A DNA stretch of 64,000 bases. Origin: a virus. Lineage: Duplodnaviria > Caudoviricetes. The notes under the pieces are model-generated. The model was not told the origin of the DNA and did not search any database. It saw only the letters and a list, made by a program, of their open reading frames with translations. The position numbers and the translations under genes were made by a program. The stretch spans positions 1 to 64,000 of the IMG/VR virus record IMGVR_UViG_3300038679_000021; one strand, written 5' to 3'. Below are positions 1 to 64,000 of this stretch, piece after piece (position 1 is the stretch's first letter; each line of letters begins with the position of its first letter).

Positions 1-165
1 CGCTGCCGCCCAATCCTCAGAGAAGGAACCTGCTTGCAACTTCGTCAGGTAATACTGCCTTTTCTGAGCGACTAAGCGTTCAAAATCCTCCTTTGTAAAC
101 TCTTTTGTCATGCCCCCGGACACATCAAAGATTGCCAGACTTGTGGCTTTTTCCTCTAGGTTCAT
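1..165 (-). CDS. Hypothetical protein, partial (runs off window start)
   Basis: ATG at 165, open for 55 codons (MNLEEKATSLAIFDVSGG...) to base 1. Lies just downstream of a terminator. Confidence 0.5.
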   Translation of the reverse strand, partial: MNLEEKATSLAIFDVSGGMTKEFTKEDFERLVAQKRQYYLTKLQAGSFSEDWAAA

Positions 166-170
166 AGGGG

Positions 171-207
171 ATAAAAGTACGGGGGGAGTGGTAAGCTCCC
201 CCCGTAC
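171..207 (-). terminator. Intrinsic terminator
   Basis: Perfect 12-bp stem GTACGGGGGGAG/CTCCCCCCGTAC (177-188/196-207), 7-nt loop, followed by TTTTAT on the minus strand just after the 222..548 stop. Confidence 0.8.
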
Positions 208-221
208 TCCGAACCGTGTGG

Positions 222-548
222 TTAGCCCACGTCTTCGAGGACCGAAACCACTTCCTTGACGCCAGCCCGCTTCACGGCCTTGACGCCGATGACCTGAAAG
301 ACATCGCCACGCGCCTTCTCGATCCGACGCAGAGCAGACATCGCCTTCGGGGTCGTAAGCTCGCCCTCCACGGGAAGCTCAAGCCACAGCTTCGTCCCCT
401 CCGGGAGACCCAGAGCCGCAACCGCAGCCGCATCCAGCATCTTCTGGATAGCCACACGACTCTTGGCCCGATTCCTCTTCGCCGTCTCGACCGGAGCCGG
501 ACCATCAACCACACCAGCAGTATTCTCGTCGCCCATATCGTACCTCAC
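222..548 (-). CDS. Hypothetical protein
   Basis: 108-aa ORF co-oriented with neighbours and followed by a terminator. Confidence 0.7.
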   Translation of the reverse strand: MRYDMGDENTAGVVDGPAPVETAKRNRAKSRVAIQKMLDAAAVAALGLPEGTKLWLELPVEGELTTPKAMSALRRIEKARGDVFQVIGVKAVKRAGVKEVVSVLEDVG

Positions 549-600
549 GCATTCGCATGTTTCTCAAACTTCATACTCATACTCTAGCACATCTTTTCTG

Positions 601-1002
601 CTATGCAACAACAGAAACGCCAGTTTTTCCTGTTTTTACAGTTCGGATGGCCCGCAGGTCTTCCCTAACCTGTTGGGGCACACTGGCATCGTCCACGTAT
701 TCCCAAACCTTGCTTCCGCTCTCCGAAAGCTTGACCTTGAACATCCCGGCAAGCTCCGGATGGTCCTTGAGGAAGGACGCGAGTTTCGCATCATCGTAGG
801 TGACGTTCTGCCTCCGCTCGACCTTGATCTTGAACTTGTCCCCGGCAAGGGTCATGGTGCCACGGATCTTCTCAGGAGTCCCAGCCAGCTTGTCGCACTC
901 CGCAACAACGGCGTCCAACCTAGATTGAGCCTCTTCGACTTCCTTCTTCCTAGCAATCCACGCCTCTGCCAGTGCGTCCACAAGATTTTCTGTTTCGCTC
1001 AT
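601..1002 (-). CDS. Hypothetical phage protein (N-terminal coiled coil)
   Basis: 133-aa ORF starting immediately after the VWA gene stop. Confidence 0.75.
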   Translation of the reverse strand: MSETENLVDALAEAWIARKKEVEEAQSRLDAVVAECDKLAGTPEKIRGTMTLAGDKFKIKVERRQNVTYDDAKLASFLKDHPELAGMFKVKLSESGSKVWEYVDDASVPQQVREDLRAIRTVKTGKTGVSVVA

Positions 1003-1003
1003 G

Positions 1004-3484
1004 TCAACCCTTCGCGAGAATCAGTGCGGTAAGAATGCCTCTTACTTTAGCTACAAACTCAGAGAAGTTACCATTGAAAACTACATAGTGTTTGAACATC
1101 TGCTTAACGTCGAATGCTTCGATGGCAAAACATATCGGGAACGCCCCGGCTTTCTCAATAGCAGCAACTTCGGCTCTCGTTGCCCGAATAGCCTGATATC
1201 CGTAGTAACCCTCTCCGCAGGGTTCACCATCTGCGAGGTAGAAGAAAATCTGTTTCTCGTACTTAGCCGCTATTCTGAACCTCTTGAAGGTTTCTCGGAT
1301 CGCCACATGATCGTAGTTCTGATGCGACCCGCGATAGCAAGCGAGCCTCTTCGGGTCTTTCAAGTCCCCACCATACAAGTGCTTAATCAGGCAATCCTTG
1401 CTGGATGGACCGAAAGATCCGTGCGAGTAAACATGGAGATCCATCATTGGAACAGGCTTTAGGGCCTCTTGGACAAGCATCGCCAAACTGAAAGCCTTTG
1501 TTGCTTTAGTCCACGAAGAAGGATTGCTACTAGGCTCACCTTCTCTCTCACCCATAGAGCCTGATTCATCAAGAAGAACGCAGAGAGAAACTCCGGTAGT
1601 CTTGATGTGTTCCTCTGTATAGAAAACTCGATCCGTTGTCATTGCCGTAGCCAACTTCTTACGATGGAGCCTTCCAGTTCGAAGGTCGGAGAATCGGTGC
1701 ATCCTCTCGGCTAGACGGAAGGTGAAGATTTCCCTAAAGGACTTCGCGTAAGGAGTGACGATGCTCTTGAAGTGATTGAAAACTTCCACTTCGTCCTCAG
1801 TAATCCTTGGCTCAACAAATGCGAAGGATCGCCCAACTAGCATACCATCATCGATTTTCGCAACCGTGAACTTGTCTTCGGCAAGCTCAATATACTTTGC
1901 CGCGACTCGGGGATCGAAAACTGCCTCTGAGGGATTCGATGCACGATCAACAGCTTCCATCATCGTTTCAGGGGGTTTCTTATCCAACAAAGCTTTCGTT
2001 GCATCCCTAATACGCCGTTCTTTCGTGTCTGCCCCTACTCCCTCACCCACAGTGAAATCTGCCTTGGGCTCTTCTCGGAGGATAACTTCCAAGTCTTTTT
2101 CAACTGATCTCTTCGTGAGTTCAGACTCTTCGATCTCAGCGACCGTCTTCCCTTCCCTTCTCGGTTTCTCTTCCTCTACAATAGAGTCAATATCACTAAA
2201 GAAATCGTCAGAAGAATCAGAGTCGTCGCCACCAGAATCAGAATCCTCGCCGCCTTCACCAGCCTCGCCGTCCTCACCATCTCCGGAATCGTCTGCGGGA
2301 GAGTCATCGGAGTCCTTTCCACTACCCTCAGAAGCTTCGGAACTACTGCTCTCAGAGGACTCAGCGGAGGAATCTTCGTCTTCCTCTTCGGCTCCGTCAG
2401 ACTTACCAGAGTCTTCAGACTTCTCATCAGTGTCCCCTTCCTCAGAATCTCCGTCACTATCAGAATCACTATCAGATTCGCCGGACTCTTCAGAAGCACT
2501 ACCCTTGTCTTCCGATTCCTCTTCGGACTCTCCCGACTCGTCGGGGCTATCTCCCTTACCAGAAGATTTGCTTTCGGACTCTCCCTCATCAGAAGCGTCT
2601 TTCAACGCTTCTTTCTTCTCTTCTTCAGTGGACTCAGGCTCCGACAGAAGCATAGCGATATGCGTCAACTTCTTAGCGATTCTGAGGACATCTTTGAAAG
2701 AGTCCAGCTTCGATTCGATTGAACGAATGAGATCATAGATATTCCACCCATGAATCTCATACTTTCGTAGCATCGCGGGGACTTTGGTAGAGACTCGCAG
2801 GGCAACCGTAGCGATTGCGAGGAACTTTTCCCTTTCCGGAAGTTCTTTGAAGTGCTTGAGCATTTCCCCAGACATGAACTCTGAGGAATACACAAACTTT
2901 CGCATGTCCAAGAGATACGGAGCGAATCCCGGAGACTTGGCGATGATCTTCCTCTCAATGCGGCAGTCCTCGACAATGTTACAGAATGTCTTGAGGTAGT
3001 GAAGCCGCATCAAAGACTTCTTAACAGGCCCGCTTGGGTTTGCAGCTAAGGCTCGTCGGAGGGCACCAACACGGGCAGCGAATAGTTGAAGGAAGCGGAA
3101 AAAGCCCTGAGAACTAATGAGATGTTCCGCCTCATGGAGTGCCATCCCACTGTAAACAGAGTAGACTTTATCCAACTTTAACGACTTCGCCGTAAAGGGC
3201 GAGGCTCCAAGAACAATAGTATGCGACTCATCCATTGCGTTCACTTGAGCAGTTGTCACATTAGCGGAGAACCGAATAGCAAAAGGTTTCCGCAGTCCGT
3301 GGATCAACAGAAGATTCTCAAGGAACCGATTGAGCCTTGTAAGCTCTACCGCCGCCTCAAGATCAGAATTACGAAACAGACTAAAGAATCGCATGTCTTC
3401 AAACACGCGAATACCCCTAGCTGATTCGCCATCCCTTTCAAGATCGCGATACAGTTCTTCTTCTCTTGCCAAAACTGAGTTCAT
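1004..3484 (-). CDS. VWA-domain protein (CobT/CbbO-like partner of MoxR AAA+) with N-terminal HExxH domain and long acidic linker
   Basis: LHEAEH motif near the N-terminus. About 150-aa D/E/S/G-rich linker. C-terminal MIDAS motif LLDESGSM and a later LADGEP. Confidence 0.85.
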   Translation of the reverse strand: MNSVLAREEELYRDLERDGESARGIRVFEDMRFFSLFRNSDLEAAVELTRLNRFLENLLLIHGLRKPFAIRFSANVTTAQVNAMDESHTIVLGASPFTAKSLKLDKVYSVYSGMALHEAEHLISSQGFFRFLQLFAARVGALRRALAANPSGPVKKSLMRLHYLKTFCNIVEDCRIERKIIAKSPGFAPYLLDMRKFVYSSEFMSGEMLKHFKELPEREKFLAIATVALRVSTKVPAMLRKYEIHGWNIYDLIRSIESKLDSFKDVLRIAKKLTHIAMLLSEPESTEEEKKEALKDASDEGESESKSSGKGDSPDESGESEEESEDKGSASEESGESDSDSDSDGDSEEGDTDEKSEDSGKSDGAEEEDEDSSAESSESSSSEASEGSGKDSDDSPADDSGDGEDGEAGEGGEDSDSGGDDSDSSDDFFSDIDSIVEEEKPRREGKTVAEIEESELTKRSVEKDLEVILREEPKADFTVGEGVGADTKERRIRDATKALLDKKPPETMMEAVDRASNPSEAVFDPRVAAKYIELAEDKFTVAKIDDGMLVGRSFAFVEPRITEDEVEVFNHFKSIVTPYAKSFREIFTFRLAERMHRFSDLRTGRLHRKKLATAMTTDRVFYTEEHIKTTGVSLCVLLDESGSMGEREGEPSSNPSSWTKATKAFSLAMLVQEALKPVPMMDLHVYSHGSFGPSSKDCLIKHLYGGDLKDPKRLACYRGSHQNYDHVAIRETFKRFRIAAKYEKQIFFYLADGEPCGEGYYGYQAIRATRAEVAAIEKAGAFPICFAIEAFDVKQMFKHYVVFNGNFSEFVAKVRGILTALILAKG

Positions 3485-4854
3485 ACAAGCTCCGGAGCCT
3501 TCTTCTGAATCAGAGCAACCAACTTCGCTTGCTCGCTATCCCCGCCGCCATCGGAAGAGAAGTTTCCAAGAATGACGAACTTCATTGCCCACTTGAAGTC
3601 CAATCCGCAAAGAGCCGCCTTGGCCGCGTCGAGCAACATTCGTGTGGAGATTGCCTCGCTGAACATTCCCTGCTTGGTGAGAGAACGCTGCTCAGATGCG
3701 ATATTCACAATCTTCTTCACGAACTTCTTATCTGCTCCGGAGAAGCGTTGCATGATAAGCGCGAACTCTTGCGTGTCGGACGGATAATCCAAGTGGACTT
3801 TGTAATGGAAGCGATTCTTCAACGCAATGTCCATCGCCTCAGTGCCGGTGTACTCAAAGCCAACATTGGCGGTTGCGATGAAAGACACTCCCTTATTTCG
3901 TGAGACGATTGATGCTTCCTCACTCTCATCAAGAGCGACATATCGTTGATCGTCAGACAGTGGAAGAATGATGTTGAACGCATCGCGTCCGGCACGAGTG
4001 ATCTCGTCGAGAAGCACAATATGCGGAGTCTCGGATCGAATGGCTCGAACGAATCTCGATTCCTTAAACAGCGTACCAGATTCCTTGTTAAAATGCGTTG
4101 CCCCAATCAGGCTGATACGAGGTTCCGTCATCGCTCCGAAGTTGAAAGCAGAAACAGGCACTCCCGTAGCTGCCCCGATCTTGTAAACAAGGCTCGATTT
4201 GCCTGATCCCGTAGGGCCAAACAGAATCGCGTTGTCGCCGCCCTTCACGCAAGCAATGAGCGTTTCCCAGACATCCTCTCCGACAACGAAATCTTCGGGG
4301 ATGGGGTGAGTAAGGCTTCTGGAAGGTGGTGCAACTGCCGATGAAGACAGCGGGGCCTCATAAAAAGGCCCAGGACCGGGCTCAGTTTTGATAGGCTCAA
4401 CAGGCATCGGCACACCAGCAAAAGTGCGCTCAAGACTCCGCACTAGAACTTGCCAAGGAACATCAGAAGCAAGAGAGAACTCGACAGGCTTCTCTTCCTC
4501 AAGAATACCGTGAAGAGTTTCGATCTTAGGGCAATCATAAGGGGGAAGAAGCCCACCAACTTCAGAGCCGTCTGCACTGTTTCCGATGATTCCCAACTGA
4601 CCGGGGATCAAAGGGATCGTCTCCCCACCTGTGGTGCCGGAGACAAAGAGACTCTTCCAGCCTCCCGCATTGACATGCCTCAGTAGAGCATCACCATGCG
4701 GGCATTTCTTGGCTACTCGGTAGGTAACACACGTACAAGCCTTCGAGAAGAACGTAGTTGTCTTCGCATCAAACGCAGGGAATCCAGATTTGGAGACCCA
4801 AAACATCTCTACTTTAGATGCGTCGATTACTTTGATGTATGCGGCAATCTTCAT
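3481..4854 (-). CDS. MoxR/CbbQ/CobS-type AAA+ ATPase with N-terminal SWIM-like zinc finger
   Basis: Walker A GPTGSGKS, Walker B LLDEITR, FIATAN...ALKNRF, ISTRML. N-terminal CTC...CPH. Start set at the ATGA-overlapping ATG at 4854. Confidence 0.88.
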   Translation of the reverse strand: MKIAAYIKVIDASKVEMFWVSKSGFPAFDAKTTTFFSKACTCVTYRVAKKCPHGDALLRHVNAGGWKSLFVSGTTGGETIPLIPGQLGIIGNSADGSEVGGLLPPYDCPKIETLHGILEEEKPVEFSLASDVPWQVLVRSLERTFAGVPMPVEPIKTEPGPGPFYEAPLSSSAVAPPSRSLTHPIPEDFVVGEDVWETLIACVKGGDNAILFGPTGSGKSSLVYKIGAATGVPVSAFNFGAMTEPRISLIGATHFNKESGTLFKESRFVRAIRSETPHIVLLDEITRAGRDAFNIILPLSDDQRYVALDESEEASIVSRNKGVSFIATANVGFEYTGTEAMDIALKNRFHYKVHLDYPSDTQEFALIMQRFSGADKKFVKKIVNIASEQRSLTKQGMFSEAISTRMLLDAAKAALCGLDFKWAMKFVILGNFSSDGGGDSEQAKLVALIQKKAPELV

Positions 4855-5258
4855 TCTTGCTCCATGTAGACTACTAGCTTCTTTCCCTTGAACAGATACA
4901 CGTAAACCTCTAGGAGATTCTCCATCTTGCACTTGAGCCGCACAAGATCGAGTCTCACAAAAACCTTCGGAAGTTCCGGAAGAATCTCAGCAACATCTTT
5001 GATGAAGAACACATCTCCATTGAACGCAAAGTTAAGCATTTTCAGGTGCTTACAGACTCCGCGGTACTTGAATCCGGGACATGAACACCCTCCCGGCGTC
5101 AATCTGTACTCGCTTCGCAGTCCTGTAGCACCGTCAAAATGCTCTACCTTCCCTTCTGTGAAGACAAAAGCATCAAGCAGGGGGAGGCTCGACAGGAGCC
5201 TCTGCGGGTGCAGGGACAGGCTCGGCGGGGGCGGGAACAGGCTCGGCGGTGGCTTCAC
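4851..5258 (-). CDS. SWIM zinc-finger protein (start uncertain)
   Basis: CSCPGFKYRGVCKHL matches the SWIM CxC-x(n)-CxH pattern. The N-terminal ~28 codons overlap the upstream gene and are probably not real. Confidence 0.65.
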   Translation of the reverse strand: MKPPPSLFPPPPSLSLHPQRLLSSLPLLDAFVFTEGKVEHFDGATGLRSEYRLTPGGCSCPGFKYRGVCKHLKMLNFAFNGDVFFIKDVAEILPELPKVFVRLDLVRLKCKMENLLEVYVYLFKGKKLVVYMEQE

Positions 5259-6123
5259 TTCCTTCTCCCTTGTCGAGGGTTGTAACTCCGACCACTTCCA
5301 GTTTCACTCCGAAAGATCGTTCCAGACTGGCAATATGCCGCTCAAGACGATGGCAGATAGCGAAGACTCGATCACCTGTCTCAGCACTCCGGGAGGCAAG
5401 GAAGTCCGTCGCGATCATGTCCAACAGATGCCCCGGCTTATCGGAAGCACTCTCGAATCCGGCAACCTTCAGAGCGTCCTTGAGGTTCTCCGCTTGCGGC
5501 TTGAACAGCGTGAAGCTCAGAGTCACCATGTCGCCAGATTCCGTCTCGCCGACAGCCGTGGGCATTGCGGCGGGAGTCTCGGCAACAACAGACTTCGCAG
5601 AGGTATCCGCCAGCTTCGGCGTCTCCGACATCGTTGTCTTCCCGGTGATGACAGCGACCATGTTCTGCACTTCCTTGACCGTGATCTTCGGAAGAACAGC
5701 CAGCAAGTCCTTCCAGTTGGACTCACTGATGATCGGGACGATTTCCTTCGCCTTGCTCCACGAAAGATCGCGAAGCATCTCGATAGGAATCTTGAGTTCG
5801 CGCACGAACTTCTTGTAGATCGCGATCAGGTAGTAAGCCTTACGCTGGCCGAAAGAAGCGCACTCTTGGTCGAGGTAATCATCGAAGGTCGTGAACTTAC
5901 CTTCAGTCCCGTCCTTGTTCGTGAAGGTGAAACCCTTCCAGTAGTCCTTCTCCTGAATCTCAAGAAGCAACTCACCCGCGAGAATCTCGACTCGCCCACC
6001 AACTTCGATAAGCTTCTGGACTCCCTCGCGAACCGCAGAGGGTCGATCCGCAGACAATGCGGTGGGATCAATCAAAGACGGAAGAGAGATCACTGTGGAT
6101 AGGTTCGTGTTCGGTTCGCTCAT
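5173..6123 (-). CDS. Hypothetical phage protein (helical, possibly DNA-binding)
   Basis: 316-aa ORF with GC3-rich codons and a Pro/Ala-rich C-terminal tail. Confidence 0.8.
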   Translation of the reverse strand: MSEPNTNLSTVISLPSLIDPTALSADRPSAVREGVQKLIEVGGRVEILAGELLLEIQEKDYWKGFTFTNKDGTEGKFTTFDDYLDQECASFGQRKAYYLIAIYKKFVRELKIPIEMLRDLSWSKAKEIVPIISESNWKDLLAVLPKITVKEVQNMVAVITGKTTMSETPKLADTSAKSVVAETPAAMPTAVGETESGDMVTLSFTLFKPQAENLKDALKVAGFESASDKPGHLLDMIATDFLASRSAETGDRVFAICHRLERHIASLERSFGVKLEVVGVTTLDKGEGSEATAEPVPAPAEPVPAPAEAPVEPPPA

Positions 6124-6153
6124 ACAGCCCTCATAAGGTTTTCAAACTAGCCT

Positions 6154-6173
6154 ATCTGCAATCGTGTGCAGAT
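6154..6173. repeat. Dispersed palindrome, variant copy (ATCTGCAATCGTGTGCAGAT)
   Basis: 14/16 match to CTGCAATCGATTGCAG at 6156-6171. Intergenic, about 30 bp upstream of the 6123 start. Confidence 0.8.
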
Positions 6174-6295
6174 TGGAATCTTTCCGTGGCTCCAATATAG
6201 CCTGCAAACTTGATGAAGTAAAGAATGGATTTTCCGGAAAAACTGATTTCTGAGGTTTCCAACATCTGAATCCGGACTGTTTCCAGACGGCTCAT

Positions 6296-6739
6296 TTACA
6301 TCCAAGCAAACCTTGCCAGCCCTACGTTCACGAAACCCTCAGAATAAGGAACGACGTACTTGAAGGAAAGCTTGCACGATATTCTGGAATCATTCACAAT
6401 CACTCCAGCTTTTTGCAGAGCATCTTGCACAGGTTTCTCTAAGTTGTCAACATCCGGGTTCGTGGTCTTCGGTTCGACCGCTTTCAGCTTTCCCTTTTCA
6501 TACTTCTTCATGTCCCCTTGCGTCATAGGGAACTCGAAACAGAAGACTAAGATCAACGGCCCGTCAAACGCAAAAGCTGGTTTGATTTTCTGAAACTCAG
6601 CCGTCAAGGCCGCTACGTATTCCCTTTCTTTGGGTGGAGTGTAGAAAGACATTCCCCCTCCCTTAACCGATTGCTTCGGAATAGGAAGAATGGGGATAGA
6701 GGCTTCCCACTCATAAGGAACCCAGATACGAGGGATCAT
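6296..6739 (-). CDS. rusA: RusA-family Holliday junction resolvase
   Basis: PDVDNLEKPVQDAL and IVNDSRI motifs; 147 aa. Confidence 0.88.
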   Translation of the reverse strand: MIPRIWVPYEWEASIPILPIPKQSVKGGGMSFYTPPKEREYVAALTAEFQKIKPAFAFDGPLILVFCFEFPMTQGDMKKYEKGKLKAVEPKTTNPDVDNLEKPVQDALQKAGVIVNDSRISCKLSFKYVVPYSEGFVNVGLARFAWM

Positions 6740-7686
6740 AGCGAAGCGAAGACCTCATCAATCCCTTCGGTGAAACAGATGGTCTTATACATACAAGCCT
6801 TTGCGCGTTTCGCTCCGTCGAAGGGGCAATCGGCACACCTAGCCGGAAGCACCTTCTTCTCGATACCATGCCAGATTGAGGCCGCTTTTTCAAGACCAAG
6901 ATCGATGAACCTCTGTTCTCCCTTGTAGATAAGCACTTGGATACCAAAGTACTTGCGGTCGATATAGACGAAGAGGGTTCGATCAACACCTTTCATCCTC
7001 TGATACCAAGTAGCTTGGCACTTGTAGCTATCATCAATAGCCTCAAGACCCTGATCCTTAATCTTCCGCAGAATACTATCATCAGTGGTCTTCAACTCCC
7101 AGAGGTCTAGCTTCTCGTCAGGCGCGAGTACACGCAGAACTGTCTCTCCCTTGATTGCGGCAAGGCATCGGGAAACAGAAATCATCCCATCCGAATGACC
7201 CCTGACCTTTGTGATGGGATCGTACAGTTCTTCCTCAATAAAGAACCATTTCCCATCAGAGGGGTAAAAGCCCTCTACGATCTCTCCTTTATTCAACTCG
7301 ATGTCGTTTCGCAACACCCAAGGAATCCAAGAACCATAGAGAATTCCCGCTGGGCCGAAGACTTCGTTCTGGAAAAACGCATGAAGGTAGCTGCCAACAT
7401 TCATGCGAAGTTGCATGGACATATTGTTGGGAACATATCTTGAATCGGGCAAAGGAAGGGAGTTCCGAAGAACAAACTCCCTAGCGCAAATCCTCCACAA
7501 TCCCGAGGCCCGGATTACTTCATCTTTCCGAAACTCTTCGATAGCTGTTCCGGCACATTTCTTGATGACGGCAGAAACGGCATCTGCCTCTTCATCAGTC
7601 TTGTGGTCCGCAGCAAACTTATCTACCAGCATCGTGGCGACAGAATCCGGCGCGAGAAGATCATCGTCTTTCATCCAGAACCTCAT
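6736..7686 (-). CDS. PD-(D/E)XK exonuclease, Cas4-like
   Basis: RASGLWRICAR, GHSDG, WELKT, YKCQATWY, and a C-terminal CADC...CMYKTIC Cys cluster. Confidence 0.8.
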   Translation of the reverse strand: MRFWMKDDDLLAPDSVATMLVDKFAADHKTDEEADAVSAVIKKCAGTAIEEFRKDEVIRASGLWRICAREFVLRNSLPLPDSRYVPNNMSMQLRMNVGSYLHAFFQNEVFGPAGILYGSWIPWVLRNDIELNKGEIVEGFYPSDGKWFFIEEELYDPITKVRGHSDGMISVSRCLAAIKGETVLRVLAPDEKLDLWELKTTDDSILRKIKDQGLEAIDDSYKCQATWYQRMKGVDRTLFVYIDRKYFGIQVLIYKGEQRFIDLGLEKAASIWHGIEKKVLPARCADCPFDGAKRAKACMYKTICFTEGIDEVFASL

Positions 7687-8014
7687 TCAAAGGGACTACA
7701 AGCCATTCTTTTGGGAAACCTTCCGAGGGAAGATGGAAGGTAACAATCATCGCAGGAATCTTACCTGCGGCATTCGCTTCTCCGACAATCTTCCGCAACT
7801 CCGTCCTCTTCAAGTAGAAGGACTCCCCTCCTGTTTCCTTCGACTCAATCAGGAGATTTCCAGCAACAATGTCTCCCTTGAACCCCGATAGGGCTCCGGA
7901 CATTGGTTGCCGCCTCCCTCCGACCTTCTTGGCAAGACGCTTCTCTGTCTCGTTCGCTTTGTCTTTGACAGATCGCTCCGCAAAAGGGTCGTATCTTACA
8001 TACGGTCTGCTCAA
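7661..8014 (-). CDS. Hjc-like PD-(D/E)XK Holliday junction resolvase
   Basis: E...GGRRQPMSGA...KGDI...LIESK motif; 117 aa. Confidence 0.75.
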   Translation of the reverse strand: MSRPYVRYDPFAERSVKDKANETEKRLAKKVGGRRQPMSGALSGFKGDIVAGNLLIESKETGGESFYLKRTELRKIVGEANAAGKIPAMIVTFHLPSEGFPKEWLVVPLNEVLDERR

Positions 8015-9156
8015 GTGAAAGACCTCTCGAAAATCTGCTTGATGAGATGCTTCAAGGCATACGGCTGCCGATGCAAGAACTCGATCATCTCATCATCAGT
8101 CCTTGTGGTAACGACTTCAGATTTGAGGACAGGCGTAACAGAAGAAGGATCGCCACCACCAGCCTTGACGATGTTTTTCTTCGCAGCCGTGGCGACAACA
8201 TCTTCGATCATCCTCCCCGTGGCAAACTCATGCCCGATAAGCCCAAGAGACTTTCCATGGCGGAAAGCGGGATAAGCGTTGTTCACTTGGCCCTTGGTGA
8301 GGAAACCAGAATCGCGCATTGCGAGGTCGAACTCGAAGTCAAGCCCTTGGCAATACGTCTTGTTCTTCTTCACCGAACCGCTGCAATGAGAGATAGCCAA
8401 GAGCTTGTTATCGTCCTCAACCGTCTTGCTAGGGCTCATTGCAATACGAATAGAGGGATAGAACATCTGGGCTTTCCCACCGGGAAGAGTGAGAGGGCTT
8501 CCGTAAAGGACTCCAATCTTCTCACGATTCTGATTCGTAAGGAAGAAGACAGGGGCACGATCTCCGAGCTTCGTGAGTTCCGGTTGCCACTTTCTGAAAG
8601 CCTGATTCATCAACCGGGCTTGGACGCCAACAGCGGCATCCCCAGCCGCACCTTCGAGTTCCTTCGAAGGAGTACAAGCTGCGATAGAATCGAGAACAAT
8701 GGCATCAAAGACATTCGCCGCAAGTGCTGCGGTGATTATGTCAATCGCTTCCTCACCAGTCTCCGGTCTCGCCAAACAGTGATGGGCGGGATCGAAGCCA
8801 AGACACTTTCCCCAGTCGGAATTGAATACGGATTCTTGGTCAACGTAGAGGGCACGGCACCGCTCAAGGGGCGAGTCGTCTGGGATAGGCAAACGAGTTT
8901 CGGCAGAGAGCCTTGCGATAGACGCACAGGCCATAGTGCAAAGAGACGTTTTCCCCGCCGCTTCAGGACCATGAACAAGCACAAATCGTCCCCAAGGGAA
9001 GCCACCACCTAGCGCGAGGTCGAGGCTGAAAACACCAGACGAAAAACGATGAACATGGATCGCCTTGGCGTCGTTCACAATCTCAATCTTGCCCTCACCC
9101 CACGCCTTCTTCGACTTACCCAAGAACGCCATAAGCTTGTCTGATCGCTCACTCAT
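8011..9156 (-). CDS. recA: RecA/UvsX recombinase
   Basis: SSGVFSLDLALGGG, Walker A GPEAAGKT, IVLDSIAA, QARLMNQA, TNQNREKIG...PGG. Confidence 0.95.
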   Translation of the reverse strand: MSERSDKLMAFLGKSKKAWGEGKIEIVNDAKAIHVHRFSSGVFSLDLALGGGFPWGRFVLVHGPEAAGKTSLCTMACASIARLSAETRLPIPDDSPLERCRALYVDQESVFNSDWGKCLGFDPAHHCLARPETGEEAIDIITAALAANVFDAIVLDSIAACTPSKELEGAAGDAAVGVQARLMNQAFRKWQPELTKLGDRAPVFFLTNQNREKIGVLYGSPLTLPGGKAQMFYPSIRIAMSPSKTVEDDNKLLAISHCSGSVKKNKTYCQGLDFEFDLAMRDSGFLTKGQVNNAYPAFRHGKSLGLIGHEFATGRMIEDVVATAAKKNIVKAGGGDPSSVTPVLKSEVVTTRTDDEMIEFLHRQPYALKHLIKQIFERSFT

Positions 9157-9173
9157 TTAGATTACTCCGAGGG

Positions 9174-9206
9174 GAAACTTAATTCCCACGCTTGTTTTCT
9201 TACAGG
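9174..9206. repeat. 33-bp direct repeat, copy 1 (flanks tRNA-like element)
   Basis: GAAACTTAATTCCCACGCTTGTTTTCTTACAGG; 29/33 identical to 9279-9311. Confidence 0.85.
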
Positions 9207-9273
9207 ATTCACCTACTGGAATCGAACCAGTGTTCCCCGCCGTCGCCGGGTCTTGCCACTAAATGAAGGTGAA
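9204..9273 (-). ncRNA. tRNA-like element / tRNA pseudogene with shortened anticodon arm
   Basis: Acceptor stem TTCACCT/AGGTGAA, D loop AGTGGC with GG, perfect T arm ACTGG-TTCGATT-CCAGT. The segment between D and T arms is 4-5 nt too short, has no canonical U33 loop, and the 3' end is TCCT rather than NCCA. Confidence 0.65.
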
Positions 9274-9278
9274 TCCTT

Positions 9279-9311
9279 GAAACTTAATCCCAACGTCTGT
9301 TTTCTTACAGG
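9279..9311. repeat. 33-bp direct repeat, copy 2 (overlaps stop codon of upstream gene)
   Basis: GAAACTTAATCCCAACGTCTGTTTTCTTACAGG. Confidence 0.85.
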
Positions 9312-10132
9312 GTATCAGACCGAATCCCTGCAACTTCGCGATTGAGGAATTCCGCAGCCTTCCCTCGGACGTATTGGAAAGCCTCATCAATCTCGCTGAT
9401 GTGGCAAGGAACGGAGACAAACACCGAAACCTTTGCGGAGTTGTAATCGCCTTGGTTGATGGTCTGCCCCATGTCGATACTCACATTCGCAGCAGGGCCG
9501 ATGAAAGCCGGAGTCTCGATAAACTCCACTTCGTCACCCTCAGAAAGGAGAATCTTCCCCTTGGAGAAAGTCTTGCGAACAAGAATCAGTCCCCTCTTGA
9601 GAAGTTCACGCTGCATTGCTTCCATCGCCGCCCGCGAAGCCGCCTCAACTACGGATTTGGCAAAGGGCCTTTCCGTTGGCGGAACTTCCACTCGCAGAAC
9701 AGAAGAATCAGAAGGAGCAACAGGCGCAGGGGCCGGGATTTCCACCGTCTTCTCTACGGGCTTCTCTACGGGCTTTTCGGCAACAGGCTCAGGGGCCTTT
9801 GCAGGAGCCTTGGGAGCTTCCACGGTCTTCACAGGAATGCTCACCGTCGGAATCGTGATCTTTTCCGCTGCGGGCTTTGCGGGAGGCGCAACAGGCGCGG
9901 GCGGCGGCGTTTCCGCCTTCGGGGCGGGGGCTGGTGCTTCCGCCACAGGCGCAGCGGGTTCGGCCTTGGCCGGAGCCGCTTCCGGTGCCTTGGCGTCAGC
10001 AACGGGAGCAGGACTTGCCGCAGCAGTAGCAGCAACAGGAGCAGCAGCCGGGGATCGACGGGCGCGTTCCTCTTCAACCCTCTTCTGAAGGTTTCGCATC
10101 ATCGATTCAAAATCAACTTTTGCATCAGCCAT
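9305..10132 (-). CDS. Hypothetical protein with long Ala/Pro-rich linker
   Basis: ATG at 10132 (MADAKVDF) with a GAGG RBS; globular-looking C-terminal ~100 aa. Confidence 0.8.
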   Translation of the reverse strand: MADAKVDFESMMRNLQKRVEEERARRSPAAAPVAATAAASPAPVADAKAPEAAPAKAEPAAPVAEAPAPAPKAETPPPAPVAPPAKPAAEKITIPTVSIPVKTVEAPKAPAKAPEPVAEKPVEKPVEKTVEIPAPAPVAPSDSSVLRVEVPPTERPFAKSVVEAASRAAMEAMQRELLKRGLILVRKTFSKGKILLSEGDEVEFIETPAFIGPAANVSIDMGQTINQGDYNSAKVSVFVSVPCHISEIDEAFQYVRGKAAEFLNREVAGIRSDTL

Positions 10133-10142
10133 GGTAGTACCC

Positions 10143-11519
10143 TCATTTGATGTTAAAACCAAGTCCCTTGATGGTTCTAACTCGTTTCTTCCACATTCCC
10201 AACAACAAACTATTCGGAACATCCAGAATGTCGAGGATAACAAGCGGCATCTTATCGCTATGCACCCTCTGAATCCTCCCTACCATTTGAGTCACTTCCC
10301 CTCTTGGGGTCGCCAGAATAAGCGTGTCGGCATCCGGAACATCGCTGCCTTCTGAGAACAGATGGAAGGTTCCGATGATAGCCTTACACTTCTTCGATTC
10401 ATCCAACTGAGGGCTTGTCATTCCCCCGATGTACTTCCCAACAGAAGCCATCCCTCCCCGAGAAAGTAGCGTATTCCGAACAGCATCGTAGAGGAAGTCT
10501 ACTTGCTCGATGCGATCCGTCATTACAATAACTTTTCTACCGGAATCAATCGCCCCAATGACCTTGGAGTGAATGAACATAGACCTCTTGGTGTCAGAAG
10601 CGATAAGGGAGATAGCCCCCGCAACATTCCCTCCAAACTTCTTCAAGTTGTCGTTTTTCCATCGCACAGCGTAGTAGTCCCCTGTCAACGTGTGCGTTTT
10701 CATCTGGGTAAGGATCGGCCCGACATGCCAGAATAACACTTGCTCCAACCCATCGCGCCGCTTGGGTGTAGCTGTTAATCCAATTCGAAGTGTAGCAGAA
10801 AACTTCTTGATTGTCTGCTCTAAAGTGTTGCAAGGCACATGATGTGCTTCGTCTACGATAATCAGCCCAAAATGCTTGAAGAAGTCCGTCCCAAGTTCCT
10901 CCCTTCTAGCGATGACAGTCTGATATAGCGCGAGAGTGATAGGATAGTCTCTCCAACGCTGGGTGTCCTGTCTAACCCAACCCACTTGGTCTTTCTTGAG
11001 ACCGAGAAACTGCCGGATACCATGGCCTTTGCCGTCAGTCTCGGCATGAGTCTTTCCTGCCCACTGATCCATGAGGTCGGATTTATGGAGAAGTACTAAA
11101 GTACGCAGCTTTAGTAGGGAGGCAAGATACAAAGCCATCGTTGTCTTCCCACCGCCGCAGTTGACGGTGAGGATTCCTCCGTACTTTTTCTTGGCGAGTT
11201 TTCCCAAGAAGTCCAGAACGATGTCGTATTGGGCTTGTCGAAGAGTTCCTTGGAAGTCAGGAAAATCTGGTGCAGACGGTATTTCCGTGCAATCGATTGC
11301 AGATGAACAGTCAAATTGCAACTTGTCGAGAGCCGCCATCTGTCGAGGGATTCCGACGAGATCGCCATGTTCTTCGAACAGTTTGACTTCCCGAACTTCC
11401 TTTGAAACTTCGTCCTCAACGTGCAGAGACAGCTTGAGAAGAAGCCTCTTCAGTTCCGAAGAAGGGGCAGACCCTCTCTTGAACCAAGCAAGCCTCCCTA
11501 TGGTTTGGATTTGGATCAT
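10143..11519 (-). CDS. Superfamily 2 DNA helicase (DEAH, XPB/UvsW-like)
   Basis: CGGGKT, IIVDEAHH, LTATPKRRDG, QMVGRIQR. Confidence 0.93.
   Translation of the reverse strand: MIQIQTIGRLAWFKRGSAPSSELKRLLLKLSLHVEDEVSKEVREVKLFEEHGDLVGIPRQMAALDKLQFDCSSAIDCTEIPSAPDFPDFQGTLRQAQYDIVLDFLGKLAKKKYGGILTVNCGGGKTTMALYLASLLKLRTLVLLHKSDLMDQWAGKTHAETDGKGHGIRQFLGLKKDQVGWVRQDTQRWRDYPITLALYQTVIARREELGTDFFKHFGLIIVDEAHHVPCNTLEQTIKKFSATLRIGLTATPKRRDGLEQVLFWHVGPILTQMKTHTLTGDYYAVRWKNDNLKKFGGNVAGAISLIASDTKRSMFIHSKVIGAIDSGRKVIVMTDRIEQVDFLYDAVRNTLLSRGGMASVGKYIGGMTSPQLDESKKCKAIIGTFHLFSEGSDVPDADTLILATPRGEVTQMVGRIQRVHSDKMPLVILDILDVPNSLLLGMWKKRVRTIKGLGFNIK
11287..11302. repeat. Dispersed palindrome copy (15/16), intragenic
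   Basis: GTGCAATCGATTGCAG inside the SF2 helicase gene. Confidence 0.8.
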
Positions 11520-11746
11520 TCAAACCACACAATCGTGTACTGGGAAACAATCAATCCGGCCATGGGGATTTCGTGGGAAACTTCCAGAACACCATTCCGG
11601 TACTTTCTGAATTGAGGTCTCTTGGTGTAATGCTCCACAAATTCTTCAGGGGAAGACCAGCCGCCCATAGGACTGATACTTTCGTGCATAAAGAAATGCC
11701 TCTTCGAGGGTCGGTGTACGCAGAAGCACTTTTGGAACATTCTCAT
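11516..11746 (-). CDS. Hypothetical protein
   Basis: 76-aa ORF overlapping both neighbours by 4 bp. Confidence 0.6.
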   Translation of the reverse strand: MRMFQKCFCVHRPSKRHFFMHESISPMGGWSSPEEFVEHYTKRPQFRKYRNGVLEVSHEIPMAGLIVSQYTIVWFE

Positions 11747-11907
11747 TTTTCGCCTTCCAGAATCTTTTCGGCTTGAAGACCGATACGGATAAGGAACTCC
11801 AACCTCTCAGAGAGATTCACATGCTTGCGCGAGACATCAGATAGTCTAGCAAGACGGATCTGGTCTAGCAACTCTTTATCGACAGAAATAGAGATTTTCG
11901 CTTTCAT
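11743..11907 (-). CDS. Small ribbon-helix-helix-like DNA-binding protein
   Basis: MKAKISISVDKELLDQI (alternating beta strand then helix) ...NLSERLEFLI. ATGA overlap with the polA stop. Confidence 0.6.
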   Translation of the reverse strand: MKAKISISVDKELLDQIRLARLSDVSRKHVNLSERLEFLIRIGLQAEKILEGEK

Positions 11908-13838
11908 GCCCACGCATCCTTTACCTTGCATTCTGCATCGATTGGAACGCGTAATGTAACTCGCGTTCTGAGGACATCTAATCCGATATCCCTCACAGTA
12001 TCTACGATGGACTCTGGAGCGTCGATATCAAACTCATCATGCATAAACTGAACAATCCCGCAGCCATGTTTATTGAAATACCTTCCGTCTGCCCACATTC
12101 CGGCTTCCCTGAGCCTTCGCTCTACCTCGGGGCAAGCGAGTTCCATGTACCCTACTTCGGAAGACTGCACCGGGAAGTTGATCGCTTGGTTCAGCGCATG
12201 CTTGAAACTCATAGCCATATCTTGAGGACGAATCCTTCGCCTCCGTCCGAAGATATCTTTAACTTCGCCTTTCGATTTCAAAACAGCTTCGATGTTTCGA
12301 TGATACATATCAACTCCACGATATGTAGCAAAGAAGCCATCAATGATGTTCTGCCACTGCTTGACAGAGTACTTAGGGTATTCGAAGTGCATCTTGTACG
12401 CCGTGGCTTTGAAGATCAGCGCAAAGTTGCAAGTCTTACCATCTTGTCTGGAATCAAGAACAGGAACACCAAGGAAGTTGTTCACTGTATCCATGGTCAT
12501 CTGATGGAGGTCTAGGCCATGCCAGAACCCTTTGAAGGTCGGGTCTTTCAGAGCCTTCTCATTTGCAGCAACCCCACAATGAGGACATGCGAGAAGAAGG
12601 ATATTCGACTCACCTGTCATGTTGCAAGCTGTGCATCGCCATGTCCTATACGCCTTCAGCATCATCGGATCAGATGAGATATGGGCGCACAATCGAAGCT
12701 GGAATTGAGAAACGTCAAACTTCATTAGCTTCCGACCGGGCTCTACCCTGAATCCTTTTCGGATTACCCAGCGGTCAAAGACCTTCTTTCCTTCCGGAGT
12801 CTTTACGTAGAAACGCGTCTCATTGGGTATCGTCTGATTCGGAGGATCGGTTTGACGAGTTCTTCCAGTAGCAGAGACAAGCCAAGTCGAGGCGTGGGTT
12901 CTACTATCAGGATCAGTGAGCGCAAATTTGGAAATCTTGAGGATATACTTTGAGAGCATATCCGCTGCATGGTTCATGTCGGAAATCTTCCGGCAAATGG
13001 GAAATCGTGGGGCCAGAACATCGATGGTTTTTGTGTCAACACTGAGCCTCTTCTTGCTCTTTGTCATTTCCACGCCATCAGCGGGAATCTTCAACGTCTC
13101 GAAAAGAAGAGTCGCCAGTTGATCCCCAGACTTCAAGTTGATCTTTACCAAGTCCCCCTTCTTACCGGGGATGAGCCCTTTCGGCCCTAGCTCCTTGAAA
13201 ATCTCTTCCTCTAACTCCGCTCTCTTCTCCGCGTAAGCCCTAGCAAGATCGATAGCTACTGAAGCATCCCAGCGGAACCCATAGAGTTCCATGTCTGCTA
13301 CGGTCTTCGTCATTGGTGAGAGAATCCGGAGAAGCAACTTCATCAGATTCTCTGCCTCAAGTCGAGGCTTCAGGACTTGCCACAAAGCGAAAGTTTGCCG
13401 CGCATCGTCCTTCGCGTACTCGCGAAAGAATACGGAGTCAACACCATGGACAATAGCCTCATCATACTCGATCATTTCGTGGCCTAGAACAGATTTGGCA
13501 AGCCTCTTCAGACCGAGATCATGGGGTGAGATATTCTCGTCCAACAGGTTCATTGCAATCATCGTATCGGTAGGTTGCAATGGATACCCTTCGAGCCCGA
13601 AAAACTTCTTGCTGCACTGAAGATCAAACTTAATGTTATGGCCTATAATCAAACCGGGGAAAGCCCAAATAGGCGTGATAACATCATGGAGATTGGTTGT
13701 CCAATACTCTGTGGCGTCTCCATTCGACATAGAGATACCAACGACTTTGAAATCTGGAAGCCAGTAATCAACGCCGTTGGTCTCTATGTCGAAGGAGACC
13801 TCTGAACGTCCTGTTAGGATTTCAGAGACGGTAGCCAT
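11904..13838 (-). CDS. polA: Family A DNA polymerase with 3'-5' exonuclease (no 5'-3' exo), atypical motifs A/B, Zn-finger insertion
   Basis: ExoI FDIET, ExoII GHNIKFD, ExoIII YAKDD, ATGR, motif A DVSQFQLR, motif B RQDGKTCNFALIF, motif C MHDEF. Confidence 0.93.
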   Translation of the reverse strand: MATVSEILTGRSEVSFDIETNGVDYWLPDFKVVGISMSNGDATEYWTTNLHDVITPIWAFPGLIIGHNIKFDLQCSKKFFGLEGYPLQPTDTMIAMNLLDENISPHDLGLKRLAKSVLGHEMIEYDEAIVHGVDSVFFREYAKDDARQTFALWQVLKPRLEAENLMKLLLRILSPMTKTVADMELYGFRWDASVAIDLARAYAEKRAELEEEIFKELGPKGLIPGKKGDLVKINLKSGDQLATLLFETLKIPADGVEMTKSKKRLSVDTKTIDVLAPRFPICRKISDMNHAADMLSKYILKISKFALTDPDSRTHASTWLVSATGRTRQTDPPNQTIPNETRFYVKTPEGKKVFDRWVIRKGFRVEPGRKLMKFDVSQFQLRLCAHISSDPMMLKAYRTWRCTACNMTGESNILLLACPHCGVAANEKALKDPTFKGFWHGLDLHQMTMDTVNNFLGVPVLDSRQDGKTCNFALIFKATAYKMHFEYPKYSVKQWQNIIDGFFATYRGVDMYHRNIEAVLKSKGEVKDIFGRRRRIRPQDMAMSFKHALNQAINFPVQSSEVGYMELACPEVERRLREAGMWADGRYFNKHGCGIVQFMHDEFDIDAPESIVDTVRDIGLDVLRTRVTLRVPIDAECKVKDAWA

Positions 13839-14518
13839 TAGAAGGGGAGATCGTCGTCTTCCTTACCAGCGACCGGCCCAGAAGTCGCGGCCATCGCCGC
13901 AAGAGACTTCATCTTGCTGATGTACTTCAGCACCAATTCGGGATTCGGTGCGAGAATGTCGGCGTAAGGATACACCTTAACATCCTCGAAATCCGTCTCC
14001 GGAACATGGCGAATGTACTCGAAGTCATCGCCAGTAGAAGGCGACTTGTCCGCCTTCGAACGGAAGATTCGGAACTCCGCAAGGAACAGAGACTTCCCAT
14101 CTTCCTTCAGCTTGGCAACACGCCGCGCCAGTTTCTCCCAAGCCCCGGCCTTGATGACGTAGAGCCGCTTGGAATCCTTGACCACGGTGCCCTTCTTATC
14201 CCCGCTCTTGAGCGTGAACTCCGAACGGTCGATAAGCGAGAAGGGAATCGCCTTGTACTTCTGGACTTTTCCTTCCAGAGCGCACAGAGGGCAATCGAGC
14301 CGCAAATGCGTCAAACACGTCGCATAGTTGCGGAAATCGTCGCCAATCTTCATCGCGTGTTCCCAATACGCCAACTCAGCGTCGGGGGACAGGAAAACCA
14401 CCGTCTTCTCAGAGCCCTTCGGCATCCAGAAACGGATGTTTCGGGTCGGATCGCGGACGAAAGCGGCTTCGTCCATCTTGATATCCGTACCAACTTCAAC
14501 TGTATCCATCCAGCCCAT
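13838..14518 (-). CDS. Single-stranded DNA-binding protein (gp32-like)
   Basis: ATCL..H...CPLC Zn site, acidic C-terminal EDDDLPF tail, position between primase and polA. Confidence 0.8.
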   Translation of the reverse strand: MGWMDTVEVGTDIKMDEAAFVRDPTRNIRFWMPKGSEKTVVFLSPDAELAYWEHAMKIGDDFRNYATCLTHLRLDCPLCALEGKVQKYKAIPFSLIDRSEFTLKSGDKKGTVVKDSKRLYVIKAGAWEKLARRVAKLKEDGKSLFLAEFRIFRSKADKSPSTGDDFEYIRHVPETDFEDVKVYPYADILAPNPELVLKYISKMKSLAAMAATSGPVAGKEDDDLPF

Positions 14519-14527
14519 AATGTGACC

Positions 14528-15508
14528 TCATGTGAACATTTCCAGAGATTTCAGCAATTCACCTTTGCTTATCTCTCCGGGGTCTTTCGTGCTGTAGTCC
14601 AAACTAAATACGAAAGGCACACCCTTCCGTAAATCTCTCATTGCGAACTCTTCTCCCTTTCTTCCAGCAGGATCGTTGTCGAGCATCAGAAAAACCGGCC
14701 TTGAAAAAGCACTCAGAAGAGGCAGTTGGTGTTCCTTTACCTTATTCCCGCTGATCGCCAAAGGAAAGAACTCACCAAGGAGGCCCTCTTCCTTCAAGAA
14801 GAAGTAGATACGAAGAAGATCGAAAGGCCCCTCAACAAGAAGAACCCGATGAATCTTCGCCATCTGGAAAGTCTTGTCGTACACAAAAGTCCGCGAAGCC
14901 AAGCTACCGTCATAATGTCGGACTTTCGGTTCTTCGTCCAGAATTGATCTTCCTTGAACTCCGAGGAATAGCTTCGGGGAATCGAAGCCGTACATGGGGA
15001 AGAGAAGCCTTCTCTGTACTGGATCGTACTTTAGGTCGAAGATTTCAACAGCTTCTTCAGGAACTTGCCTCTTGGAAAGATAGGTCATTCCCGGCGGCTG
15101 CATACAAAGGCCAGAGAACCAAATCTCCATTGGGGCTAGCTCTGCCGCTAGGGCCTCGACCTTAACCGTAAACTTAGCTTCTCCCGCCTTGCACGCATTT
15201 TCGATATCCTGAGTGCCTTCCTCAACTGTAAGAAGGTCTTTCAGCAGGTCTTCGTAAAGAGATTTCTTACCGTGAAGTATCGCGTAGAACGTGAAGACTT
15301 CATGGAAGTTCCCCCTCTCCCCACATACCCAGCAAGACCCAAAGCCTGTATCCTTAGAGATAGAGAAGCACCCCTTACCAGAAGAGAGCCAACCTTTGTG
15401 GTGGGTATGCTCCCTGAAGGGGCAAGTGCAACGAATAAAATCCGACGTTTCCGCAAAGATCGTAACGTCAGTCCGGTAAAGGAAGTTGAGGATAGAGTCC
15501 CGCGTCAT
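14528..15508 (-). CDS. DNA primase (Zn-binding + TOPRIM)
   Basis: CPFREH...CWVCG, VEGPFD, MLDNDPAG. Confidence 0.9.
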   Translation of the reverse strand: MTRDSILNFLYRTDVTIFAETSDFIRCTCPFREHTHHKGWLSSGKGCFSISKDTGFGSCWVCGERGNFHEVFTFYAILHGKKSLYEDLLKDLLTVEEGTQDIENACKAGEAKFTVKVEALAAELAPMEIWFSGLCMQPPGMTYLSKRQVPEEAVEIFDLKYDPVQRRLLFPMYGFDSPKLFLGVQGRSILDEEPKVRHYDGSLASRTFVYDKTFQMAKIHRVLLVEGPFDLLRIYFFLKEEGLLGEFFPLAISGNKVKEHQLPLLSAFSRPVFLMLDNDPAGRKGEEFAMRDLRKGVPFVFSLDYSTKDPGEISKGELLKSLEMFT

Positions 15509-15549
15509 GGTATGAGTCTATCAGATTAACATATGAAAGCAAGCTTAAA

Positions 15550-16860
15550 CTAGATCGAAACAGCAGCAAGATCGTCAAGAGAGACTTCAGATTTCGCAAT
15601 ATCCACGGAGGGGTCAACTTCCGAGTAGTCTCCGGTATCCTTGTTCCAGTTGATGTCGAACTCCCGAGGCTTTCCAGAACCATCGCGCACTTTGAGCATT
15701 GACCAATGCATCCTGTTGATAAGAGAAAGATCGGGAGGCTGAGAGAGACCTACAACAACATCAGGATCAATGATCCATTCCTTTGCGTAGCGAACATTCC
15801 ATCGATTGACTAACTTGGAATCCAATCCTTTCCCTGTCTCGCTGGAATCCCCCAACTGCACTGTAGCAACCCAAGGAATGTTGGAGTCCTCCGCGCAGAC
15901 TTGGAAATCCTGAACTAGCTTGCTCTGATCTCCCCACTCTCTCGAAGAAGCCAGCCTATAGCCGCCGTCCACAAGGACATCGGTTACTCCCAAGTCCTTT
16001 GCCATGAGGGAAATGTCTTGGACCGTTTTGACTTCTTTCTTCCCCACAAAGATGGCATCAGAAACATCCATGAGAGATTCTTCGTACATTGCCCGAATCC
16101 ACTTTTCCTCCATCTCAGGAGTGAGGCAACCATCTCGAAGATCGACGTAAGGTAGCTTGTATCTCAAACAGTCTAACCGCATCTGAAGCCTCTTAGGCTC
16201 CATTTCTGTCGAGACTACTAGGGGTCTTCGTTTCTGGCTCAGAAGGTCTTCGCAGAGAAGCATGAGCATCCATGACTTACCAACAGAAGTGAAGCCAGCG
16301 AATACGTAGAAGTATCCGTTGATGATACCTCTGGTCTCTCTATTGAAAGTCGGCCATCTAGTTACTGCCCCAAGGAAGCCCCCGCTATCCTTAACGGTCA
16401 TGTAGTAGAGAAGTCTCTCCGTGAAGGAGAGCCGATACGAAAGGACATCGGAGGCCCGCGTAGAGTATTTCCCACGAAGCTTGGCATTGAGGACGAGCCT
16501 ATCCAATGCTGCCGTAGGGTTTCCTGAAGCGATCAACTTGATGGAGTCGTTGATGCTTAACTTGATCTCTCTTGTTAGGGAGCGATCTTTGATAGATCGA
16601 AAGACTCCTTCGAGAGTAGCTCCATCAGGAATCTTAGGTGAGACTGAAAAACGAGATTCCAGTTCGAGGATCGATGGCTTTTCTCCCTTAGACTTCAGGA
16701 GAAGGCAATACTCGAAGGCTTCGCGCCCCTCTGGTGAGACAAGCATTTCAGGGAAGAACCCCATAGGCGGGAGCTTCCCAAAAGAGTCATCCCTAACGCA
16801 GAGTGCCAACAACAATGAGTCCAAGCCGTCAGCCATTTTCAAACTCCCCAGAAATGCCAT
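15550..16860 (-). CDS. dnaB: DnaB-like replicative helicase
   Basis: Walker A GFTSVGKS, STEM, LVDGGY, TVQL, KVRDG. Confidence 0.88.
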   Translation of the reverse strand: MAFLGSLKMADGLDSLLLALCVRDDSFGKLPPMGFFPEMLVSPEGREAFEYCLLLKSKGEKPSILELESRFSVSPKIPDGATLEGVFRSIKDRSLTREIKLSINDSIKLIASGNPTAALDRLVLNAKLRGKYSTRASDVLSYRLSFTERLLYYMTVKDSGGFLGAVTRWPTFNRETRGIINGYFYVFAGFTSVGKSWMLMLLCEDLLSQKRRPLVVSTEMEPKRLQMRLDCLRYKLPYVDLRDGCLTPEMEEKWIRAMYEESLMDVSDAIFVGKKEVKTVQDISLMAKDLGVTDVLVDGGYRLASSREWGDQSKLVQDFQVCAEDSNIPWVATVQLGDSSETGKGLDSKLVNRWNVRYAKEWIIDPDVVVGLSQPPDLSLINRMHWSMLKVRDGSGKPREFDINWNKDTGDYSEVDPSVDIAKSEVSLDDLAAVSI

Positions 16861-17413
16861 CCCTAGAGCTTTCGCGCAAATTCATCCCGTCGAATCGGAC
16901 AGGGAAAAGTACTTCGATCATCACAGCAAAGAGGGCAGGGAAGTTCTCCTTGATGAAAGTTGGCGACAGATTCGTCGTGATAATCGTGCTTTTCATCTCA
17001 GACGTTCTTCGCCGGAAGATCATTTCGAACTTCGAATCCGCAAACGAGTCCTTCTTAGCTATCGTGAAGTCGTCAATAACAAGGAGGTCAACAGTCATCA
17101 TACGCTCGATCATGGTCATATCGGCATCGAACGCTGTCTTATTAATGACGTATCCAGTGATGTCGTCTGCGTACACGAAGAGACCGGTACGTCCTCTATC
17201 TGCAATCGATTGCAGGAGAACTGCTCCGGCGGAACTTTTCCCTCTACCATAATCTCCCCAAAGTAAAAGCCCGACCCCTCTCTTCAGAAAGGCGTCCATG
17301 TTTGCGATGAACTTTTCCAGATACTTTCTCTGAGGATTTTGCACTACACCAATCGTGGTTCCCCACAGCCTCTTCGGGAGCCGCATCCTGTTGAGGTAAT
17401 CGGGATTCACCAC
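16829..17413 (-). CDS. DnaC/IstB-like helicase loader ATPase
   Basis: GDYGRGKS, LLVIDDF, TIITTNL. Confidence 0.88.
   Translation of the reverse strand: MVNPDYLNRMRLPKRLWGTTIGVVQNPQRKYLEKFIANMDAFLKRGVGLLLWGDYGRGKSSAGAVLLQSIADRGRTGLFVYADDITGYVINKTAFDADMTMIERMMTVDLLVIDDFTIAKKDSFADSKFEMIFRRRTSEMKSTIITTNLSPTFIKENFPALFAVMIEVLFPVRFDGMNLRESSRDGISGEFENG
17200..17215. repeat. Dispersed palindrome, exact copy, intragenic
   Basis: CTGCAATCGATTGCAG inside the DnaC-like gene. Confidence 0.9.
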
Positions 17414-17748
17414 CCGGCCTCCTTGTCGCTAGAAGGCGTGAATCTGTCCTTCACACCCGTAGAAAAACCATCCCGCATGAAGTCTCGAAGTCTTTGGAAG
17501 CACAATGCGGAGCCAAGAATCGATAGGGAGGGCGTCCCTACAAAACCCATCTCCCTGCTCAATCGGGGCCAGTTGTCGAACAGGAAAGAAAGCAACTCCA
17601 TCGCATCGATCTTCCCTTCATCACACCAATGGAGAGTCCTGCGGACAATCACGCGAAGCTTAGTTGCGTTGTAGAGTGGAGGGTTTCCAAACTTCTCCCG
17701 ATACAAGGATTCGAAACGCCTAATAAAAGGCTCAATTGATGCAGGCAT
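17407..17748 (-). CDS. Hypothetical protein, possibly replication-initiator C-terminal-like
   Basis: 113 aa, first gene of the replication operon, strong GGAGG RBS. Confidence 0.75.
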   Translation of the reverse strand: MPASIEPFIRRFESLYREKFGNPPLYNATKLRVIVRRTLHWCDEGKIDAMELLSFLFDNWPRLSREMGFVGTPSLSILGSALCFQRLRDFMRDGFSTGVKDRFTPSSDKEAGW

Positions 17749-17767
17749 AAGTCCTCCGTATGCTGAG

Positions 17768-17797
17768 AGTATAGCAAGGAAACTGGCGAAAAGAAAG
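17768..17797 (-). promoter_or_regulatory. Putative promoter (extended -10 TGCTATACT), shared motif with 62059-62088
   Basis: Minus strand CTTTCTTTT-N12-TGCTATACT; 22/30 identical to the element upstream of the initiator genes. Confidence 0.7.
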
Positions 17798-17803
17798 GTC
17801 TAA

Positions 17804-18622
17804 CTAAGCAGCTAGATCAGAAAGATCGCCAGCGGAGAGTCTCGAAGTAATCTGCCGGAATTGCTCCGACGTAATGAACAGTTTCTCGAACTTCCTGTTC
17901 GTGAGAAACCATCGCGGAGACTTGATGCGAAGCATCAAAACAGGGGCAATCAGAGACGAAAAGAACAGAGGAAGGTTCATCTGGGCGAACCCTCTAAAGC
18001 CCCAATCGATACCCCATGTGTTCTTGATAACAATCATGGGCTCACCAGCGATCCCTGAAGTAGTACGCGGGAGCTTCACAGCATGACCATTTGCCGGAGG
18101 GATACGCAACGGGGAAAGAATCTCTCCGTTGATGGTGATTCGATCACTCGTCCAACCATCGTGAACAGAAAAGCCCACTTGAAGAGGGGTCACTTTCAAG
18201 CTTTCAACCAAAGCTGTAACATTCCTAGGAAGGAAGACAAGCTCCGTATCAGGCGGGAGAATCTCATTCCGAATCATTGAACGAAAAGAGGCACCAAGAG
18301 GAAGGCCATTCTCCGGGGAGTATCTCTCGCTAGGGAACTCATTTTCGAAAGCGTCCTTATGGGTCGGATAAGGATTCAACTGAATATCAGGAGAAAACAG
18401 ATTGATATCCAGAATACTTCTGAGAAGAGATTCGAGAATCTCGTATGCAGATTGGGACTCACAAGTTCCAGTTAGCCCTTGGCTAGCTACGAAGTTCTCG
18501 AAGTCCTCCCAAAAAGAGATTTCTTCGAAGACCCCAGTAGACAATGGCGTTGAAAATACCATCCTGTGAGGGAAGGCTTTGCAGCCTTGGAACTTTACAA
18601 GGTCTTTCTCATGGACAATCAT
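17804..18622 (-). CDS. Papain-like (C1) cysteine peptidase
   Basis: QGLTGTCES (oxyanion Gln and catalytic Cys), NGHAV (His), IKNTWGIDWGFRG (Asn). Confidence 0.8.
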   Translation of the reverse strand: MIVHEKDLVKFQGCKAFPHRMVFSTPLSTGVFEEISFWEDFENFVASQGLTGTCESQSAYEILESLLRSILDINLFSPDIQLNPYPTHKDAFENEFPSERYSPENGLPLGASFRSMIRNEILPPDTELVFLPRNVTALVESLKVTPLQVGFSVHDGWTSDRITINGEILSPLRIPPANGHAVKLPRTTSGIAGEPMIVIKNTWGIDWGFRGFAQMNLPLFFSSLIAPVLMLRIKSPRWFLTNRKFEKLFITSEQFRQITSRLSAGDLSDLAA

Positions 18623-18752
18623 TTATGCACCTTGAAACTGTCTGCGTCGGGTCTTTGGAGATCGGAGGTTTGTTGGCGTGTTCGAGATCGTCACTCAAGG
18701 GAATGACGACACACCCAGAGCAGAGAAGAAGGCAAAAGAGAAGGATTCTCAT
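18609..18752 (-). CDS. Small lipoprotein (47 aa, below the ORF-track cutoff)
   Basis: Translated by hand: MRILLFCLLLCSGC-VVIPLSDDLEHANKPPISKDPTQTVSRCINDCP. ATGA overlap with the upstream stop; lipobox-like SGC. Confidence 0.65.
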   Translation of the reverse strand: MRILLFCLLLCSGCVVIPLSDDLEHANKPPISKDPTQTVSRCINDCP

Positions 18753-19018
18753 AGCCCACTAGAGATATCCTGCCCCATAACAGTGCCAGTGCCGCCAGAA
18801 GCGACGATTCCGAAGATCGCCTGAGTGGTCTTCAGATGGAACTGAATACCCTCAAAGCTGGCAAGGGGGATTCCCTTACTGGCTTCGGCGGGCTCTCCGA
18901 TGGAAATGTAAACAGTCTCAGCCCCCATATTCTTGAGGTAAAAGCCAGTACGAAACTGGTTCACCGCAAAAATCTGGGTGCTGGTGTCGGCGAGCGTAAC
19001 AGAAACAGGAGCGCGCAT
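18749..19018 (-). CDS. Hypothetical small beta-rich protein
   Basis: 89-aa ORF in a coupled run of genes. Confidence 0.7.
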   Translation of the reverse strand: MRAPVSVTLADTSTQIFAVNQFRTGFYLKNMGAETVYISIGEPAEASKGIPLASFEGIQFHLKTTQAIFGIVASGGTGTVMGQDISSGL

Positions 19019-19032
19019 GTTCGTACCTTTCG

Positions 19033-19596
19033 TTATTCGGAAACGTTACTGACATTCACATTGATATTTACTGGAGAGTTGTCCCCAGCAGTTACAGGAC
19101 CGAGCGTGGAAGTATTCGCATCGTGCCTGTCCTGAGAATCAGTGGAAGTGACCGTGGAACGGCTGTCACTTTCATCACTCTCTTCGTTGAGTGCGTAAAT
19201 TCCGTAAGCAATTCCTCCTACAATAGCAGAGAAGAGAGTCCCGTCACCAACTTGAGCAATGGTCGTACCCGTAGGGTTGTAAGCCCGAATAATTTGAGCA
19301 TCGGTTTTTCCCATGGTCTGAGCAATCTGAACCCTCTCGAAAGCCGCCATAAGGCGATCTTGAGCCGGACCGGGGGCCATAAGCCGCTGATTGATCGGGG
19401 CGAGAATCTCAGTGCGAACCCAAACCCGCGATCCATTGGCTTCGTCCACCCGAGTCCATCCGTCAGCCTCCGCAAGAGCGTAAGCCTTGTGAACACTTAC
19501 ACCAGTGAAAGGGGAATGCATCTTCCCATCCCGAGACGCGCAACCAGTCGCCAAGCCGATGGCAAGAACCAGAATCGAACTACGGATGATGTTCAT
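19033..19596 (-). CDS. Putative lipoprotein
   Basis: ATG at 19596 (TAATG overlap). MNIIRSSILVLAIGLATGC signal with lipobox-like ATGC; a second hydrophobic segment later. Confidence 0.7.
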   Translation of the reverse strand: MNIIRSSILVLAIGLATGCASRDGKMHSPFTGVSVHKAYALAEADGWTRVDEANGSRVWVRTEILAPINQRLMAPGPAQDRLMAAFERVQIAQTMGKTDAQIIRAYNPTGTTIAQVGDGTLFSAIVGGIAYGIYALNEESDESDSRSTVTSTDSQDRHDANTSTLGPVTAGDNSPVNINVNVSNVSE

Positions 19597-20309
19597 TATT
19601 TCTTCTCCCAGATGTGCATAAGCACCATAATCCAACCTACCCAACGCACTGCCTTGTAGTACGTTTTCGCATACTCGAACCCAACGGCCTCAAGATTGCG
19701 CTTGAACTCTTCGTCAAGCAAAGCCTTCACAGTCCATGGCGACATTCCGAAGAACTTCGAGAGGTAAACGATGTTCGCGTAGCCTTGGTCATGCTTCAAA
19801 GAAGACATCCACGTAATTGGCAATCCATCAGGGCCAAGAGGCCCATCGCTGATACCAGAAACGAAAGGCCCTAAAGCGTACTTGAAACTACAACCGTCCC
19901 ACTCAAAACCCGCCTTTGCTGTGAAAACCCCATCCTTGTAGTTAAGAAAAGGGAGGTCAAACTCCCCTAACTTAGTGAGCCCATCAACACCATACTTGGT
20001 GTCCTTCTGAAGCCTGAACTTCTCAAAGGAAGCATTCTTTGCGGAAAGAAGAAGCTTCTTATTTCTTTTCCAAGCGACTGAAGCTCGATAAACAGCGAGG
20101 ATAACTCCGCAAATAGCAAGGGTCCACGTTTCCGGCTGCTTTAGGCTGTCGTCGATAATTTTCGACCAAGACTCACTGCTATTAGCAAGCCCCACCATCC
20201 AAGCTGCAATGATTGCAGCTAGGTAACGCGCTGCGGCCAACAGGGAAGCGGAGATCGCAACTTTCAGAGCGGCAAAAAATTGATCGGAGGTTTCAGTTTT
20301 GTCGGTCAT
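19596..20309 (-). CDS. Membrane protein (holin-like N-terminus) with DUF1353-like C-terminal domain
   Basis: Two N-terminal hydrophobic segments; GFEWDGCS...SSLKHDQGY...ALLDEEF pattern. Confidence 0.6.
   Translation of the reverse strand: MTDKTETSDQFFAALKVAISASLLAAARYLAAIIAAWMVGLANSSESWSKIIDDSLKQPETWTLAICGVILAVYRASVAWKRNKKLLLSAKNASFEKFRLQKDTKYGVDGLTKLGEFDLPFLNYKDGVFTAKAGFEWDGCSFKYALGPFVSGISDGPLGPDGLPITWMSSLKHDQGYANIVYLSKFFGMSPWTVKALLDEEFKRNLEAVGFEYAKTYYKAVRWVGWIMVLMHIWEKK
20204..20218. repeat. Dispersed palindrome, 1-nt-deletion variant
   Basis: CTGCAATGATTGCAG inside the membrane-protein gene. Confidence 0.5.
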
Positions 20310-20811
20310 GGAAAACCTCAGTCTTTGTGCGAGGAATCACCGTGATCTGCCCTTTATTCGTTACGTCCGTGAACACTAAAGGTCTGTTTGCATCTACAAA
20401 AATACGAGGGTGAATCTCGGCATCCCGCATGTGATCTTGCATCTTGGTGAAGATGATAACAGTATTGACGAGCATTGCCAATAGCATAACAACGTTACCG
20501 ACTGTTATCCCCACAATCATACGATGCGTGGCTCTCTTTTCCCGAAGCCTCTCTTCGGTAAGTCTGGTCTGATCTGTTCGCCACTCATGGAGGTCGTGGG
20601 TGAGGGTCTTGATACCGTCAACACCATTCCCGTAGAGGTCTTTCTCAACCTCAGTCAGCCGACGATCCCTATCAACGAAAGCCTCCGCAAGAAGAGTCTT
20701 GATGGTTTCCGTAATCCTCACAACGACTTGATCGATTACGGTCTTAAACATCAACTCGCACTGAGGATGAGGATAAGGTCCATGCTCTTCTTTCTTTACT
20801 CTTTGGGCCAT
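20293..20811 (-). CDS. Coiled-coil single-TM membrane protein (holin/spanin-like candidate)
   Basis: Coiled coil followed by hydrophobic MIVGITVGNVVMLLAMLVNTVIIF. Confidence 0.55.
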   Translation of the reverse strand: MAQRVKKEEHGPYPHPQCELMFKTVIDQVVVRITETIKTLLAEAFVDRDRRLTEVEKDLYGNGVDGIKTLTHDLHEWRTDQTRLTEERLREKRATHRMIVGITVGNVVMLLAMLVNTVIIFTKMQDHMRDAEIHPRIFVDANRPLVFTDVTNKGQITVIPRTKTEVFHDRQN

Positions 20812-20892
20812 AGAACCTCCGGCAATCGCAAAGTCTTCTCAAATCCATTCGAGGATTCTTACCACAAAGGAACTATACCGAAAAAAGGAGCG

Positions 20893-21927
20893 TCAGTCAA
20901 CCCAAGACTCTTGGGCCAGCGTTTTTCTCTGTCGGAAATTCGGGATATTCCAACCGATAACTCTGCCGTCTTTCAACTCGATGGCAACAACGCCAGTACC
21001 CGAAGGATTTGTTCCGAGAAACCAATGTGAGCGATTCCCATTGGCCTTTGGGTCTGTCGTCGGTGTCTTAACGGTTCGAATCTCGTATACTTCAGTCAAC
21101 GTCCGATCTCGGGCGACAGTTAATCGGACGATTTCACCATTGTACTTCGCCGGAATTAGAACTACAGGTCTTCCTGTAGTTTCACTCGTCTCTTTCCAGA
21201 GGAAGTTCTGGTCGCCTTGCTTATCTACAGGGAGCGGATTGGGGGTAGGCGGCGGTGTCGGAGGGTCCGGGGTCGGCGGCGGGGGTGGCGGGACATAAAC
21301 ATACCCGCACATCACACAAGGCGTTCCGGTATGCCCGTACTTACTACAAAAGTTCTTGGCATTGTAAGCACGGCCCCAAGAATACTTTGAAAGAAACTTT
21401 GCCAGCTTAGTGTACCAAGACTTGATATCGATATCTACAGCCTCAACAGGCATTGGGGCTTCGATCAGGTCAGAGGATTGAGTCAGTCCGGAAGACGTAG
21501 AATGCCAACCGAGAATCCAAGTCCTCCACTCAGGTGGAAGGCTTGGAGAACCTGTTTTGTTCGCTGCAAGAGCATGCGCGAGTTCATGCACTAGATGTTC
21601 CTCGGGGAGGAAGCCATCTACGTGTTTCGCAAGGTCGATATTAGCTATCTCTCTACTCCCTCGGAACTCTCCCACGTTCCCACTAGCAAGTGTAGCAACT
21701 TGCCGTTGGAAGTGTCGGGACCATGCTGTCGTCTCTCTTACATACACGCGAACGGCGATCTTCTGGAAGCCCCACTTCCAGCCAGATTTCTGCTCGCAGT
21801 ATGCCATAGCAGATTTGACTCTGCTCTCGTCAATGCCCTGCAACTTTGAGAAATAGGGCTCATTCCTCATATCATGGAAGGTAGCACACCCAGAAAGCAG
21901 AATAGCAACGATAGGAAGTGATCGCAT
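20893..21927 (-). CDS. Lipoprotein with HExxH zinc-metallopeptidase motif, Pro-rich linker and C-terminal domain
   Basis: Lipobox LSGC, VHELAH, PPPPPPTPDPPTPPPTPNP linker. Confidence 0.7.
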   Translation of the reverse strand: MRSLPIVAILLSGCATFHDMRNEPYFSKLQGIDESRVKSAMAYCEQKSGWKWGFQKIAVRVYVRETTAWSRHFQRQVATLASGNVGEFRGSREIANIDLAKHVDGFLPEEHLVHELAHALAANKTGSPSLPPEWRTWILGWHSTSSGLTQSSDLIEAPMPVEAVDIDIKSWYTKLAKFLSKYSWGRAYNAKNFCSKYGHTGTPCVMCGYVYVPPPPPPTPDPPTPPPTPNPLPVDKQGDQNFLWKETSETTGRPVVLIPAKYNGEIVRLTVARDRTLTEVYEIRTVKTPTTDPKANGNRSHWFLGTNPSGTGVVAIELKDGRVIGWNIPNFRQRKTLAQESWVD

Positions 21928-21935
21928 AAGGCTCC

Positions 21936-23816
21936 TTATTTTTGAAGCTCTAGTATGAACAGCCCACCAGCATTGGTAACGATATTCGGACCCATGTTAA
22001 GAAGCTGGAAGTACATATACACCGGGGCCGTGCCATTCCCCGGACCCGCAGGAATAGCAGAACCAACAGGAACCATATTGGTGGTTTGCGCCCTGAGATA
22101 GGGATTTGCCATAGCAGTATACGCGGTGTTTGTGAAGTAGTTGAATGCCCCGAATCCCGCTGAGTTTCCTCCACCAGACCAACCAGCATAGATACGCCAA
22201 GCCATTCCTGTGGTATAGTAGGTGGTTTGGTCTATCAGATTGTTTGTATTGTACTCTAGCTGGAAAGCTATCCTACTAATATTTGTATACAGCCCACCGG
22301 GCCACATATCTGCAAAAGCGATAGATCCGACAGAGCTTGTGTTTGCAGCAACAGTAGCAGAAGGAATACGTACGGAAACCATAAGGCGATCAGGCCAGTT
22401 GGAATCTGTTATATTGCACTTAACTGCCCCAACCTTCGCTGCCGTGATATTCGTCAGGCTCCCGCCGTCCCCCGTCGCGCCCGGCACAAGCGCCAGCGCC
22501 ACGGTCCCCGTCGCCGCGATGCCAGCGTTCGTGGCATAGCCGCTGGACGCCGCATAACCAGAGTTGGTGCCATAACCAGCCGATGTTGCATACCCTGCAT
22601 TGGTCGCGAAGCCCGCCGATGTGGCGTAGTCTGCCACCAGCGCGACTGTTGACGTTGGCGCGGCGTAAGTGGTGCCCAGCGTTGCGACCTGAGCCAAGAG
22701 GTTGCTATAATCCGTGGAAGAAAGAGCGTTGGTGGTATAGGTAATAACAGGAGCATTGGTGACAATGATAGCCTCCCAAGCTACGTCGAGACTGACCGTA
22801 GGAGAACCCTCATACTGCGCGTCAGTTGCAACATAGGTATCCGCAGGGCTATCCATGATAGCCGTCTGCGATTGATACATATTATTCCCGTCGTTTGCGA
22901 GATACCAAATCAACCCCGCTTGATACCAGAAGCACCACCAATTAGTCTCCCCAAGAAGGACAAAGGCAGGGCCGTTACCAGACTTGCCATTAGTGGCAGT
23001 ATAGGTGCCACCTATGAAATCGTTCGTAGTTGACCAACCATCGAGACTCCAAATCGCCCCGTTGGGTGTAACCGTAATACTGCCTACATAAGAGTTCGTA
23101 GTATAGGTGGCGTCTCCGACAGTAGCACTGACCCAAAACACTCTTTCGATTGATTGTGTGTGGTTTGCAATCTCAAGTTGCTGTACTGCATTAGTGTCGT
23201 GGGCCAGAGAGGTATAGACCCTAGCAGCACCGCCTGTATTAATCACCGCAGACATTGCGGTAGCTGCAAGCCCACTAGCTGTATTTCCCCAAGCAAGAGG
23301 ATAACTCCCAGCCGAAGAAGCAGTGACAGAGGCCGAGACATCTGCAAACATTGCGAACCCATTAGATCGCGAAAAAGCCTCCGCAAGAGGGAACACTAAA
23401 CCAGAGTTAGTATTAACCGTAACTGCCCTAGTAGAAGACGTACTCGCAGCATTGGTATACGTAGAAGCAAGAGTAGCGAAGTTCGAGATGGAAGACCATC
23501 CATATTCGGGGGCATTGGTGAACAGCAGCTTGAAGTAGTAGTTACTCGAAGGCTTCAGCCCGTAGAGATAGTGGCTAACCGTACCTGTAGCCATGCTTCC
23601 TACAAGAGAGTTCCCGTCCCAAGCCTCGAAGTCCTCCCCGGCGTCGGCCCCGCCGTAGACAACATAGACATTACCTGTAGAGGCATTGGTAACAAGGCCA
23701 TCGACAACAGCAAAAACTGAGCCTACAGAGCTTGTCCCAGAGTTGACGAGAGTAGCCGCGTCCAATCTGCAATCGATTGCAGATAAAAAAGCCAGCAAAA
23801 CGAGCAGTTTTTTCAT
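21936..23816 (-). CDS. Signal-peptide-bearing tail fibre/adhesin-like protein with FN3-like domain and YATxAG repeats
   Basis: ATG at 23816, MKKLLVLLAFLSA...LDA; LKPSSNYYF FN3-like segment; hexapeptide repeats; T/N/S-rich. Confidence 0.65.
   Translation of the reverse strand: MKKLLVLLAFLSAIDCRLDAATLVNSGTSSVGSVFAVVDGLVTNASTGNVYVVYGGADAGEDFEAWDGNSLVGSMATGTVSHYLYGLKPSSNYYFKLLFTNAPEYGWSSISNFATLASTYTNAASTSSTRAVTVNTNSGLVFPLAEAFSRSNGFAMFADVSASVTASSAGSYPLAWGNTASGLAATAMSAVINTGGAARVYTSLAHDTNAVQQLEIANHTQSIERVFWVSATVGDATYTTNSYVGSITVTPNGAIWSLDGWSTTNDFIGGTYTATNGKSGNGPAFVLLGETNWWCFWYQAGLIWYLANDGNNMYQSQTAIMDSPADTYVATDAQYEGSPTVSLDVAWEAIIVTNAPVITYTTNALSSTDYSNLLAQVATLGTTYAAPTSTVALVADYATSAGFATNAGYATSAGYGTNSGYAASSGYATNAGIAATGTVALALVPGATGDGGSLTNITAAKVGAVKCNITDSNWPDRLMVSVRIPSATVAANTSSVGSIAFADMWPGGLYTNISRIAFQLEYNTNNLIDQTTYYTTGMAWRIYAGWSGGGNSAGFGAFNYFTNTAYTAMANPYLRAQTTNMVPVGSAIPAGPGNGTAPVYMYFQLLNMGPNIVTNAGGLFILELQK
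23765..23784. repeat. Dispersed palindrome, perfect 20-bp copy
   Basis: ATCTGCAATCGATTGCAGAT within the signal-peptide codons of the 21936..23816 gene. Confidence 0.9.
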
Positions 23817-24481
23817 CAGGTTTCTCCCGCGCCCCAATCGCCAGTAACCGATCCTTCGATTCCGTTCGGGAAAAACTCATGGTATTTTCCCGTAACACTA
23901 TTGAAGAGAAGAAATCTTCCGTCGTCCGTGAATCTCCACTTCGCATTCGTGGGAATTCTCGGGACGAAAAGATTGTTCACGTAGTCCAGAGAAGCGTAAG
24001 AGGGGAGAGGGTTGGCCGAAGGGGAGCCCACTTCGACGGCAATGTTCGAGACGATGATGGGGATATGGAAGAGAAGGTAAGGCGACTCACCCGGAGGCGT
24101 GGCCCACAAGGCTGCGAAGGCCCCGAGGTTGGCCCCCGTACCTATGGCGGTGCGGAGTTCGCTGGTGTTCATGTTCACCCGCCAGCAGACTTTTCCAGTA
24201 GCGAGGTCGAAAGTCCAGTCTCCTGCGATGTTGAACTGGCTATGAAGGCTGGAAACAATATCCGCCTTTCCTGCGGTATATTCATTGTCAATACCGAAGT
24301 AGAAAACCGTCCCTGTTGGGAGGTCGAATGCCGTCAGGTCCGTTTTCTGGAAAGTTACCTTCATCAAAACCTGAGTGCCCCGCCAGAAAGTGAGGGAACC
24401 ATCGAGGGCAGTACCGTCGGAATTCTTCACGGTAAAGGTTTCGACATCGACAATGAGGTCGTAAACAAGTCGGGAGTTCAT
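23816..24481 (-). CDS. Putative baseplate/upper-baseplate-like tail protein
   Basis: 221 aa, beta-rich, located between tail-tip genes. Confidence 0.55.
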   Translation of the reverse strand: MNSRLVYDLIVDVETFTVKNSDGTALDGSLTFWRGTQVLMKVTFQKTDLTAFDLPTGTVFYFGIDNEYTAGKADIVSSLHSQFNIAGDWTFDLATGKVCWRVNMNTSELRTAIGTGANLGAFAALWATPPGESPYLLFHIPIIVSNIAVEVGSPSANPLPSYASLDYVNNLFVPRIPTNAKWRFTDDGRFLLFNSVTGKYHEFFPNGIEGSVTGDWGAGET

Positions 24482-24521
24482 AGGTAAAGAATAACAGAAG
24501 GGGAGAATAGGTCAACCAAAA

Positions 24522-27500
24522 TCAGAAAGTCCACTTAATAACGGAGAAGGGTGTCTCCATTTGGTAAGACCAATCTGCTCGATATGACTTCTGATCCTCA
24601 GTAAAGGTATACTCCCAAGTGAAGTTTACCTGTTCCTCGTTAATGTAATCTTCGACGTAAAGAGTGCGCGTAAACGGTCCAGTATTCGTAGATGCGATAT
24701 TCGTTGTAAAGGCATACGTATTATAGTAGTAAGTGCTGGGCGTTCCTTGGTTAGAAATCTCAGAAGAGAGTTCTGTAAAGGTAACAGGAGAGTATACAAA
24801 AAGGCCGGGGGCAGAAGTAACAGAAGTCCCTACTAACTCAACATCTTCCACAACAGAAGTAGACGCCTCGATTACTAACCAAGTATCAGGGATGAAATAC
24901 TCTTCCTCATAAGGAGAGGCGACCATTGGGATTTCCATGTAGAATCCTGCATAGGTCTCTGAAGACTCAAGATCCCGAATAGTAGCAACTACAGGATCGG
25001 GTGGGGTAGTAGGAAGAAGCGAGGTTGGGGTGATAACAGCAGTAGTGGCCCCTTTGGCTTTTGCTGTAACACCAACGTTTCTATAGTTGGGTTCAGACTC
25101 CGTGCTATTGAGAATGTTCGTGAAAGGGGTTCCGGCTTCGACAGTAGGGGCACCCCAGCCTTCGCCCCCGTAAGGGTCGATATTCACTGAGTAGTAAGCG
25201 TCCGCTGTTTTCTCGTAAGGAAGGAAACCATTGGTTACTGCAAGGGGAGAAAGCCTAGTCGGCTTGGAGTACATTTCAACAGAACAAGCAAGACGGTCAG
25301 AAAGATTCGGCAATGCATAATCACCAAAGGATTTGCTCTTGGTAAAAACAAGACTCCAATCATCCAGAAGGTCGTTATCTGAGCTTCTGCCGTTGGATGA
25401 AACATATCTTCCGCCGCCTTCGTACCTTTGTGAGTAGGTGAGCGTGAGAAGATACTCAGTGAAGTTGCCGTACTCTGTAATATGATACGGAAGATAATGC
25501 GTAAGGTTGGTAGTTACTGCTTGGCCCTTAGAGTTTACATAAATGTCGAGGTAGTTCGGGCCTCTCGTCGTATTGTAATCTTCCGCCAGAGGGTTTCCGC
25601 AATCTACGACGACCTGCACATTGGTACTGTCAACATAGTCCGGATCGCTGGGTTTCTTCCTATTGTCATACGTTTTGTTTATGTTAAGAACGGTGCTGGT
25701 GGAAAACAATTTAGTAGGGTCAACAAACTCATAAGTATCGTTCGTGGCGAGCGTTTGGGAAGACGACGCATAAGTCCACTTCAGTTCCTCAAGAGCCGCC
25801 AACCTCTCATTGAAGAATGATCGGCTCATCCAATAAGCAGGGACACTTCCGTAGGAAGGGGCACTAGCTTTTTGCTTCCAGATAATAGAAGACCCGATAA
25901 GAGTGTTGGTCTCGTCCACAAGCTCAAGAGTTTCGAAACCTGAGCCCAAGGAAACAGATTGGCAAAGTGTATCTGCAACAGAGTTGGTGGAGCTAGAAAC
26001 AGTAGAAGAGAAAGTCTCCGACTCTAGGGTAACATACGGCCCGGTGAATGCTCGAAGAACAGATGCCGTAACAGCTACATCAAAAGTAGGAATAGCGGTA
26101 TTGGTAGTTGCTCTTTCAAACAGAAGATACCCAGTACCAAGGTCTTGGATGGGCATAGACGGAAGATAAATAGCATTCGTGAAACCCGGATGCGTTGCGT
26201 TATAGAGATACTCTTCGAAGTCCCCATACGACTTAGCATTCCCTACTCGCACTGTATTGTAAATGCCATCAGTGCCAGCGTAGATAAACTCCAAGCTCGC
26301 TAAAGCCTTCTCGTAAGTATCGACTTTGGCAGTCCTTGTAAAGGATGCGACTTTGCTGGTGGAGATAAAGTTTCCGGCAGCATAGAAGTTCGTGACGTAG
26401 TAAGCATCGTAATCGGCAACTTCCCAGCCGTAAACGATGTTAGTATATGGCTCTTGGTTTTTCGCTATCGAGACAAGAGTGGTTCCAACATTCGCTTGCG
26501 TAAGAACCTTCTCTAGTGTCATAAAAGGAAGGGCTGTGTAGTACACTGTAGTGTTTGTCCACTCTCCTTGTTCAATGAGTGTAAACTCTTCATCGTAGTA
26601 GCTAGTGTCGGCCCAAGACCATAGTTGAGAAGACTGATTGAGATAGGTATCAAAAGACCCACCAGAGGCTTGGGAGTCATCTAAGAAGTAGGGGATCAAC
26701 GCAGAAATCTCGTAGTCTATTGCCGCCATGTTAGACCAAGAGAGATAGTCTACTATTCCTTCAGTGTCTCCATCGACAGTAGGCTGCTGGGAAGTCCAAG
26801 CGAAGTTCGTGGCGATCACTACCATGACATTCGTGGAATTCCTAAGAGTTACCGTACCAAACTCTGGGTGCCCTTCGTCAAACTTAGCATCTGCCTGAGT
26901 GAAGTAGTTAGAAAAGATCGGGGACGGGCGATAAGCGTTCGTTACGAAAGTACCCGGCGGGCTTTCATAAATCCAGTACCACTCTGGAGCGGTGAGGTTG
27001 TAATTGGAAACATACGTGGAGTTCTTGTTAGTCCAGAATGCTCCGTCAATGAAAGTGTAACGAGATTCGAAATAAACATCCCGATAGGCCCCGGCGGTAT
27101 TCGTGAGAACAGGGACATATTCCTCAGTGTAATCTTGGATCGAAGGGCCAAGAAGCACTTCCTCTGTTATGTTGGAAAGGTACTGAGAATAGTAATACCC
27201 TTCCTCAGTATAGGTTGCAGCCCTGTCGGGGATGGCCGTGACGTTAGTAACAGGATCTCTCCGCTCTGCGTCAGTGAGGGTAGGGTAGTTTACGTCAGGG
27301 TTCGCTACTCTTACCCACGTCTGCCCATTGGAGATAGCATAAGGAAGCGTAACAGGCTGGGTGAAGACCGTCAATGGCCGGTAGTAAAGACGGTTTGTGT
27401 GGTTAATCCCCGATGAAGGGAGATTCGTAACACTCACACCATAAAACGTAGCCTCTTGCCTTGCGTGGAGTTTTTCTGCAATGTTCGTGAGTTCTGCATA

Positions 27501-27578
27501 AGGCAGAAACTCGACAGAGGGGTCGAGTTGAGCGCATGCCGTAGAAGCGAACAGAAGGAGTATTAAGGGCCTAGCCAT
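24522..27578 (-). CDS. Large signal-peptide-bearing tail/receptor-binding-like protein
   Basis: 1018 aa; MARPLILLLFASTACA signal-like start; Y/T/N/S-rich and acidic; in the tail-tip position. Confidence 0.65.
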   Translation of the reverse strand: MARPLILLLFASTACAQLDPSVEFLPYAELTNIAEKLHARQEATFYGVSVTNLPSSGINHTNRLYYRPLTVFTQPVTLPYAISNGQTWVRVANPDVNYPTLTDAERRDPVTNVTAIPDRAATYTEEGYYYSQYLSNITEEVLLGPSIQDYTEEYVPVLTNTAGAYRDVYFESRYTFIDGAFWTNKNSTYVSNYNLTAPEWYWIYESPPGTFVTNAYRPSPIFSNYFTQADAKFDEGHPEFGTVTLRNSTNVMVVIATNFAWTSQQPTVDGDTEGIVDYLSWSNMAAIDYEISALIPYFLDDSQASGGSFDTYLNQSSQLWSWADTSYYDEEFTLIEQGEWTNTTVYYTALPFMTLEKVLTQANVGTTLVSIAKNQEPYTNIVYGWEVADYDAYYVTNFYAAGNFISTSKVASFTRTAKVDTYEKALASLEFIYAGTDGIYNTVRVGNAKSYGDFEEYLYNATHPGFTNAIYLPSMPIQDLGTGYLLFERATTNTAIPTFDVAVTASVLRAFTGPYVTLESETFSSTVSSSTNSVADTLCQSVSLGSGFETLELVDETNTLIGSSIIWKQKASAPSYGSVPAYWMSRSFFNERLAALEELKWTYASSSQTLATNDTYEFVDPTKLFSTSTVLNINKTYDNRKKPSDPDYVDSTNVQVVVDCGNPLAEDYNTTRGPNYLDIYVNSKGQAVTTNLTHYLPYHITEYGNFTEYLLTLTYSQRYEGGGRYVSSNGRSSDNDLLDDWSLVFTKSKSFGDYALPNLSDRLACSVEMYSKPTRLSPLAVTNGFLPYEKTADAYYSVNIDPYGGEGWGAPTVEAGTPFTNILNSTESEPNYRNVGVTAKAKGATTAVITPTSLLPTTPPDPVVATIRDLESSETYAGFYMEIPMVASPYEEEYFIPDTWLVIEASTSVVEDVELVGTSVTSAPGLFVYSPVTFTELSSEISNQGTPSTYYYNTYAFTTNIASTNTGPFTRTLYVEDYINEEQVNFTWEYTFTEDQKSYRADWSYQMETPFSVIKWTF

Positions 27579-28165
27579 GACTTCAGATCCACAACGCCGA
27601 GATGCAAATTAGAGTACCAAATAGAGCTTCCATAAACGAAGACTTCGTACAGAGGCATACGCCAATGGGTAGTGGTGTGCCCGGTGAAGGTACTAGCAGG
27701 AACAGAAGATGAAGCAATAGCACCCGTCAAAGGAGAAACCGTACCTTCGGCATAGATGATATGCCGAGCCGCCGGAGCCCCTCCGACAAGGACACTCCCA
27801 GAAGTTAAGTCCCAGTTCTGATTAGGCGATAATGAGGCTCCCGGAATCTTCACAAATTGGTTGAATCCCATGACATAGGATTCTCTCAGGTAAACACGGT
27901 AAACAGTCGGACCTTCTTCCATCGAAACAAGACCAAATCCGAAGAGGCTAAGATCCATTGTCCCAGACCCTCTGCGGGACGGAGGCGTCAAAAGGGAGAT
28001 GACTTTCATCCCCCCTTTGATTGCAACTTCGAAATCAGTAGGGCTGAAAAACGTAAGGTTGCTTCTGTTTGCAGAGGCAATCAGAGCATTGTGGTCATCC
28101 CGAACCAAAAACCGTTGGGTGCTTGGGATGGCCGGAATTATCCCAGACTCGGCAGGCGTCTTCAC
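27563..28165 (-). CDS. Putative minor tail protein
   Basis: 200 aa, two genes downstream of the tape measure. Confidence 0.6.
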   Translation of the reverse strand: MKTPAESGIIPAIPSTQRFLVRDDHNALIASANRSNLTFFSPTDFEVAIKGGMKVISLLTPPSRRGSGTMDLSLFGFGLVSMEEGPTVYRVYLRESYVMGFNQFVKIPGASLSPNQNWDLTSGSVLVGGAPAARHIIYAEGTVSPLTGAIASSSVPASTFTGHTTTHWRMPLYEVFVYGSSIWYSNLHLGVVDLKSWLGP

Positions 28166-29226
28166 TCAGATTCCTTGTTAGATAGTTTGAGGACTTTTGC
28201 CAAGTTCTGCGGAGGAAACGCCGTGTAATCCTCAAACGTGGCAGATTCCTCTGTAGTGCCTGTCTTCAGCTTCCGGCGATCATAACAGCCGTCAGGACGC
28301 AAGTAGTGATTCCAACCACCGATGTTATTCGTAGCGTCAAGAACTGCATTCGCCCCTGTTCTTCCCCAAGCATCTTTCCAGATATACTTGATGGAAAAGT
28401 TGTGCGTACCTTTGTATCGAAGGTTTCCTTGGGCATCGAAAACGGGATCAAGATTTCCACCTTCGTAGATTACTGTTTCAGGAGGCATCTTGAAGATCGT
28501 TGCTTCGTTACAACTCTGTGCGGCGTTCGCCATGCGCTCAAGAATGTCATCGAAATCGCGGTAATGCTTGATAACAGTAACGGTTCCCGTGAGAACAGGA
28601 GCCCAAATCTTCCCTTTGTTTGTTCCTCCACCTTTCCAGATCGAGACATTACTCAGAGGGGCGGGATTGGGGGAATATCTATCACGAATAGGGTTCGCCC
28701 AAACAATGTAGTTCCTGAAGAAGTTTCTCGCATCATCCCACGGAATCTTCGAAGCCCCGCCAGTCTCAGAACCAGAGTTGAACATCCAATCAGAAAGGTC
28801 AATAGTATCAGCGGTGAACCCGATAGTGAAAGACTTTTGCCAATCCGCTTCTTTCTGTTCCTCGTCATCGTCAGAGTTTCTCTTTCTAGTTTCGTACTTA
28901 CAAGTGTACTGCACACAAGAAGGATCGTCTTGAGCGATTCCTACATCAATAGATCGGAGAATACAAGTTGTAAAAAGAGGGGAACCACTAGGTATAGGCA
29001 ACGCTAGCATGGAACTTGAAGTCCCGTCAATCCACGGTTGAGGATAACCAAGAGGAGAACGAATAGTAGGAAGAGTTTGGTCAAATCCGGCTTGCTTTCC
29101 ACATTTGAGGCTCTTGAGGAAGACACGGGTAGCTGTAACGCCACCTTCATCATCGACAGTAAGGTTCCACTTACCTTCGATTTCCTTGCACTCAGCGATT
29201 GGAATTGTAGGGGTAACGATAGCCAT
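28162..29226 (-). CDS. Putative distal-tail/hub protein
   Basis: 354 aa, immediately downstream of the tape measure (positional call). Confidence 0.6.
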   Translation of the reverse strand: MAIVTPTIPIAECKEIEGKWNLTVDDEGGVTATRVFLKSLKCGKQAGFDQTLPTIRSPLGYPQPWIDGTSSSMLALPIPSGSPLFTTCILRSIDVGIAQDDPSCVQYTCKYETRKRNSDDDEEQKEADWQKSFTIGFTADTIDLSDWMFNSGSETGGASKIPWDDARNFFRNYIVWANPIRDRYSPNPAPLSNVSIWKGGGTNKGKIWAPVLTGTVTVIKHYRDFDDILERMANAAQSCNEATIFKMPPETVIYEGGNLDPVFDAQGNLRYKGTHNFSIKYIWKDAWGRTGANAVLDATNNIGGWNHYLRPDGCYDRRKLKTGTTEESATFEDYTAFPPQNLAKVLKLSNKESE

Positions 29227-29234
29227 AAAATCCT

Positions 29235-32200
29235 CTACGCGAAGACGCCGCCACCCTTATTTAGAGCCGCAGCGATCTCAGCCGTATTCTTGTTAATATC
29301 ACCGAGATTGTCTTCCGGATCAAACTCTGGGCCTTTATTAGAGGGAATCCCAGAAGTGCCAGCCCCGCCAACAGAAAGATAGGGACTAGGCACTCCATTC
29401 ATAAATCCCGCAGAAAGGGATTGCAAGAACTCATAGAGACCCGCGCCGCCAGCAACGTTGGCGATCTCAATCATTGTGTCTTTGGTTTCTGCCAAAGACT
29501 CGTTAAGTTTTGCATTCTCTTCTGCACTCTTAGCAATAGCGTTAGGAAGAACATTCTCTAAAGACTGAATCTGCAACAAACGCTCTAGGAGTTTATCAAG
29601 AGGAATGTTCGCAAACCAGTTGTTGAAGCTCTTTGAGCCCGGAACAAACCTCTGAAGAGCGGCTCCTTTTCTCTTCTCCCTCTCATCAAACTCTGCAAGA
29701 GCCTGCTGTCGATTAAAAGTAACACTAGGCCCCTCTCCGGGGAACTTCTTCTGCAAAGACTCCTCGAACTCAGAGCGTCGTTTAGCTAGACCTTCTTTGC
29801 TGCTAAACGCAGGGAAAATAGCGGAGAAGACTTCGCGTATCTTGGCAGCAGTACCAGAAAGAGTAGTTTCAGCGGTCTTCTTCCCAAGAAACTTTTCTTG
29901 GGCAATCTGATTCTGTATTCCGGTAGGGAGAGTGTTTGCAGTGATCGCAAAACCGAACTTCTTTTCGAACTCTTGGGAAAGACCTTGAACAGCTTGAGAG
30001 GAGTCGATAGCTTCCTTAGAGATACCCATAGCCCTCATTTTTGCAAAGAGAACTTGGAATCTCTGGTAGAAAGGCCCCATTGCTGCTTCAGTCTTACTGT
30101 AATCCCCAAGCGGAGAGGCTTGAGCCCGATCTTCGGCAACCGCTCCGATTGTCTCACCGAAGATAGCAACTTTTCTCTTTATCTCGGCAGATGCCTTAGC
30201 TGCTTCCTGATTCCCTGCAAATCGCCCGAACAGAAGTTCCCTGAAATAATCTTTCGGGATATCCGGATTCAGCGCACTGATTTCGTCCAGAGCTTCCGCC
30301 ATATTTGCCTTAAAGCCCTCACCAAAGTTTGCAACGCTCTTCTTGATGTCGCCTTTCATTTCCGTCAAAGCAACCTGAAGAGTTGCCTCAACACCAGCTT
30401 GCCGCAAAGCATCAATGACTTGGGAAACAACCTCGGAAGCCCCGCTATCACCTAAGTTTTTAATAAGGGCTTCGTCGAGAACCTGAGTAACGAAGTCACT
30501 GGGGTCTCTTTTAAGACCGAGAGTTTCATTTAACCTAAGCGAATCCTCGATAGCTTTAGTAACTGCCTTACCTACTTGAATAGCCGAGTTCGCACCAACT
30601 CCCGACTTCTCCAAGGCAGCAGTAACTTTACTCCCAATTGTCTCTTCCTCTGACAGGATAGGATCAAAACCATAACGTTGAGTGAAAGTTTCGCGCAACA
30701 TTTTTGCGCGTTCTTTGTTGGCTGCTACCGCTTCTCTTTGAGAAGCTACAAACTTTCTACCTACGTCTATAGGTTCCGGTGAAGGGTAGTCTAAAGAAAC
30801 GTTGGACTCTTTCAGTCTCTTAGCTTTCTCTATGATCCGTGAGGTTTCCTCCCACATCCTGTCTTCAAAAGAATTCGCGTCTAAGAAAGCCTCTCGGAAC
30901 TCTTTGATTTGCCTACGATCAGCAGAGGATCGATGGGCCGTGGCGATCTCGCTTTTTACACTAGATGGGAGAAGAGGCTTCGCAACAAAAGCCCTTGCTG
31001 CGGTCATTCCGGGCAAGTTAAGCCGTAAAATATCCGCAGTAAAGGCATTTGCCATCAGCTTACCGAGCCCGATGAAAATACCTTTAGAAGCTGCGAAAAT
31101 AGAGATTAGTAGATCCGCTAGAGATTTGACCAGCCCCTTCAAAAGGATGTAAACCATCATTAACGTCTTCTTGAAGTCAAGTTTCTCACTTGCCATCTTA
31201 AAGGCGTCACCAAGAGTACTCCCGAGGGCTTTGGCAAAAGGCGCACCACGGAACTCCCACCAACTTCTGATCTTCTCAGAGGTAGCCTTAACTATTTTCC
31301 AGATATTCTTGAAACCAGAGGTCATCCTCTCAACAAAACCCTCTCCTGAACCTAGTGCATAGATCAAAGTGGTAATTGCCATGATCGGAATGGACATTAA
31401 CGTGAGTTTCACAAGAAGAAAACCGAGCCGAAGAAGCATTAAGCCAATCAGCTTGAGAAGAGAGGCAAGACCTTTCAAACTGAGAAATGCTAACATCTTC
31501 AGAACTGCTTTGACGGCACTTCCGCCGAGAACTCGCATAGGCGCGGTCATGTGTCGCCATGTTCCGGCAACCTTGGAGAAGCCAAGAAAAGCCATTACCC
31601 CTGCGAGACGACCAAGCACCGCTCGAAAAGCCACAAATCTCACGACAGCCAAACCAAGAGCCGCCTTTATGATTGCAAACTTAGCCACAGCAATAGCTCC
31701 TAATGCGGCAAAAGCTGCCCCTATTTTCCCTCCCGCAATAACTACCCATAACTTCGAAAAGCTGGTTGTTAAAAGCGTAAGAGGGAAGAGAATACGGAGG
31801 ATTACTCCAAGTACGTTTTTCACAAGACTGAAGCCAAATAAGGCAAACAGCATAGGGAATCCCATAAGAAAAACCCTAAACTTAGAAAAAAGGGCCATGA
31901 TAACTAGAACTGGCCCCACGAAAGCTGTAAAGACGCCAAAACTGACCACGGCTGTTTTTACCTTGGACGGAATCTTGGCAAAAGCGTTAGAAAATCTATC
32001 AATCTGATCTGCGGCACGTCGCACGACAGGAGCAAGATGTTGCCCTAAATCGATCCAAAACGCCTTGAGGCTTTGAGCTACTCTATCGAGGACGAAACCA
32101 AGAGATTTAGTTTGTTCCGCAAACATTCGTTGCGTCATTCCGGCAACGTTGGAGTAAGTACCAACTCTCTGCATATCCGCTGCGAACTCTCTGCCATCAT

Positions 32201-33083
32201 TTCGCGTAAGGCTCATTGCCGCACGCATAGCGCGGATATCTAACTTTAGCTTCCCGATCTCTTCTGCGGAACCATGGGTCACACCTTGTAACCACTTAAA
32301 AGCACCTCCGAGACCTTTTGCACGAATCATTGCCGAACCAGAAGAGTATCCAGCTTCCTTGATCTTATCAATAAACTTTCCGGCGGGCTTGATGAAGGCT
32401 CGCATCATCGAAGATAAGGCAAAGGCGGCACTCGCAGAAGTAAAACCAGCACGGGTGATTGTAGCCATTGCTGCGGAAACTTCACCAATGGAAACACCAG
32501 CAGCGGCAGAATTCGCCATGACATCGCCCATGTGGGCGGCAAGTTCCTCAAAGGTAATAATACCCCACTTAACTGTGGCGAGCATGTGATCGCTTACTTT
32601 TTCGACATCCTGCGCGCTCATCGTATAAGCGTTCAAAGTACTTGCTAGAACTTTGGCAGCAGCCGCAGTAGTGGTCAACCCGGCGCGTGACGCCAGAGCT
32701 GCAACTCGGAGAATCTCCAAGGAATCCGCACCGAAGAATGCGGCTGAAGTGATATCATACAAACCTTTGGCAAGGTCTTCGGGAGGCTTACCAAACTCCC
32801 GAGACAGCTTCATAACAACTTCGGTATAACTCTTGAGGGTCTTTTCAGAGACTCCCGCAAGAGTATTGACGTTCCGCATTGCGGTATCAAGAGCAGCAAA
32901 TGATTTTACTGCCTTATACCCTGCCGCTGTAAGAGCCCCAGTAAACGCGAAAGACATCTGGCGACCAAGAGCCAGCATCCTATTTTCGGTATGATTAACG
33001 CGTGTGACTAACTTGTCTAAAGCTCCCTTGGCTTGCGACCAGTCTGCCCCGATTTGAATGCCTAATGCACCAATGGAAATCAT
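29235..33083 (-). CDS. Tape measure protein (TP901-type)
   Basis: 1282 aa, Ala/Gly-rich helical. SFAALDTAMRNV and GVSIGEVSAAMAT core, central hydrophobic region; follows the chaperone genes. Confidence 0.95.
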   Translation of the reverse strand: MISIGALGIQIGADWSQAKGALDKLVTRVNHTENRMLALGRQMSFAFTGALTAAGYKAVKSFAALDTAMRNVNTLAGVSEKTLKSYTEVVMKLSREFGKPPEDLAKGLYDITSAAFFGADSLEILRVAALASRAGLTTTAAAAKVLASTLNAYTMSAQDVEKVSDHMLATVKWGIITFEELAAHMGDVMANSAAAGVSIGEVSAAMATITRAGFTSASAAFALSSMMRAFIKPAGKFIDKIKEAGYSSGSAMIRAKGLGGAFKWLQGVTHGSAEEIGKLKLDIRAMRAAMSLTRNDGREFAADMQRVGTYSNVAGMTQRMFAEQTKSLGFVLDRVAQSLKAFWIDLGQHLAPVVRRAADQIDRFSNAFAKIPSKVKTAVVSFGVFTAFVGPVLVIMALFSKFRVFLMGFPMLFALFGFSLVKNVLGVILRILFPLTLLTTSFSKLWVVIAGGKIGAAFAALGAIAVAKFAIIKAALGLAVVRFVAFRAVLGRLAGVMAFLGFSKVAGTWRHMTAPMRVLGGSAVKAVLKMLAFLSLKGLASLLKLIGLMLLRLGFLLVKLTLMSIPIMAITTLIYALGSGEGFVERMTSGFKNIWKIVKATSEKIRSWWEFRGAPFAKALGSTLGDAFKMASEKLDFKKTLMMVYILLKGLVKSLADLLISIFAASKGIFIGLGKLMANAFTADILRLNLPGMTAARAFVAKPLLPSSVKSEIATAHRSSADRRQIKEFREAFLDANSFEDRMWEETSRIIEKAKRLKESNVSLDYPSPEPIDVGRKFVASQREAVAANKERAKMLRETFTQRYGFDPILSEEETIGSKVTAALEKSGVGANSAIQVGKAVTKAIEDSLRLNETLGLKRDPSDFVTQVLDEALIKNLGDSGASEVVSQVIDALRQAGVEATLQVALTEMKGDIKKSVANFGEGFKANMAEALDEISALNPDIPKDYFRELLFGRFAGNQEAAKASAEIKRKVAIFGETIGAVAEDRAQASPLGDYSKTEAAMGPFYQRFQVLFAKMRAMGISKEAIDSSQAVQGLSQEFEKKFGFAITANTLPTGIQNQIAQEKFLGKKTAETTLSGTAAKIREVFSAIFPAFSSKEGLAKRRSEFEESLQKKFPGEGPSVTFNRQQALAEFDEREKRKGAALQRFVPGSKSFNNWFANIPLDKLLERLLQIQSLENVLPNAIAKSAEENAKLNESLAETKDTMIEIANVAGGAGLYEFLQSLSAGFMNGVPSPYLSVGGAGTSGIPSNKGPEFDPEDNLGDINKNTAEIAAALNKGGGVFA

Positions 33084-33394
33084 GATCCGATTGCCCCGCT
33101 AACGTCATTTAAGCTAAACTGCTTCTTTCCAGTTTGCTGCGCTAGCAACTTCATATAAGTAATGAAGGACGAATTAGAGTCACCAGACGACTTAGAACCA
33201 CCCTTTTTATACTCTTTTCCTGCCTGAAGTTCAAGCCACTTCACCATGCCTTCGGCATATTCCATAAACTGCGGGAGGGTGAGAGCCGCGATTTTTTCCG
33301 GCTCACACCCTCCGTAAAACTTACCGAGAAAGGCGAAGGTTAATCCCCAGTCAACGTCGGAGAGGCTCCCGCTAGAGACTGTTGAACTTCCGTC
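33080..33394 (-). CDS. Tail assembly chaperone, -1 frameshift extension (GT segment)
   Basis: ORF in the -1 frame starting at the slippery site with no ATG of its own; contains IAALTLPQF. Confidence 0.8.
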   Translation of the reverse strand, partial: DGSSTVSSGSLSDVDWGLTFAFLGKFYGGCEPEKIAALTLPQFMEYAEGMVKWLELQAGKEYKKGGSKSSGDSNSSFITYMKLLAQQTGKKQFSLNDVSGAIGS

Positions 33395-33798
33395 TTTTTT
33401 TTCAAGCCGCAAAGGTACTCAATCCAAGGTGTGAGTTCGTTGAGGTTCTCGATTGTCACCAGAGCCTCGATATCGGCCAGAGTGATCTCAGGGTGCATCT
33501 TCACAACACCCATCCAGATGATCCTCTGCACACCAGACAGCGTGCGGAATTCCTCCTGCACCTTTTCCATCAGAGCGGAGCCCGTAGGAAGCTCACGCCA
33601 AACCCTCTGGAGAAACTCCACCTTTTCCGCACCGGAAAGCGTTGCTGCAATGCGCTGGGCATTCGAAAACTCGCGATCAGTGACGAGCTTCTCGAAAGAA
33701 GCGAAAAGGTCACGAAGGGAGAGTTGCTGCGCCTGAAATTCCCGATCACCAAGCTTCAGGGTGATGGGAGTATTGACCATGTTCTTGAAGTCGATCAT
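33340..33798 (-). CDS. Tail assembly chaperone (G)
   Basis: 152 aa, upstream of the tape measure; ends just past a slippery heptamer. Confidence 0.85.
   Translation of the reverse strand: MIDFKNMVNTPITLKLGDREFQAQQLSLRDLFASFEKLVTDREFSNAQRIAATLSGAEKVEFLQRVWRELPTGSALMEKVQEEFRTLSGVQRIIWMGVVKMHPEITLADIEALVTIENLNELTPWIEYLCGLKKKTEVQQSLAGASPTLTGD
33394..33400 (-). other. Programmed -1 ribosomal frameshift site A AAA AAG
   Basis: TTG AAA AAA AAG ACG in frame 0; the -1 frame continues GAC GGA AGT; predicted fusion about 239 aa. Confidence 0.85.
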
Positions 33799-33799
33799 A

Positions 33800-34930
33800 T
33801 CAGACCTCGATAGCTGCGAGCAGCTTTGTTACTACATTATCAGCCTCAAACTCTGAAACTTGGGCGCGGACACTTTCGGGATCGTAATCCTGCCGATGCT
33901 CGAAAGCCTCAGAAAGAATCTTCACTGCCGCACCTTTGTCGATATGTCCCCAGAAGACTTCGGCATTATCCATGACATTGGTGCAAGGAATCCCGAAACC
34001 AGACTTGATGAGTTCCGTGCAAGCGGAGTTCTGCGCGGCGATGACAGGGGTTCCGCAAGCCTGAGCCTCAATCAGAGGCACACCAAAGCCCTCACCCTTG
34101 CTTGTGTTCAGGTAGAAATCACAAGAAGAGTAGAAAGGCATCAAGTACTCGATCCCCAACATGCCGCAGTCGTACATATACTGCGGAGAGAAGATGAGAT
34201 TCTTCTCAGGGATTTGGAAGAAATCCCGAAGACGAAGAAGATTGAACCCACCTGTTGAGGAATTGGTTGTGGAATGAATCATCAGCAGAGCATCAGGATG
34301 CGTCTTGATGAACTTAGCCCACACTTCGAACATCGCGCAAACATTCTTCCGATCCTGCATAGCGATGATGTTCGCGAAGACCGCACCAACAACGAAACGC
34401 TCTCCCAACTCTGTTTTGATGAGAGGGCTGAGAATATCTCTGGCGTCTTCTTTGGAAAGCGACGTATTGTATTCCTCGGGATCAAAAGCCAGAGGAACAT
34501 ACGTGCTAGGGAACCCTGCATGCGTGAGGACTTCCTTACCGAATTTGGACATCGCCAGAACCTTCTTAGTTCCTTTGAGGCCCCTAGCGGTCAGAGGATG
34601 AAGAGGCCAGCCATCGATGACTGCCCACACAACCCAGTTCGGAAGTTGACCAAAAGCTTCATGCTCAAGATTGTAGATGTCGAAAAGGGAGAGACAAACA
34701 TCGGCGTTGAAGTGCTTGTAGTGCTGCCGAATATACCTACTGCCATAATCTTTAACAAGTGCGTGAGTGGGGTAAATAGGAATGTCGTTCCACATTATCG
34801 GAGTGAGGGTGCCGACAGTAGAGGCACAGGCAACATCGTGCTTTTCTGCGAGTCGTGGAAGCAAGAGCTTGGCTTGCTGTCCGTAACCAGTGGGATTCGT
34901 CGGAGGGACCGTATGGAGCAGGATTCTCAT
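33800..34930 (-). CDS. GT4-family (GT-B) glycosyltransferase within the tail module
   Basis: GEGFGVPLIEAQACGTPVIA (E-x7-E) and N-terminal TGYGQQ. Confidence 0.9.
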   Translation of the reverse strand: MRILLHTVPPTNPTGYGQQAKLLLPRLAEKHDVACASTVGTLTPIMWNDIPIYPTHALVKDYGSRYIRQHYKHFNADVCLSLFDIYNLEHEAFGQLPNWVVWAVIDGWPLHPLTARGLKGTKKVLAMSKFGKEVLTHAGFPSTYVPLAFDPEEYNTSLSKEDARDILSPLIKTELGERFVVGAVFANIIAMQDRKNVCAMFEVWAKFIKTHPDALLMIHSTTNSSTGGFNLLRLRDFFQIPEKNLIFSPQYMYDCGMLGIEYLMPFYSSCDFYLNTSKGEGFGVPLIEAQACGTPVIAAQNSACTELIKSGFGIPCTNVMDNAEVFWGHIDKGAAVKILSEAFEHRQDYDPESVRAQVSEFEADNVVTKLLAAIEV

Positions 34931-34965
34931 TATCTACCTCATTATGTTGATTCTCAAACTTAGGC

Positions 34966-34998
34966 GAGGCGGGGGTAGGGGAGGACTACCCCCGCCTC
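34966..34998 (-). terminator. Hairpin after the tail tube gene
   Basis: Perfect 13-bp stem GAGGCGGGGGTAG/CTACCCCCGCCTC; weak U-tract. Confidence 0.6.
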
Positions 34999-35010
34999 TA
35001 GGGCTGGGGA

Positions 35011-35400
35011 CTAGGACGGATTCAAATTGATCGTAACGACACCGCTGAAGCGGAAGTCGCAGGTGTACTGAACCACACCATCCGAAGGAGTCTCGACCTG
35101 CCAGTTAGTCGTAAAGGCAGAGCCAGAGATCGAAACATCGAAGGCATCACCAGCAGCGCAACCATCCGTCGATGCCATCGTAAGGCTGACTGCGACCAAG
35201 CAATCAGAGAGCGACGGAATATGCGAGCCAGTGCAGACGAAGGAACCAGAAGCGGACTTCAGGCCCTTGACGAAAACTTTCCAGCCAGCGTTGTGTCCAG
35301 CCTCGACCTCATCGGACGCGACTGCAACGTTCCAGCTTTTCAGTTCGCTCACCGTTCCGGTAGCGAAAGAAACAGCACCCTTAACACCAGAGATAGCCAT
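35011..35400 (-). CDS. Tail tube protein
   Basis: 129 aa, ELKSWNVAV...GWKVFVKGLKSASGSF pattern; follows the tail terminator gene. Confidence 0.75.
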   Translation of the reverse strand: MAISGVKGAVSFATGTVSELKSWNVAVASDEVEAGHNAGWKVFVKGLKSASGSFVCTGSHIPSLSDCLVAVSLTMASTDGCAAGDAFDVSISGSAFTTNWQVETPSDGVVQYTCDFRFSGVVTINLNPS

Positions 35401-35416
35401 GATTTAGCCCTTTCGA

Positions 35417-35824
35417 TTACACACTCTGAAGAAGTACCTCATAGTGAATAACATATTGCCACAGATTTTCACCGGGGTCAAGCTGTTTTTCAAACGTTCT
35501 ATGACAGTACACCATACTGAAACTTGCGCCACTAAGGCAGACATTATCAAACAAAGTCTTGGCAAGTTCCGCAATATCCAACGGAGAAGTTGGAGAAATG
35601 TCACTGGAGATAGTTAGTCGGAGAATCCCCTTGAAGAAAGTGACATTGTTTCCGGCAGTTTTCCATACAGAACTCGCCGGAAGAGTCATCACGATGTAAG
35701 GACTTGCCGTACCTTTAGGGGCTCTGGTTTGGTGTAACCCTCCAAGATTGGCGGCTCTCAGGGCAACGGCGGCAGCGGAGGTTCCGTTGTAAGCGGTCAT
35801 ACATGCGACAAAGAGAGGTTTCAT
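35417..35824 (-). CDS. Tail completion/terminator protein
   Basis: 135 aa, APKGTASPYIV motif, position after the gp10-like gene. Confidence 0.7.
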   Translation of the reverse strand: MKPLFVACMTAYNGTSAAAVALRAANLGGLHQTRAPKGTASPYIVMTLPASSVWKTAGNNVTFFKGILRLTISSDISPTSPLDIAELAKTLFDNVCLSGASFSMVYCHRTFEKQLDPGENLWQYVIHYEVLLQSV

Positions 35825-36333
35825 CGTTTTCCTGTCTTGATGATTCTTAGGACTTTATTACTCACTGAAATGTCGCCTAAGATCGGAGTCATATACGGCC
35901 TTGGCTGAATCTTTCCGCCGCCAAACTCCAGTAACTCCGCGTAATCTCCGACAACTTTTGCGTTCCCCCTGTCATCAAATCCTACGAAGTCAGGATCAGG
36001 CCCGACAACCGCAGTTCCTTTTCCGGTCATTTGATAGGTGATTGATTGCCTAAGAGTGTCCGTCTTAACGTAGGGAGGTTCTCCGGGGGACGAATGTTCC
36101 TGATCGTCCATGTGTTCTTCCATACTCGCACGGATTCTATCAACTACTTCCTGCGCGGCTCTTTCGACCCTTCGTTTCATTTCCCTAGTAAGGGCCACAC
36201 CTACTGCTGCGGATTCGATCTTGACCTTGATGCCTATTCCTTTACGCGCAGAGGTCATAGTAGCAAGCAAAGCCCTAACCCCCGTGGGCTTTATCCGCCT
36301 CCGTATAAACGAACAATCAACAAACCTACTCAC
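35821..36333 (-). CDS. HK97 gp10-like neck protein
   Basis: SSPGEPPYVKTDTLRQSI, YAELLEFG...IQPRPYM. Confidence 0.8.
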   Translation of the reverse strand: MSRFVDCSFIRRRIKPTGVRALLATMTSARKGIGIKVKIESAAVGVALTREMKRRVERAAQEVVDRIRASMEEHMDDQEHSSPGEPPYVKTDTLRQSITYQMTGKGTAVVGPDPDFVGFDDRGNAKVVGDYAELLEFGGGKIQPRPYMTPILGDISVSNKVLRIIKTGKR

Positions 36334-36646
36334 GAAGTCTCATCCATAGCTCGGTGTGGTGTGTCATGCCATGCTTTTGATCCACGTAGAGGACATCAAA
36401 AGTCCGCCCCCCATTAACAACACGCGATTTTGAAGTCACCACAGAGTTGGGAAGCATCGCTAGCTTATGAGTGCTGAAGACTGTCTCTTTCAAGAAGAGC
36501 TTCGATTGTTCCTCACCCTGAAGAGACCAAATCCTACAAGGTACAGAAGCGGCAAGAGCAAAAGTGCTGACTTCGCCACCAGCTTCATCTTGCGTGACAA
36601 CTGGGGTATGAATCTCGGCTCTGGTATTGAAAGTGATGTGAATCAT
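36326..36646 (-). CDS. Head-closure/head-tail adaptor (SPP1 gp16-like)
   Basis: QDEAGGEV...VPCRIW...THKL pattern; 106 aa. Confidence 0.8.
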   Translation of the reverse strand: MIHITFNTRAEIHTPVVTQDEAGGEVSTFALAASVPCRIWSLQGEEQSKLFLKETVFSTHKLAMLPNSVVTSKSRVVNGGRTFDVLYVDQKHGMTHHTELWMRLRE

Positions 36647-36649
36647 ACG

Positions 36650-37183
36650 TTAATCCGTGGTTTCGTTGTAGCTACCAAAACGGTCAGACAGAAAGTGAGC
36701 GTCCATATAGGCCAGAGCTATCTCCCCAGTGCCCCACGTGTCCCCAGCAGACAAGCGGATAAGCTTCACGTAAAGAATAGAAGAGTAAACCTCGTTCGTC
36801 GGCGCGGAAAGGTTAGTAATAATAGTATTGATCTTTTGTTTATACTGATCCGCGCTTGCCAACGTAATCGTGATAGTATTGGTGTTGGGGAGCGAGGCAG
36901 GAATCTCGTCGTTGTGATTATACCAACCCCACGCATAGCTGATCTGAATATCGCCAGCAGCAGCCGCAATAGGGATGAAGTGAAGGTGGACCGAATCGAT
37001 AGGTGTACCGAGCGATTTGCGGTGGGGCATCTGAAAGACCATAGAGAAAACATCGTCACGCGCAATGTGCGGCATCACTATACCAGTGGAACGGTATTGC
37101 CTAGGCGTATAAGTGGTAACGCCAGCAAGGGCTGTCTGAAGGATGCCCTGAATGTCGTCGTGATACTTATGGGATGTAATCAT
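36650..37183 (-). CDS. Hypothetical protein (neck-region insertion)
   Basis: 177-aa coupled ORF. Confidence 0.7.
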   Translation of the reverse strand: MITSHKYHDDIQGILQTALAGVTTYTPRQYRSTGIVMPHIARDDVFSMVFQMPHRKSLGTPIDSVHLHFIPIAAAAGDIQISYAWGWYNHNDEIPASLPNTNTITITLASADQYKQKINTIITNLSAPTNEVYSSILYVKLIRLSAGDTWGTGEIALAYMDAHFLSDRFGSYNETTD

Positions 37184-38019
37184 GGAACCCTCATCAGTTC
37201 ATTGGTGTAGTAGTTTGACTGATAGTAGATGATCGATCTCAAAACAAGATTAGACTCCCCAACTTCGGAAATGTTAAACCAATTGGTTGCAACACTATTA
37301 GTTAAGATAAGGTTTGCTAACCCAGAAGAAAGAAGGGCTGTGGCTAGAGGATCAGTCTCTTTCGGAGAAGGTGCAACGAAGATAACCCCCTGATTATTGT
37401 GCGAAACTACACACCTACCGATAATCAAAGGAGCAGTCTGCCCTTCACCAATGTAATTGGTGGTGATCGCTCCAGCATTTGTTGATAGATAAAGTAACGC
37501 CCCTTCTTCGAACATAGAAGTGTTAAGTTCCCTTACCAATCCGTAAGAAGTAACGATACCTTCTTGATTATTGGTAATGTTATGAGTTGCAATGCCGAGT
37601 ACTCGCGTTCTCAAAGGATTATCGGCATCAGCAAGAGCACCTGAAATCCTATTCCCCGACGCAGAAATACAACTTACGACACACCCATTAGAAATCGTCG
37701 ATCCATGTTTATTTACTATTCTTATCCACTGCTCTTGCCCTACCTGCAACTTCGCAGGCAAGTCGGGAATTAGAGTAAGGGTATGGTCGTCTACATCCCA
37801 GTATACCTGCCCCTCAGTGGTAAAACCATTGTCATACGGAATAAACTGAAAAGACCGAATATGGTTAAGGTCATTCGTACCAAGAGAAATCCCATTGGTA
37901 AAGACAGGCTGTAAATTAGGATTTACGACAATCCCGTTAGTGTCGGTTTGTAGGTAATGTCTGATATCCAACCCGAAGCAGCTAGTGGCAATCAGTAGAA
38001 GAGGGATTACGTGTTTCAT
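37180..38019 (-). CDS. Signal-peptide-bearing protein with a cement/decoration-like domain
   Basis: MKHVIPLLLIATSCFG start; ALADAD...VLGIAT...GLV...LYLS pattern; AT-rich DNA. Confidence 0.6.
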   Translation of the reverse strand: MKHVIPLLLIATSCFGLDIRHYLQTDTNGIVVNPNLQPVFTNGISLGTNDLNHIRSFQFIPYDNGFTTEGQVYWDVDDHTLTLIPDLPAKLQVGQEQWIRIVNKHGSTISNGCVVSCISASGNRISGALADADNPLRTRVLGIATHNITNNQEGIVTSYGLVRELNTSMFEEGALLYLSTNAGAITTNYIGEGQTAPLIIGRCVVSHNNQGVIFVAPSPKETDPLATALLSSGLANLILTNSVATNWFNISEVGESNLVLRSIIYYQSNYYTNELMRVP

Positions 38020-38861
38020 ATAGCTTCCACAGTGGAGTTTCCTTCGGAATCGATCTTCAAGCGCATACCCGCCGCGATGTTGAGCTTGCCGTTGAGGATG
38101 GCATCTACCTCTGCCGCAGAGTAAACAACAGAATCCAAGGGGGTAATCGTCCCACCAGAGACTCTAGTAGCAGTCTCAGGCCCGTTGAGGAACAAGGAAG
38201 CCATGGAAACATACCGGCTGAGAATTCGGTCGATCTCAAGGAATCCAGTGAGAGAGTTTCCCTTCGCGAGACGGGAGTTGTTCATGAACGAAATCGAGAA
38301 ATCTCCGATAGAGTAACTCCCAACCCCCGCAGGAGCCATTCCGGACTGTCCGGGGAGAAGAAGCTCGAAGGCATAAAGACAAATGGCCCTCTTGATCTCC
38401 AAAGGGGTGGTAAGCATGCCCCAGACCCCCGTAACCTGATAGTTCCTCTGCCCCGGCACAAAGACGTACCCTCCAAGGGCGACGATCCTGCGGCGGCGGG
38501 AGTGGGGTCCGGTGGGGATGGGTGACAGGTAGTGGTGGCAGTTCGTGTAGTCTTCGTTCTCAACTAAGTCGTAAGCCGTGGAGATTACTCCGTCGTTCCA
38601 TTCGAGTTCTTCCACCTTGGTGATGGAGAGAAGAGGATACATGATCGCGGGAGGGAAAGTCAGGGTGTTGTCACGGGCTCCATCGATCTGCCACACTTCG
38701 GAAAAAGCCCCGAAACGATTCTGAGTGACTCTTTCGAAGATTTCCTCAGTCTGGTTCAGAGCGGCCTGAATTTCAGAGTCGGAAAAGCTACTTACCGGAA
38801 TTGCTGTTCCGTCTCTGCCTTTGAAAGCCCGGAACTCGGCGATTGAAACGTAGTTGCTCAT
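38016..38861 (-). CDS. Head-tail connector (gp6/gp15-like)
   Basis: MSNYVSIAEF start, YQVTGVWG...PLEIKRAICL, YSIGDFSISF. Confidence 0.8.
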   Translation of the reverse strand: MSNYVSIAEFRAFKGRDGTAIPVSSFSDSEIQAALNQTEEIFERVTQNRFGAFSEVWQIDGARDNTLTFPPAIMYPLLSITKVEELEWNDGVISTAYDLVENEDYTNCHHYLSPIPTGPHSRRRRIVALGGYVFVPGQRNYQVTGVWGMLTTPLEIKRAICLYAFELLLPGQSGMAPAGVGSYSIGDFSISFMNNSRLAKGNSLTGFLEIDRILSRYVSMASLFLNGPETATRVSGGTITPLDSVVYSAAEVDAILNGKLNIAAGMRLKIDSEGNSTVEAI

Positions 38862-38883
38862 GTCTGTTTCCTTGAAAAGTTCC

Positions 38884-38899
38884 CTGCAATCGTGTGCAG
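38884..38899. repeat. Dispersed palindrome, variant copy, intergenic
   Basis: CTGCAATCGTGTGCAG; shares the 18-bp AAAAGTTCCCTGCAATCG (38875-38892) with 44304-44321. Confidence 0.85.
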
Positions 38900-38903
38900 A
38901 TAG

Positions 38904-38937
38904 CAAACCGGGGTGAGACCTTTCGATCCCACCCCGG
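38904..38937 (-). terminator. GAAA-tetraloop hairpin, probable terminator
   Basis: Minus strand CCGGGGTGGGATC-GAAA-GGTCTCACCCCGG followed by TTTG. Confidence 0.7.
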
Positions 38938-38956
38938 CATCATACCGCATTTTCGG

Positions 38957-39661
38957 CTAGCGATCAATCACAGCCGTGAATCCGCCAGTCGTAGCCGTGG
39001 TGCCTCGCGTGGCACGAATCAGCATGCGATTGGGAATGTAAAGGCCGTCACTGAATTCACGATTCAGTTGCACTGCCTTCAACTGAGTAGTGGCGACAGA
39101 GTTGAAAACACCAGCGTACTGGGTCTCATTCCACACCAGATTACCACCCGAATAGATACTCAGCGTGATATCGCCAGTACCACCGACATCGCCAGCGACA
39201 GACTTCAGCATACCTCCACGCGCCGAGAGGCTGTAGTGCAACGCCGTCGAGGTATCGTACATCACCGAAGTGATCGTTCCGTTCGTGAGGGTATACGTAC
39301 CATCGAGCAACTCGCCATCCGTCGAATCAGTCGTCAGCGAGTACTGCGAATCCACGACGATAGGCGTCGTAGTCGTAGTCCCACTCACGTAGATACACGC
39401 CTCAAGAGCAGCCCGCAACTCCGCAACCGTATCGATGGTGCTATCACCAGCAACCGTGTTGGTAGTCGTACCGATAATCACCGCCATGTCATTGGCCGCG
39501 CCGTTCGTGGTCACGACGAACTTTCCGGCAACGCCGGACTGATCGAGCGTGATCGTGAACGCGGGAGAGGCATCAGCGGCAATGTACTCAGGAACCGGAG
39601 CGGCAGAAACAACCGCAGCAGCCGTGAGCGCAGCAAACAGAGCAATCAGACTCTTCTTCAT
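38957..39661 (-). CDS. Signal-peptide-bearing, Thr-rich protein in the head module
   Basis: ATG at 39661, MKKSLIALFAALTAAAVVSA. Same GAAAGGGTAAT RBS context as the major capsid gene; GC3-rich codons. Confidence 0.8.
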   Translation of the reverse strand: MKKSLIALFAALTAAAVVSAAPVPEYIAADASPAFTITLDQSGVAGKFVVTTNGAANDMAVIIGTTTNTVAGDSTIDTVAELRAALEACIYVSGTTTTTPIVVDSQYSLTTDSTDGELLDGTYTLTNGTITSVMYDTSTALHYSLSARGGMLKSVAGDVGGTGDITLSIYSGGNLVWNETQYAGVFNSVATTQLKAVQLNREFSDGLYIPNRMLIRATRGTTATTGGFTAVIDR

Positions 39662-39665
39662 CGCA

Positions 39666-39965
39666 TTACCCTTTCGTGGAAACCGTCGGGACCACAAGCT
39701 TAACAGGCTCAGGCTTCGCCGGGGCTTCCTTTGCCTCAACTTCGACTGCTCCCTCTCCCGGAGGGACATTCGTAGCATCCTTCGACACCGACATCTTCGG
39801 AGGAACCGAATCAGGAAGCTGAATACAGAGACCCTTCTCGATAAGCAGATTGCCTTCATCAGAACTTGCCTCAAAAGGCGTCAAACGAGGGACTTCCACC
39901 CCTGAAATCGGCGTCGTGATCTTCCAGAACCTATTTCGCGCTTTCAGAATCATACAAAACCTCAA
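39666..39965 (-). CDS. Hypothetical protein downstream of the major capsid gene
   Basis: 99-aa ORF. Confidence 0.65.
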   Translation of the reverse strand: MRFCMILKARNRFWKITTPISGVEVPRLTPFEASSDEGNLLIEKGLCIQLPDSVPPKMSVSKDATNVPPGEGAVEVEAKEAPAKPEPVKLVVPTVSTKG

Positions 39966-39973
39966 GTTAGGAA

Positions 39974-40000
39974 GGGGGCGGTAGGGTTAGTACCGCCCCC
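39974..40000 (-). terminator. Hairpin after the major capsid gene
   Basis: 10-bp stem GGGGGCGGTA/TACCGCCCCC just downstream of the capsid stop. Confidence 0.65.
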
Positions 40001-40010
40001 TCCATCGGAG

Positions 40011-41066
40011 TTAGTCGATCACGTAGTCCGCGCCATTGACGCCGACGTTCTTCGCGATAACCACCGCGTCCGCGTTCTCAACCGCGAAATCGCAGCGCGT
40101 ATGGATCGTGACTTCCCACTTGTCCTGCCGGGGAACGCGATCCCACTCAATCGTGATGTCACGCTGAATGAAGTAGATCAGGTTCTTGAGCGGAGTCAAC
40201 CAGATGGACGAGCCATCCGTCGCAGGGGTGCCGCCGACCGTATAGGCCAGATCGGTCGGGAAGAGAGGAACCTCGAACTGCGGAATCCCGAAGGGCTTGC
40301 CGCCGCCGCCGATTTCGCGGAAGCGAGCAACCGTATCATTCGGAGTACCACCACCAGAAACCGCGCCAACCTGCGTCATGTCATACGCCCACTTATCCCA
40401 AGCGCGGCTGGAGACCACGAAGCGATAGTTGGGGAGAGCAGGACGATAGCGAGCGGGGATCGCACTCTTCATCTTGTAGTAGAGAGCCGCAGACGCATTC
40501 GCGCCTTCCGCGTCAATCTGCTGCGAAGGAGTCGGAACAGCGGTCTGAAGCAGAGCTTGATAACCGTTGTTGTCGCCAAGCAATCGCTGAAGGGCCGTGC
40601 CATCAGGCGTGGCCGTATACGAGCCCTGAATACCAAGCATCTCCATGTCGATGGCAATCTGCTTGGTGAATATATTCAGGAGCTTGTCACGGACGTTCTC
40701 GCCCTCGATGTTGTCCTCAAGGAAGTCCGAGGTCAGATCGAACGCCGAGCGCAGCTTGCTCGTATCGTAATCGACCTTCGACGCCGAAGGCTTAAACGTA
40801 CTCGTACCCGGAGCGCGGGTCGATTCCGTCACAGTCTTACCGAGGTCGATCTTGTTGATTTCACCCGAGGGGTGATCGATCTTCGCAAGACGCACCTGCT
40901 TGAGAAGCTGCGAAACATCGACCATCAGATCGATGAAACGGTCAGCCTGTTGACGCGTCAGAATCGAATTCGAAATCTGCGCGGTGTCGATAACCTCGCT
41001 CGTAGCCGCCTTGTTAAGGAGACGCTCGATGCTCAGTTTGCCAAGGACTTCATCGCCAACACTCAT
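40011..41066 (-). CDS. Major capsid protein (HK97 fold)
   Basis: 351 aa, ILTRQQADRFID, strong codon bias, follows the protease gene. Confidence 0.9.
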   Translation of the reverse strand: MSVGDEVLGKLSIERLLNKAATSEVIDTAQISNSILTRQQADRFIDLMVDVSQLLKQVRLAKIDHPSGEINKIDLGKTVTESTRAPGTSTFKPSASKVDYDTSKLRSAFDLTSDFLEDNIEGENVRDKLLNIFTKQIAIDMEMLGIQGSYTATPDGTALQRLLGDNNGYQALLQTAVPTPSQQIDAEGANASAALYYKMKSAIPARYRPALPNYRFVVSSRAWDKWAYDMTQVGAVSGGGTPNDTVARFREIGGGGKPFGIPQFEVPLFPTDLAYTVGGTPATDGSSIWLTPLKNLIYFIQRDITIEWDRVPRQDKWEVTIHTRCDFAVENADAVVIAKNVGVNGADYVID

Positions 41067-41091
41067 GGTATTACCCTTTCATTCAACTTTC

Positions 41092-42798
41092 CTACCGGAC
41101 AAAAGGCCAACCTTTACTACCAAAAACATCGTTCGGGCTCTTCGGAACATCAACGGGTTTGTTCGCAGGCTCTTCCCGATGAGTGGCCGGAACCGCTGTC
41201 TTGGTAATATCTTCCAACACTTTCCCGAGTTCGTCAATCTTCTTCTGCACCGCCTCCAACTCCGCGCTTCGATCCACACCGTCCGTAGCAGACTTGGAAA
41301 CAGCGGCTTCCTTCAGAGCAGTTGCCTGACTCTGCAAGGCATTAGAAAGCGACTGGGCGACATCGGCGAAACGAGCAAGGGCGTCGTTAATCGAAGCGGC
41401 AACGGCAGCGATCTTCCCGTTGACTGCCTCGACAAGAACGTTCCCAACCTGCCCAACCATGCCCTCAAGAGCCCACTTCAGTTGATCCTTCAACATGGCA
41501 ACAGTAGGATCAACAGGAGGCTCCGGAACAGCGGGGACCGGGACAGGAACTTCGATGACTTGAACAGGCTGAACAACAACGGAAGGGGCCTGAGAAGCAG
41601 GAACCTCATCGACGCGCCGTTCCGTAACAGTGGTCGTCTCCACAACCACAGACTTCTCAGCTTCCACAGGCGTTTCGGCAGGTGCCGGAGCGGGGGGAGG
41701 CGTCTCAGGAACAACTTCGGGAGAAGGCGTAACAGCCTCGATAGCCGCCTTCGTCTCAGGGGTCTCGACAGGCGTTTCCGCAGCGGTGGCGACCTCGACA
41801 GGCGGCGTTGCGGCCTCCGGGGCGGCGGGCGGCGGGGTAACTTCAGGTGTCACAGCAGTAGACATAGCCTTTTCCTTTCCTTCAAGTACTCTACTACCAA
41901 GTAGAGCTTCACACAAGACAGAAATCGCAACCTTCTCTTCATCGGAAACTTTATTCGCGGCGAGAGGGCCAACAATGGCTTGAACGCCAGTAGAAACTCC
42001 GACAGTCCTCATTCCGCCGTCGAAAACGTCCTTGTTGATCTGAGGGGCAACAATTTCCCCATCATCCAGAGTGAAAATCCCGTCCGAAACAAACTTATGA
42101 GCATCGAGCCAAGAAGCTGCCTTCTGAGCGTCGAACATTTCCGGAGAGAAGACGAAACCGAAAACTCCGAGTTCTCCGTCGTAGTCTTGCAGCGTCATAG
42201 ACTTCTGCGCTTCCTTGATTGCGGACTTCATGGCCGGAACCAGCATCGCGCTGGGGTTCATCGGAGAGAAAACAACGGAAACTTCGGCAATATCGGCGAG
42301 AACAGAGAGGACTTTCTTGAAAGGACCGATCTTCATCTTAGTCATCAGGGCTTTTCCATGCCAAGAAAACCCAGAGAGCATGCCGCGAAGAACACGATTC
42401 CATACTTCCTGCACAGTGATGGAAGCCGTGATCCAAACTCCGCGATCCCCTGTAACACACTTAGGGATTCGATCCTTCGGGAAATGTCCAATAATGTCGC
42501 CAGAGTTGACGCTCTTGATGGCCCACATCGTAGGGTCGTCGCTAGGGACAAGCTTAACAATCTCCCCGGAACGGACTTCTCCGACAGGAATAGGGTTCCC
42601 TCGCTCGTCCAACCACATCTTGTGGTTGTAGCAAAGCGTCCGCTTCTGAAGGAACGAATCAAGATCGAAGCTTTCAGGGGTGATAGTTTCCCCCTCCAAG
42701 TCCTCAGAGTTAAAGGACAAAAAGCCCTTCACCATGAACGGAGAAGTAATGTCATGGACAAAAGGGGCCTTCAGCTTGATTTCGACAGTAGTTTTCAT
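41092..42798 (-). CDS. Prohead protease (HK97-type) fused to a Pro/Ala/Glu-rich scaffold-like region
   Basis: LCYNH, GFSWHG, EVSVVFSPMNPSA; low-complexity linker and C-terminal coiled coil. Confidence 0.85.
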   Translation of the reverse strand: MKTTVEIKLKAPFVHDITSPFMVKGFLSFNSEDLEGETITPESFDLDSFLQKRTLCYNHKMWLDERGNPIPVGEVRSGEIVKLVPSDDPTMWAIKSVNSGDIIGHFPKDRIPKCVTGDRGVWITASITVQEVWNRVLRGMLSGFSWHGKALMTKMKIGPFKKVLSVLADIAEVSVVFSPMNPSAMLVPAMKSAIKEAQKSMTLQDYDGELGVFGFVFSPEMFDAQKAASWLDAHKFVSDGIFTLDDGEIVAPQINKDVFDGGMRTVGVSTGVQAIVGPLAANKVSDEEKVAISVLCEALLGSRVLEGKEKAMSTAVTPEVTPPPAAPEAATPPVEVATAAETPVETPETKAAIEAVTPSPEVVPETPPPAPAPAETPVEAEKSVVVETTTVTERRVDEVPASQAPSVVVQPVQVIEVPVPVPAVPEPPVDPTVAMLKDQLKWALEGMVGQVGNVLVEAVNGKIAAVAASINDALARFADVAQSLSNALQSQATALKEAAVSKSATDGVDRSAELEAVQKKIDELGKVLEDITKTAVPATHREEPANKPVDVPKSPNDVFGSKGWPFVR

Positions 42799-44303
42799 TA
42801 GGCCGGGGGTTGGGTTGTAGCGGGAGGCTTCTGGAACAAAGGTACTAACTCATTCCCACTGCGAACAGTGTACTTATCCCCACCTTCGATAGGCCCGCCG
42901 AGATTGTTCCTCTCGCGGACCTCATTGAGGGTGAGAAGACCATTAGCCATGGCTTCGATATCGTCCTTCAGCAACTCTGAACGTTCCTCAGTGCTGAGAG
43001 GGTCGAACACGATTCCAGCTTGAGAAACTCCAAGGCCGATTTCGAACATGCGATTGATGACAGAGGCCCATCGCGTCTGTAGGGGCGTAACGATTCGCTC
43101 CCTATAGTTCTCCATCTGCGCGGTTCCTTTGCCAGAACCGAGATTAGCGGCATCATTGATACCAATAATAGCAGGGTTGACCCCGTGAGAAATCATGATC
43201 GAAGACTGATTCGACTTTCGAACAGCTTCGTAATCCGAGGCTTGGATATCAGTTTCGAGCTTCTCAAACGTGACATCGATCTCCCCCGCAGCCGGGATTG
43301 GAATGATGAGGGTCTTGTGCGTCGATCCCTTAACATCACGCGAGAAATAAGCCATGATAAGCTGCTTGACTTCAGGAGTGAGGTCCGCCCCCTTAATCAC
43401 AATAGCGTACTGAGGAATCGTATTGTGATCGAAGAACTGAAGGAAGTAATCGCGGATATTGGCATTAACCATGATGTACCCGATAGCAGACATATAATCG
43501 GGAACACCATAGTAAACAGACTTGGGATGGAACTTAGGAATGTAGAGGATTTCGCTACAAGCCTCAGAAAGGTTCGACGTAGGTTCGAAGGTATTCCTAT
43601 TCCGGAGATTCCATGAGGAACCCCGCCAGTTGCCATCACGGGAAAGGTTGAAAGGCTCCGGAATCCCCGTTACCGTCTTCTTAGCTGAAACTACCTTATC
43701 CCCAAAGGGCTGGTAATACCGCTTCTTCCCATTGTTAAGGGTTTCGATGAATCCCGTAAACCCTTCGATGACCCGAATCCTAGAGGATCGGATATGGTTG
43801 ATTTTGACGATCCTGCGGTTCAGAGCCCGAATGACTTCGACACAAGCCCACCCGATAGCCTCGAAATCGACGCCAGCCTGATACCAGACACCTTCGAAGC
43901 CGTCGAATCGGTTACAGGTGGCGATGAATTCCTTGATAACTTCCGTCTCGGCATCAAGAACTTCCCGGTCAACAGGGTCGGACTTACTCTTGCGCCCGAT
44001 CCGGTAAGGTCTGCCAAGAGCGTCGGTGACTTTCGTGGCAATACATCGGGCGTTGATCTCATCAGACTCAGAGAATCGTTCCAAAATGGCCGGGTTGTAG
44101 GGAGGCTCGACTATCCGAAGGGCTGAAGAGGTCGTGGACTCGACTGTACCTTCCCCCATAGGGGCAGAGGCAACAGCCGCCTTCACCATAGTTTGGAATT
44201 CTTCCGCAGAAACTACAGTTCCATTTCCGAGAATGAAAGCCCGAGAAACAAGGCGCGTCTCAGGAACTACAGGATCAGGAGTTTTTACTGCCTCAGTTGA
44301 CAT
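42798..44303 (-). CDS. Portal protein
   Basis: YYGVPDY, FFDHNTIPQYAI, ISHGVNPAIIG, LTLNEVRE. Start set at the ATG at 44303. Confidence 0.92.
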   Translation of the reverse strand: MSTEAVKTPDPVVPETRLVSRAFILGNGTVVSAEEFQTMVKAAVASAPMGEGTVESTTSSALRIVEPPYNPAILERFSESDEINARCIATKVTDALGRPYRIGRKSKSDPVDREVLDAETEVIKEFIATCNRFDGFEGVWYQAGVDFEAIGWACVEVIRALNRRIVKINHIRSSRIRVIEGFTGFIETLNNGKKRYYQPFGDKVVSAKKTVTGIPEPFNLSRDGNWRGSSWNLRNRNTFEPTSNLSEACSEILYIPKFHPKSVYYGVPDYMSAIGYIMVNANIRDYFLQFFDHNTIPQYAIVIKGADLTPEVKQLIMAYFSRDVKGSTHKTLIIPIPAAGEIDVTFEKLETDIQASDYEAVRKSNQSSIMISHGVNPAIIGINDAANLGSGKGTAQMENYRERIVTPLQTRWASVINRMFEIGLGVSQAGIVFDPLSTEERSELLKDDIEAMANGLLTLNEVRERNNLGGPIEGGDKYTVRSGNELVPLFQKPPATTQPPA

Positions 44304-44312
44304 AAAAGTTCC

Positions 44313-44328
44313 CTGCAATCGATTGCAG
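44313..44328. repeat. Dispersed palindrome, exact copy, between promoter and portal ATG
   Basis: CTGCAATCGATTGCAG about 10 bp upstream of the portal start (operator-like position). Confidence 0.9.
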
Positions 44329-44350
44329 ACAGGTGAAACCTAGTGAGTCG

Positions 44351-44379
44351 AATATACAACAATGCGGGGAGAACTGCAA
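44351..44379 (-). promoter_or_regulatory. Sigma70-type promoter for the head operon
   Basis: TTGCAG-N17-TATATT with TG extension. Confidence 0.65.
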
Positions 44380-44387
44380 GAAGAAGG

Positions 44388-46064
44388 TCAGCCAACACAG
44401 ATTGTATCTAGGGAGCTACTACTTACAAAGGTAGCCGCAAGGTAGTCGTACAAATCAGCGAATCTCTGATGGTCTTTTCCCTTGCTCCAAACAAATTTCG
44501 TATTGCCCTTTGTGTCTGTCTCTTCTTGCCGGACAGGCTCAGTCATTTCCTTGACGTACTCTCCCTCAAGTAATGACTCAAAGTTGATTGGAAGAAGATT
44601 CTTCCCAGCTTTGAACTCTGCTAGCGTTCTATCTAACCCTGCTGTTCGATCAATAGCGATAGACCTATTCTTCTTGTCTTTCTTGATCCTCTTATCGGCA
44701 CCTTCGGAGCCGAAAGAGCAAGACCAAACAAAGAAAGGGGCCTCTTCTTGAAAATCAAGAACTGTGCGAAACTCAGGCATTGCATCGATTACTGCCACTT
44801 GGACATTGAACTGGACACCCAAGGAGATAAGCTCTTGAAGAGTAGATACCTTCCCAATGAAGATTGCTTTCCTAACCCCATCAGGAAGAACTTCAGAAAT
44901 GCGAACATCGAACTTCTTTCCTACGTCAACTCCCATAGAGCATTTCTTACGGGAGAACTCTTCATTTAAGTACCCTTTATGCTTCTCTGTAGTAAACGAG
45001 TAAGGGTCTCGAAGATGCGCTGCTTTCCGGAGAGTTTGAACAGTAAGGCGTTGGTTTCCAACTACGAAAGGAATACCTAAGTTAGAGGTATAGAAATGCT
45101 CTAACCCTGCCGCGCTCTCCCACGCATCTTCCCAAGCTGTGAAAATGTCATAAATGGAGTTTTCCCATGAGTTCAACATCGTCATGGAATACCCCTCTGT
45201 ATCACAAGAGGGATTCTCAGGAACCCACAGTCCGGCAGTTGATTGCCTGTTCAACGGGACATCGCAAGTGGGGCACATGCAATGAATATCTCTCCCACAA
45301 TCCCGCCGCCATTCCTGATCGCGGAGTGAGTAATCTACGAAGTTTCCGTCGTCGTCATGCTTAACAATCACAACAGTCTTGAACCAATCGAGCGGGATTG
45401 GTTGCCCGCACTTTTCGCAGGGAATATGCCAGAAGTTCCTCGTTGAGGATTCAAACATGCGATTGATGCCAACACCTTTAAGAGATGGGTTTCCGATATA
45501 CCTTCTGAATTGGTAGATGGAACCGCGCAGGCGGTCTCTTGCGTATTGAACGTTAGTCCCGGCGCACTGATCCAACTCTTCCACAAAGAGCATATCAGCA
45601 GGGTACTCTCGCATGTCAGAAAGCACATTGGAGCCGACGTATTTGATCGTTCCTTTTCCGAAATGCTTGAGAACAGTATTGTCAAAGAAGCCATCCCTAA
45701 CATAAGCGCGATACTCAGGCGTTTCTCCAATGCGCTTATCGATGCGGTTTTGCACGTAAGTAGTGCGGGATTCTACTTTCGGAAGAACAAAGAAAATGTT
45801 AAGGCCACAGGCGGCTGCTGCGAAATGGTCAATGATGATAAACTCAGATTTCTTCGACTGTACTGAGCCTTGAATTACGAGACTCTTCGCGAGAGTATTG
45901 TAGATTTGAGGTAGGTGGGCATTCCGAACAAAATCCATCCTCTCACCATGGGTGTTCCGATGGTATTTTGTGGCGAACTCAATGCGCTTATCACGAACCT
46001 CTAGCAGTTTCTCTGCTACTAGAAGATCGCGACGATCAAGAGAAAGAAAATCACGACGCGTCAT
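44388..46064 (-). CDS. terL: Terminase large subunit (lambda gpA-like)
   Basis: Divergent Walker A (GSVQSKKSE), VEELD, GNPS, CEKCG...CPTC Zn motif, MGVDVG nuclease motif. Confidence 0.92.
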   Translation of the reverse strand: MTRRDFLSLDRRDLLVAEKLLEVRDKRIEFATKYHRNTHGERMDFVRNAHLPQIYNTLAKSLVIQGSVQSKKSEFIIIDHFAAAACGLNIFFVLPKVESRTTYVQNRIDKRIGETPEYRAYVRDGFFDNTVLKHFGKGTIKYVGSNVLSDMREYPADMLFVEELDQCAGTNVQYARDRLRGSIYQFRRYIGNPSLKGVGINRMFESSTRNFWHIPCEKCGQPIPLDWFKTVVIVKHDDDGNFVDYSLRDQEWRRDCGRDIHCMCPTCDVPLNRQSTAGLWVPENPSCDTEGYSMTMLNSWENSIYDIFTAWEDAWESAAGLEHFYTSNLGIPFVVGNQRLTVQTLRKAAHLRDPYSFTTEKHKGYLNEEFSRKKCSMGVDVGKKFDVRISEVLPDGVRKAIFIGKVSTLQELISLGVQFNVQVAVIDAMPEFRTVLDFQEEAPFFVWSCSFGSEGADKRIKKDKKNRSIAIDRTAGLDRTLAEFKAGKNLLPINFESLLEGEYVKEMTEPVRQEETDTKGNTKFVWSKGKDHQRFADLYDYLAATFVSSSSLDTICVG

Positions 46065-46663
46065 TTGGGATGGTTCGCTGGCAACATAATCTGCCCAAAC
46101 TTGAGAAGCTTCTCAATAGAGCCAGCAATCTGATCGGGAGTACGCTCTTCTTTGGTATCTGCTTCGTGGATGATCTGATCGCCCAACTTCTTAAATAACT
46201 GCGCGGGATCGCCTGCTCTAGGGATGATTCCAGCATCTTGAAGCAACTTGATCTTCATCTTGCGGGCTTCAAGAGCCTGTTGGAAGAACTTGGCGCGATT
46301 GGGGTCTGGTTCTGTTCGCGACTCTTTAACAGTCCCCGTAACAGGATCGAAAGTCTTAACGGTCTTCGGCTCAAGCTGGTGGGCTTCATAGAGAGCGATA
46401 CGCTCGATCTCATCAAGCCACTGAATGTTAGCTGAAATGATCCCTACGGCGTCCGACTTGAGTAATTGTTGCCGGTAAATCTCTGTAACGGCAGAGATAT
46501 CATCCAAAATAACAGCATCAGAAACCTGAAAGACACGCGCCAAAGCGGAAACGGGGATGCCTTTGATGTAACCATCCCAGACTTTGGCGCGACGTTCCGC
46601 CTCAGAGGCGATTTCAATCGTCCCTTTCCTCTCAGGAGGCAGAACTGTAATGTCAGATTTCAC
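46061..46663 (-). CDS. terS: Terminase small subunit
   Basis: N-terminal HTH (GIPVSALARVFQVSDAVILDD); directly upstream of terL. Confidence 0.75.
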   Translation of the reverse strand: MKSDITVLPPERKGTIEIASEAERRAKVWDGYIKGIPVSALARVFQVSDAVILDDISAVTEIYRQQLLKSDAVGIISANIQWLDEIERIALYEAHQLEPKTVKTFDPVTGTVKESRTEPDPNRAKFFQQALEARKMKIKLLQDAGIIPRAGDPAQLFKKLGDQIIHEADTKEERTPDQIAGSIEKLLKFGQIMLPANHPK

Positions 46664-46935
46664 GAAGGAGTAGGTGGAAGAACGAGAGTAGACCTCGGAT
46701 AAAGAGTGGCTAAGTCATCAGACAAAGCACAAGGGAAAGCCCCATCGTGCCCCAACGCATGAAGGGCCAGCTTCACTGCCCTCATGCGTTTAGTCCACCC
46801 ACATTCACACTTGTCATTGAGCGTGATTTTCTCCCAATCGGGATGCTCGAAAGCAACGTTATCACACTCAAGACAGTTAGGCCATGAGACTAGGATCATA
46901 CAGAATCCTTCAGCTTCGATTTCAGGAACGTGCAA
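46660..46935 (-). CDS. Hypothetical Cys-rich protein
   Basis: 91 aa, CLEC...CECG; overlaps both neighbours. Confidence 0.55.
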   Translation of the reverse strand: MHVPEIEAEGFCMILVSWPNCLECDNVAFEHPDWEKITLNDKCECGWTKRMRAVKLALHALGHDGAFPCALSDDLATLYPRSTLVLPPTPS

Positions 46936-47684
46936 ATATCAACCTTCGTTGATCGAAGTTCGTTGACCATCTTCTCAGTCATGTCGAAGAGTTCACCATC
47001 CATGAGGACCATCAGATGCGTCTTCCCGCGATAGGCGAAGAACATGAAGTTTCCCGGAAGATCACCAGCGTAGTTCGAGAAGATGTTGTTCAGAACATCG
47101 GAGACCGAATCAATCGCCGTGAGTTCCTTGGAAGTTTCCTTCATTTCCTTGACCCACTTCTTGTCGTCTTCGGCGGAAGCGGGCTTCAAAAGATGCTTGG
47201 CATAGTCCCGGAAATCATCGAACCCCAAGAGCCCCGGCAAAGTTTCGTCCGAAAACCCCTTTTCCTTCAAGGAAGCAACAAGGGCGGTGAACTTGGAGTC
47301 GTCAAGTTCGCCACCAATGAGATTTCTCCGAACCGTCTTGAGTTTCTGCAACTCGATGGAGTCCCAGCTTTTGACGTAGCAAGGCACAGATGACATGCCA
47401 AGCACGCGGGCGGCGCGGAATCGGTGCGCCCCTCCAATGATGGTGTACGTCTGGGGTTCTCCATCGGCCACGGGATTTGGGACCACAAGAAGAGGGTCGT
47501 CAAAACCATCTTCCTTGATTTCGTTCACAAGGGCCGCGAAGTTGGCGTCTGTTTCGACGTTAGGGTTCCAGTTGTTCTCTACGAGTTGTCCCATAGAGAT
47601 CAACTCAGGGACATTGATCCTCACTCCGGTATCTTCCGCAGGGGCTTCTGGAGAATCCGCAACATCAATAACTTCGTCTTCCAT
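46896..47684 (-). CDS. ParB/Sulfiredoxin N-terminal-domain protein
   Basis: WNPN...GFDDPLLV...IIGGAHRFRAA; no clear C-terminal HTH. Confidence 0.88.
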   Translation of the reverse strand: MEDEVIDVADSPEAPAEDTGVRINVPELISMGQLVENNWNPNVETDANFAALVNEIKEDGFDDPLLVVPNPVADGEPQTYTIIGGAHRFRAARVLGMSSVPCYVKSWDSIELQKLKTVRRNLIGGELDDSKFTALVASLKEKGFSDETLPGLLGFDDFRDYAKHLLKPASAEDDKKWVKEMKETSKELTAIDSVSDVLNNIFSNYAGDLPGNFMFFAYRGKTHLMVLMDGELFDMTEKMVNELRSTKVDICTFLKSKLKDSV

Positions 47685-47691
47685 AAGTTCC

Positions 47692-49146
47692 TCACAGCAT
47701 TTTCATTGTTACTAGGTCTTGGATCGAGGCCCCTACTCTTTGGAAAAGAGCCCCTCCGCTTCCGCCAACATCTGCGAACCCGAGCAAAAGGAGAGCATCC
47801 CGATAAACTCCCGGACTTCTTCCGTATCTGGCCCCCGTCTTATTGATCTGGATACCTTTGTCCGAGGATTCCTTGACATGCTTGACAAGCTCCACCCAAG
47901 AAATCAGATTTTTTCCTTTCGTAAACTCTTCCATAAGACGAAAGGCGACGGATTTTATTGTCCGCAGCTTCTTTCTTACCAGAGTTTCGACTACTTTGTC
48001 AATCAGAGCGTCTGCGTTACCTTGCTTGGCATATACTATCCGCAAGAAGTTTATCTGTTTGTCGATAACTTCTTGCACTTCCTTTGAGTGGTAGTTATCG
48101 ATCAGGTGACGAAGAATAGCGGCACCCTCAAGCGGATTCGAGTAGAGGTAGGGGTAATCAGGAAAAACATAATCCCCCTGCCAATACCGCCCTTTATGGA
48201 AAACACCTATCTGGCGAAGCATCTGCTGCGTTACAATCGAAGCAGAAATCTCCCCCTCGGAGGCGTCGAACAAGAAGATATGCCCTGAGCGAAGCCACTT
48301 GACCCACTCGTCGTAAGAGATGTTTCTCGTCCAGACAGCGTGCTTGTACTTGTCCGGAATCTGGTGGACCTGTTCGAAAACAGTGAGATCAGAAGGCGTG
48401 TTGATCTGAAGAGTAACATCCCTACCGCCTGCGTAAGCCTTGTCCATGAGATCGAAAATCTCAAGGACTCCCGCAGCCCCGCTCATGGCAACTGCGAAGT
48501 TTAGAACTATCGGTTTGGCGGGCTTCGGGCAAGTACCGTCAAACTTGGAGAAGTCGAAGAAGGGAAGGAACTTAAAGCTCCGATCTCGCACAGCATTGAG
48601 CATCAGTGGCGACAGATACTTCGAAGCTACTCTAGCTGCTCTGGTGTACTGAGAGTCGCTAACATAGAAGTTGAGGTCTGCATGGTAGAGACCAGCAGAT
48701 TGGTTCATCAGTATCTCTTCGTCAACGTAACCATGCGTTGTCTTATCGAGAATGAACTGAAAGAAATTCGCGTAAACACGCTCTGTCTGCCCGCCAGTGC
48801 ATCCGGTAAGACCTGAAAGAAGACCCCGGAGGTAAGGGGTAGATGCTACCTTTTCGGTGAGAACTACATCAAGAAAGTCTGTTCCATCATCCCAAAAACG
48901 ACTGATCTCAGGTGGGATAAACCGCATCTCGAACTGCTGCCGTTGCCTCCAAGTTTCGGCAGAGATAAGTTGAATACGAGGATGATTAAAAGACTCGGTG
49001 TTCTTGATTTGTTTCGGGATTACAAGGTAAACAAAGGCGTTCTGAAAGCGATCAAGAAACCGAAAGAGGATGATCTTTGAGGACCGAAGGGACGAACAAA
49101 CCTTAGCGTCTGCGCTTGTCAGCAAAGGGACATACAGAATTCTCAT
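47692..49146 (-). CDS. Glycosyltransferase-like protein (GT-B fold suspected)
   Basis: MRILYVP start and two-domain Rossmann-like layout; context between the deacetylase and ParB genes. No diagnostic family motif confirmed. Confidence 0.5.
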   Translation of the reverse strand: MRILYVPLLTSADAKVCSSLRSSKIILFRFLDRFQNAFVYLVIPKQIKNTESFNHPRIQLISAETWRQRQQFEMRFIPPEISRFWDDGTDFLDVVLTEKVASTPYLRGLLSGLTGCTGGQTERVYANFFQFILDKTTHGYVDEEILMNQSAGLYHADLNFYVSDSQYTRAARVASKYLSPLMLNAVRDRSFKFLPFFDFSKFDGTCPKPAKPIVLNFAVAMSGAAGVLEIFDLMDKAYAGGRDVTLQINTPSDLTVFEQVHQIPDKYKHAVWTRNISYDEWVKWLRSGHIFLFDASEGEISASIVTQQMLRQIGVFHKGRYWQGDYVFPDYPYLYSNPLEGAAILRHLIDNYHSKEVQEVIDKQINFLRIVYAKQGNADALIDKVVETLVRKKLRTIKSVAFRLMEEFTKGKNLISWVELVKHVKESSDKGIQINKTGARYGRSPGVYRDALLLLGFADVGGSGGALFQRVGASIQDLVTMKML

Positions 49147-49787
49147 GCTCGCATCCTCAAGATTCTAAAAGCTTCGGCGTACTTAGCTTGTATTGACAAG
49201 CCACGAAATCGCAAGTAAGCCTCGACTTGTTTCTTCCCCCGAAAAGCGTTCATCTCATCACCATAAGCGGAGATGGCCCGCATCTTCGCGGAGACATCGG
49301 TAATGTCAAGGCATGTAAAGAGATTAGGCGAAAACGTCCGTGGAGTCAACTCAGAAGCAGAAGGAACTTCGAACTCGATCAAATCCAGCGGAAGTCTCCG
49401 AGTTGCTATTTCCACTGCCTGCGAAACTCTGCGATGATCTTGGTTGAAATCTTCCGACCAATGGGTATAGACGCGATCCGGCTGAAGTTTTCTGAGAACA
49501 TTCTCGATGGAAGAAATCAGGGCGATAAACTGATCGCTATTCTGAACTTGTTCGTCCTCACAACCACCGAAGAAAAGCAGTGAGGGCATAACTCCGAGTT
49601 CCTTACAGGCTAGCACAGCCCGTATACGAGACGTAGCCGCTGCTTTTTCGTCCTTCAAGTTGTGAACCCTCTTTGCCAAGCAAAAGAGAACCCCGCAGTA
49701 TCCATCAGAGTGGGAAAGCTTGTGGATAGTTCCGCCAGAAGAAAGCGTTTCATCATCACAGTGGGCGACTACAAAGAGATTTCTCAT
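49143..49787 (-). CDS. PIG-L/LmbE-family N-deacetylase
   Basis: AHCDDE, THW..D.NQDH, YAEAF. Confidence 0.88.
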   Translation of the reverse strand: MRNLFVVAHCDDETLSSGGTIHKLSHSDGYCGVLFCLAKRVHNLKDEKAAATSRIRAVLACKELGVMPSLLFFGGCEDEQVQNSDQFIALISSIENVLRKLQPDRVYTHWSEDFNQDHRRVSQAVEIATRRLPLDLIEFEVPSASELTPRTFSPNLFTCLDITDVSAKMRAISAYGDEMNAFRGKKQVEAYLRFRGLSIQAKYAEAFRILRMRA

Positions 49788-50515
49788 AAGACCCTCCAAG
49801 GTACATTAGAGAGGATGAATTCTTTCCTCTCTACACTCCCGCCATTTCGGATATTCGGAACTTTCGTGGCATAGGCAAACTGAAAAGGCATCCCCGGAAA
49901 AACATCAGTGGATTCAGAGTAAGTTGCTACGAAAGGAATCCCTTTTGTTAAGCAGATATCAAACAAACGCATAGCTTGAAGAATCGCAGTAGAGTCGGAA
50001 TGCTCACCATAGTTGGCAGAAGTTTTTGTGTAAGGAGGATCGATGAAAAGAAACATTCCGTCTGCGGGTTCGACACAACTTGAAGTGGCGCAAAAGACAA
50101 GGCCCTTCTTGAGAAAAGGGATCGCCTCAATCGTCTTTTCAACAGGGAGGTTATGTTGAGGGTACAGAGAATAAGACGAAAGCTGCCCAACCATCACACT
50201 AGCACAGTTGATCCTGAGATAAGTTTGCTCTTCCGGCTTTAACCCTAGCGTTCTGACATCTTTCTTAGCTTCTCTATTTACGTCACAAATAGCTTTGAGT
50301 TCCCTCAACCGAGAAATAGGGACTCGTTGAAGCCACAAGAGCATCATCACAAGTTCTTCGTTTACATCAACCCCCAGAAAGCGCGAGCCTTGATTCAAAC
50401 TAAAAGCCAAGCTCCCGCAAAAGGGTTCCACAATTACTTCGTGAGGGGGCATCTCTACAGCAACCTTTCGGAGCCATCTTCCCTTATTCCCAGAGTACCT
50501 GAACAAAGCCCTCAT
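49784..50515 (-). CDS. Dam-like (D12 class) DNA N6-adenine methyltransferase
   Basis: FRYSGNK, EPFCGS, FIDPPY. ATGA overlaps on both sides. Confidence 0.88.
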   Translation of the reverse strand: MRALFRYSGNKGRWLRKVAVEMPPHEVIVEPFCGSLAFSLNQGSRFLGVDVNEELVMMLLWLQRVPISRLRELKAICDVNREAKKDVRTLGLKPEEQTYLRINCASVMVGQLSSYSLYPQHNLPVEKTIEAIPFLKKGLVFCATSSCVEPADGMFLFIDPPYTKTSANYGEHSDSTAILQAMRLFDICLTKGIPFVATYSESTDVFPGMPFQFAYATKVPNIRNGGSVERKEFILSNVPWRVL

Positions 50516-51558
50516 ATAAAATTCGGCGTCCTTGTGTGAAGAAGGTTGTGGATCATCAGATTGTACTTCGTGTGGCGGCAAGAAGGACAAAACCTCTGGC
50601 AAATGTTAGGGTCTAGCATACCTCGAATATACTTTTCCCTCTTCTTTCCAGTCCAGATCGCTTCAACAGATTCTTCGTAGATATTCCCGATTATTCCGAG
50701 ACTCTCCCCAGTAGGAAGATGAACAGAATGAAGGCGGCAACAGAAGAAGACACTTCCATCAGAGCCGATCACAGAAGAGAGATTGTGAGCCCTACAAGGG
50801 AGCCCGAGATTCCCCGAAGCGTCAACTTCCCAGTCAAGCTGATGGGTATAGACCTTGAACGTTTCCGTTTGTAGGTCGTTTACCGGCGGCATCTTCCAAT
50901 CAATAGGGATGTTACGATCCTCTTTGTCGTCAAGTGTTCGGATTTGAACATAGTCCACTTCGATATCCCGAAGCCGCTGCGTGATACCATAGATATCCGT
51001 GATCGAGTAGGAACTAATAAGGTAGCCTACTCCAATGACACACTTTTCTTTCACTTTGGACCATGCTGCAAGATTCGCGAGAACCTTCTCGAAGGCGTCA
51101 ACTCCCTTAGCAGCCTTGTACTCTTCCTTAGTAGAAGCATCAAGAGAGACTCGAATCCACTCGAACTCTTTGATTACATCGTTGCTAAGAGGCTGAACTC
51201 CGTTAGTAATCAGCCCTACAGCGAGGCCGATCTTCTTAATCTCTCGCACAATAAACTCGAAATTCTTGTGGAGGGTAGGCTCCCCGCCGCCTTCGAGGAC
51301 TACCCCATGGGTTCCCATAGCCTTGAACTCTCTCAGGGCTTTCAACAATGCATCCGGCTGAAGCTCCCCACAATGACGCTTTCTCCATTCGATATCGACG
51401 CACCATTTGCAGTCGAGATTGCATCGGGAAGTCAAACTGACTTCGATGGAAATGGGGGCTTTGGAAAAATCACCAACAGTAAGCGCAGAAAGCCTCTCAG
51501 GATGCAGGAAAATCTTGGAAGACGAAAACTCAACTTCAGGTGAGGGGCGGATTTTCAT
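50512..51558 (-). CDS. Radical SAM protein with SPASM/twitch domain
   Basis: CNLDCKWC, GGGEPT, C-terminal CRAH...FFCC...CPSC. Confidence 0.9.
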   Translation of the reverse strand: MKIRPSPEVEFSSSKIFLHPERLSALTVGDFSKAPISIEVSLTSRCNLDCKWCVDIEWRKRHCGELQPDALLKALREFKAMGTHGVVLEGGGEPTLHKNFEFIVREIKKIGLAVGLITNGVQPLSNDVIKEFEWIRVSLDASTKEEYKAAKGVDAFEKVLANLAAWSKVKEKCVIGVGYLISSYSITDIYGITQRLRDIEVDYVQIRTLDDKEDRNIPIDWKMPPVNDLQTETFKVYTHQLDWEVDASGNLGLPCRAHNLSSVIGSDGSVFFCCRLHSVHLPTGESLGIIGNIYEESVEAIWTGKKREKYIRGMLDPNICQRFCPSCRHTKYNLMIHNLLHTRTPNFI

Positions 51559-51559
51559 T

Positions 51560-52246
51560 TCATCCTCTCAAGTAGTTACGAACAGCATCCCAGTTGGGCA
51601 TGTTCGCTATCAGGTCAATTATCGAAAGCTCAGGAACAAAACTTCCAGAAAACGTGCATTGCGGATAAGGAGGACAGGGCCACGTATCTTTCACAATCTC
51701 GATGCCTTCGAATATCTCCCGCTTCAGGTACTCAAAAGCAGAATCTCCGACCAAAAATTTGGTGCATCCCTTTAATTTGCAAAGGGCATTAAGCTGATGC
51801 TGCACAGCATCAGTGCCTTCCGAACTTACGTAGGTTGATCCAGAAAGTTGAACATGGGTCTCTATCCCAATCTTCCCTAGGATTATCTTGAGAACAGAAA
51901 CAGCAAAAGAGTTAAACGGATAGTCAATATACTTTCTGGTGTCCCTCTCAATCTCTTTCAAAGCGTCAATACCGGGGCTCCTTGCATAAGTGTGAAGAAT
52001 AGCCTTCCAATGGAAGTTGACAACTGCCCTGTCAAAATCCACATTGCGAATAGGGACTTGCTTCTTCCCTTTAATGGGGAGCGTAAGCATCAAAGGACCG
52101 TTTGGAAGAAGAATCCTATTACGGTTAATCCAATCCCCTTTGACAAATTGCACGGTGTCAAAAGCGACAAAAGCATCGCTTCTGGCAATGCGCGAGAAAT
52201 ACCGCACAGAAGGGAGGTAATGAAGCTGGTGAGCGGAGAAAATCAT
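51560..52246 (-). CDS. WbqC-family protein
   Basis: HQLHYLP, FDTVQF...WINRNRI, SIIDLIAN. Confidence 0.88.
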   Translation of the reverse strand: MIFSAHQLHYLPSVRYFSRIARSDAFVAFDTVQFVKGDWINRNRILLPNGPLMLTLPIKGKKQVPIRNVDFDRAVVNFHWKAILHTYARSPGIDALKEIERDTRKYIDYPFNSFAVSVLKIILGKIGIETHVQLSGSTYVSSEGTDAVQHQLNALCKLKGCTKFLVGDSAFEYLKREIFEGIEIVKDTWPCPPYPQCTFSGSFVPELSIIDLIANMPNWDAVRNYLRG

Positions 52247-53415
52247 ATCTCGCGAATCCTATCCCATTCCCGCAAAACGTTGCAAACTGATGCCGCTTTC
52301 TCTTCGTCAAACTTTGCTGAGATCGGAAGGCAAACATGGGATTTGGTAACATGGTCTGAAACAGGGAAGGTGTCCGTGAAGTTTACCCACCCATTCGCGT
52401 AGGGACTAAGCATAAAGTAAGGTTGCTCATGGAGACCAAAAGCAAAAACATCCATCTGCGCCGGAGTCCCATTGCTCTTTAACAGCCCCTTCAGACGCTC
52501 CGCTTGCAGAGGGGTTTCGCAAATAACGATAACTTTGTAGTAGTTGGGAATGCAGTTTTCGCAGAAGACTGGCTCATTCCTTTCTTCGAAGAAATCCCCA
52601 TAGTAATCGGCATAACGAGTTCGCTCTGCGATCATCTGAGGAAGGAAAGACTGCACATGATGGCAGATACAAGCATTGACATTGCTCATCCTACCATTGA
52701 ATCCGGCATAAGCATATTGATCCAACCATCCGGGATTCTGCCTTCCAATATCTCTGAGACGAATCAACTTCTCATAGAGCCCGCGGTCTTTCGTTACTAT
52801 GCACCCTCCCTCTGCTCCGAAAGCAACCTTTGTGGGATAATAAGAAAACACACCAGCATGCCCAATGCTGCCACCAAATTGCGTTTCCAGCTTCCTTCCG
52901 GCATTACCGGGCGCAACTTGCCATGTGCTAATACGTACTCCATGAGCGTGAGCCGCATCTTCGATAAGATGAATCCCCGTCGTGTCACAGAAATCACGGA
53001 GCTTGAGTATATCTTGAGAAATGAAGCCTCCAATTGACACGTAGACGATAGCGACTACATCCTCCCCTGCATAGTGGGTAATCATCGTCTTATCATCGAC
53101 TGCTAGCATCATATTGGAAGGATCAACGTCTCTGAAAAGCACCTTATGCCCTGCATTGACTGCGGCAATGGCAGTTGCGAAATGCGTGTTTGTGGGAATG
53201 ATTACAATACCCTTCCTAGGGAGGGCACGGAAGACTAACTCCAATCCTGCTGTCCCTGATCCGCAGGAAACAGCATAGTGTGATCCGGCCATGATCTTGG
53301 TCTGGTCTTCAAACCGCGAGTTCCACACCCCATGGGTGAGCCAGCCGCTTTTCAGGACTTCTTCCAGCTTCACCATCAGGCCGGGAACATCGGGGACTTC
53401 AATAGTAGGTTTCAT
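52243..53415 (-). CDS. DegT/DnrJ/EryC1/StrS PLP-dependent sugar aminotransferase
   Basis: SGTAGL, IEDAAHAHG, FSYYPTK (PLP Lys), GFNGRMS. Confidence 0.92.
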   Translation of the reverse strand: MKPTIEVPDVPGLMVKLEEVLKSGWLTHGVWNSRFEDQTKIMAGSHYAVSCGSGTAGLELVFRALPRKGIVIIPTNTHFATAIAAVNAGHKVLFRDVDPSNMMLAVDDKTMITHYAGEDVVAIVYVSIGGFISQDILKLRDFCDTTGIHLIEDAAHAHGVRISTWQVAPGNAGRKLETQFGGSIGHAGVFSYYPTKVAFGAEGGCIVTKDRGLYEKLIRLRDIGRQNPGWLDQYAYAGFNGRMSNVNACICHHVQSFLPQMIAERTRYADYYGDFFEERNEPVFCENCIPNYYKVIVICETPLQAERLKGLLKSNGTPAQMDVFAFGLHEQPYFMLSPYANGWVNFTDTFPVSDHVTKSHVCLPISAKFDEEKAASVCNVLREWDRIREI

Positions 53416-53416
53416 A

Positions 53417-54670
53417 TTACTCCCTTATCCATTTTTTTCGGTGATTCAACCGCAAAGCTCTTTCCCAAGTCCCACTAGAAACACCCCAAAAATCAAGAAG
53501 TCGCGGGTCTGCTACAGAAGCCCGCCCACCAGCCATATCGGATGGAAACACGTCTTTTACGGCATCATAAAGCTCGGAGTTACCGAAAGGATAGGTCACT
53601 GCAAGGCTATACCAATCCGCCCCCATGGCCTCGAATCCGTCCAGACTCTCGTTGTAATCCGCGTCAGTACAGCCCGGAGCCCCAAGCATGACGTACACCG
53701 CTACAGGAACTCCGTTGGCTTTGAGAAGAGCTACGGCTTCTTTCGCCTGCGCGACAGTGATTCCTTTGTGGAAAGCATCCAGCATTCGTTGGGAACAAGC
53801 TTCGACACCTAGCTTGATCTGTTTGCAGCCCTGAAGATTTCCGGCAAGTTCCGGGGTGATATCATCACACCGGGCATCACAGACGAAAGGAATTCTTCGA
53901 TTACGGAGAAGTGAGATGACGGCCTCTGCCCTAGTGGGGTTGATAAACAAAGAATCATCCACGAACTGAAGGAAGAACTTTTGGCCTTTGTAGAGGTCTG
54001 CAAAGTAATCCAACTGCCTCTTGATATATTCGATAGGATAGAAGCGAACATGCCCCCAAATTCTCTTGGAGGAACAGAAAGAACATTTGAAAGGGCATCC
54101 CCGAGAGGAAGCAATCTGATTGAACTCGTTCGGCTTTGTGGGAGGAACAAGCATGCAGTCTTTGGTAATAATCGGAAGATTCCCGTAATCCACAGAAGTC
54201 GGAGTGATATACGAAGGAAGACGAGCGGGGTCTATCACGCGGAGAATAGATGAATCAGACTCCCCAATGAAAGTAGGGAAACCTCTCCCAACCTTCTCGG
54301 CGGCAGGCCCACCAACAAAAACCCGAGGAACTAGGGGAGAAAGCCCAGAGAGTAAAGCACGGGCCTGAATCAGGGTGCCTTCATTTACAGAAACCCCCAC
54401 GGCATCTGGTTGGAAGTCCAAAACCTCCCTGAAAATGCTTTGATAAACCTCGTCGTCCAGATTATGAATCCTTCGCGGATACTCCACAGCATTTTTGAGC
54501 AACTGCTTGAGAGGAATTGGAGGAACGCTTGCGAAATCTCCGTTGAGAACCTTTGCGTCTACCCCGTGACTTCTCAGGGTTTCTGCTAAGAACATCGGCC
54601 CTAAAGCACTCCATTCTGTTCGGGAGCCAAGAAACCGATAGTAGGGTGGGGTGATAAACAATACTTTCAT
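53417..54670 (-). CDS. Cobalamin-binding radical SAM protein (class B methylase-like)
   Basis: N-terminal B12-type Rossmann domain (LGPMFLA...VGVS...VGGP), SSRGCPFKCSFC, KLGVEA. TAATG overlap start at 54670. Confidence 0.88.
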   Translation of the reverse strand: MKVLFITPPYYRFLGSRTEWSALGPMFLAETLRSHGVDAKVLNGDFASVPPIPLKQLLKNAVEYPRRIHNLDDEVYQSIFREVLDFQPDAVGVSVNEGTLIQARALLSGLSPLVPRVFVGGPAAEKVGRGFPTFIGESDSSILRVIDPARLPSYITPTSVDYGNLPIITKDCMLVPPTKPNEFNQIASSRGCPFKCSFCSSKRIWGHVRFYPIEYIKRQLDYFADLYKGQKFFLQFVDDSLFINPTRAEAVISLLRNRRIPFVCDARCDDITPELAGNLQGCKQIKLGVEACSQRMLDAFHKGITVAQAKEAVALLKANGVPVAVYVMLGAPGCTDADYNESLDGFEAMGADWYSLAVTYPFGNSELYDAVKDVFPSDMAGGRASVADPRLLDFWGVSSGTWERALRLNHRKKWIRE

Positions 54671-55197
54671 TAAACACCAAGTTTTGTAGCTATCAAAGTG
54701 GCCCCAACCCGCAAAACATGACACCCAACTTTCTGAAGCATTTCCGGAACAAAAGTAACAACATGCCTCTCATGCTCATTACCAAAAGCGGGGTCTTGAG
54801 GGTCTGGGCCATCAGGAACAGCTATTACAATATCGCAAGAACTGGGAACTTTAGAAATGACAGACTCCCATGTAGGAATATGCTCAAGAACATCCCCAAA
54901 AATAACGAGGTCCGCTTTTGGGAAGAGAAAGTTAGGGTTGGAAACATCGGCGAAAATGATGTCGTCATAAATCGCACGGTGATGGTCTTGGACATATGCT
55001 GGAAAAACCTCAACAGCAGTTAAGTGAACTTTCCAGTCCTTAGATAGAAAGACTCCGTTCTTGAGGCACTCAAGATATTCCCGGCAAAGAAGACCGAACT
55101 TCCCAAACCCACAGCCGACATCAACAATCCTCTTGGGGTTTTGCTGAAGAATGAACCTCATCATAGGCTCAATAGACTCTAAGTTACTTGTCGGCAT
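54670..55197 (-). CDS. Class I SAM-dependent methyltransferase
   Basis: IVDVGCGFG, DVLEHI. Confidence 0.85.
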   Translation of the reverse strand: MPTSNLESIEPMMRFILQQNPKRIVDVGCGFGKFGLLCREYLECLKNGVFLSKDWKVHLTAVEVFPAYVQDHHRAIYDDIIFADVSNPNFLFPKADLVIFGDVLEHIPTWESVISKVPSSCDIVIAVPDGPDPQDPAFGNEHERHVVTFVPEMLQKVGCHVLRVGATLIATKLGV

Positions 55198-55777
55198 TTA
55201 CGATATTCCTTTTGTCTAAGAGGGTTTTTGCCTCTTCCGGAGAATACCCGACAAGCTCAAGAACTTTCTCAGCGTATCGGTTTGGCCGTTCCTTATCGAG
55301 TAGCCCGCCTTCTTCGCAGAACTTCCTCGCGCCCTTCTGGCCGACAAAGCCTAGCTCTTTTCCCCTCTTCGTGTGCATATCCACAGCGAAAGATGGGATT
55401 GCAGGCTTCCATCCCTTCTCCGCGACTTGCGCCACAATCCAATCGAGATCACAAGCCTCATGGGATTTGACTGCCCTACACATCTTGAGAATGGCGCAAG
55501 CAACGATGTTAGTCTCCGCAGATTTCGGGGCGTCTTTCATCGCCACGTTCGAGAGGTAATGGCAAGAGGCCACGTAAGGGAGAACATCGGGCTCTCCGGC
55601 GCAATCCTCTCCGGCGGTGACTGCCAGCCGCCGCCACATATACGCGGCGAATCCGTTTTCGATCATCACACGCGCCCAGTACATCGCGTGAACTTCATCG
55701 CCCCTTCGAATGGTCTTCTGCAAAGCAGAAACAACCTCATCCAAAGGATACGCTCCGCACATCAGAATGTCAGCCAT
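55184..55777 (-). CDS. Stand-alone MgsA/RarA C-terminal-domain protein (no AAA+ domain)
   Basis: VSALQKTIRRGD...AMYWA...WRRL...EDC, CRAVKS, AVDMHTKRG. Confidence 0.8.
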   Translation of the reverse strand: MADILMCGAYPLDEVVSALQKTIRRGDEVHAMYWARVMIENGFAAYMWRRLAVTAGEDCAGEPDVLPYVASCHYLSNVAMKDAPKSAETNIVACAILKMCRAVKSHEACDLDWIVAQVAEKGWKPAIPSFAVDMHTKRGKELGFVGQKGARKFCEEGGLLDKERPNRYAEKVLELVGYSPEEAKTLLDKRNIVNADK

Positions 55778-55795
55778 AAGTCCTCCGTTTAGTAG

Positions 55796-55824
55796 ATAAT
55801 AGAGCAGAGACTTCGTGAAAGCAA
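55796..55824 (-). promoter_or_regulatory. Sigma70-type promoter heading the modification operon
   Basis: TTGCTT-N17-TATTAT, then ACGGAGGACTTATG (RBS context identical to that of the 17748 gene). Confidence 0.65.
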
Positions 55825-56520
55825 TCAGCGATACTTGGCTAGAACTGAATCTGGTAGTTTCTCGACAATGCTCTTCAAATAGCTGATTTGCTTGTCTGTG
55901 AGAGAAAACCGTCTGCGGTATTGCGTGGTCATGCTCTTGATAACTTCCTTCGCTTTGTCATTAAACAAATGCAAGTTATCATTAGCTATCGTGATGTACT
56001 TTGAAGCCAGAGACTTCCTCTCGTCAGCGGTATAAACAGGAGCGGGCCTTATTACACCATGGTGCGACTTCTCCGAAACAAGAGAATCAAAGACCCGTAC
56101 AAAGGCATCAGCCTGTTCCCGCGTAGGGGGAGACTTCGATGCGGTGACGCGATCTGCAATCGATTGCAGGAAGCTGACTCGTTCAGTCGGGGCACCCTCA
56201 AGTTTTCCGTGGAGGAAGCCGGAAAGCCTCCGCGTGAAAGCCGGGAAAGCTACTGAGAGGTTCTCAAGGAAAGTCTCGGGGTCAGAAGAGTAGACCTTAA
56301 ACTCAGTAGCGGGAAGGAACAGTGCCTCCCTAACCTTGACAGGGGCCGCAAGAATACATGCCGCGCAAAGGTGAATCTTCACTATCTCAAGATACCCAGA
56401 AGAGGTAAAAAGGACTGAGGAATTCGACCTAGCGCAGCTATCGCAAACTTTTGGGAGTGCGTTCTCGGAAGCAGCCCAACAAGGAATCAGGCTCAAAGCC
56501 TCAAAATCAGAGGAAGTCAT
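55825..56520 (-). CDS. Hypothetical protein with N-terminal Cys motifs
   Basis: 231 aa, CDSC...CAAC. Confidence 0.7.
   Translation of the reverse strand: MTSSDFEALSLIPCWAASENALPKVCDSCARSNSSVLFTSSGYLEIVKIHLCAACILAAPVKVREALFLPATEFKVYSSDPETFLENLSVAFPAFTRRLSGFLHGKLEGAPTERVSFLQSIADRVTASKSPPTREQADAFVRVFDSLVSEKSHHGVIRPAPVYTADERKSLASKYITIANDNLHLFNDKAKEVIKSMTTQYRRRFSLTDKQISYLKSIVEKLPDSVLAKYR
56154..56169. repeat. Dispersed palindrome, exact copy, intragenic
   Basis: CTGCAATCGATTGCAG. Confidence 0.9.
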
Positions 56521-56849
56521 TATTCGATCACTTCACAAAGTAAGCTCTTGCCATTAGCGGTATAGCGGATCACCTTCAGCTTGGAGACAAAGAATGTGCC
56601 TCCAATAGGTTGCAGACTCTTCTGAGATTCCGGAAGAATAAGGCACACGATCCCTTTCTCAGAAGAGGTTAGGAACCAGCCATTCGCTGCTACTTCAACA
56701 GCGACTCGGCAGAAAACAGCCTTCTTTCGAACGCCGCCTTCCTCCTTATTGGAGATAGACAAAGGGATAAGATCGCCGTTCAGGGAACACAGGATGTCCC
56801 CAGCCTTCGGCTGATCCTTCTTCAACTTCATGAAGAGAGACTCTTCCAT
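56520..56849 (-). CDS. Hypothetical protein
   Basis: 109-aa coupled ORF. Confidence 0.7.
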   Translation of the reverse strand: MEESLFMKLKKDQPKAGDILCSLNGDLIPLSISNKEEGGVRKKAVFCRVAVEVAANGWFLTSSEKGIVCLILPESQKSLQPIGGTFFVSKLKVIRYTANGKSLLCEVIE

Positions 56850-56850
56850 A

Positions 56851-57213
56851 TTATGCCACTTCTTTCAGTTCAGGGTGATACTTGAGGAATAGCTGTTTGA
56901 CTTCATCAAGGCTAAGATACTTCCCATCAGTAGCAACTGCATCATTCGGGTGCATGATGGGGAAAACGATGTTGCAGCCACCGAATTGGATGTCGCATAC
57001 AACACCTTTGAGAGGATTCTTGAGTTCGTCAAAGCGGAAGTTGACGATGATCTTCCCTACCTTCACAGGCATCGGAATAACCAGCCGCCCAAGGAGTTCG
57101 ACTTTTCGAACAATGTTACCTTCTCGGGAATCGGCTATGATGACCCGGACAGTCGTTCGCGTCGTCTTGACAGAAACTTTCTGGCCCGGATGGTTCGCTG
57201 TAATAATGCCCAT
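56851..57213 (-). CDS. Hypothetical protein
   Basis: Start set at the ATG at 57213, just after the ligase stop. Confidence 0.65.
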   Translation of the reverse strand: MGIITANHPGQKVSVKTTRTTVRVIIADSREGNIVRKVELLGRLVIPMPVKVGKIIVNFRFDELKNPLKGVVCDIQFGGCNIVFPIMHPNDAVATDGKYLSLDEVKQLFLKYHPELKEVA

Positions 57214-57214
57214 A

Positions 57215-58135
57215 CTATTCCTCAATCTGCCACAAGCATTGGTCTGCGGATTTGTCCGTTCTCCACTGCTTGAACTGTGGGAATCGGAATTTCTTTCCGT
57301 CCCATCCAAGATGGACAAACTCAACAACTCGATTCATATAGTCGTAACCAATAGGATGCCGGTCTTCCTCTGGCAGAGGAATCCAAGCCACAAGCTTGGA
57401 TTTTTTCCCTTCCCATTGTGCCACCCCGACTGTTCCTACTCTTCCGGTCTTGGTGACTTCCCCTAGATTATGCTTTTTCTCTTCCGCCACAGCAACAATA
57501 AAACCATCAGAGGTATCCTTTACCTTAATCTTCCACCCCATAGTGTGCTTCCCATAGGGTCTCGAAAGAGGTTTCAGGACGAAGCCCTCTACCTCAATAA
57601 GAGGGATAGACTCAAGCGCAGAATCCAGCATCGGCTCAGTAAACTCATCAACCACTTCTTGCGGGTGAAGCCGTACTCTTGGATGGTTTACTTCCTTGAT
57701 TACACGCGCTAGAACATCTCTTCGGTGACTCAGGGAACAACTTTGAATGTCGGGGCTTCCGTTGAAGATAAGGATATCAAAGCAGACAAGTTCCTTCTCT
57801 TTATCAAGCCTACCAGCGTCCGATGCAGAAGTCCCTCCAAGAGAGCAAAACTCGCCATCCAAGACAACATCATAAGGGAGGACACATTCTTTCATCCAAT
57901 CGTATGGCTCTTGGACTACGAAGGGAAGATTCTTAGAAACACTCACTCCATGAGTCTTCAGAGCCCTGCTGCGGGAAACCACAAAAAGACCAGAAGGGCC
58001 AAGTTGGAGAGTGTACCGTCGTCCATCGAGCTTGACCTCGAAACCACATTTCTCCTTAATGGGGAGTTTTGTACGGAGATGATCCGTATTCTTCAACCTT
58101 GCAAGCTCGATGTTTAACTTGTTTCTGTAGTCCAT
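57215..58135 (-). CDS. ATP-dependent DNA ligase
   Basis: Motif I KLDG, LDGEF, CFDIL, EGFVLK, WKIK, FRFPQF...RTDK. Confidence 0.92.
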   Translation of the reverse strand: MDYRNKLNIELARLKNTDHLRTKLPIKEKCGFEVKLDGRRYTLQLGPSGLFVVSRSRALKTHGVSVSKNLPFVVQEPYDWMKECVLPYDVVLDGEFCSLGGTSASDAGRLDKEKELVCFDILIFNGSPDIQSCSLSHRRDVLARVIKEVNHPRVRLHPQEVVDEFTEPMLDSALESIPLIEVEGFVLKPLSRPYGKHTMGWKIKVKDTSDGFIVAVAEEKKHNLGEVTKTGRVGTVGVAQWEGKKSKLVAWIPLPEEDRHPIGYDYMNRVVEFVHLGWDGKKFRFPQFKQWRTDKSADQCLWQIEE

Positions 58136-58170
58136 AAGAAACCCTCCCCCGGAGTGCGCCGGGGGAGGGT
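58134..58170 (-). terminator. Intrinsic terminator-like hairpin
   Basis: 12-bp stem ACCCTCCCCCGG/CCGGGGGAGGGT followed by TTCTT on the minus strand. Confidence 0.7.
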
Positions 58171-58177
58171 AAGGGAA

Positions 58178-59179
58178 CTAGGCGTCGATGGACTCAACCT
58201 TCTTCTCAGGAACAGGCATCTCAGAAGTGATCGACTCGAAAATCTTCGCAGTCGCCGCATCCTCAATGACAACCATTTCCTGCGTCCTGATTCGGAAAGG
58301 ACACCGATAAGATGTCTTCATCGTGACAGGAACTGCGCTGTTGCAGACCTTGCAATGAAGCATCATGTCTTCGGCATTCGGGCTACAGCTAACCTTGAGA
58401 TTAACCCTGCGGGCTCCGATGTCCTTATAGAGAACCTCTTGGACTGATCCGAAAGAGTTACAACTATCGCAGAAGTAGTCCGTCTTCTCCATGACCTTGC
58501 CAGAGAGAAGGCACATCAGAACTTGGTCGTTGGACTGAAGTGCGATTTTCTCCAATAGGGCCATGAACGCAGTGGGATCGGGAAGCTTATCGAGAAGCAA
58601 CTGCCCATCGCGAAGCGTCGTAACATGCGTCCACAGTTGCTCCACAAGGGTCTGGTGAATCTCCTGCGTCATGGACTTGAACGCAGACATTCGATCCTCA
58701 AGCCGGGACTTGAGGCGAGCAACCGCCCGATCATGTGCGGAAACGATTCCGCCAAGACGCTCCTTCAACTCCGCATTCTCGGTGTTGAGATTGAGCTTCT
58801 TCTTAGCATACTTTTCGTGGATCGCTTCCGTGTGAACACGGACTTCCTCGTCCTCATCCGTACTGATCTGCTGAAGTGCGATCTCCAACTCACCAAGACG
58901 GCGGCGGATCGAAGTAATATCTCCGGAGTTTGCGTCCTTCAACTGATCCACAAACATCTGGATTCGTGGATTAACCTTCGTTGTAATGAAGTGGTGGAGC
59001 GTCTCAAGACGCTGACGAAGAAGGGCCTCAAGCCGCGTTCGCTCACGCGTTCCGAGCTTAATCTTCTCCTGCCTCTTGATAACTTCTTCCGTGATTTCGG
59101 CTTTGAAGGCCGCACGGATTGCGTCAATCGCGGTATTCGGGCTCGAAGGAATCATCAAACTTACATTCTCATTCATCAC
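58178..59179 (-). CDS. Hypothetical coiled-coil protein with C-terminal Zn-finger-like Cys motifs
   Basis: 333 aa; CDSC...CKVC...C. Confidence 0.8.
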   Translation of the reverse strand: MMNENVSLMIPSSPNTAIDAIRAAFKAEITEEVIKRQEKIKLGTRERTRLEALLRQRLETLHHFITTKVNPRIQMFVDQLKDANSGDITSIRRRLGELEIALQQISTDEDEEVRVHTEAIHEKYAKKKLNLNTENAELKERLGGIVSAHDRAVARLKSRLEDRMSAFKSMTQEIHQTLVEQLWTHVTTLRDGQLLLDKLPDPTAFMALLEKIALQSNDQVLMCLLSGKVMEKTDYFCDSCNSFGSVQEVLYKDIGARRVNLKVSCSPNAEDMMLHCKVCNSAVPVTMKTSYRCPFRIRTQEMVVIEDAATAKIFESITSEMPVPEKKVESIDA

Positions 59180-59193
59180 TTTTTCCTTTGTTT

Positions 59194-59222
59194 GGAGGGG
59201 CCGGAGTTTTTCCGGCCCCTCC
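59194..59222. other. Intergenic hairpin
   Basis: 12-bp stem GGAGGGGCCGGA/TCCGGCCCCTCC; no U-tract on the minus strand. Confidence 0.5.
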
Positions 59223-59231
59223 GTTGTTGTT

Positions 59232-59966
59232 TTATCCGACCGCCAACCGGGCCTTGATCTTCGGCCACATCTTCAGGATCACCGTCTCGGGAAGCTTCCA
59301 ATTCTTCCGTGCGAGGGAGAGGAACTTCTTCTGCGTATTCACCTTGGCTTTCTTCGCCGCAGCCGTGGCTTCCACGAACGAAGGGGGCTTGATTGCCACT
59401 GCCTTCTTGGCAGCAGCCTTCTTCTCCGTCCGAACAAGGTCTTCCCCGGCAATCGCGGCGTCGTAATCCGCCTGATCCACGCGGATCATCTTGGCAACCC
59501 AAGTGGTGACATTGTTGGCACCAGCAGCGGAATCCTTCCCGATATCAGAGATGAAATCAGGATGGACGAAGCAGCGGAGAACCGCCTCACTCGGTCCGGG
59601 ACGCGGAGGCCGAACCGCGAGGACATGGAATCCGTACTCACCGGGCGGAAGCTTTCCGCCAGTAAAGTTCGCGGCGGCGGGTTTCTTCGCGACCATGAGG
59701 CCGGGAACCCACTCGTCGTCGGCCATTGCGGAACGCAGGATCACCTTGCCGCCCTTCTTGATCCTCCGCAGCACCTTCCAGCCAGTAAGCCACTGTTGGC
59801 TTGCCATGACCGCTTCAGTGACAGGGGTGGGCTTATCCGCGCTCCCAACCGGGGCAGAGACAGCAGGAACGGGCACGCTTGCGGGAAGCGCGGGAGGCGG
59901 CGTTGCCGGAGCTTCAGGCAACTGGCTTCGGATTTCTCGCTTCGGAACAGGATTGCTAATGCACAT
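59232..59966 (-). CDS. Hypothetical protein (Pro/Ala-rich N-terminus, Lys/Ala-rich C-terminus)
   Basis: 244 aa, GC3-rich codons. Confidence 0.75.
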   Translation of the reverse strand: MCISNPVPKREIRSQLPEAPATPPPALPASVPVPAVSAPVGSADKPTPVTEAVMASQQWLTGWKVLRRIKKGGKVILRSAMADDEWVPGLMVAKKPAAANFTGGKLPPGEYGFHVLAVRPPRPGPSEAVLRCFVHPDFISDIGKDSAAGANNVTTWVAKMIRVDQADYDAAIAGEDLVRTEKKAAAKKAVAIKPPSFVEATAAAKKAKVNTQKKFLSLARKNWKLPETVILKMWPKIKARLAVG

Positions 59967-60246
59967 GGAATATACCTTTCTGGCAGATCGGACAAACTAC
60001 ATTTGCTTTGTTTGTTTTTCCCTCGATGAAGATTTCGACTGCGGACCAATCGGAAAAGTAGTCTTTTAGATCATTTTGAGACATCCTCCTGTTGCAGTGA
60101 CTACAGACGAGATACCAAGAACCGTCATCGGGAAGTTGGGTGTAACTCAAGAAAGAACGCATCGAAGAAGTGCGTCTATTCTTGTATTTGGGCGGGTGAA
60201 ACTCAGCTAGCGCACTAGGGGTCGGATCTTTCAAAATCAGTTCCAT
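59956..60246 (-). CDS. Hypothetical zinc-ribbon protein
   Basis: CSHC...CPIC; RBS and promoter upstream. Confidence 0.7.
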   Translation of the reverse strand: MELILKDPTPSALAEFHPPKYKNRRTSSMRSFLSYTQLPDDGSWYLVCSHCNRRMSQNDLKDYFSDWSAVEIFIEGKTNKANVVCPICQKGIFHVH

Positions 60247-60264
60247 AATTCATTCTCCGTGTGC

Positions 60265-60293
60265 AGTATAGGTTTTCTACTCCGTGAAGTAAA
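60265..60293 (-). promoter_or_regulatory. Sigma70-type promoter
   Basis: TTTACT-N17-TATACT. Confidence 0.7.
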
Positions 60294-60303
60294 GAGCAAA
60301 GTG

Positions 60304-60867
60304 TTATTTCTCACTCTTTCCTAGCCTCTTAATGGCCTCCAAGACTTCTGTATAAACCATCCCCGAAATCTCTTGAGCAAGATGTTTAGCGAGCATCGAC
60401 TTCGTATCGAAGACCCCATCACCAATGAGTTCATCTATTACGTCTTTCGGTACGCTCGTACCAGTACTTCCAAGAAGAAAGAATTTGGATTTGAAGGTAA
60501 CGTCACCAGACCCCTCGCGCTTAAACTCCAAGTCTACATGAGATACTTTTGGCAGTGATCCAGTGGATACTCCTTCGATATCAACACTAGGATAAGAGCT
60601 AACAGAATGCGTTAGCCTAACATTACGGGCATAGTAGTAGCGTAGCTCTGGAGACAGTAGGATGATATGGGCATTCTCCCCAACCTCTCCCTTATGCACT
60701 GTGCGGGTAAAGCCATCTGCAATCGTTGCAGGTAACTCTTCCGCAGATTTCTCCAACTTCTTCTTTGCGATTTCTCTCTTTATATCGTCAAGAAGAGTTC
60801 GAACCTCGGCAGGACCATCAACCGGATGCGTTCCAGCAAATAAAACATCGTCCATACTTACCCCCAT
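60304..60867 (-). CDS. Hypothetical protein
   Basis: 187-aa coupled ORF. Confidence 0.7.
   Translation of the reverse strand: MGVSMDDVLFAGTHPVDGPAEVRTLLDDIKREIAKKKLEKSAEELPATIADGFTRTVHKGEVGENAHIILLSPELRYYYARNVRLTHSVSSYPSVDIEGVSTGSLPKVSHVDLEFKREGSGDVTFKSKFFLLGSTGTSVPKDVIDELIGDGVFDTKSMLAKHLAQEISGMVYTEVLEAIKRLGKSEK
60717..60731. repeat. Dispersed palindrome, 1-nt-deletion variant
   Basis: (AT)CTGCAATCGTTGCAG, intragenic. Confidence 0.6.
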
Positions 60868-61721
60868 CCTTTATCCGGCCCGCCAGCGAAGCGATGTTTC
60901 GACGGGCAATTTACTTGTTTGATTAGTTCCCCAGAACGCTCGAAGATTTCCGGTGGCAAGATATCTGGCGAGACCTCATGGAGTTTTCTCAGGAAAGACT
61001 CAGTTTCCAAGAAGTTCCCGTTAAATCTCAGTTTCCGCAACTGCTTGAGGGCGTACCCCCAATCGTAAGCCCGTATAAGCACCTTCGGCTTGTAAAGCTC
61101 CAAGTACAGCGTAAGCAACTTGCTCACATAGCCGGGGTGTCTTGGTCTTGGAGGCGTAGCCTCTGCGAAATTTTTCGCAGAAAAATTTTCGCCCTTCGGT
61201 TTCTCTGGCGTCTTCTCTGTAGTACTCTCTGATTCAATGGTTCCCCCGATGGGTGAGTCAGGGGTCACTCGGCGGGTGCCCCTGTTTTCCCCGATGGGTG
61301 AGCCATGGTTTACAGAAATTTTTTCGGAGGGTATGACTTCGCTTATCTCTTCGGTTTCGTCGTCGCTATCAGTGCGAGTCGTACTATCGCTCTTTAGCAA
61401 GGCTTCCCATGCAGTGTTTACTGCCTCGAAGTTGACTTTGAAAAAGAGCCTCGCTGGCATCCCTTTAACAGACTCTAGGATGAAGTTCTTGCGTTTTAGC
61501 TCCCTGCGGCAACGCTCTTGCTCCCTGCGAGTCAGCCCGGTTTCTTCTTCCAACTCATCTGCTGTCTTGTAGATCCAACCTTCTTTGTTGGATTGTTTAC
61601 CAGACCAATAGATTAGCTGACTAAGAAACACAGACTCTTTCAACCCACCAGTAAGCCTCCCCATTTTGGGGTAAACAACAACGGGTCTTCCTAAGTCAGA
61701 TAGGCATTCGGTGAGTCTCAT
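60858..61721 (-). CDS. Phage replication-initiator-like protein (N-terminal winged HTH)
   Basis: FLSQLIYW...GWIYKTADELEEETGLTRREQERCRRELK motif followed by a low-complexity linker. Confidence 0.8.
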   Translation of the reverse strand: MRLTECLSDLGRPVVVYPKMGRLTGGLKESVFLSQLIYWSGKQSNKEGWIYKTADELEEETGLTRREQERCRRELKRKNFILESVKGMPARLFFKVNFEAVNTAWEALLKSDSTTRTDSDDETEEISEVIPSEKISVNHGSPIGENRGTRRVTPDSPIGGTIESESTTEKTPEKPKGENFSAKNFAEATPPRPRHPGYVSKLLTLYLELYKPKVLIRAYDWGYALKQLRKLRFNGNFLETESFLRKLHEVSPDILPPEIFERSGELIKQVNCPSKHRFAGGPDKGWG

Positions 61722-62035
61722 CGTACCGTCTCCTTGGAAATAGTGCTTAGATTCGCTCGGAAGGTTAAACAGGCTGGAAGACCTGTTAAACCTTCAGTAA
61801 TAAATCCCTTCTCCTTCAAAGTCTTTCGCACTAACTCTTGCTCTCTTCGCGTTAAGAAAGTAGCTTTTTCAATCTCATCAGCCGTCTTTCTTACCCAACC
61901 TTCGGCGTTTTCCTTTCCCCAAGAACAAAGCTGAGATAGGAAAATAGCAGCTTTTATACTGCCTGTTAGCCTTGCTAGTTTTGGGTAAAAAGCAACTGCC
62001 TTTTCCGGGTTTAGGATTGCATCTAACTCGTTCAT
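61718..62035 (-). CDS. Short paralog of the initiator (HTH domain only)
   Basis: FLSQLCSW...GWVRKTADEIEKATFLTRREQELVRKTLK; aligns end to end with the N-terminus of 60858..61721. Confidence 0.8.
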   Translation of the reverse strand: MNELDAILNPEKAVAFYPKLARLTGSIKAAIFLSQLCSWGKENAEGWVRKTADEIEKATFLTRREQELVRKTLKEKGFITEGLTGLPACLTFRANLSTISKETVR

Positions 62036-62058
62036 AGATAAGCCCTCTCGATCCTGCT

Positions 62059-62088
62059 AGTATAGCAGGAGAAACGTTCAAAAGAAAG
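62059..62088 (-). promoter_or_regulatory. Putative promoter (extended -10 TGCTATACT) overlapped by an inverted repeat
   Basis: CTTTCTTTT-N12-TGCTATACT; TCCTGCTA-N3-TAGCAGGA at 62052-62070 covers the -10 box. Confidence 0.7.
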
Positions 62089-62099
62089 CAAGAACTTAT

Positions 62100-62300
62100 C
62101 TAATCTCCCCCAACCCGCAAATCCTCAACGTTTCCGAAGAGGTTTTCAAAAAGCATCATGGCTTGCTTTCGTCCACCTTCTCCGGGAAGTCTTACAATGT
62201 GATCCCTACTGCTATCCATTGCGTCCTTCACCACACTCGGACTTTCAATGGCAGTAGACTCTTCCGTAACTTCCGCAACTTCTTTTTCTTCGTCGCCCAT
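62100..62300 (-). CDS. Hypothetical acidic protein
   Basis: 66-aa ORF with RBS. Confidence 0.6.
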   Translation of the reverse strand: MGDEEKEVAEVTEESTAIESPSVVKDAMDSSRDHIVRLPGEGGRKQAMMLFENLFGNVEDLRVGGD

Positions 62301-62307
62301 ATAATCC

Positions 62308-62757
62308 TCACTTGTTAAGAGACGCGAACAATGCTTGGAGTTTCAGACCTGTTGAAGAAGGAACCGTAACTTTCGGAACCGTTATTTTTGGAACAACTAC
62401 AGTGACCTTTGGCGGCTCCGGAGCCTTACCAAAAGCCGATAGAAGGGAAGTCCGAGCAACTACAGGGGCCTCTTCTCTGAGGACATTTGGTGTAGTTGGC
62501 TTGATCCTAAACCATGTGATCTCATCGAAGAAGTCGTACAGTTCCTGAGTCGGAGCCTCCGGACGGATGATGTCACGAGAGTCAATGTCGGTACGAAAAC
62601 TCCTTTTCGGGTCGCGAGGATGACACTTCACTGCGAAAATAGCATGGCCTCGATGGACCATCATCGCATAAAGTAGATCAATCTCAGTGCCACTACAAAA
62701 GATAGATGGGGCTGTTCTTGTACGAAGGTTAATCGGAGTTCTCGTCGTCAGGCTCAT
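62308..62757 (-). CDS. Hypothetical protein
   Basis: 149-aa ORF. Confidence 0.7.
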   Translation of the reverse strand: MSLTTRTPINLRTRTAPSIFCSGTEIDLLYAMMVHRGHAIFAVKCHPRDPKRSFRTDIDSRDIIRPEAPTQELYDFFDEITWFRIKPTTPNVLREEAPVVARTSLLSAFGKAPEPPKVTVVVPKITVPKVTVPSSTGLKLQALFASLNK

Positions 62758-63007
62758 CTAGTACCTCCTTGATTCTCCGTTGTTCTGCGGCAGCATGAAA
62801 CTGCCGCACTTTGGTTAGATCAAAATCGCGAGGGTTGATGCCAAACTTCTCGCATTCAAAATCAAATCTCTCTGCTACTGCTTCGTCTGATACGGATGCC
62901 TGCCTTCTTCGTATTTCCGGAATAAGCTCATCTTTCGACAAACCCGGTGGGGGTTCCTGTGGGGGTTTCATCAACGTGTATAGGTCCAGTAACCGACTCA
63001 TTGCCAC
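62729..63007 (-). CDS. Hypothetical protein
   Basis: 92-aa ORF whose 5' end overlaps the HNH gene tail. Confidence 0.6.
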   Translation of the reverse strand: MAMSRLLDLYTLMKPPQEPPPGLSKDELIPEIRRRQASVSDEAVAERFDFECEKFGINPRDFDLTKVRQFHAAAEQRRIKEVLDEPDDENSD

Positions 63008-63461
63008 TCCTGATTCTGTTCAATTGAGCAAACCTTCCAAAATGCTTTACAGCGGCTAGATTGTATGCGGTTGCTGCGAGTTCAGGCGATTGGAAGTTAC
63101 CAAGGGAAATGCGCTTCCCATTAACTCGTATCATCGCCCGATACGTTCTCCCATCCTTGTAAACTCCTTTGTAGTCGATCATTCCGTAAACAGTATGGAT
63201 GTTCTTGGCATTCTCAGATTGGGTGCATACGCGTAGATTACTCCTTCTATTATCTAGGGTGTCACCATTTACATGGTCGCAAACCATTCTTGAAGTCTCG
63301 TCCAACCCCATAAGAAAGCGGTGCATCATCGTATGTTTACCCGATGATTGCCGTATGTAGATTTGCCCGTGGCTTCTGCAAACTGTCCAGTTATGTTGCG
63401 AGATGATCTTGAAATCATCGTCGTCTATCTGAACAGCTACACCTTTGACTAGAAAGTTCAT
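62928..63461 (-). CDS. HNH homing endonuclease with AP2 DNA-binding domain
   Basis: MHRFLM...CDHVNGDTLDNRRSNLR (HNH), then YKGVY...YRAMI...ISLG.F...AA.AYN.AA (AP2). Start set at 63461. Confidence 0.92.
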   Translation of the reverse strand: MNFLVKGVAVQIDDDDFKIISQHNWTVCRSHGQIYIRQSSGKHTMMHRFLMGLDETSRMVCDHVNGDTLDNRRSNLRVCTQSENAKNIHTVYGMIDYKGVYKDGRTYRAMIRVNGKRISLGNFQSPELAATAYNLAAVKHFGRFAQLNRIRSGNESVTGPIHVDETPTGTPTGFVER

Positions 63462-63611
63462 ATTCGTAAAGAGGAATGGGGTTGAAGCAGGTTCGGCATG
63501 TATAACAGATATCTTGATGAAGGAGTACACCAAGACTCCCCTACCGCCCTTACCTCCGGACGCTCCAAGTAGTTAGAGCAACCAGCCCGTACACGCTGGC
63601 CCCGGTGAGCT

Positions 63612-63998
63612 TCACTTCAACCCCATGTTTTTCAAATAGGTTTCCACATCCATTACTCGGCGAAGATCGCGAAAAAAGAAGGTTCCGTCTTCGTTGTTGA
63701 CGGGCCATAGATAGCCAAGAGCAGTCGGGTCTGTCCACTGGTAACGGCTGTACCAAGGGAAGTTCTTTCGCAGAAGATTCCCGCGCATGACTGAGTGAAA
63801 GTCTGGGTGACCAACCCAAGGGGGAAGCCGGAAGGATTCTGGGAGAGAAAACTTTGGAAAGAATCTCCGCCCCGTCCTTCTGTTGATTTCGTCCACGACT
63901 TCATTGGAAAATGCCTTCAGCGCGTCGGTGAATCCGTCGAACATGACCACTGCCGGATGGTGCGTCCACCCGACATGCCTCTTTTCGAGGCTTGAGAT
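63612..63998 (-). CDS. Pyrimidine-dimer DNA glycosylase-like protein (MSMEG_6728/Pyr_excise-type), 5' partial
   Basis: Reading frame extends off the window end: GWTHHPAVVMF...PPWVGHPDFHSVMRGNLLRK...YLWP. Confidence 0.8.
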   Translation of the reverse strand: MSSLEKRHVGWTHHPAVVMFDGFTDALKAFSNEVVDEINRRTGRRFFPKFSLPESFRLPPWVGHPDFHSVMRGNLLRKNFPWYSRYQWTDPTALGYLWPVNNEDGTFFFRDLRRVMDVETYLKNMGLK

Positions 63999-64000
63999 AA

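Follow-up and report, generated by a model that had tools for sequence, protein, structure and literature searches.

Palindromic Sites and Neighboring Genes

The DNA analyzed, referred to here as the window, comprises positions 1-64000 of an 84,559-bp contig from an uncultured phage, designated G000. Its minus strand carries a replication-recombination module (6736..17413) that is common to the motif-bearing relatives described below and encodes a Cas4-like exonuclease, a Holliday-junction resolvase, a RecA-like protein, an SNF2 helicase, PolA, a gp32-like zinc SSB, a primase, a DnaB-like helicase, and a DnaC-like loader. Also on the minus strand, a 262-aa ParB/KorB/Noc-like protein is encoded just upstream of the terminase genes (46896..47684), as are a lambda-O-like replication-initiation protein of 287 aa with an N-terminal winged-helix domain (60858..61721) and a short paralog of 105 aa that consists of the O-like winged-helix domain alone (61718..62035).

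A preliminary description of the window had reported nine dispersed copies of a palindrome, listed as exact, 15/16, two-base variant, and one-base deletion forms, and a motif scan recovered all nine (coordinates are given without strand). Exact copies of CTGCAATCGATTGCAG were located inside the DnaC-like helicase-loader gene (17200..17215), near the 5' end of a 633-aa gene (23767..23782), 9 nt upstream of the portal ATG (44313..44328), and inside a 231-aa gene (56154..56169). The 15/16 copy, GTGCAATCGATTGCAG, lies inside the SNF2/UvsW-like helicase gene (11287..11302), 217 nt from its start. As had been claimed, these intragenic copies are read in different frames, giving the peptide SAIDC in the helicase and 633-aa genes and LQSIA in the DnaC-like and 231-aa genes. 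The variant CTGCAATCGTGTGCAG, called the TG variant, is found 33 nt upstream of the ATG of a 316-aa gene (6156..6171) and 22 nt upstream of another ATG (38884..38899), so that three copies do stand just before start codons. A sigma-70-like promoter match lies approximately 40 nt upstream of the 38884 site; a promoter-like match was likewise found upstream of the 44313 site, in agreement with the proposed placement of this copy between promoter and ATG, and in the relative G010 a site occupies the same place upstream of the portal gene. Two copies have a 3-nt center: CTGCAATGATTGCAG, inside a 237-aa gene (20204..20218), is possibly a weak or decayed site, and CTGCAATCGTTGCAG is situated 127 nt downstream of the O-like initiator stop codon (60717..60731). 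On the other flank of the O-like genes, at 62210, is a 14-mer with two mismatches. Beyond the window, the same contig holds four extra copies, at 64343, 73375, 82948, and 84450, that at 73375 being again the TG variant. In G000 the three TG-variant copies alone are co-oriented with transcription, and no pair of copies is less than 1.5 kb apart.

The 18 identical bp said to be shared by the sites at 38875 and 44304 were confirmed. An extension of the palindrome into ATC...GAT flanks did not prove general, the conserved unit being the 16-mer within G000 and a 14-mer core, TGCAAT-NN-ATTGCA, across its relatives. The G000 consensus 16-mer is a perfect palindrome, within the 13-16 bp size of ParB/KorB/Noc-type sites. 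The copy number is beyond chance, as had been supposed, under both null models applied: with ≤3 mismatches, the 16-mer was observed 8 times against 0.27 expected (100 dinucleotide shuffles, maximum 2), and the 14-mer core with ≤1 mismatch 8 times against 0.72 expected from a codon-preserving shuffle (maximum 3 of 300).

Distribution and Constraint Among Relatives

A scan of related phages found the motif conserved across a deep lineage of distant relatives, the core being present in 5-47 copies in each of 14 further viral contigs with GC contents of 38-61%, at 0.1-0.5 per kb. Most of these contigs share with G000 only a T4-like replication module, at 25-30% protein identity (DnaB, primase, gp32-like SSB, SNF2 helicase, RecA-like protein, and Cas4-like exonuclease), and no single protein family occurs in all of the motif-bearing contigs. 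The form and placement of the sites vary. With G008-G012, a TG or CA center is about as frequent as CG, while an oriented, asymmetric form with the variant half-site TACAAT dominates in G006 and G014 alone, where it is co-oriented with genes 18:3. With four lineages, most sites adjoin gene starts and the asymmetric variants point in the same direction as the genes, which together hint at a transcription-linked role. Between 35 and 80% of the copies in six genomes (G001, G002, G004, G008, G013, and G014) follow a stop codon and precede an SD and start codon by 5-45 nt; no gene-start association was seen in G010-G012 or in G000.

In 11 of the 13 genomes with ≥8 sites, the gaps between sites vary less than random placement would give (P ≤ 0.02). 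In G000 and its lineage, single copies are distributed 1.5-20 kb apart over the whole genome, also inside unrelated genes; of 309 sites, 120 overlap non-coding DNA at least in part, vs. approximately 25 expected, and the genes entered include those for PolA, TerL, SNF2, RecA, and Cas4. The SNF2 gene permitted a comparison of homologous positions. Four relatives carry a site there at nt 209-310, within approximately 100 nt of the G000 position, two of them in another frame; in four genomes the site is 209-218 nt from the start, where its peptide is AIDC in some cases but QSIA in another. The position of the helicase-gene site is thus kept among relatives while its frame changes. Even spacing, non-coding enrichment with mixed frames, this retained position, and the restriction of hairpin extension to one sublineage (see below) all point to a constraint at the level of double-stranded DNA; it acts on DNA, not protein. 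Given also the palindromic half-sites, the tolerant 2-bp center, and a sublineage in which the motif forms no stable hairpin, the frame-independent network of binding sites for a dimeric protein that the preliminary description envisaged is the best-supported reading.

An O-like Initiator as Candidate Reader

Both O-like proteins of G000 matched PHROG 9773, "replication initiation O-like" (E 1.5e-29 for the full-length protein and 3e-17 for the paralog), in addition to phrog_678/270/428, and the former gave weak PDB matches to winged-helix domains. The G000 gene is homologous to an initiator gene of another phage, G015, that contains a tandem array of the motif. This 22-bp-spaced array inside the O-like gene comprises the sole motif copies of G015, and the O-like protein is the only protein that it has in common with the motif-rich genomes. 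A scan for tandem pairs added 14 viral loci whose arrays repeat every 22-24 bp, and at three of these (L374, L386, and L380) the array is again inside genes matching PHROGs 678 and 270, "replication initiation O-like/protein". Hence, four unrelated phages have 2-4 tandem copies, spaced by 22-24 bp, within O-like genes. Since the same word serves as tandem origin repeats in initiator genes, it is probably the initiator of G000 itself that docks at the scattered copies. The palindrome is proposed, with a probability of about one half, to be a double-stranded DNA recognition site for a phage-encoded dimeric protein, most likely the O-like initiator (60858-61721).

A gene homologous to the G000 O-like gene is positioned just upstream of DnaB in G008, G011, and G012, and with G003 a non-homologous gene at this position resembles HTH_36/Phage_rep_O in language-model features, which is a lead only. 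Sequence searches detected no member of the O-like family in complete G003, near-complete G006, G002, or G005. The nearest database homologs of the G000 protein are on contigs lacking the motif, and pairwise profile alignments of its family with the array-bearing initiators were weak. G000 itself has no tandem array; only the degenerate copies at 60717 and 62210 flank its O-like genes. No AT-rich unwinding region was apparent, mean GC being flat within 1.5 kb on either side of 296 sites, nor does the skew change at the sites; both results speak against every site serving as an origin.

Alternative Readers and Functions

Among the binders named in the preliminary description, the ParB-like protein is still a live rival, but the O-like initiator (60858-62035), now the best candidate, had been absent from the list; neither the 62-aa "RHH" open reading frame (11743) nor the 316-aa protein (5173) gained support, and a host protein is a further possibility. 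As the product of 46896-47684 would be a CTPase clamp, the sites could serve as its parS/OB-like loading sites, from which it would slide to silence promoters or to organize and segregate DNA, as does KorB on plasmid RK2 with its 12 dispersed OB palindromes. The protein has a Pfam ParB_N domain, and its AlphaFold model (pLDDT 70) has a fold of the ParB/KorB/Noc type, with ParB-CDP, KorB, and Noc as best Foldseek matches (130-240 columns). Sites of the ParB family are also 13-16 bp palindromes, sometimes intragenic or promoter-proximal, spread across the replicon and read by dimers that affect both transcription and DNA organization (PMC11790492). ParB_N genes are present in G000, G002, G004, G006, G007, G008, G010, and G011, where they usually adjoin the terminase genes, and a weak ParB_N gene is found two genes from the G015 array. 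However, ParB_N is missing from the complete and motif-rich G003 and G012 and from G001 (six-frame search, E ≤ 1), the G015 protein has no detectable kinship to the ParB_N family of the group, and the tandem arrays of the three other phages are inside initiator genes rather than beside parB genes. Unlike the KorB, ParB, and Noc systems, moreover, the sites here are more numerous (up to 47) and regularly spaced, with no ParA or KorA partner seen. A clamp of this kind is regarded as the main rival reader, though a rather unlikely one. Less probable again, and improbable overall, is a reading in which the phages have copied the operators of a host global regulator, whether a LacI-family transcription factor or another, and so tie their own expression to host physiology. 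The palindrome fits TGnnAnCGnTnnCA, the canonical pattern of LacI-family operators; the exact 16-mer constitutes paired operators at promoters beside LacI-family genes in bacteria of several phyla, and the want of a protein family in common among the motif-bearing contigs would suit a host-encoded reader. Yet no PF00356 match to a LacI HTH was obtained at E ≤ 10 in G000-G005, and the central CpG on which LacI-type readers depend is not kept in G008-G012. The variants are lineage-specific, the GC range of the motif phages suggests several hosts, and bacterial genomes showed only single or paired copies among the matches listed. Even spacing, genome-wide placement, and many deep intragenic sites would also be odd for a metabolic operator serving regulon promoters.

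Similarly improbable is a role as a hairpin in nucleic acid or as a transcription signal (a terminator tip, an RNA-processing or stabilizing hairpin, or a phage-specific promoter) instead of as a duplex site. With G001 and G002, a third to half of the copies stand at the tip of long hairpins that pair perfectly but vary in their outer arms, with T-runs after some of them, and the 44313 copy matches a terminator-like scan; the placement of copies between stop codon and the SD and start codon in six genomes, and the resemblance of the oriented TACAAT half-site to a -10 box, point the same way. But the core, extended by covarying arms in G001 and G002, has no extension at all in the other 13 genomes, the core stem contributes only -4.1 kcal/mol, the 14-mer of group C has a hairpin energy of approximately 0 kcal/mol, and the variant that dominates in G006 and G014 forms no stable hairpin. 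Changes in the core are not compensatory, Rfam returned no match, and G010-G012 and G000 lack the gene-start association. The preliminary description had also drawn an analogy with stoperators, by which an immunity repressor would silence a prophage through many operators, as in mycobacteriophage L5 or with P1 C1. Tens of copies of one short site, their density, their frequent placement at gene boundaries, and the orientation bias of the asymmetric variants are reminiscent of such networks. The analogy is weakened because complete relatives are without an integrase: no tyrosine or serine integrase (PF00589, PF00239) was found in G000, G003, G006, G008, G010, or G012, and the replication machinery resembles those of virulent phages. 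Stoperators and P1 C1 operators are asymmetric and confined to one immunity group of temperate phages, and immunity specificities diversify quickly, whereas the present word is palindromic and identical across phages with 25-30% protein identity. This explanation is thus considered very unlikely.

Proposed Organization of the Sites

In phages of classical layout, the 2-4 core copies placed 22-24 bp apart inside the initiator gene form the origin. In G000 and its deep lineage, single copies are instead spread at even intervals along the chromosome, placed in short intergenic gaps where possible and otherwise in coding sequence, in whichever frame fits. If the O-like initiator is the reader, each site would bind one initiator dimer, and the array would then provide distributed docking points for the initiator, the DnaC-like loader, and the DnaB-like helicase, serving multiple initiation or the re-loading of forks. 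Copies between promoter and start codon (portal, 38884, and 6156) may double as operators or roadblocks. Taken as a whole, the scheme, in which a virulent lineage broke up its origin into initiator palindromes every 2-6 kb that load a DnaB-type helicase through the O-like initiator and the DnaC-like loader, and in which gene-start copies couple late expression to initiator occupancy, is speculative and, in its full form, unlikely; many-origin or fork-reloading replication is, to our knowledge, not known for phages.

Repeats that bind an initiator are a textbook feature, but one known from local clusters at an origin. The present sites are akin to the iterons of lambda-type O origins as dyad-symmetric sites potentially read by a winged-helix initiator, and the O-like protein of G000 accompanies a DnaC-like/DnaB-type replication system. 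They differ in that single copies, tens of them, recur at even spacing and run through essential genes, with neither the tandem array nor the AT-rich unwinding region of an origin; no prior description of evenly spaced, dispersed iterons was found in the literature searched. That they are maintained across phages whose shared proteins are only approximately 25-30% identical implies that virulent phages have long been under strong selection to keep a protein-DNA network spanning the genome. Were the initiator the reader, this would represent an undescribed organization of phage replication or a coupling of replication with transcription; were it the ParB/KorB-like clamp, long-range control of the KorB type would extend to lytic phages. 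In either event, one 16-mer and two or three candidate proteins make a precise, testable pairing, and the palindrome offers a sequence tag by which this group of uncultured phages may be identified in metagenomes. It shares with HIP1 and other highly iterated palindromes its maintenance at the DNA level in both coding and non-coding sequence; at 14-16 bp vs. 8 bp, however, it is far longer, as well as far sparser, evenly spaced, and associated with a concrete candidate reader.

A recurrent palindrome in the phage genome

In a mismatch-tolerant scan of the window, the exact 16-mer palindrome CTGCAATCGATTGCAG was found at positions 17200, 23767, 44313 and 56154, together with a 15/16 copy at 11287 and a two-base variant, CTGCAATCGTGTGCAG, identical at its two sites (6156 and 38884); a scan for CTGCAA/TTGCAG with variable spacing gave two copies with a 3-nt centre (20204 and 60717). 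All nine dispersed sites of the preliminary description, exact, variant and 3-nt-centred, were thus recovered. The source IMG/VR record extends to 84,559 bp, of which the window covers the first 64 kb; further copies were found in the rest of it, at 64343, 82948 and 84450 and, in the form of the TG variant once more, at 73375. The excess over chance that had been claimed held under shuffling: with codon-preserving shuffles (n = 300), which retain all proteins and codon usage, the 14-mer core TGCAAT-NN-ATTGCA occurred on average 0.72 times (maximum 3) compared to the 8 observed, while dinucleotide shuffles of the window (n = 100) gave a mean of 0.27 matches to the 16-mer and never more than two. 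Likewise, intragenic copies were seen to encode different peptides in open frames, viz. SAIDC in the helicase and 633-aa genes and LQSIA in the DnaC-like and 231-aa genes, as had been described. An assembly or adapter artefact was ruled out, as open reading frames continue through the copies. At the two early-region copies beyond the window (82948-82985 and 84450-84500), a ACCGTGCC element follows on the + strand; this is a separate oriented repeat, and hence two repeat systems adjoin there.

Distribution among related viral contigs

The exact 16-mer was identified in about 30 further IMG/VR contigs, several of them multi-copy, and 14 of these were taken in full or nearly full length for comparison (G001-G014; the phage under study is G000). 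With limited mismatches allowed, the core was present at 5-47 copies per contig (0.1-0.5 per kb), whereas a reversed, non-complemented control pattern gave zero matches; the GC content of the motif-bearing contigs ranges from 38% to 61%. An all-against-all protein comparison revealed a replication-recombination module common to ten genomes at only 25-30% identity, comprising a DnaB-like helicase, a DnaG-like primase, a gp32-like zinc-finger SSB with an acidic tail like that of E. coli SSB, an SNF2/UvsW-like helicase, a RecA/UvsX-like recombinase and a Cas4-like exonuclease. PolA, portal and terminase are additionally common to some of these genomes, and the contigs without the module are partial. 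Common descent of the sites was ruled out, given that the word is identical yet the shared proteins are so divergent (25-30%) and the frames differ. The preferred form varies by lineage. G000-G005 keep strictly to CTGCAATCGATTGCAG, G008-G012 tolerate CG, TG or CA at the centre, and G006, G007 and G014 favour the asymmetric TACAATCGATTGCA; G003 and G013 also have GGCAATTGATTGCA as a second form.

No close cultured relative was found: GenBank phages gave no nucleotide match, the terminase had distant matches only (at most 33% identity), and protein atlas matches were labelled 'Viruses' with no host indicated. Among the matches listed in scans of bacterial genomes and of metagenomes, copies occurred singly or in pairs only. 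As element types, iterons, parS/OB sites and stoperators are established. The statement that the motif matches no recognised site stood: a literature search for the exact string retrieved only an unrelated shRNA oligo, topic searches yielded nothing relevant, and Rfam gave no match. In this literature, no description was found of this word, nor of origin-type iterons evenly dispersed across phage genomes.

Spacing and duplex-level constraint

The palindromes form a conserved, evenly spaced network of sites constrained at the level of the DNA duplex. The coefficient of variation of inter-site gaps was 0.26-0.70 compared to about 0.95 expected under random placement, and this regularity was significant (P <= 0.02) in 11 of the 13 genomes with at least 8 sites. 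Non-coding DNA, a few percent of the genome, holds 120 of 309 sites (about 25 expected), typically in the space from a stop codon to the next ribosome-binding site; many others are truly intragenic, within the conserved genes for PolA, TerL, RecA, the Cas4-like exonuclease and DnaB. In the SNF2 helicase gene, the distance from the start to the site is 209-218 nt in G000, G008, G010 and G011 and 310 nt in G006; the encoded peptide is AIDC/AIDF in G000, G008 and G011 but QSIA in the other two. A site just upstream of the portal start is common to G000 and G010. Hence, position is kept and reading frame is not. The layout, two 6-bp half-sites flanking a tolerant 2-bp centre, is that which a dimeric duplex-binding protein would be predicted to read. 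A frame-independent network of sites for a dimeric protein, as envisaged previously, is the most probable reading.

Asymmetric variants are oriented with the genes (18:3 in G006, 6:0 in G003 and 3/3 for the TG variant of G000), which hints that, in some lineages, the sites may have a further role linked to transcription. The intergenic placement, and that at terminator tips in G001 and G002, is most simply explained if, in a tightly packed genome, a fixed 14-16-mer costs least there. Hairpin formation is not what unites the sites: only in G001 and G002 does the palindrome extend past the core, with outer arms that covary and, in some cases, a T-run; the dominant form of the G006/G014 type has essentially zero hairpin energy; and core changes are not compensatory. 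In two phages from one metagenome, G001 (L186) and G002 (L192-L193), the palindrome forms the apex of long, perfectly paired hairpins whose outer arms vary; T-runs follow several of these, which look like intrinsic terminators with the constant 16-mer at the apex (e.g., L186:12795-12835, -20.5 kcal/mol).

Candidate readers of the palindrome

The same word is specifically associated with O-like initiator genes. The strongest indication comes from a 43-kb phage with terminal repeats (G015), whose sole motif copies form one array at 22-bp spacing, in which a weak copy and two near-perfect ones are joined by a degenerate fourth unit. The array is located within a gene for a 439-aa protein with a C-terminal DnaA_N domain. 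In lambda, the origin iterons lie inside the O gene, and the array inside this initiator-like gene has the same arrangement. The 439-aa protein is the only one common to G015 and the motif-rich genomes; its N-terminal domain matches the product of 60858-61721 in G000 (E about 1e-6) and proteins of G011 (1e-8) and G010. The G000 gene (60858-61721, -) and an adjoining short paralogue (61718-62035, -) match the PHROG 'replication initiation O-like' (E 1.5e-29 and 3e-17, respectively), and the domain shows weak PDB alignments to winged-helix domains. An HNH_3 endonuclease gene (62928-63533, -) lies about 0.9 kb upstream of the two, with one to three paralogues in each of G009-G012. When the viral collection was scanned for pairs of core copies 2-30 bp apart, 14 further loci emerged, with arrays of 2-4 copies at a 22-24 bp period; in three of them (L374, L386 and L380) the array is within genes matching the 'replication initiation O-like/protein' PHROGs 678 and 270, both also matched by the G000 protein. 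Arrays of 2-4 tandem TGCAAT-NN-ATTGCA units, likewise with a 22-24 bp period, occur outside recognisable initiator genes on further viral contigs, at L375:47-93, L376:5979-6015, L378:177-260 and L385:6001-6090, one array being near a portal gene and two on short contigs. A homologous O-like gene is directly upstream of DnaB in G008, G011 and G012, and a weakly similar winged-helix gene adjoins a double site in G001; the non-homologous gene upstream of DnaB in G003 resembles HTH_36/Phage_rep_O by language-model features, a lead only.

These associations point to the palindromes being dispersed iterons read by the initiator, to which we assign a probability of roughly one half. The O-like family is very large (12,324 representatives; ten sampled were without a Pfam model except for DnaA_N in one), and it was undetected by sequence in G003 (complete), G006 (near-complete), G002 and G005. 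Among database sequences, the homologues nearest to the G000 protein are on contigs without the motif, its direct profile alignments with the array-bearing initiators are weak, and no tandem array was found in G000.

The main rival, considerably less probable, is a ParB/KorB-like protein (46896-47684, -), one of the binders proposed earlier. Its predicted structure best matches ParB, KorB and Noc, and ParB-family sites are palindromes of comparable size, with KorB using dispersed sites on RK2 (PMC11790492); the family resemblance was thus upheld, but the ParB_N domain is absent from the complete genomes G003 and G012. Two other proposed binders, the 62-aa 'RHH' ORF and the 316-aa protein (5173-6123), gave no informative family match, nor did a 76-aa ORF. 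The remaining probability is shared jointly by a host factor, a transcription or hairpin signal, and a stoperator-like network. In favour of a host LacI-type reader, the exact word occurs as paired operators adjoining LacI-family genes in several bacterial phyla, but LacI domains are lacking in the phages, G008-G012 have not kept the central CG, and the variants track phage lineages. In the LacI-adjacent pairs at L102:7493-7531, L078:3024-3220 and L130:6077-6124 (a Hyphomicrobiales MAG, a Paraburkholderia and a Lentisphaeria MAG), one operator separates the -35 box from the -10 box and the other is at +1. The analogy to prophage stoperators lost ground, as no integrase is present in the complete genomes, and such a network is unlikely. 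Neither BLAST clustering nor HMMs revealed a protein family common to all motif contigs; a MerR-like HTH protein is encoded downstream of the helicase gene in 7 genomes but is absent from G000, G002 and G006.

Were the initiator the reader, each copy would bind one initiator dimer and the network may provide distributed docking or helicase-loading points; alternatively, it may titrate the initiator. Copies close to promoters may double as operators or roadblocks; those at 38884 and 44313 are preceded by sigma-70-like matches at a distance of 40-70 nt. No change in composition, GC-skew or AT-skew was found around the sites, and the lack of an AT-rich flank or skew change argues against every site being an origin.

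Associated replication and intein features

The gp32-like SSB of G000 (13838-14518, -; 226 aa), encoded between primase and PolA, carries a His-Cys-Cys-Cys zinc motif that is invariant; its C-terminal tip (DDDLPF) is acidic like the E. coli SSB tail, and the protein is kept in all ten genomes with the module. G000 also encodes two different Holliday-junction resolvases (6296-6739 and 7661-8014, both -), one RusA-type and one Hjc-like, which together with the RecA-like, SNF2 and Cas4-like genes suggests T4-style recombination-dependent replication. Inteins appear to be common among these phages: G001 has a terminase-family ORF of 1780 aa (L188-L189, 69545-74887), compared to 560-700 aa in relatives, and in an AAA ATPase of G006 (L331:5318-7858) an HNH domain accompanies an intein splicing domain.

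What the first reader, a model, noticed from the sequence alone, without database searches (positions are those of the whole stretch)
46896..55824. Ten-gene sugar/methyl modification operon translationally coupled into the terminase genes: candidate new DNA (or virion) hypermodification pathway
Seen in sequence: one predicted promoter (55796-55824) precedes MgsA-C, SAM-MTase, B12-radical SAM, DegT aminotransferase, WbqC, radical SAM/SPASM, Dam-like MTase, PIG-L deacetylase, GT-like protein and ParB-like protein, then a small Cys-rich gene, terS and terL. Nearly all junctions are overlaps or gaps of a few bases. Established: DegT, WbqC and PIG-L build N-acylated amino sugars in surface-polysaccharide loci; ParB-domain genes beside terminases often accompany phage DNA-modification enzymes; class B radical SAMs methylate unactivated carbons using cobalamin. 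No TET/JBP, hydroxymethylase or thymidylate-synthase homolog is visible in the window to supply a hydroxymethyl handle. Inference: an oxygen-independent route may attach a decorated amino sugar to DNA, perhaps at Dam-targeted adenines activated by a radical SAM, coupled to packaging. Alternatively the sugar feeds virion glycosylation.
Basis: partly seen in the sequence, partly recalled or inferred. Interest (0 to 1): 0.85.

Follow-up and report, generated by a model that had tools for sequence, protein, structure and literature searches.

The report
Phage glycosyltransferase-ParB sugar-tailoring operon
An uncultured marine phage carries, just before its DNA-packaging genes, a conserved gene set (a sugar-attaching enzyme, its own ParB-like partner and several sugar-tailoring enzymes) that most likely decorates the phage's own DNA with a modified amino sugar, although the target is unproven and no known enzyme that prepares a DNA base for a sugar is present.

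Summary
Ten coupled minus-strand genes (55777-46896) run into a small Zn-ribbon gene, terS and terL. Only the proposed promoter is weak.

The 484-aa protein is a glycosyltransferase: a high-confidence GT-B fold (pLDDT 90), closest to BshA, with an extra C-terminal domain that looks like a winged helix.

It belongs to an unnamed family of about 446 clusters. In all 11 neighbourhoods examined, and in cultured Arthrobacter and Stenotrophomonas phages, it sits beside one cognate ParB-like family. MgsA_C-like, WbqC, PIG-L, DegT and radical SAM/SPASM genes recur with it. The B12-radical SAM and the small methyltransferase recur less often. The Dam-like methylase is private to this phage.

No TET/JBP or ThyA homolog occurs in this record or in the complete DanielleIgnace genome.

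My best reading (about 45%) is a "transfer, then tailor" pathway like bacillithiol or aminoglycoside synthesis, acting on phage DNA before packaging, with ParB as helper. Virion glycosylation is the main rival; a second glycosyltransferase lies in the tail module.

This scan had already noted the same core cassette in at least six other genomes, with the same open question. This copy is an enlarged variant, and its glycosyltransferase lacks the family's near-invariant Glu (T306).

The parts
55184..55777 (-). MgsA_C-like protein (197 aa), with no AAA+ module. Recurrent member of the cassette; role unknown.
   Evidence: Pfam MgsA_C E 5.6e-7; phrog_33349 E 2.3e-16. Homologs lie in 6 of 11 related loci, including DanielleIgnace gp90.
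54670..55197 (-). Small class I SAM methyltransferase (175 aa), a probable N- or O-methylase of the sugar. Accessory.
   Evidence: Methyltransf_23 E 4.5e-6, 26.9 bits against a cut-off of 27. VDVGCG motif. By Pfam family, Methyltransf_23 genes also lie in the cassettes of L016 and L019; homology to this gene was not detected by BLAST.
53417..54724 (-). Class B (B12-binding) radical SAM enzyme (435 aa), a probable C-methylase. Accessory.
   Evidence: Radical_SAM 1.8e-18 and B12-binding 1.1e-4. Best NCBIfam match is the PhpK family, 2.1e-24. CPFKCSFC at residue 210. A homolog lies next to ParB in L016.
52243..53415 (-). DegT/DnrJ/EryC1-type PLP sugar aminotransferase (390 aa).
   Evidence: Pfam 2.7e-57; PseC/DesI/LegC-like. 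Homologs lie in 5 related loci and in Stenotrophomonas phage DLP3 gp98.
51560..52246 (-). WbqC-family protein (228 aa), function uncharacterised. Candidate amide ligase acting on the freed sugar amine.
   Evidence: Pfam WbqC 1.6e-38. Conserved N-terminal HQxH-YLP motif. Homologs lie in 5 further loci (6 cassettes counting this window), including DanielleIgnace gp95. No PDB relative by sequence.
50512..51558 (-). Radical SAM/SPASM enzyme (348 aa), a candidate alcohol-to-ketone oxidase that would feed the aminotransferase.
   Evidence: Radical_SAM 2.6e-16 and SPASM 4.9e-9. Full-length match to a SPASM maturase family, 2.4e-25. Weak PDB hits to PqqE, SkfB and BtrN. CNLDCKWC plus C-terminal Cys cluster. 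Homologs lie in L004, L010, L012 and the P0020 context.
49784..50515 (-). Dam-like D12 N6-adenine DNA methyltransferase. The likely start is Met30 of the long frame, giving 243 aa. Not conserved in relatives.
   Evidence: MethyltransfD12 8.3e-9. FCGSL and DPPY motifs. No homolog in any related cassette.
49143..49799 (-). PIG-L/LmbE-family de-N-acetylase (218 aa).
   Evidence: Pfam 3.8e-16. BshB1 4.3e-6. PDB diacetylchitobiose deacetylase-type proteins 1.3e-4. AHCDDE and NQDH motifs. Homologs lie in 5 loci and in DLP3 gp96.
47692..49146 (-). Core glycosyltransferase (484 aa). GT-B fold over residues 1-393, plus a C-terminal extension whose last part (about residues 400-475) looks like a winged helix.
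   Evidence: AF2 with 133-sequence alignment: pLDDT 90.3, pTM 0.91. Foldseek finds HepE, PglA, BshA, MshA and PimA at about 1e-11. VIA-align: BshA Z 26.8, T4 alpha-GT Z 18.9. Family profile against PDB: TreT 1.7e-5. The family has 446 representatives. T306 replaces a Glu kept in 129 of 133 members.
46896..47684 (-). Cognate ParB-like protein (262 aa). It has a ParB N-terminal nucleotide-binding domain and a conserved C-terminal part, no detected HTH, and net charge -17.
   Evidence: ParB_N 1.7e-8. phrog_26387 3.6e-36 over the full length. GAHRFRA motif. One family, 25-49% identical over the whole length, lies next to the GT in every locus. Charge.
46660..46935 (-). Small Zn-ribbon-like protein (CxxC...CxC), translationally coupled to terS.
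   Evidence: Translation. An 82-aa gene sits at the same place in L004. No family match.
46061..46663 (-). Probable small terminase subunit (200 aa), assigned by position only.
   Evidence: No family match. Homolog in L004 at the same position before TerL.
44388..46064 (-). Large terminase subunit; overlaps terS by 4 nt.
   Evidence: GpA_ATPase 1.7e-17. Junctions.
33800..34930 (-). Second glycosyltransferase (GT4 type, 376 aa) inside the tail module. It may share the sugar supply and is the basis of the virion-glycosylation rival.
   Evidence: Glycos_transf_1 1.4e-10. phrog_2170 1.8e-28 over the full length, lying between neck/tail genes and the tape measure gene. Positional and sequence counterpart is DanielleIgnace gp21.

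Best explanation
This is an enlarged version of a recurrent phage cassette. Its fixed core is a BshA-like GT-B glycosyltransferase with a C-terminal domain that looks like a winged helix, plus a dedicated ParB-like partner. MgsA_C-like, PIG-L and WbqC genes usually accompany the pair.

Proposed mechanism (inferred unless stated):
1. Late in infection the genes are co-expressed with the terminase. The glycosyltransferase, helped on double-stranded DNA by its ParB-like partner, transfers an N-acetylhexosamine from a host UDP-sugar to replicated phage DNA.
2. PIG-L removes the N-acetyl group after transfer, as BshB, MshB and BtrD do.
3. WbqC puts a new acyl or aminoacyl group on the freed amine.
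4. In this phage the SPASM radical SAM oxidises a sugar hydroxyl to a ketone, and DegT turns it into a second amino group.
5. The B12-radical SAM and the small SAM methylase add C- and N/O-methyl groups.
6. The Dam-like enzyme is a separate, ordinary adenine methylase.

Shown here: gene content, intact motifs, the GT fold, and the conserved GT-ParB linkage with recurring accessory genes. Inferred: donor, order of steps, and above all the acceptor (DNA) and the atom that receives the sugar.
For: - Fold: the model is confident (pLDDT 90.3) and matches BshA, MshA, PglA and PimA. Experimentally proven phage DNA glycosyltransferases give the same PDB matches (bioRxiv 10.1101/2023.12.21.572611; PMC13326640).
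- GT/PIG-L pairing: BshA is the top structural match (Z 26.8), and BshB1 is the NCBIfam match of the PIG-L gene.
- Linkage: the GT and one cognate ParB family are adjacent or near-adjacent in 11 of 11 loci. This holds even where the cassette lies among RecA, RuvC, SSB and PolA genes rather than by the terminase.
- Host range: the same set occurs in cultured Arthrobacter phage DanielleIgnace and Stenotrophomonas phage DLP3. Hosts with quite different envelopes point to a universal substrate.
- ParB precedent: ParB-like proteins without a DNA-binding domain activate a phage thymine dioxygenase specifically on dsDNA. GT, ParB and terminase are the commonest neighbours of phage 5mYOX genes (PMC13229309).
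- Variable sugar genes: the accessory genes differ between relatives (Ugd, SDRs, FdtA-like, Epimerase_2), as expected for glycan diversification.
- Protein properties: no cluster protein has a clear membrane span and no flippase or polymerase was recognised in the operon. The GT has net charge +8.
- Weak experimental hint: DLP3 DNA resisted all 15 restriction enzymes tried (PMC7326821).
Against: - No enzyme known to create an attachment point is present. TET/JBP and ThyA are absent from this record and from the complete DanielleIgnace genome, which also lacks ThyX. No Pfam list for the +/-10 kb around any relative shows them.
- This phage's GT and its closest relative have Thr where 129 of 133 family members keep the second Glu of the E-x7-E donor-binding motif.
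- A second GT sits in the tail module here and in DanielleIgnace, which fits virion glycosylation.
- ParB has net charge -17 and no detected HTH.
- The winged-helix reading rests on secondary-structure order and on Atlas scores near 0.8 only. A profile of that domain finds nothing in the PDB.
- The DLP3 restriction result is weak. In the 19 kb held here, 11 of the 15 enzymes have no site, and the informative ones (SmaI with 11 sites, ClaI with 5) are, from my own knowledge, methylation-sensitive.
- These genomes assemble readily from ordinary short-read metagenomes, so any modification is not one that blocks sequencing.
Confidence: 0.45

Rival explanations
1. Virion glycosylation. The operon makes or tailors an unusual amino sugar that is attached to capsid or tail proteins, with the tail-module GT4 enzyme (33800-34930) and/or the 484-aa enzyme as the writers. 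ParB and MgsA_C would be neighbours for packaging-related reasons.
For: - A full-length phage GT (phrog_2170) lies between neck/tail genes and the tape measure gene.
- The only complete cultured genome examined in full, DanielleIgnace, has the same pairing: a tail-module GT (gp21) plus the cassette.
- The operon is co-transcribed with late packaging genes.
- Mycobacteriophages glycosylate capsid and tail tube with their own GT operons.
Against: - It does not explain why one cognate ParB family follows the GT in 11 of 11 loci, including loci inside replication and recombination modules far from structural genes.
- It does not explain the MgsA_C-like gene.
- The similarity between the two tail-module GTs is only 26% over 187 residues, which could be generic GT4 similarity.
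Confidence: 0.22
2. Small-molecule or host-envelope product. The GT/PIG-L/WbqC triad makes a bacillithiol-, mycothiol- or aminoglycoside-like glycoside, or remodels a host surface glycan, to alter host physiology or block superinfection.
For: - BshA is the best structural match and PIG-L matches BshB1.
- The enzyme classes GT4, PIG-L, DegT, radical SAM oxidase and B12-radical SAM methylase are those of butirosin and gentamicin tailoring (my own knowledge of those pathways).
- The authors of the DLP3 paper suggested LPS modification for gp102 (PMC7326821).
Against: - No aglycone-forming enzyme, lipid-carrier transferase, flippase or polymerase was recognised in the operon by Pfam, and no clear membrane span.
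- The same core occurs in phages of Gram-positive Arthrobacter, Gram-negative Stenotrophomonas and marine hosts, which argues against an envelope-specific acceptor.
- ParB and MgsA_C linkage is unexplained.
Confidence: 0.13
3. Loose cargo. The genes are independently acquired morons with no joint function, packed together only because phage genomes are compact.
For: - Three of the ten genes (Dam-like MTase, B12-radical SAM, small MTase) are missing from the closest relative L004, which carries other genes there (GT29-like, adh_short, Metallophos).
Against: - Seven of the ten genes are shared with L004.
- The GT-ParB pair with MgsA_C, WbqC, PIG-L, DegT and SPASM genes recurs in phages whose GTs are only 18-30% identical and whose terminases and portals are of different types.
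Confidence: 0.04

Closest known systems
Post-replicative phage DNA hypermodification clusters built on 5mYOX (TET/JBP-like) dioxygenases with GT and ParB-like genes near the terminase (Burke et al. 2021 PMC8256090, seen here only as a listed title and abstract; Pyle et al. bioRxiv 10.1101/2023.12.21.572611; O'Toole et al. 2026 PMC13229309)
   Same: - A GT plus a ParB-like gene beside the terminase.
- The GT-B enzymes proven there also resemble BshA and MshA.
- The ParB there lacks an obvious DNA-binding domain and activates the DNA-modifying enzyme on dsDNA.
- Sugar-tailoring genes (epimerases, methyltransferases) accompany them.
   Different: - No 5mYOX and no C5-cytosine methylase is detectable here or in the complete genome of a cultured carrier.
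- The GT belongs to a separate family with no Pfam model and has an added C-terminal domain.
- PIG-L, WbqC, MgsA_C, DegT and radical SAM genes are not reported parts of those clusters. The terms deacetylase, aminotransferase and radical are absent from the Pyle text.
Bacillithiol and mycothiol synthesis (BshA/BshB/BshC; MshA/MshB/MshC)
   Same: - A retaining GT4 enzyme transfers GlcNAc, a PIG-L/LmbE deacetylase frees the amine, and a ligase acylates it.
- BshA is the top structural match of the GT (Z 26.8).
- BshB1 is the NCBIfam match of the PIG-L gene.
   Different: - The acceptor is unlikely to be malate or inositol phosphate.
- The WbqC-BshC relation is only a lead from earlier notes of this scan and was not tested here.
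- This copy's GT lacks the second Glu of E-x7-E.
- The pathway is tied to ParB and to DNA packaging.
Aminoglycoside tailoring (butirosin BtrM/BtrD/BtrS/BtrN; gentamicin GenM1/GenD/GenS2/GenN/GenD1/GenK); comparison from my own knowledge of these pathways
   Same: - The same enzyme classes act after glycosyl transfer: GT4, PIG-L deacetylase, DegT-type aminotransferase, radical SAM alcohol oxidase, B12-radical SAM C-methylase and SAM N-methylase.
   Different: - No 2-deoxy-scyllo-inosose synthase or other aglycone gene.
- The radical SAM is closer to SPASM maturases than to BtrN; the BtrN hit is weak and covers only the core.
- The setting is a phage packaging operon.
Oligosaccharide- and arabinose-hypermodified pyrimidines of SP-15, YerA41 and Carin-5 (PMC12686479) and of RB69 and Acinetobacter phage DLP3 (PMC13326640)
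   Same: - Phage gene blocks combine several GT-B enzymes with sugar-nucleotide enzymes and, in Carin-5, a GlcNAc N-deacetylase-like gene, placed next to replication genes.
- The GT models match BshA, MshA and PimA.
   Different: - RB69 and Acinetobacter phage DLP3 start from a base made by a thymidylate-synthase homolog with dedicated kinases and a dCTPase; the Carin-5 paper cites the same usual route to 5hmdU.
- None of these is recognisable here apart from an ordinary-looking ThyX.
- No ParB in those blocks (the term is absent from the Carin-5 text).
Mycobacteriophage virion glycosylation operons
   Same: - Phage-encoded GTs and methyltransferases outside the structural module decorate capsid and tail tube.
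- A GT lies in the tail module here.
   Different: - As far as I recall, those operons have no ParB, MgsA_C, PIG-L, WbqC or radical SAM partners.

Membership tests
Phage 5mYOX-ParB-GT DNA hypermodification clusters | A 5-methylpyrimidine dioxygenase (TET/JBP fold) that makes 5hmC or 5hmU as the sugar acceptor | tested here: not met
   PF12851 finds nothing in the 84.6-kb record at E <= 0.1 or in the complete DanielleIgnace genome. It appears in no Pfam list for the +/-10 kb around any of the 11 related loci. Caveats: the record is 84% complete, and O'Toole et al. note that divergent 5mYOX enzymes escape PF12851.
Phage 5mYOX-ParB-GT DNA hypermodification clusters | A ParB-like partner with an N-terminal nucleotide-binding domain and no obvious DNA-binding domain, encoded next to the modifying enzyme | tested here: met
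   Only ParB_N is detected (residues 29-112), with the GAHRFRA motif. One full-length family sits adjacent to the GT in all loci. Homology to the published 5mYOX-associated ParBs themselves was not tested, as no sequences were at hand.
Phage 5mYOX-ParB-GT DNA hypermodification clusters | A glycosyltransferase in the cluster, close to the terminase | tested here: met
   GT-B fold. The GT, ParB, Zn-ribbon gene, terS and terL are coupled by overlaps or gaps of 40 nt or less.
Pre-replicative glycosylated pyrimidines (T4 glucosyl-hmC; RB69 and Acinetobacter DLP3 arabinosyl-5hoC) | A ThyA homolog that makes the hydroxylated or hydroxymethylated nucleotide | tested here: not met
   PF00303 finds nothing in the record, in DanielleIgnace or in Stenotrophomonas DLP3. 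A canonical ThyX (E 2.5e-51) lies at 68950-69501. Its product specificity cannot be judged here.
GT4 retaining glycosyltransferases (BshA/MshA/PimA type) | GT-B two-Rossmann fold | tested here: met
   BshA: Z 26.8, rmsd 3.0 over 347 residues. Foldseek E about 1e-11 to HepE, PglA, BshA and MshA.
GT4 retaining glycosyltransferases (BshA/MshA/PimA type) | E-x7-E motif, whose second Glu binds the donor nucleotide's ribose | tested here: not met
   The family column is Glu in 129 of 133 sequences. It is Thr (T306) in this protein and in its Tara relative P0002. The family as a whole meets the feature; this copy does not.
GT4 retaining glycosyltransferases (BshA/MshA/PimA type) | Match to the Pfam Glycos_transf_1 model | tested here: not met
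   No Pfam family at E <= 0.01 for this protein. Of eight family members scanned, one gave a weak hit. The family profile reaches GT4 structures only at 1.7e-5.
Bacillithiol-type GT / deacetylase / ligase triad | A PIG-L/LmbE deacetylase with intact metal-binding motifs, paired with the GT | tested here: met
   PIG-L 3.8e-16. AHCDDE and NQDH motifs. It overlaps the GT start by 4 nt. It co-occurs with the GT in 5 related loci and in DLP3.
Bacillithiol-type GT / deacetylase / ligase triad | A BshC-like ligase (here WbqC) | not testable with these tools
   No sequence-level relation was found: no PDB hit for the protein or for a 6-sequence profile, and no NCBIfam hit. The Atlas structural search returned only WbqC clusters. 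The BshC-fold claim comes from earlier notes of this scan.
T4-type DNA glucosyltransferases (AGT/BGT) | Closest structural relatives are the T4 enzymes | tested here: inconclusive
   T4 alpha-GT (1y6f) aligns at Z 18.9, rank 24, well below the GT4 enzymes. Published DNA GT-B enzymes also match BshA and MshA, so rank does not decide the acceptor.

The most novel reading that the evidence does not exclude
A DNA glycosylation system that needs no hydroxymethyl or hydroxyl pyrimidine. A BshA-like glycosyltransferase is guided or activated by its own ParB-like clamp and puts an amino sugar directly on phage DNA just before packaging. The sugar is then rebuilt while on the DNA: deacetylation, aminoacylation, radical SAM oxidation with transamination, and B12-dependent C-methylation. 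The result would be an aminoglycoside-like cationic decoration on DNA, a type of DNA chemistry not yet described.
Probability: 0.2. Interest if true: 0.9.

Novelty: new variant of a known kind. Interest (0 to 1): 0.64.

Why it matters
If the target is DNA, this cassette would be a widespread DNA hypermodification route that does not start from 5hmC, 5hmU or 5hoC. The GT family has about 446 clusters at 50% identity and occurs from marine phages to actinophages.

It would assign functions to two uncharacterised families: WbqC and the stand-alone MgsA_C proteins. It would also extend the newly found role of ParB-like proteins as helpers of DNA-modifying enzymes from dioxygenases to glycosyltransferases.

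Such modifications decide how phages escape restriction and CRISPR systems, and they provide new enzymes for labelling DNA.

Three cultured carriers make the question directly testable: Stenotrophomonas phages DLP3 and DLP5, and Arthrobacter phage DanielleIgnace.

Tried and rejected
- **Single-sequence AF2 of the GT** failed (pLDDT 35) and cost one of the two structure jobs. No model of WbqC, ParB or the GT C-terminal domain alone could then be made.
- **The search for related loci in IMG/VR** found nothing with the GT, with P0003 or with P0100. Neighbourhoods were sampled through the look-up of encoding contigs instead.
- **Megablast of the operon** against cultured phages: no match.
- **WbqC:** no PDB relative by sequence or profile, nothing from the Atlas beyond WbqC itself, and no useful literature.
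- **GT C-terminal domain:** a 10-sequence profile finds nothing in the PDB. Atlas leads to winged-helix families score only about 0.8.
- **Palindrome as parS:** I tested whether the dispersed palindrome GCAATCGATTGC is the parS of this ParB. It is shared with L004 and L016. However, the L016 ParB is no closer to the window's ParB than the ParBs of loci without the palindrome, so this idea is not supported.
- **Dam-targeted adenine and radical SAM as the source of the attachment point:** rejected as general explanations, because neither gene is conserved across cassettes.
- **DLP3 restriction resistance as strong evidence:** downgraded after counting sites.
- **TAGT/GREB1 membership,** suggested by earlier first readers: no Pfam family of any kind matches the GT.

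Full report
**Setting.** The window is bases 1-64000 of an 84,559-bp IMG/VR virus record, rated 84% complete. Every gene of any size lies on the minus strand. There are no tRNAs and no nucleotide-level match among cultured phages. Its closest relative comes from Tara Oceans metagenomes.

**Check of the observation.**
- Catalytic motifs are intact: CxxxCxxC in both radical SAMs and a C-terminal Cys cluster in the SPASM enzyme. PIG-L has AHCDDE and NQDH. The Dam-like enzyme has FCGSL and DPPY, and its real start is probably Met30, 4 nt into the preceding gene. The small methylase has VDVGCG and ParB has GAHRFRA.
- From MgsA_C to TerL every junction is an overlap of 4-55 nt or a gap of 1-7 nt.
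- The proposed promoter at 55796-55824 is TTGCTT-N17-TATTAT (3/6 + 5/6). The scan did not call it, and the region has fewer promoter-like sites than its shuffles.
- The four upstream genes (231, 109 and 158 aa, then an ATP-dependent ligase) are equally tightly packed and are conserved in the same order in the Tara relative. A strong terminator-like hairpin lies at 58170-58141. The unit may therefore begin at the ligase.

**The 484-aa protein.** Alone it could not be folded. An exhaustive profile search found a family of 446 representatives at 50% identity, nearly all about 480 aa and with no Pfam model.
- With 133 of them as alignment, AF2 gave pLDDT 90.3 and pTM 0.91.
- Residues 1-393 are a GT-B fold. 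The best matches are GT4 retaining enzymes: BshA Z 26.8, sucrose-phosphate synthase 25.6, then HepE, PglA, PimA and MshA. T4 alpha-glucosyltransferase comes at Z 18.9.
- The family profile reaches TreT and other GT4 structures at 1.7e-5.
- A helical extension follows. Residues about 400-475 have the helix-strand-helix-helix-strand-strand order of a winged helix. The Atlas gives only weak leads to winged-helix families, and a profile of the domain finds nothing in the PDB. This part is an inference.
- One detail runs against a simple reading. The second Glu of the E-x7-E motif is kept in 129 of 133 members, but it is Thr in this protein and in its closest relative. The donor may differ, or the activity may be altered.

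**Conserved linkage.** I examined 11 neighbourhoods of family members whose GTs are only 18-51% identical to this one, plus two cultured phages. All-against-all comparison gave these counts:

| Gene family | Occurrence |
|---|---|
| GT | 11 of 11 loci |
| One ParB family (25-49% identical over its whole length) | within three genes of the GT in 10 of 11 loci; the eleventh (L008) is a short contig whose long twin has it |
| MgsA_C-like | 6 loci |
| WbqC | 6 cassettes, counting this window |
| PIG-L | 5 loci |
| DegT | 5 loci |
| SPASM radical SAM | 4 loci, plus the P0020 context |
| SDR epimerase/dehydratases | 4 loci |
| B12-radical SAM | the window and L016 |
| Methyltransf_23 (by Pfam family) | the window, L016 and L019 |
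| Dam-like enzyme | the window only |

- Seven of the ten genes are shared with the closest relative, L004.
- The cassette sits either just before the terminase or inside a RecA/RuvC/SSB/PolA module (L010, L018).
- The other sugar genes vary between relatives: UDP-glucose dehydrogenase, UDP-GlcNAc 2-epimerase, FdtA-like isomerase, a GT29-like gene. This looks like diversification of the glycan around a fixed GT-ParB writer.
- One family member carries an intein.

**Cultured carriers.**
- Arthrobacter phage DanielleIgnace has gp90 (MgsA-like), gp91 (GT), gp92 (PIG-L-like), gp95 (WbqC-like), gp97 (family GT), gp98 (ParB) and gp100 (MTase) at its right end.
- Stenotrophomonas phage vB_SmaS_DLP_3 has gp96 (PIG-L), gp97 (SDR), gp98 (DegT), gp99 (MTase), gp102 (GT), gp104 (ParB), gp105 and gp106 (TerL).
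- Its authors reported that DLP3 DNA resisted all 15 restriction enzymes tried and concluded that the DNA is modified (PMC7326821).
- I count this only as a hint. In the 19 kb of DLP3 held here, 11 of those enzymes have no site at all. The informative ones (SmaI with 11 sites, ClaI with 5) are, from my own knowledge, blocked by simple methylation.

**The missing acceptor.**
- No TET/JBP or ThyA homolog is found in this record, in the complete DanielleIgnace genome (no ThyX either), or in any neighbourhood list.
- This record has a canonical ThyX and a second SPASM radical SAM, both outside the window.
- DLP3 has a weak ThyX-like gene directly after TerL.
- An unknown 364-386-aa family accompanies GT-ParB in the three loci that lack WbqC and PIG-L.
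- None of these can yet be called the enzyme that prepares the DNA.

**What is known.**
- Saleh and colleagues showed that phage GTs put diverse glycans on 5hmC made by phage TET-like enzymes, and that their GT-B enzymes resemble BshA and MshA.
- They also showed that ParB-like proteins lacking a DNA-binding domain activate a subclass of phage thymine dioxygenases on dsDNA. GTs (31%), ParBs (27%) and terminases (19%) are the commonest neighbours of those dioxygenases.
- Weigele and colleagues showed arabinosylated 5-hydroxycytosine made through a ThyA homolog, again with BshA/MshA/PimA-like GTs.
- Carin-5, YerA41 and SP-15 carry oligosaccharide-modified thymidine, with a gene block that includes a GlcNAc deacetylase-like gene.
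- The present cassette shares the GT-ParB-terminase setting but lacks the base-priming enzyme. It adds PIG-L, WbqC, MgsA_C and, here, DegT and two radical SAMs.

**Mechanism proposed.** The pairing of a BshA-like GT with a PIG-L deacetylase recurs in bacillithiol, mycothiol, GPI-anchor and aminoglycoside pathways. In all of them the acetyl group is removed after transfer and the amine is then re-used. I therefore read the core as follows.
- The GT transfers a HexNAc, PIG-L deacetylates it, and WbqC re-acylates the amine.
- The step assigned to WbqC rests on gene context and on a BshC-fold lead from earlier notes of this scan, which I could not test.
- The SPASM enzyme plus DegT fit the BtrN/anSME type of alcohol oxidation followed by transamination.
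- The B12-radical SAM and the small methylase fit the methylations of gentamicin synthesis.
- The acceptor is most likely phage DNA. The reasons are the invariable ParB partner, the MgsA_C gene, the position in DNA modules, the spread across hosts with unrelated envelopes, and the absence of any recognised membrane or lipid-carrier enzymes.
- I put this at about 45%.

**Rivals.**
- Virion glycosylation (about 22%) is supported by a full-length phage GT (phrog_2170) in the tail module at 33800-34930, and by the same arrangement in DanielleIgnace.
- A small-molecule or envelope product (about 13%) would fit the BshA/BshB and aminoglycoside analogies, but it leaves ParB and the wide host spread unexplained.
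- Unrelated cargo is largely excluded by the conserved linkage.

**Relation to earlier notes of this scan.** The same core cassette was noted in at least six other genomes, and follow-up agents reached the same verdict: an amino sugar on DNA is likely, the target is unproven, and the priming enzyme is missing.
- the enlarged ten-gene variant, and which of its parts recur;
- the size of the GT family, and a confident model of the GT;
- the T306 substitution;
- the cognate nature of the ParB family;
- two groups of cultured carriers, with a critical look at the DLP3 restriction result;
- the co-occurring tail-module GT.

Noticed in passing
window 11288, 17201, 23768, 44314, 56155; L004 5900 and 15489; L016 1348, 3216, 9390, 12834, 15761, 20715: The 12-14-bp palindrome (T)GCAATCGATTGC(A) occurs 5 times in the window (0.02 expected). 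It also occurs twice in the Tara relative and six times in 21.5 kb of a distant phage with a T4-type portal (L016), mostly between genes. Here and in L004 one copy lies just upstream of the portal gene start. Sharing it does not track ParB similarity, so a shared regulator or host factor is more likely than a parS site.
   Followed up: partly
window 33800-34930 (-): A full-length GT4-type glycosyltransferase (phrog_2170) lies between neck/tail genes and the tape measure gene. Arthrobacter phage DanielleIgnace, which also carries the cassette, has a GT (gp21) at the equivalent place (26% identity over 187 aa).
   Followed up: partly
window 48229-48231 (codon of residue 306 of the GT, minus strand): Thr replaces a Glu kept in 129 of 133 family members (the second Glu of E-x7-E). 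Gly311 of the family is Arg here. The Glu-to-Thr change is also present in the Tara relative P0002, so it is a lineage trait and not a sequencing error.
   Followed up: yes
protein P0140 (926 aa, metagenomic family member): One member of the GT family is interrupted by an intein with a LAGLIDADG-like domain, which suggests that the gene is important to its phage.
   Followed up: no
own genome outside the window: 65849-66736 (-) and 68950-69501 (-): There is a second radical SAM/SPASM gene, paralogous to the one in the operon, and a canonical ThyX (E 2.5e-51). Neither is linked to the cassette.
   Followed up: partly
window 58141-58170 (-): A 12-bp, GC-rich terminator-like hairpin lies just upstream of the ligase gene. 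The operon probably starts here and not at 55824.
   Followed up: partly
L022 (Stenotrophomonas phage DLP3, 59647-78711): Eleven of the fifteen six-base restriction sites used in the published RFLP test are absent from this 19-kb stretch, while SmaI has 11 sites. This is strong site avoidance, and it weakens the published inference that the DNA is modified. gp107, directly after TerL, gives a weak ThyX-like match (E 1.8e-6).
   Followed up: partly
L010 8408-9529, L018 7957-9117, L020 7178-8278 and 8875-9945: An unannotated family of 364-386-aa proteins sits next to GT-ParB in the three loci that lack WbqC and PIG-L. One copy has a weak SWIM zinc-finger hit. It is a candidate alternative partner or acceptor-forming enzyme.
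   Followed up: partly
window 5173-11519 (-): The replication and recombination genes (RecA-like, helicase and others) are related to those of L010 and L018, whereas the packaging and head genes are related to L004. The genome is therefore a mosaic.
   Followed up: no
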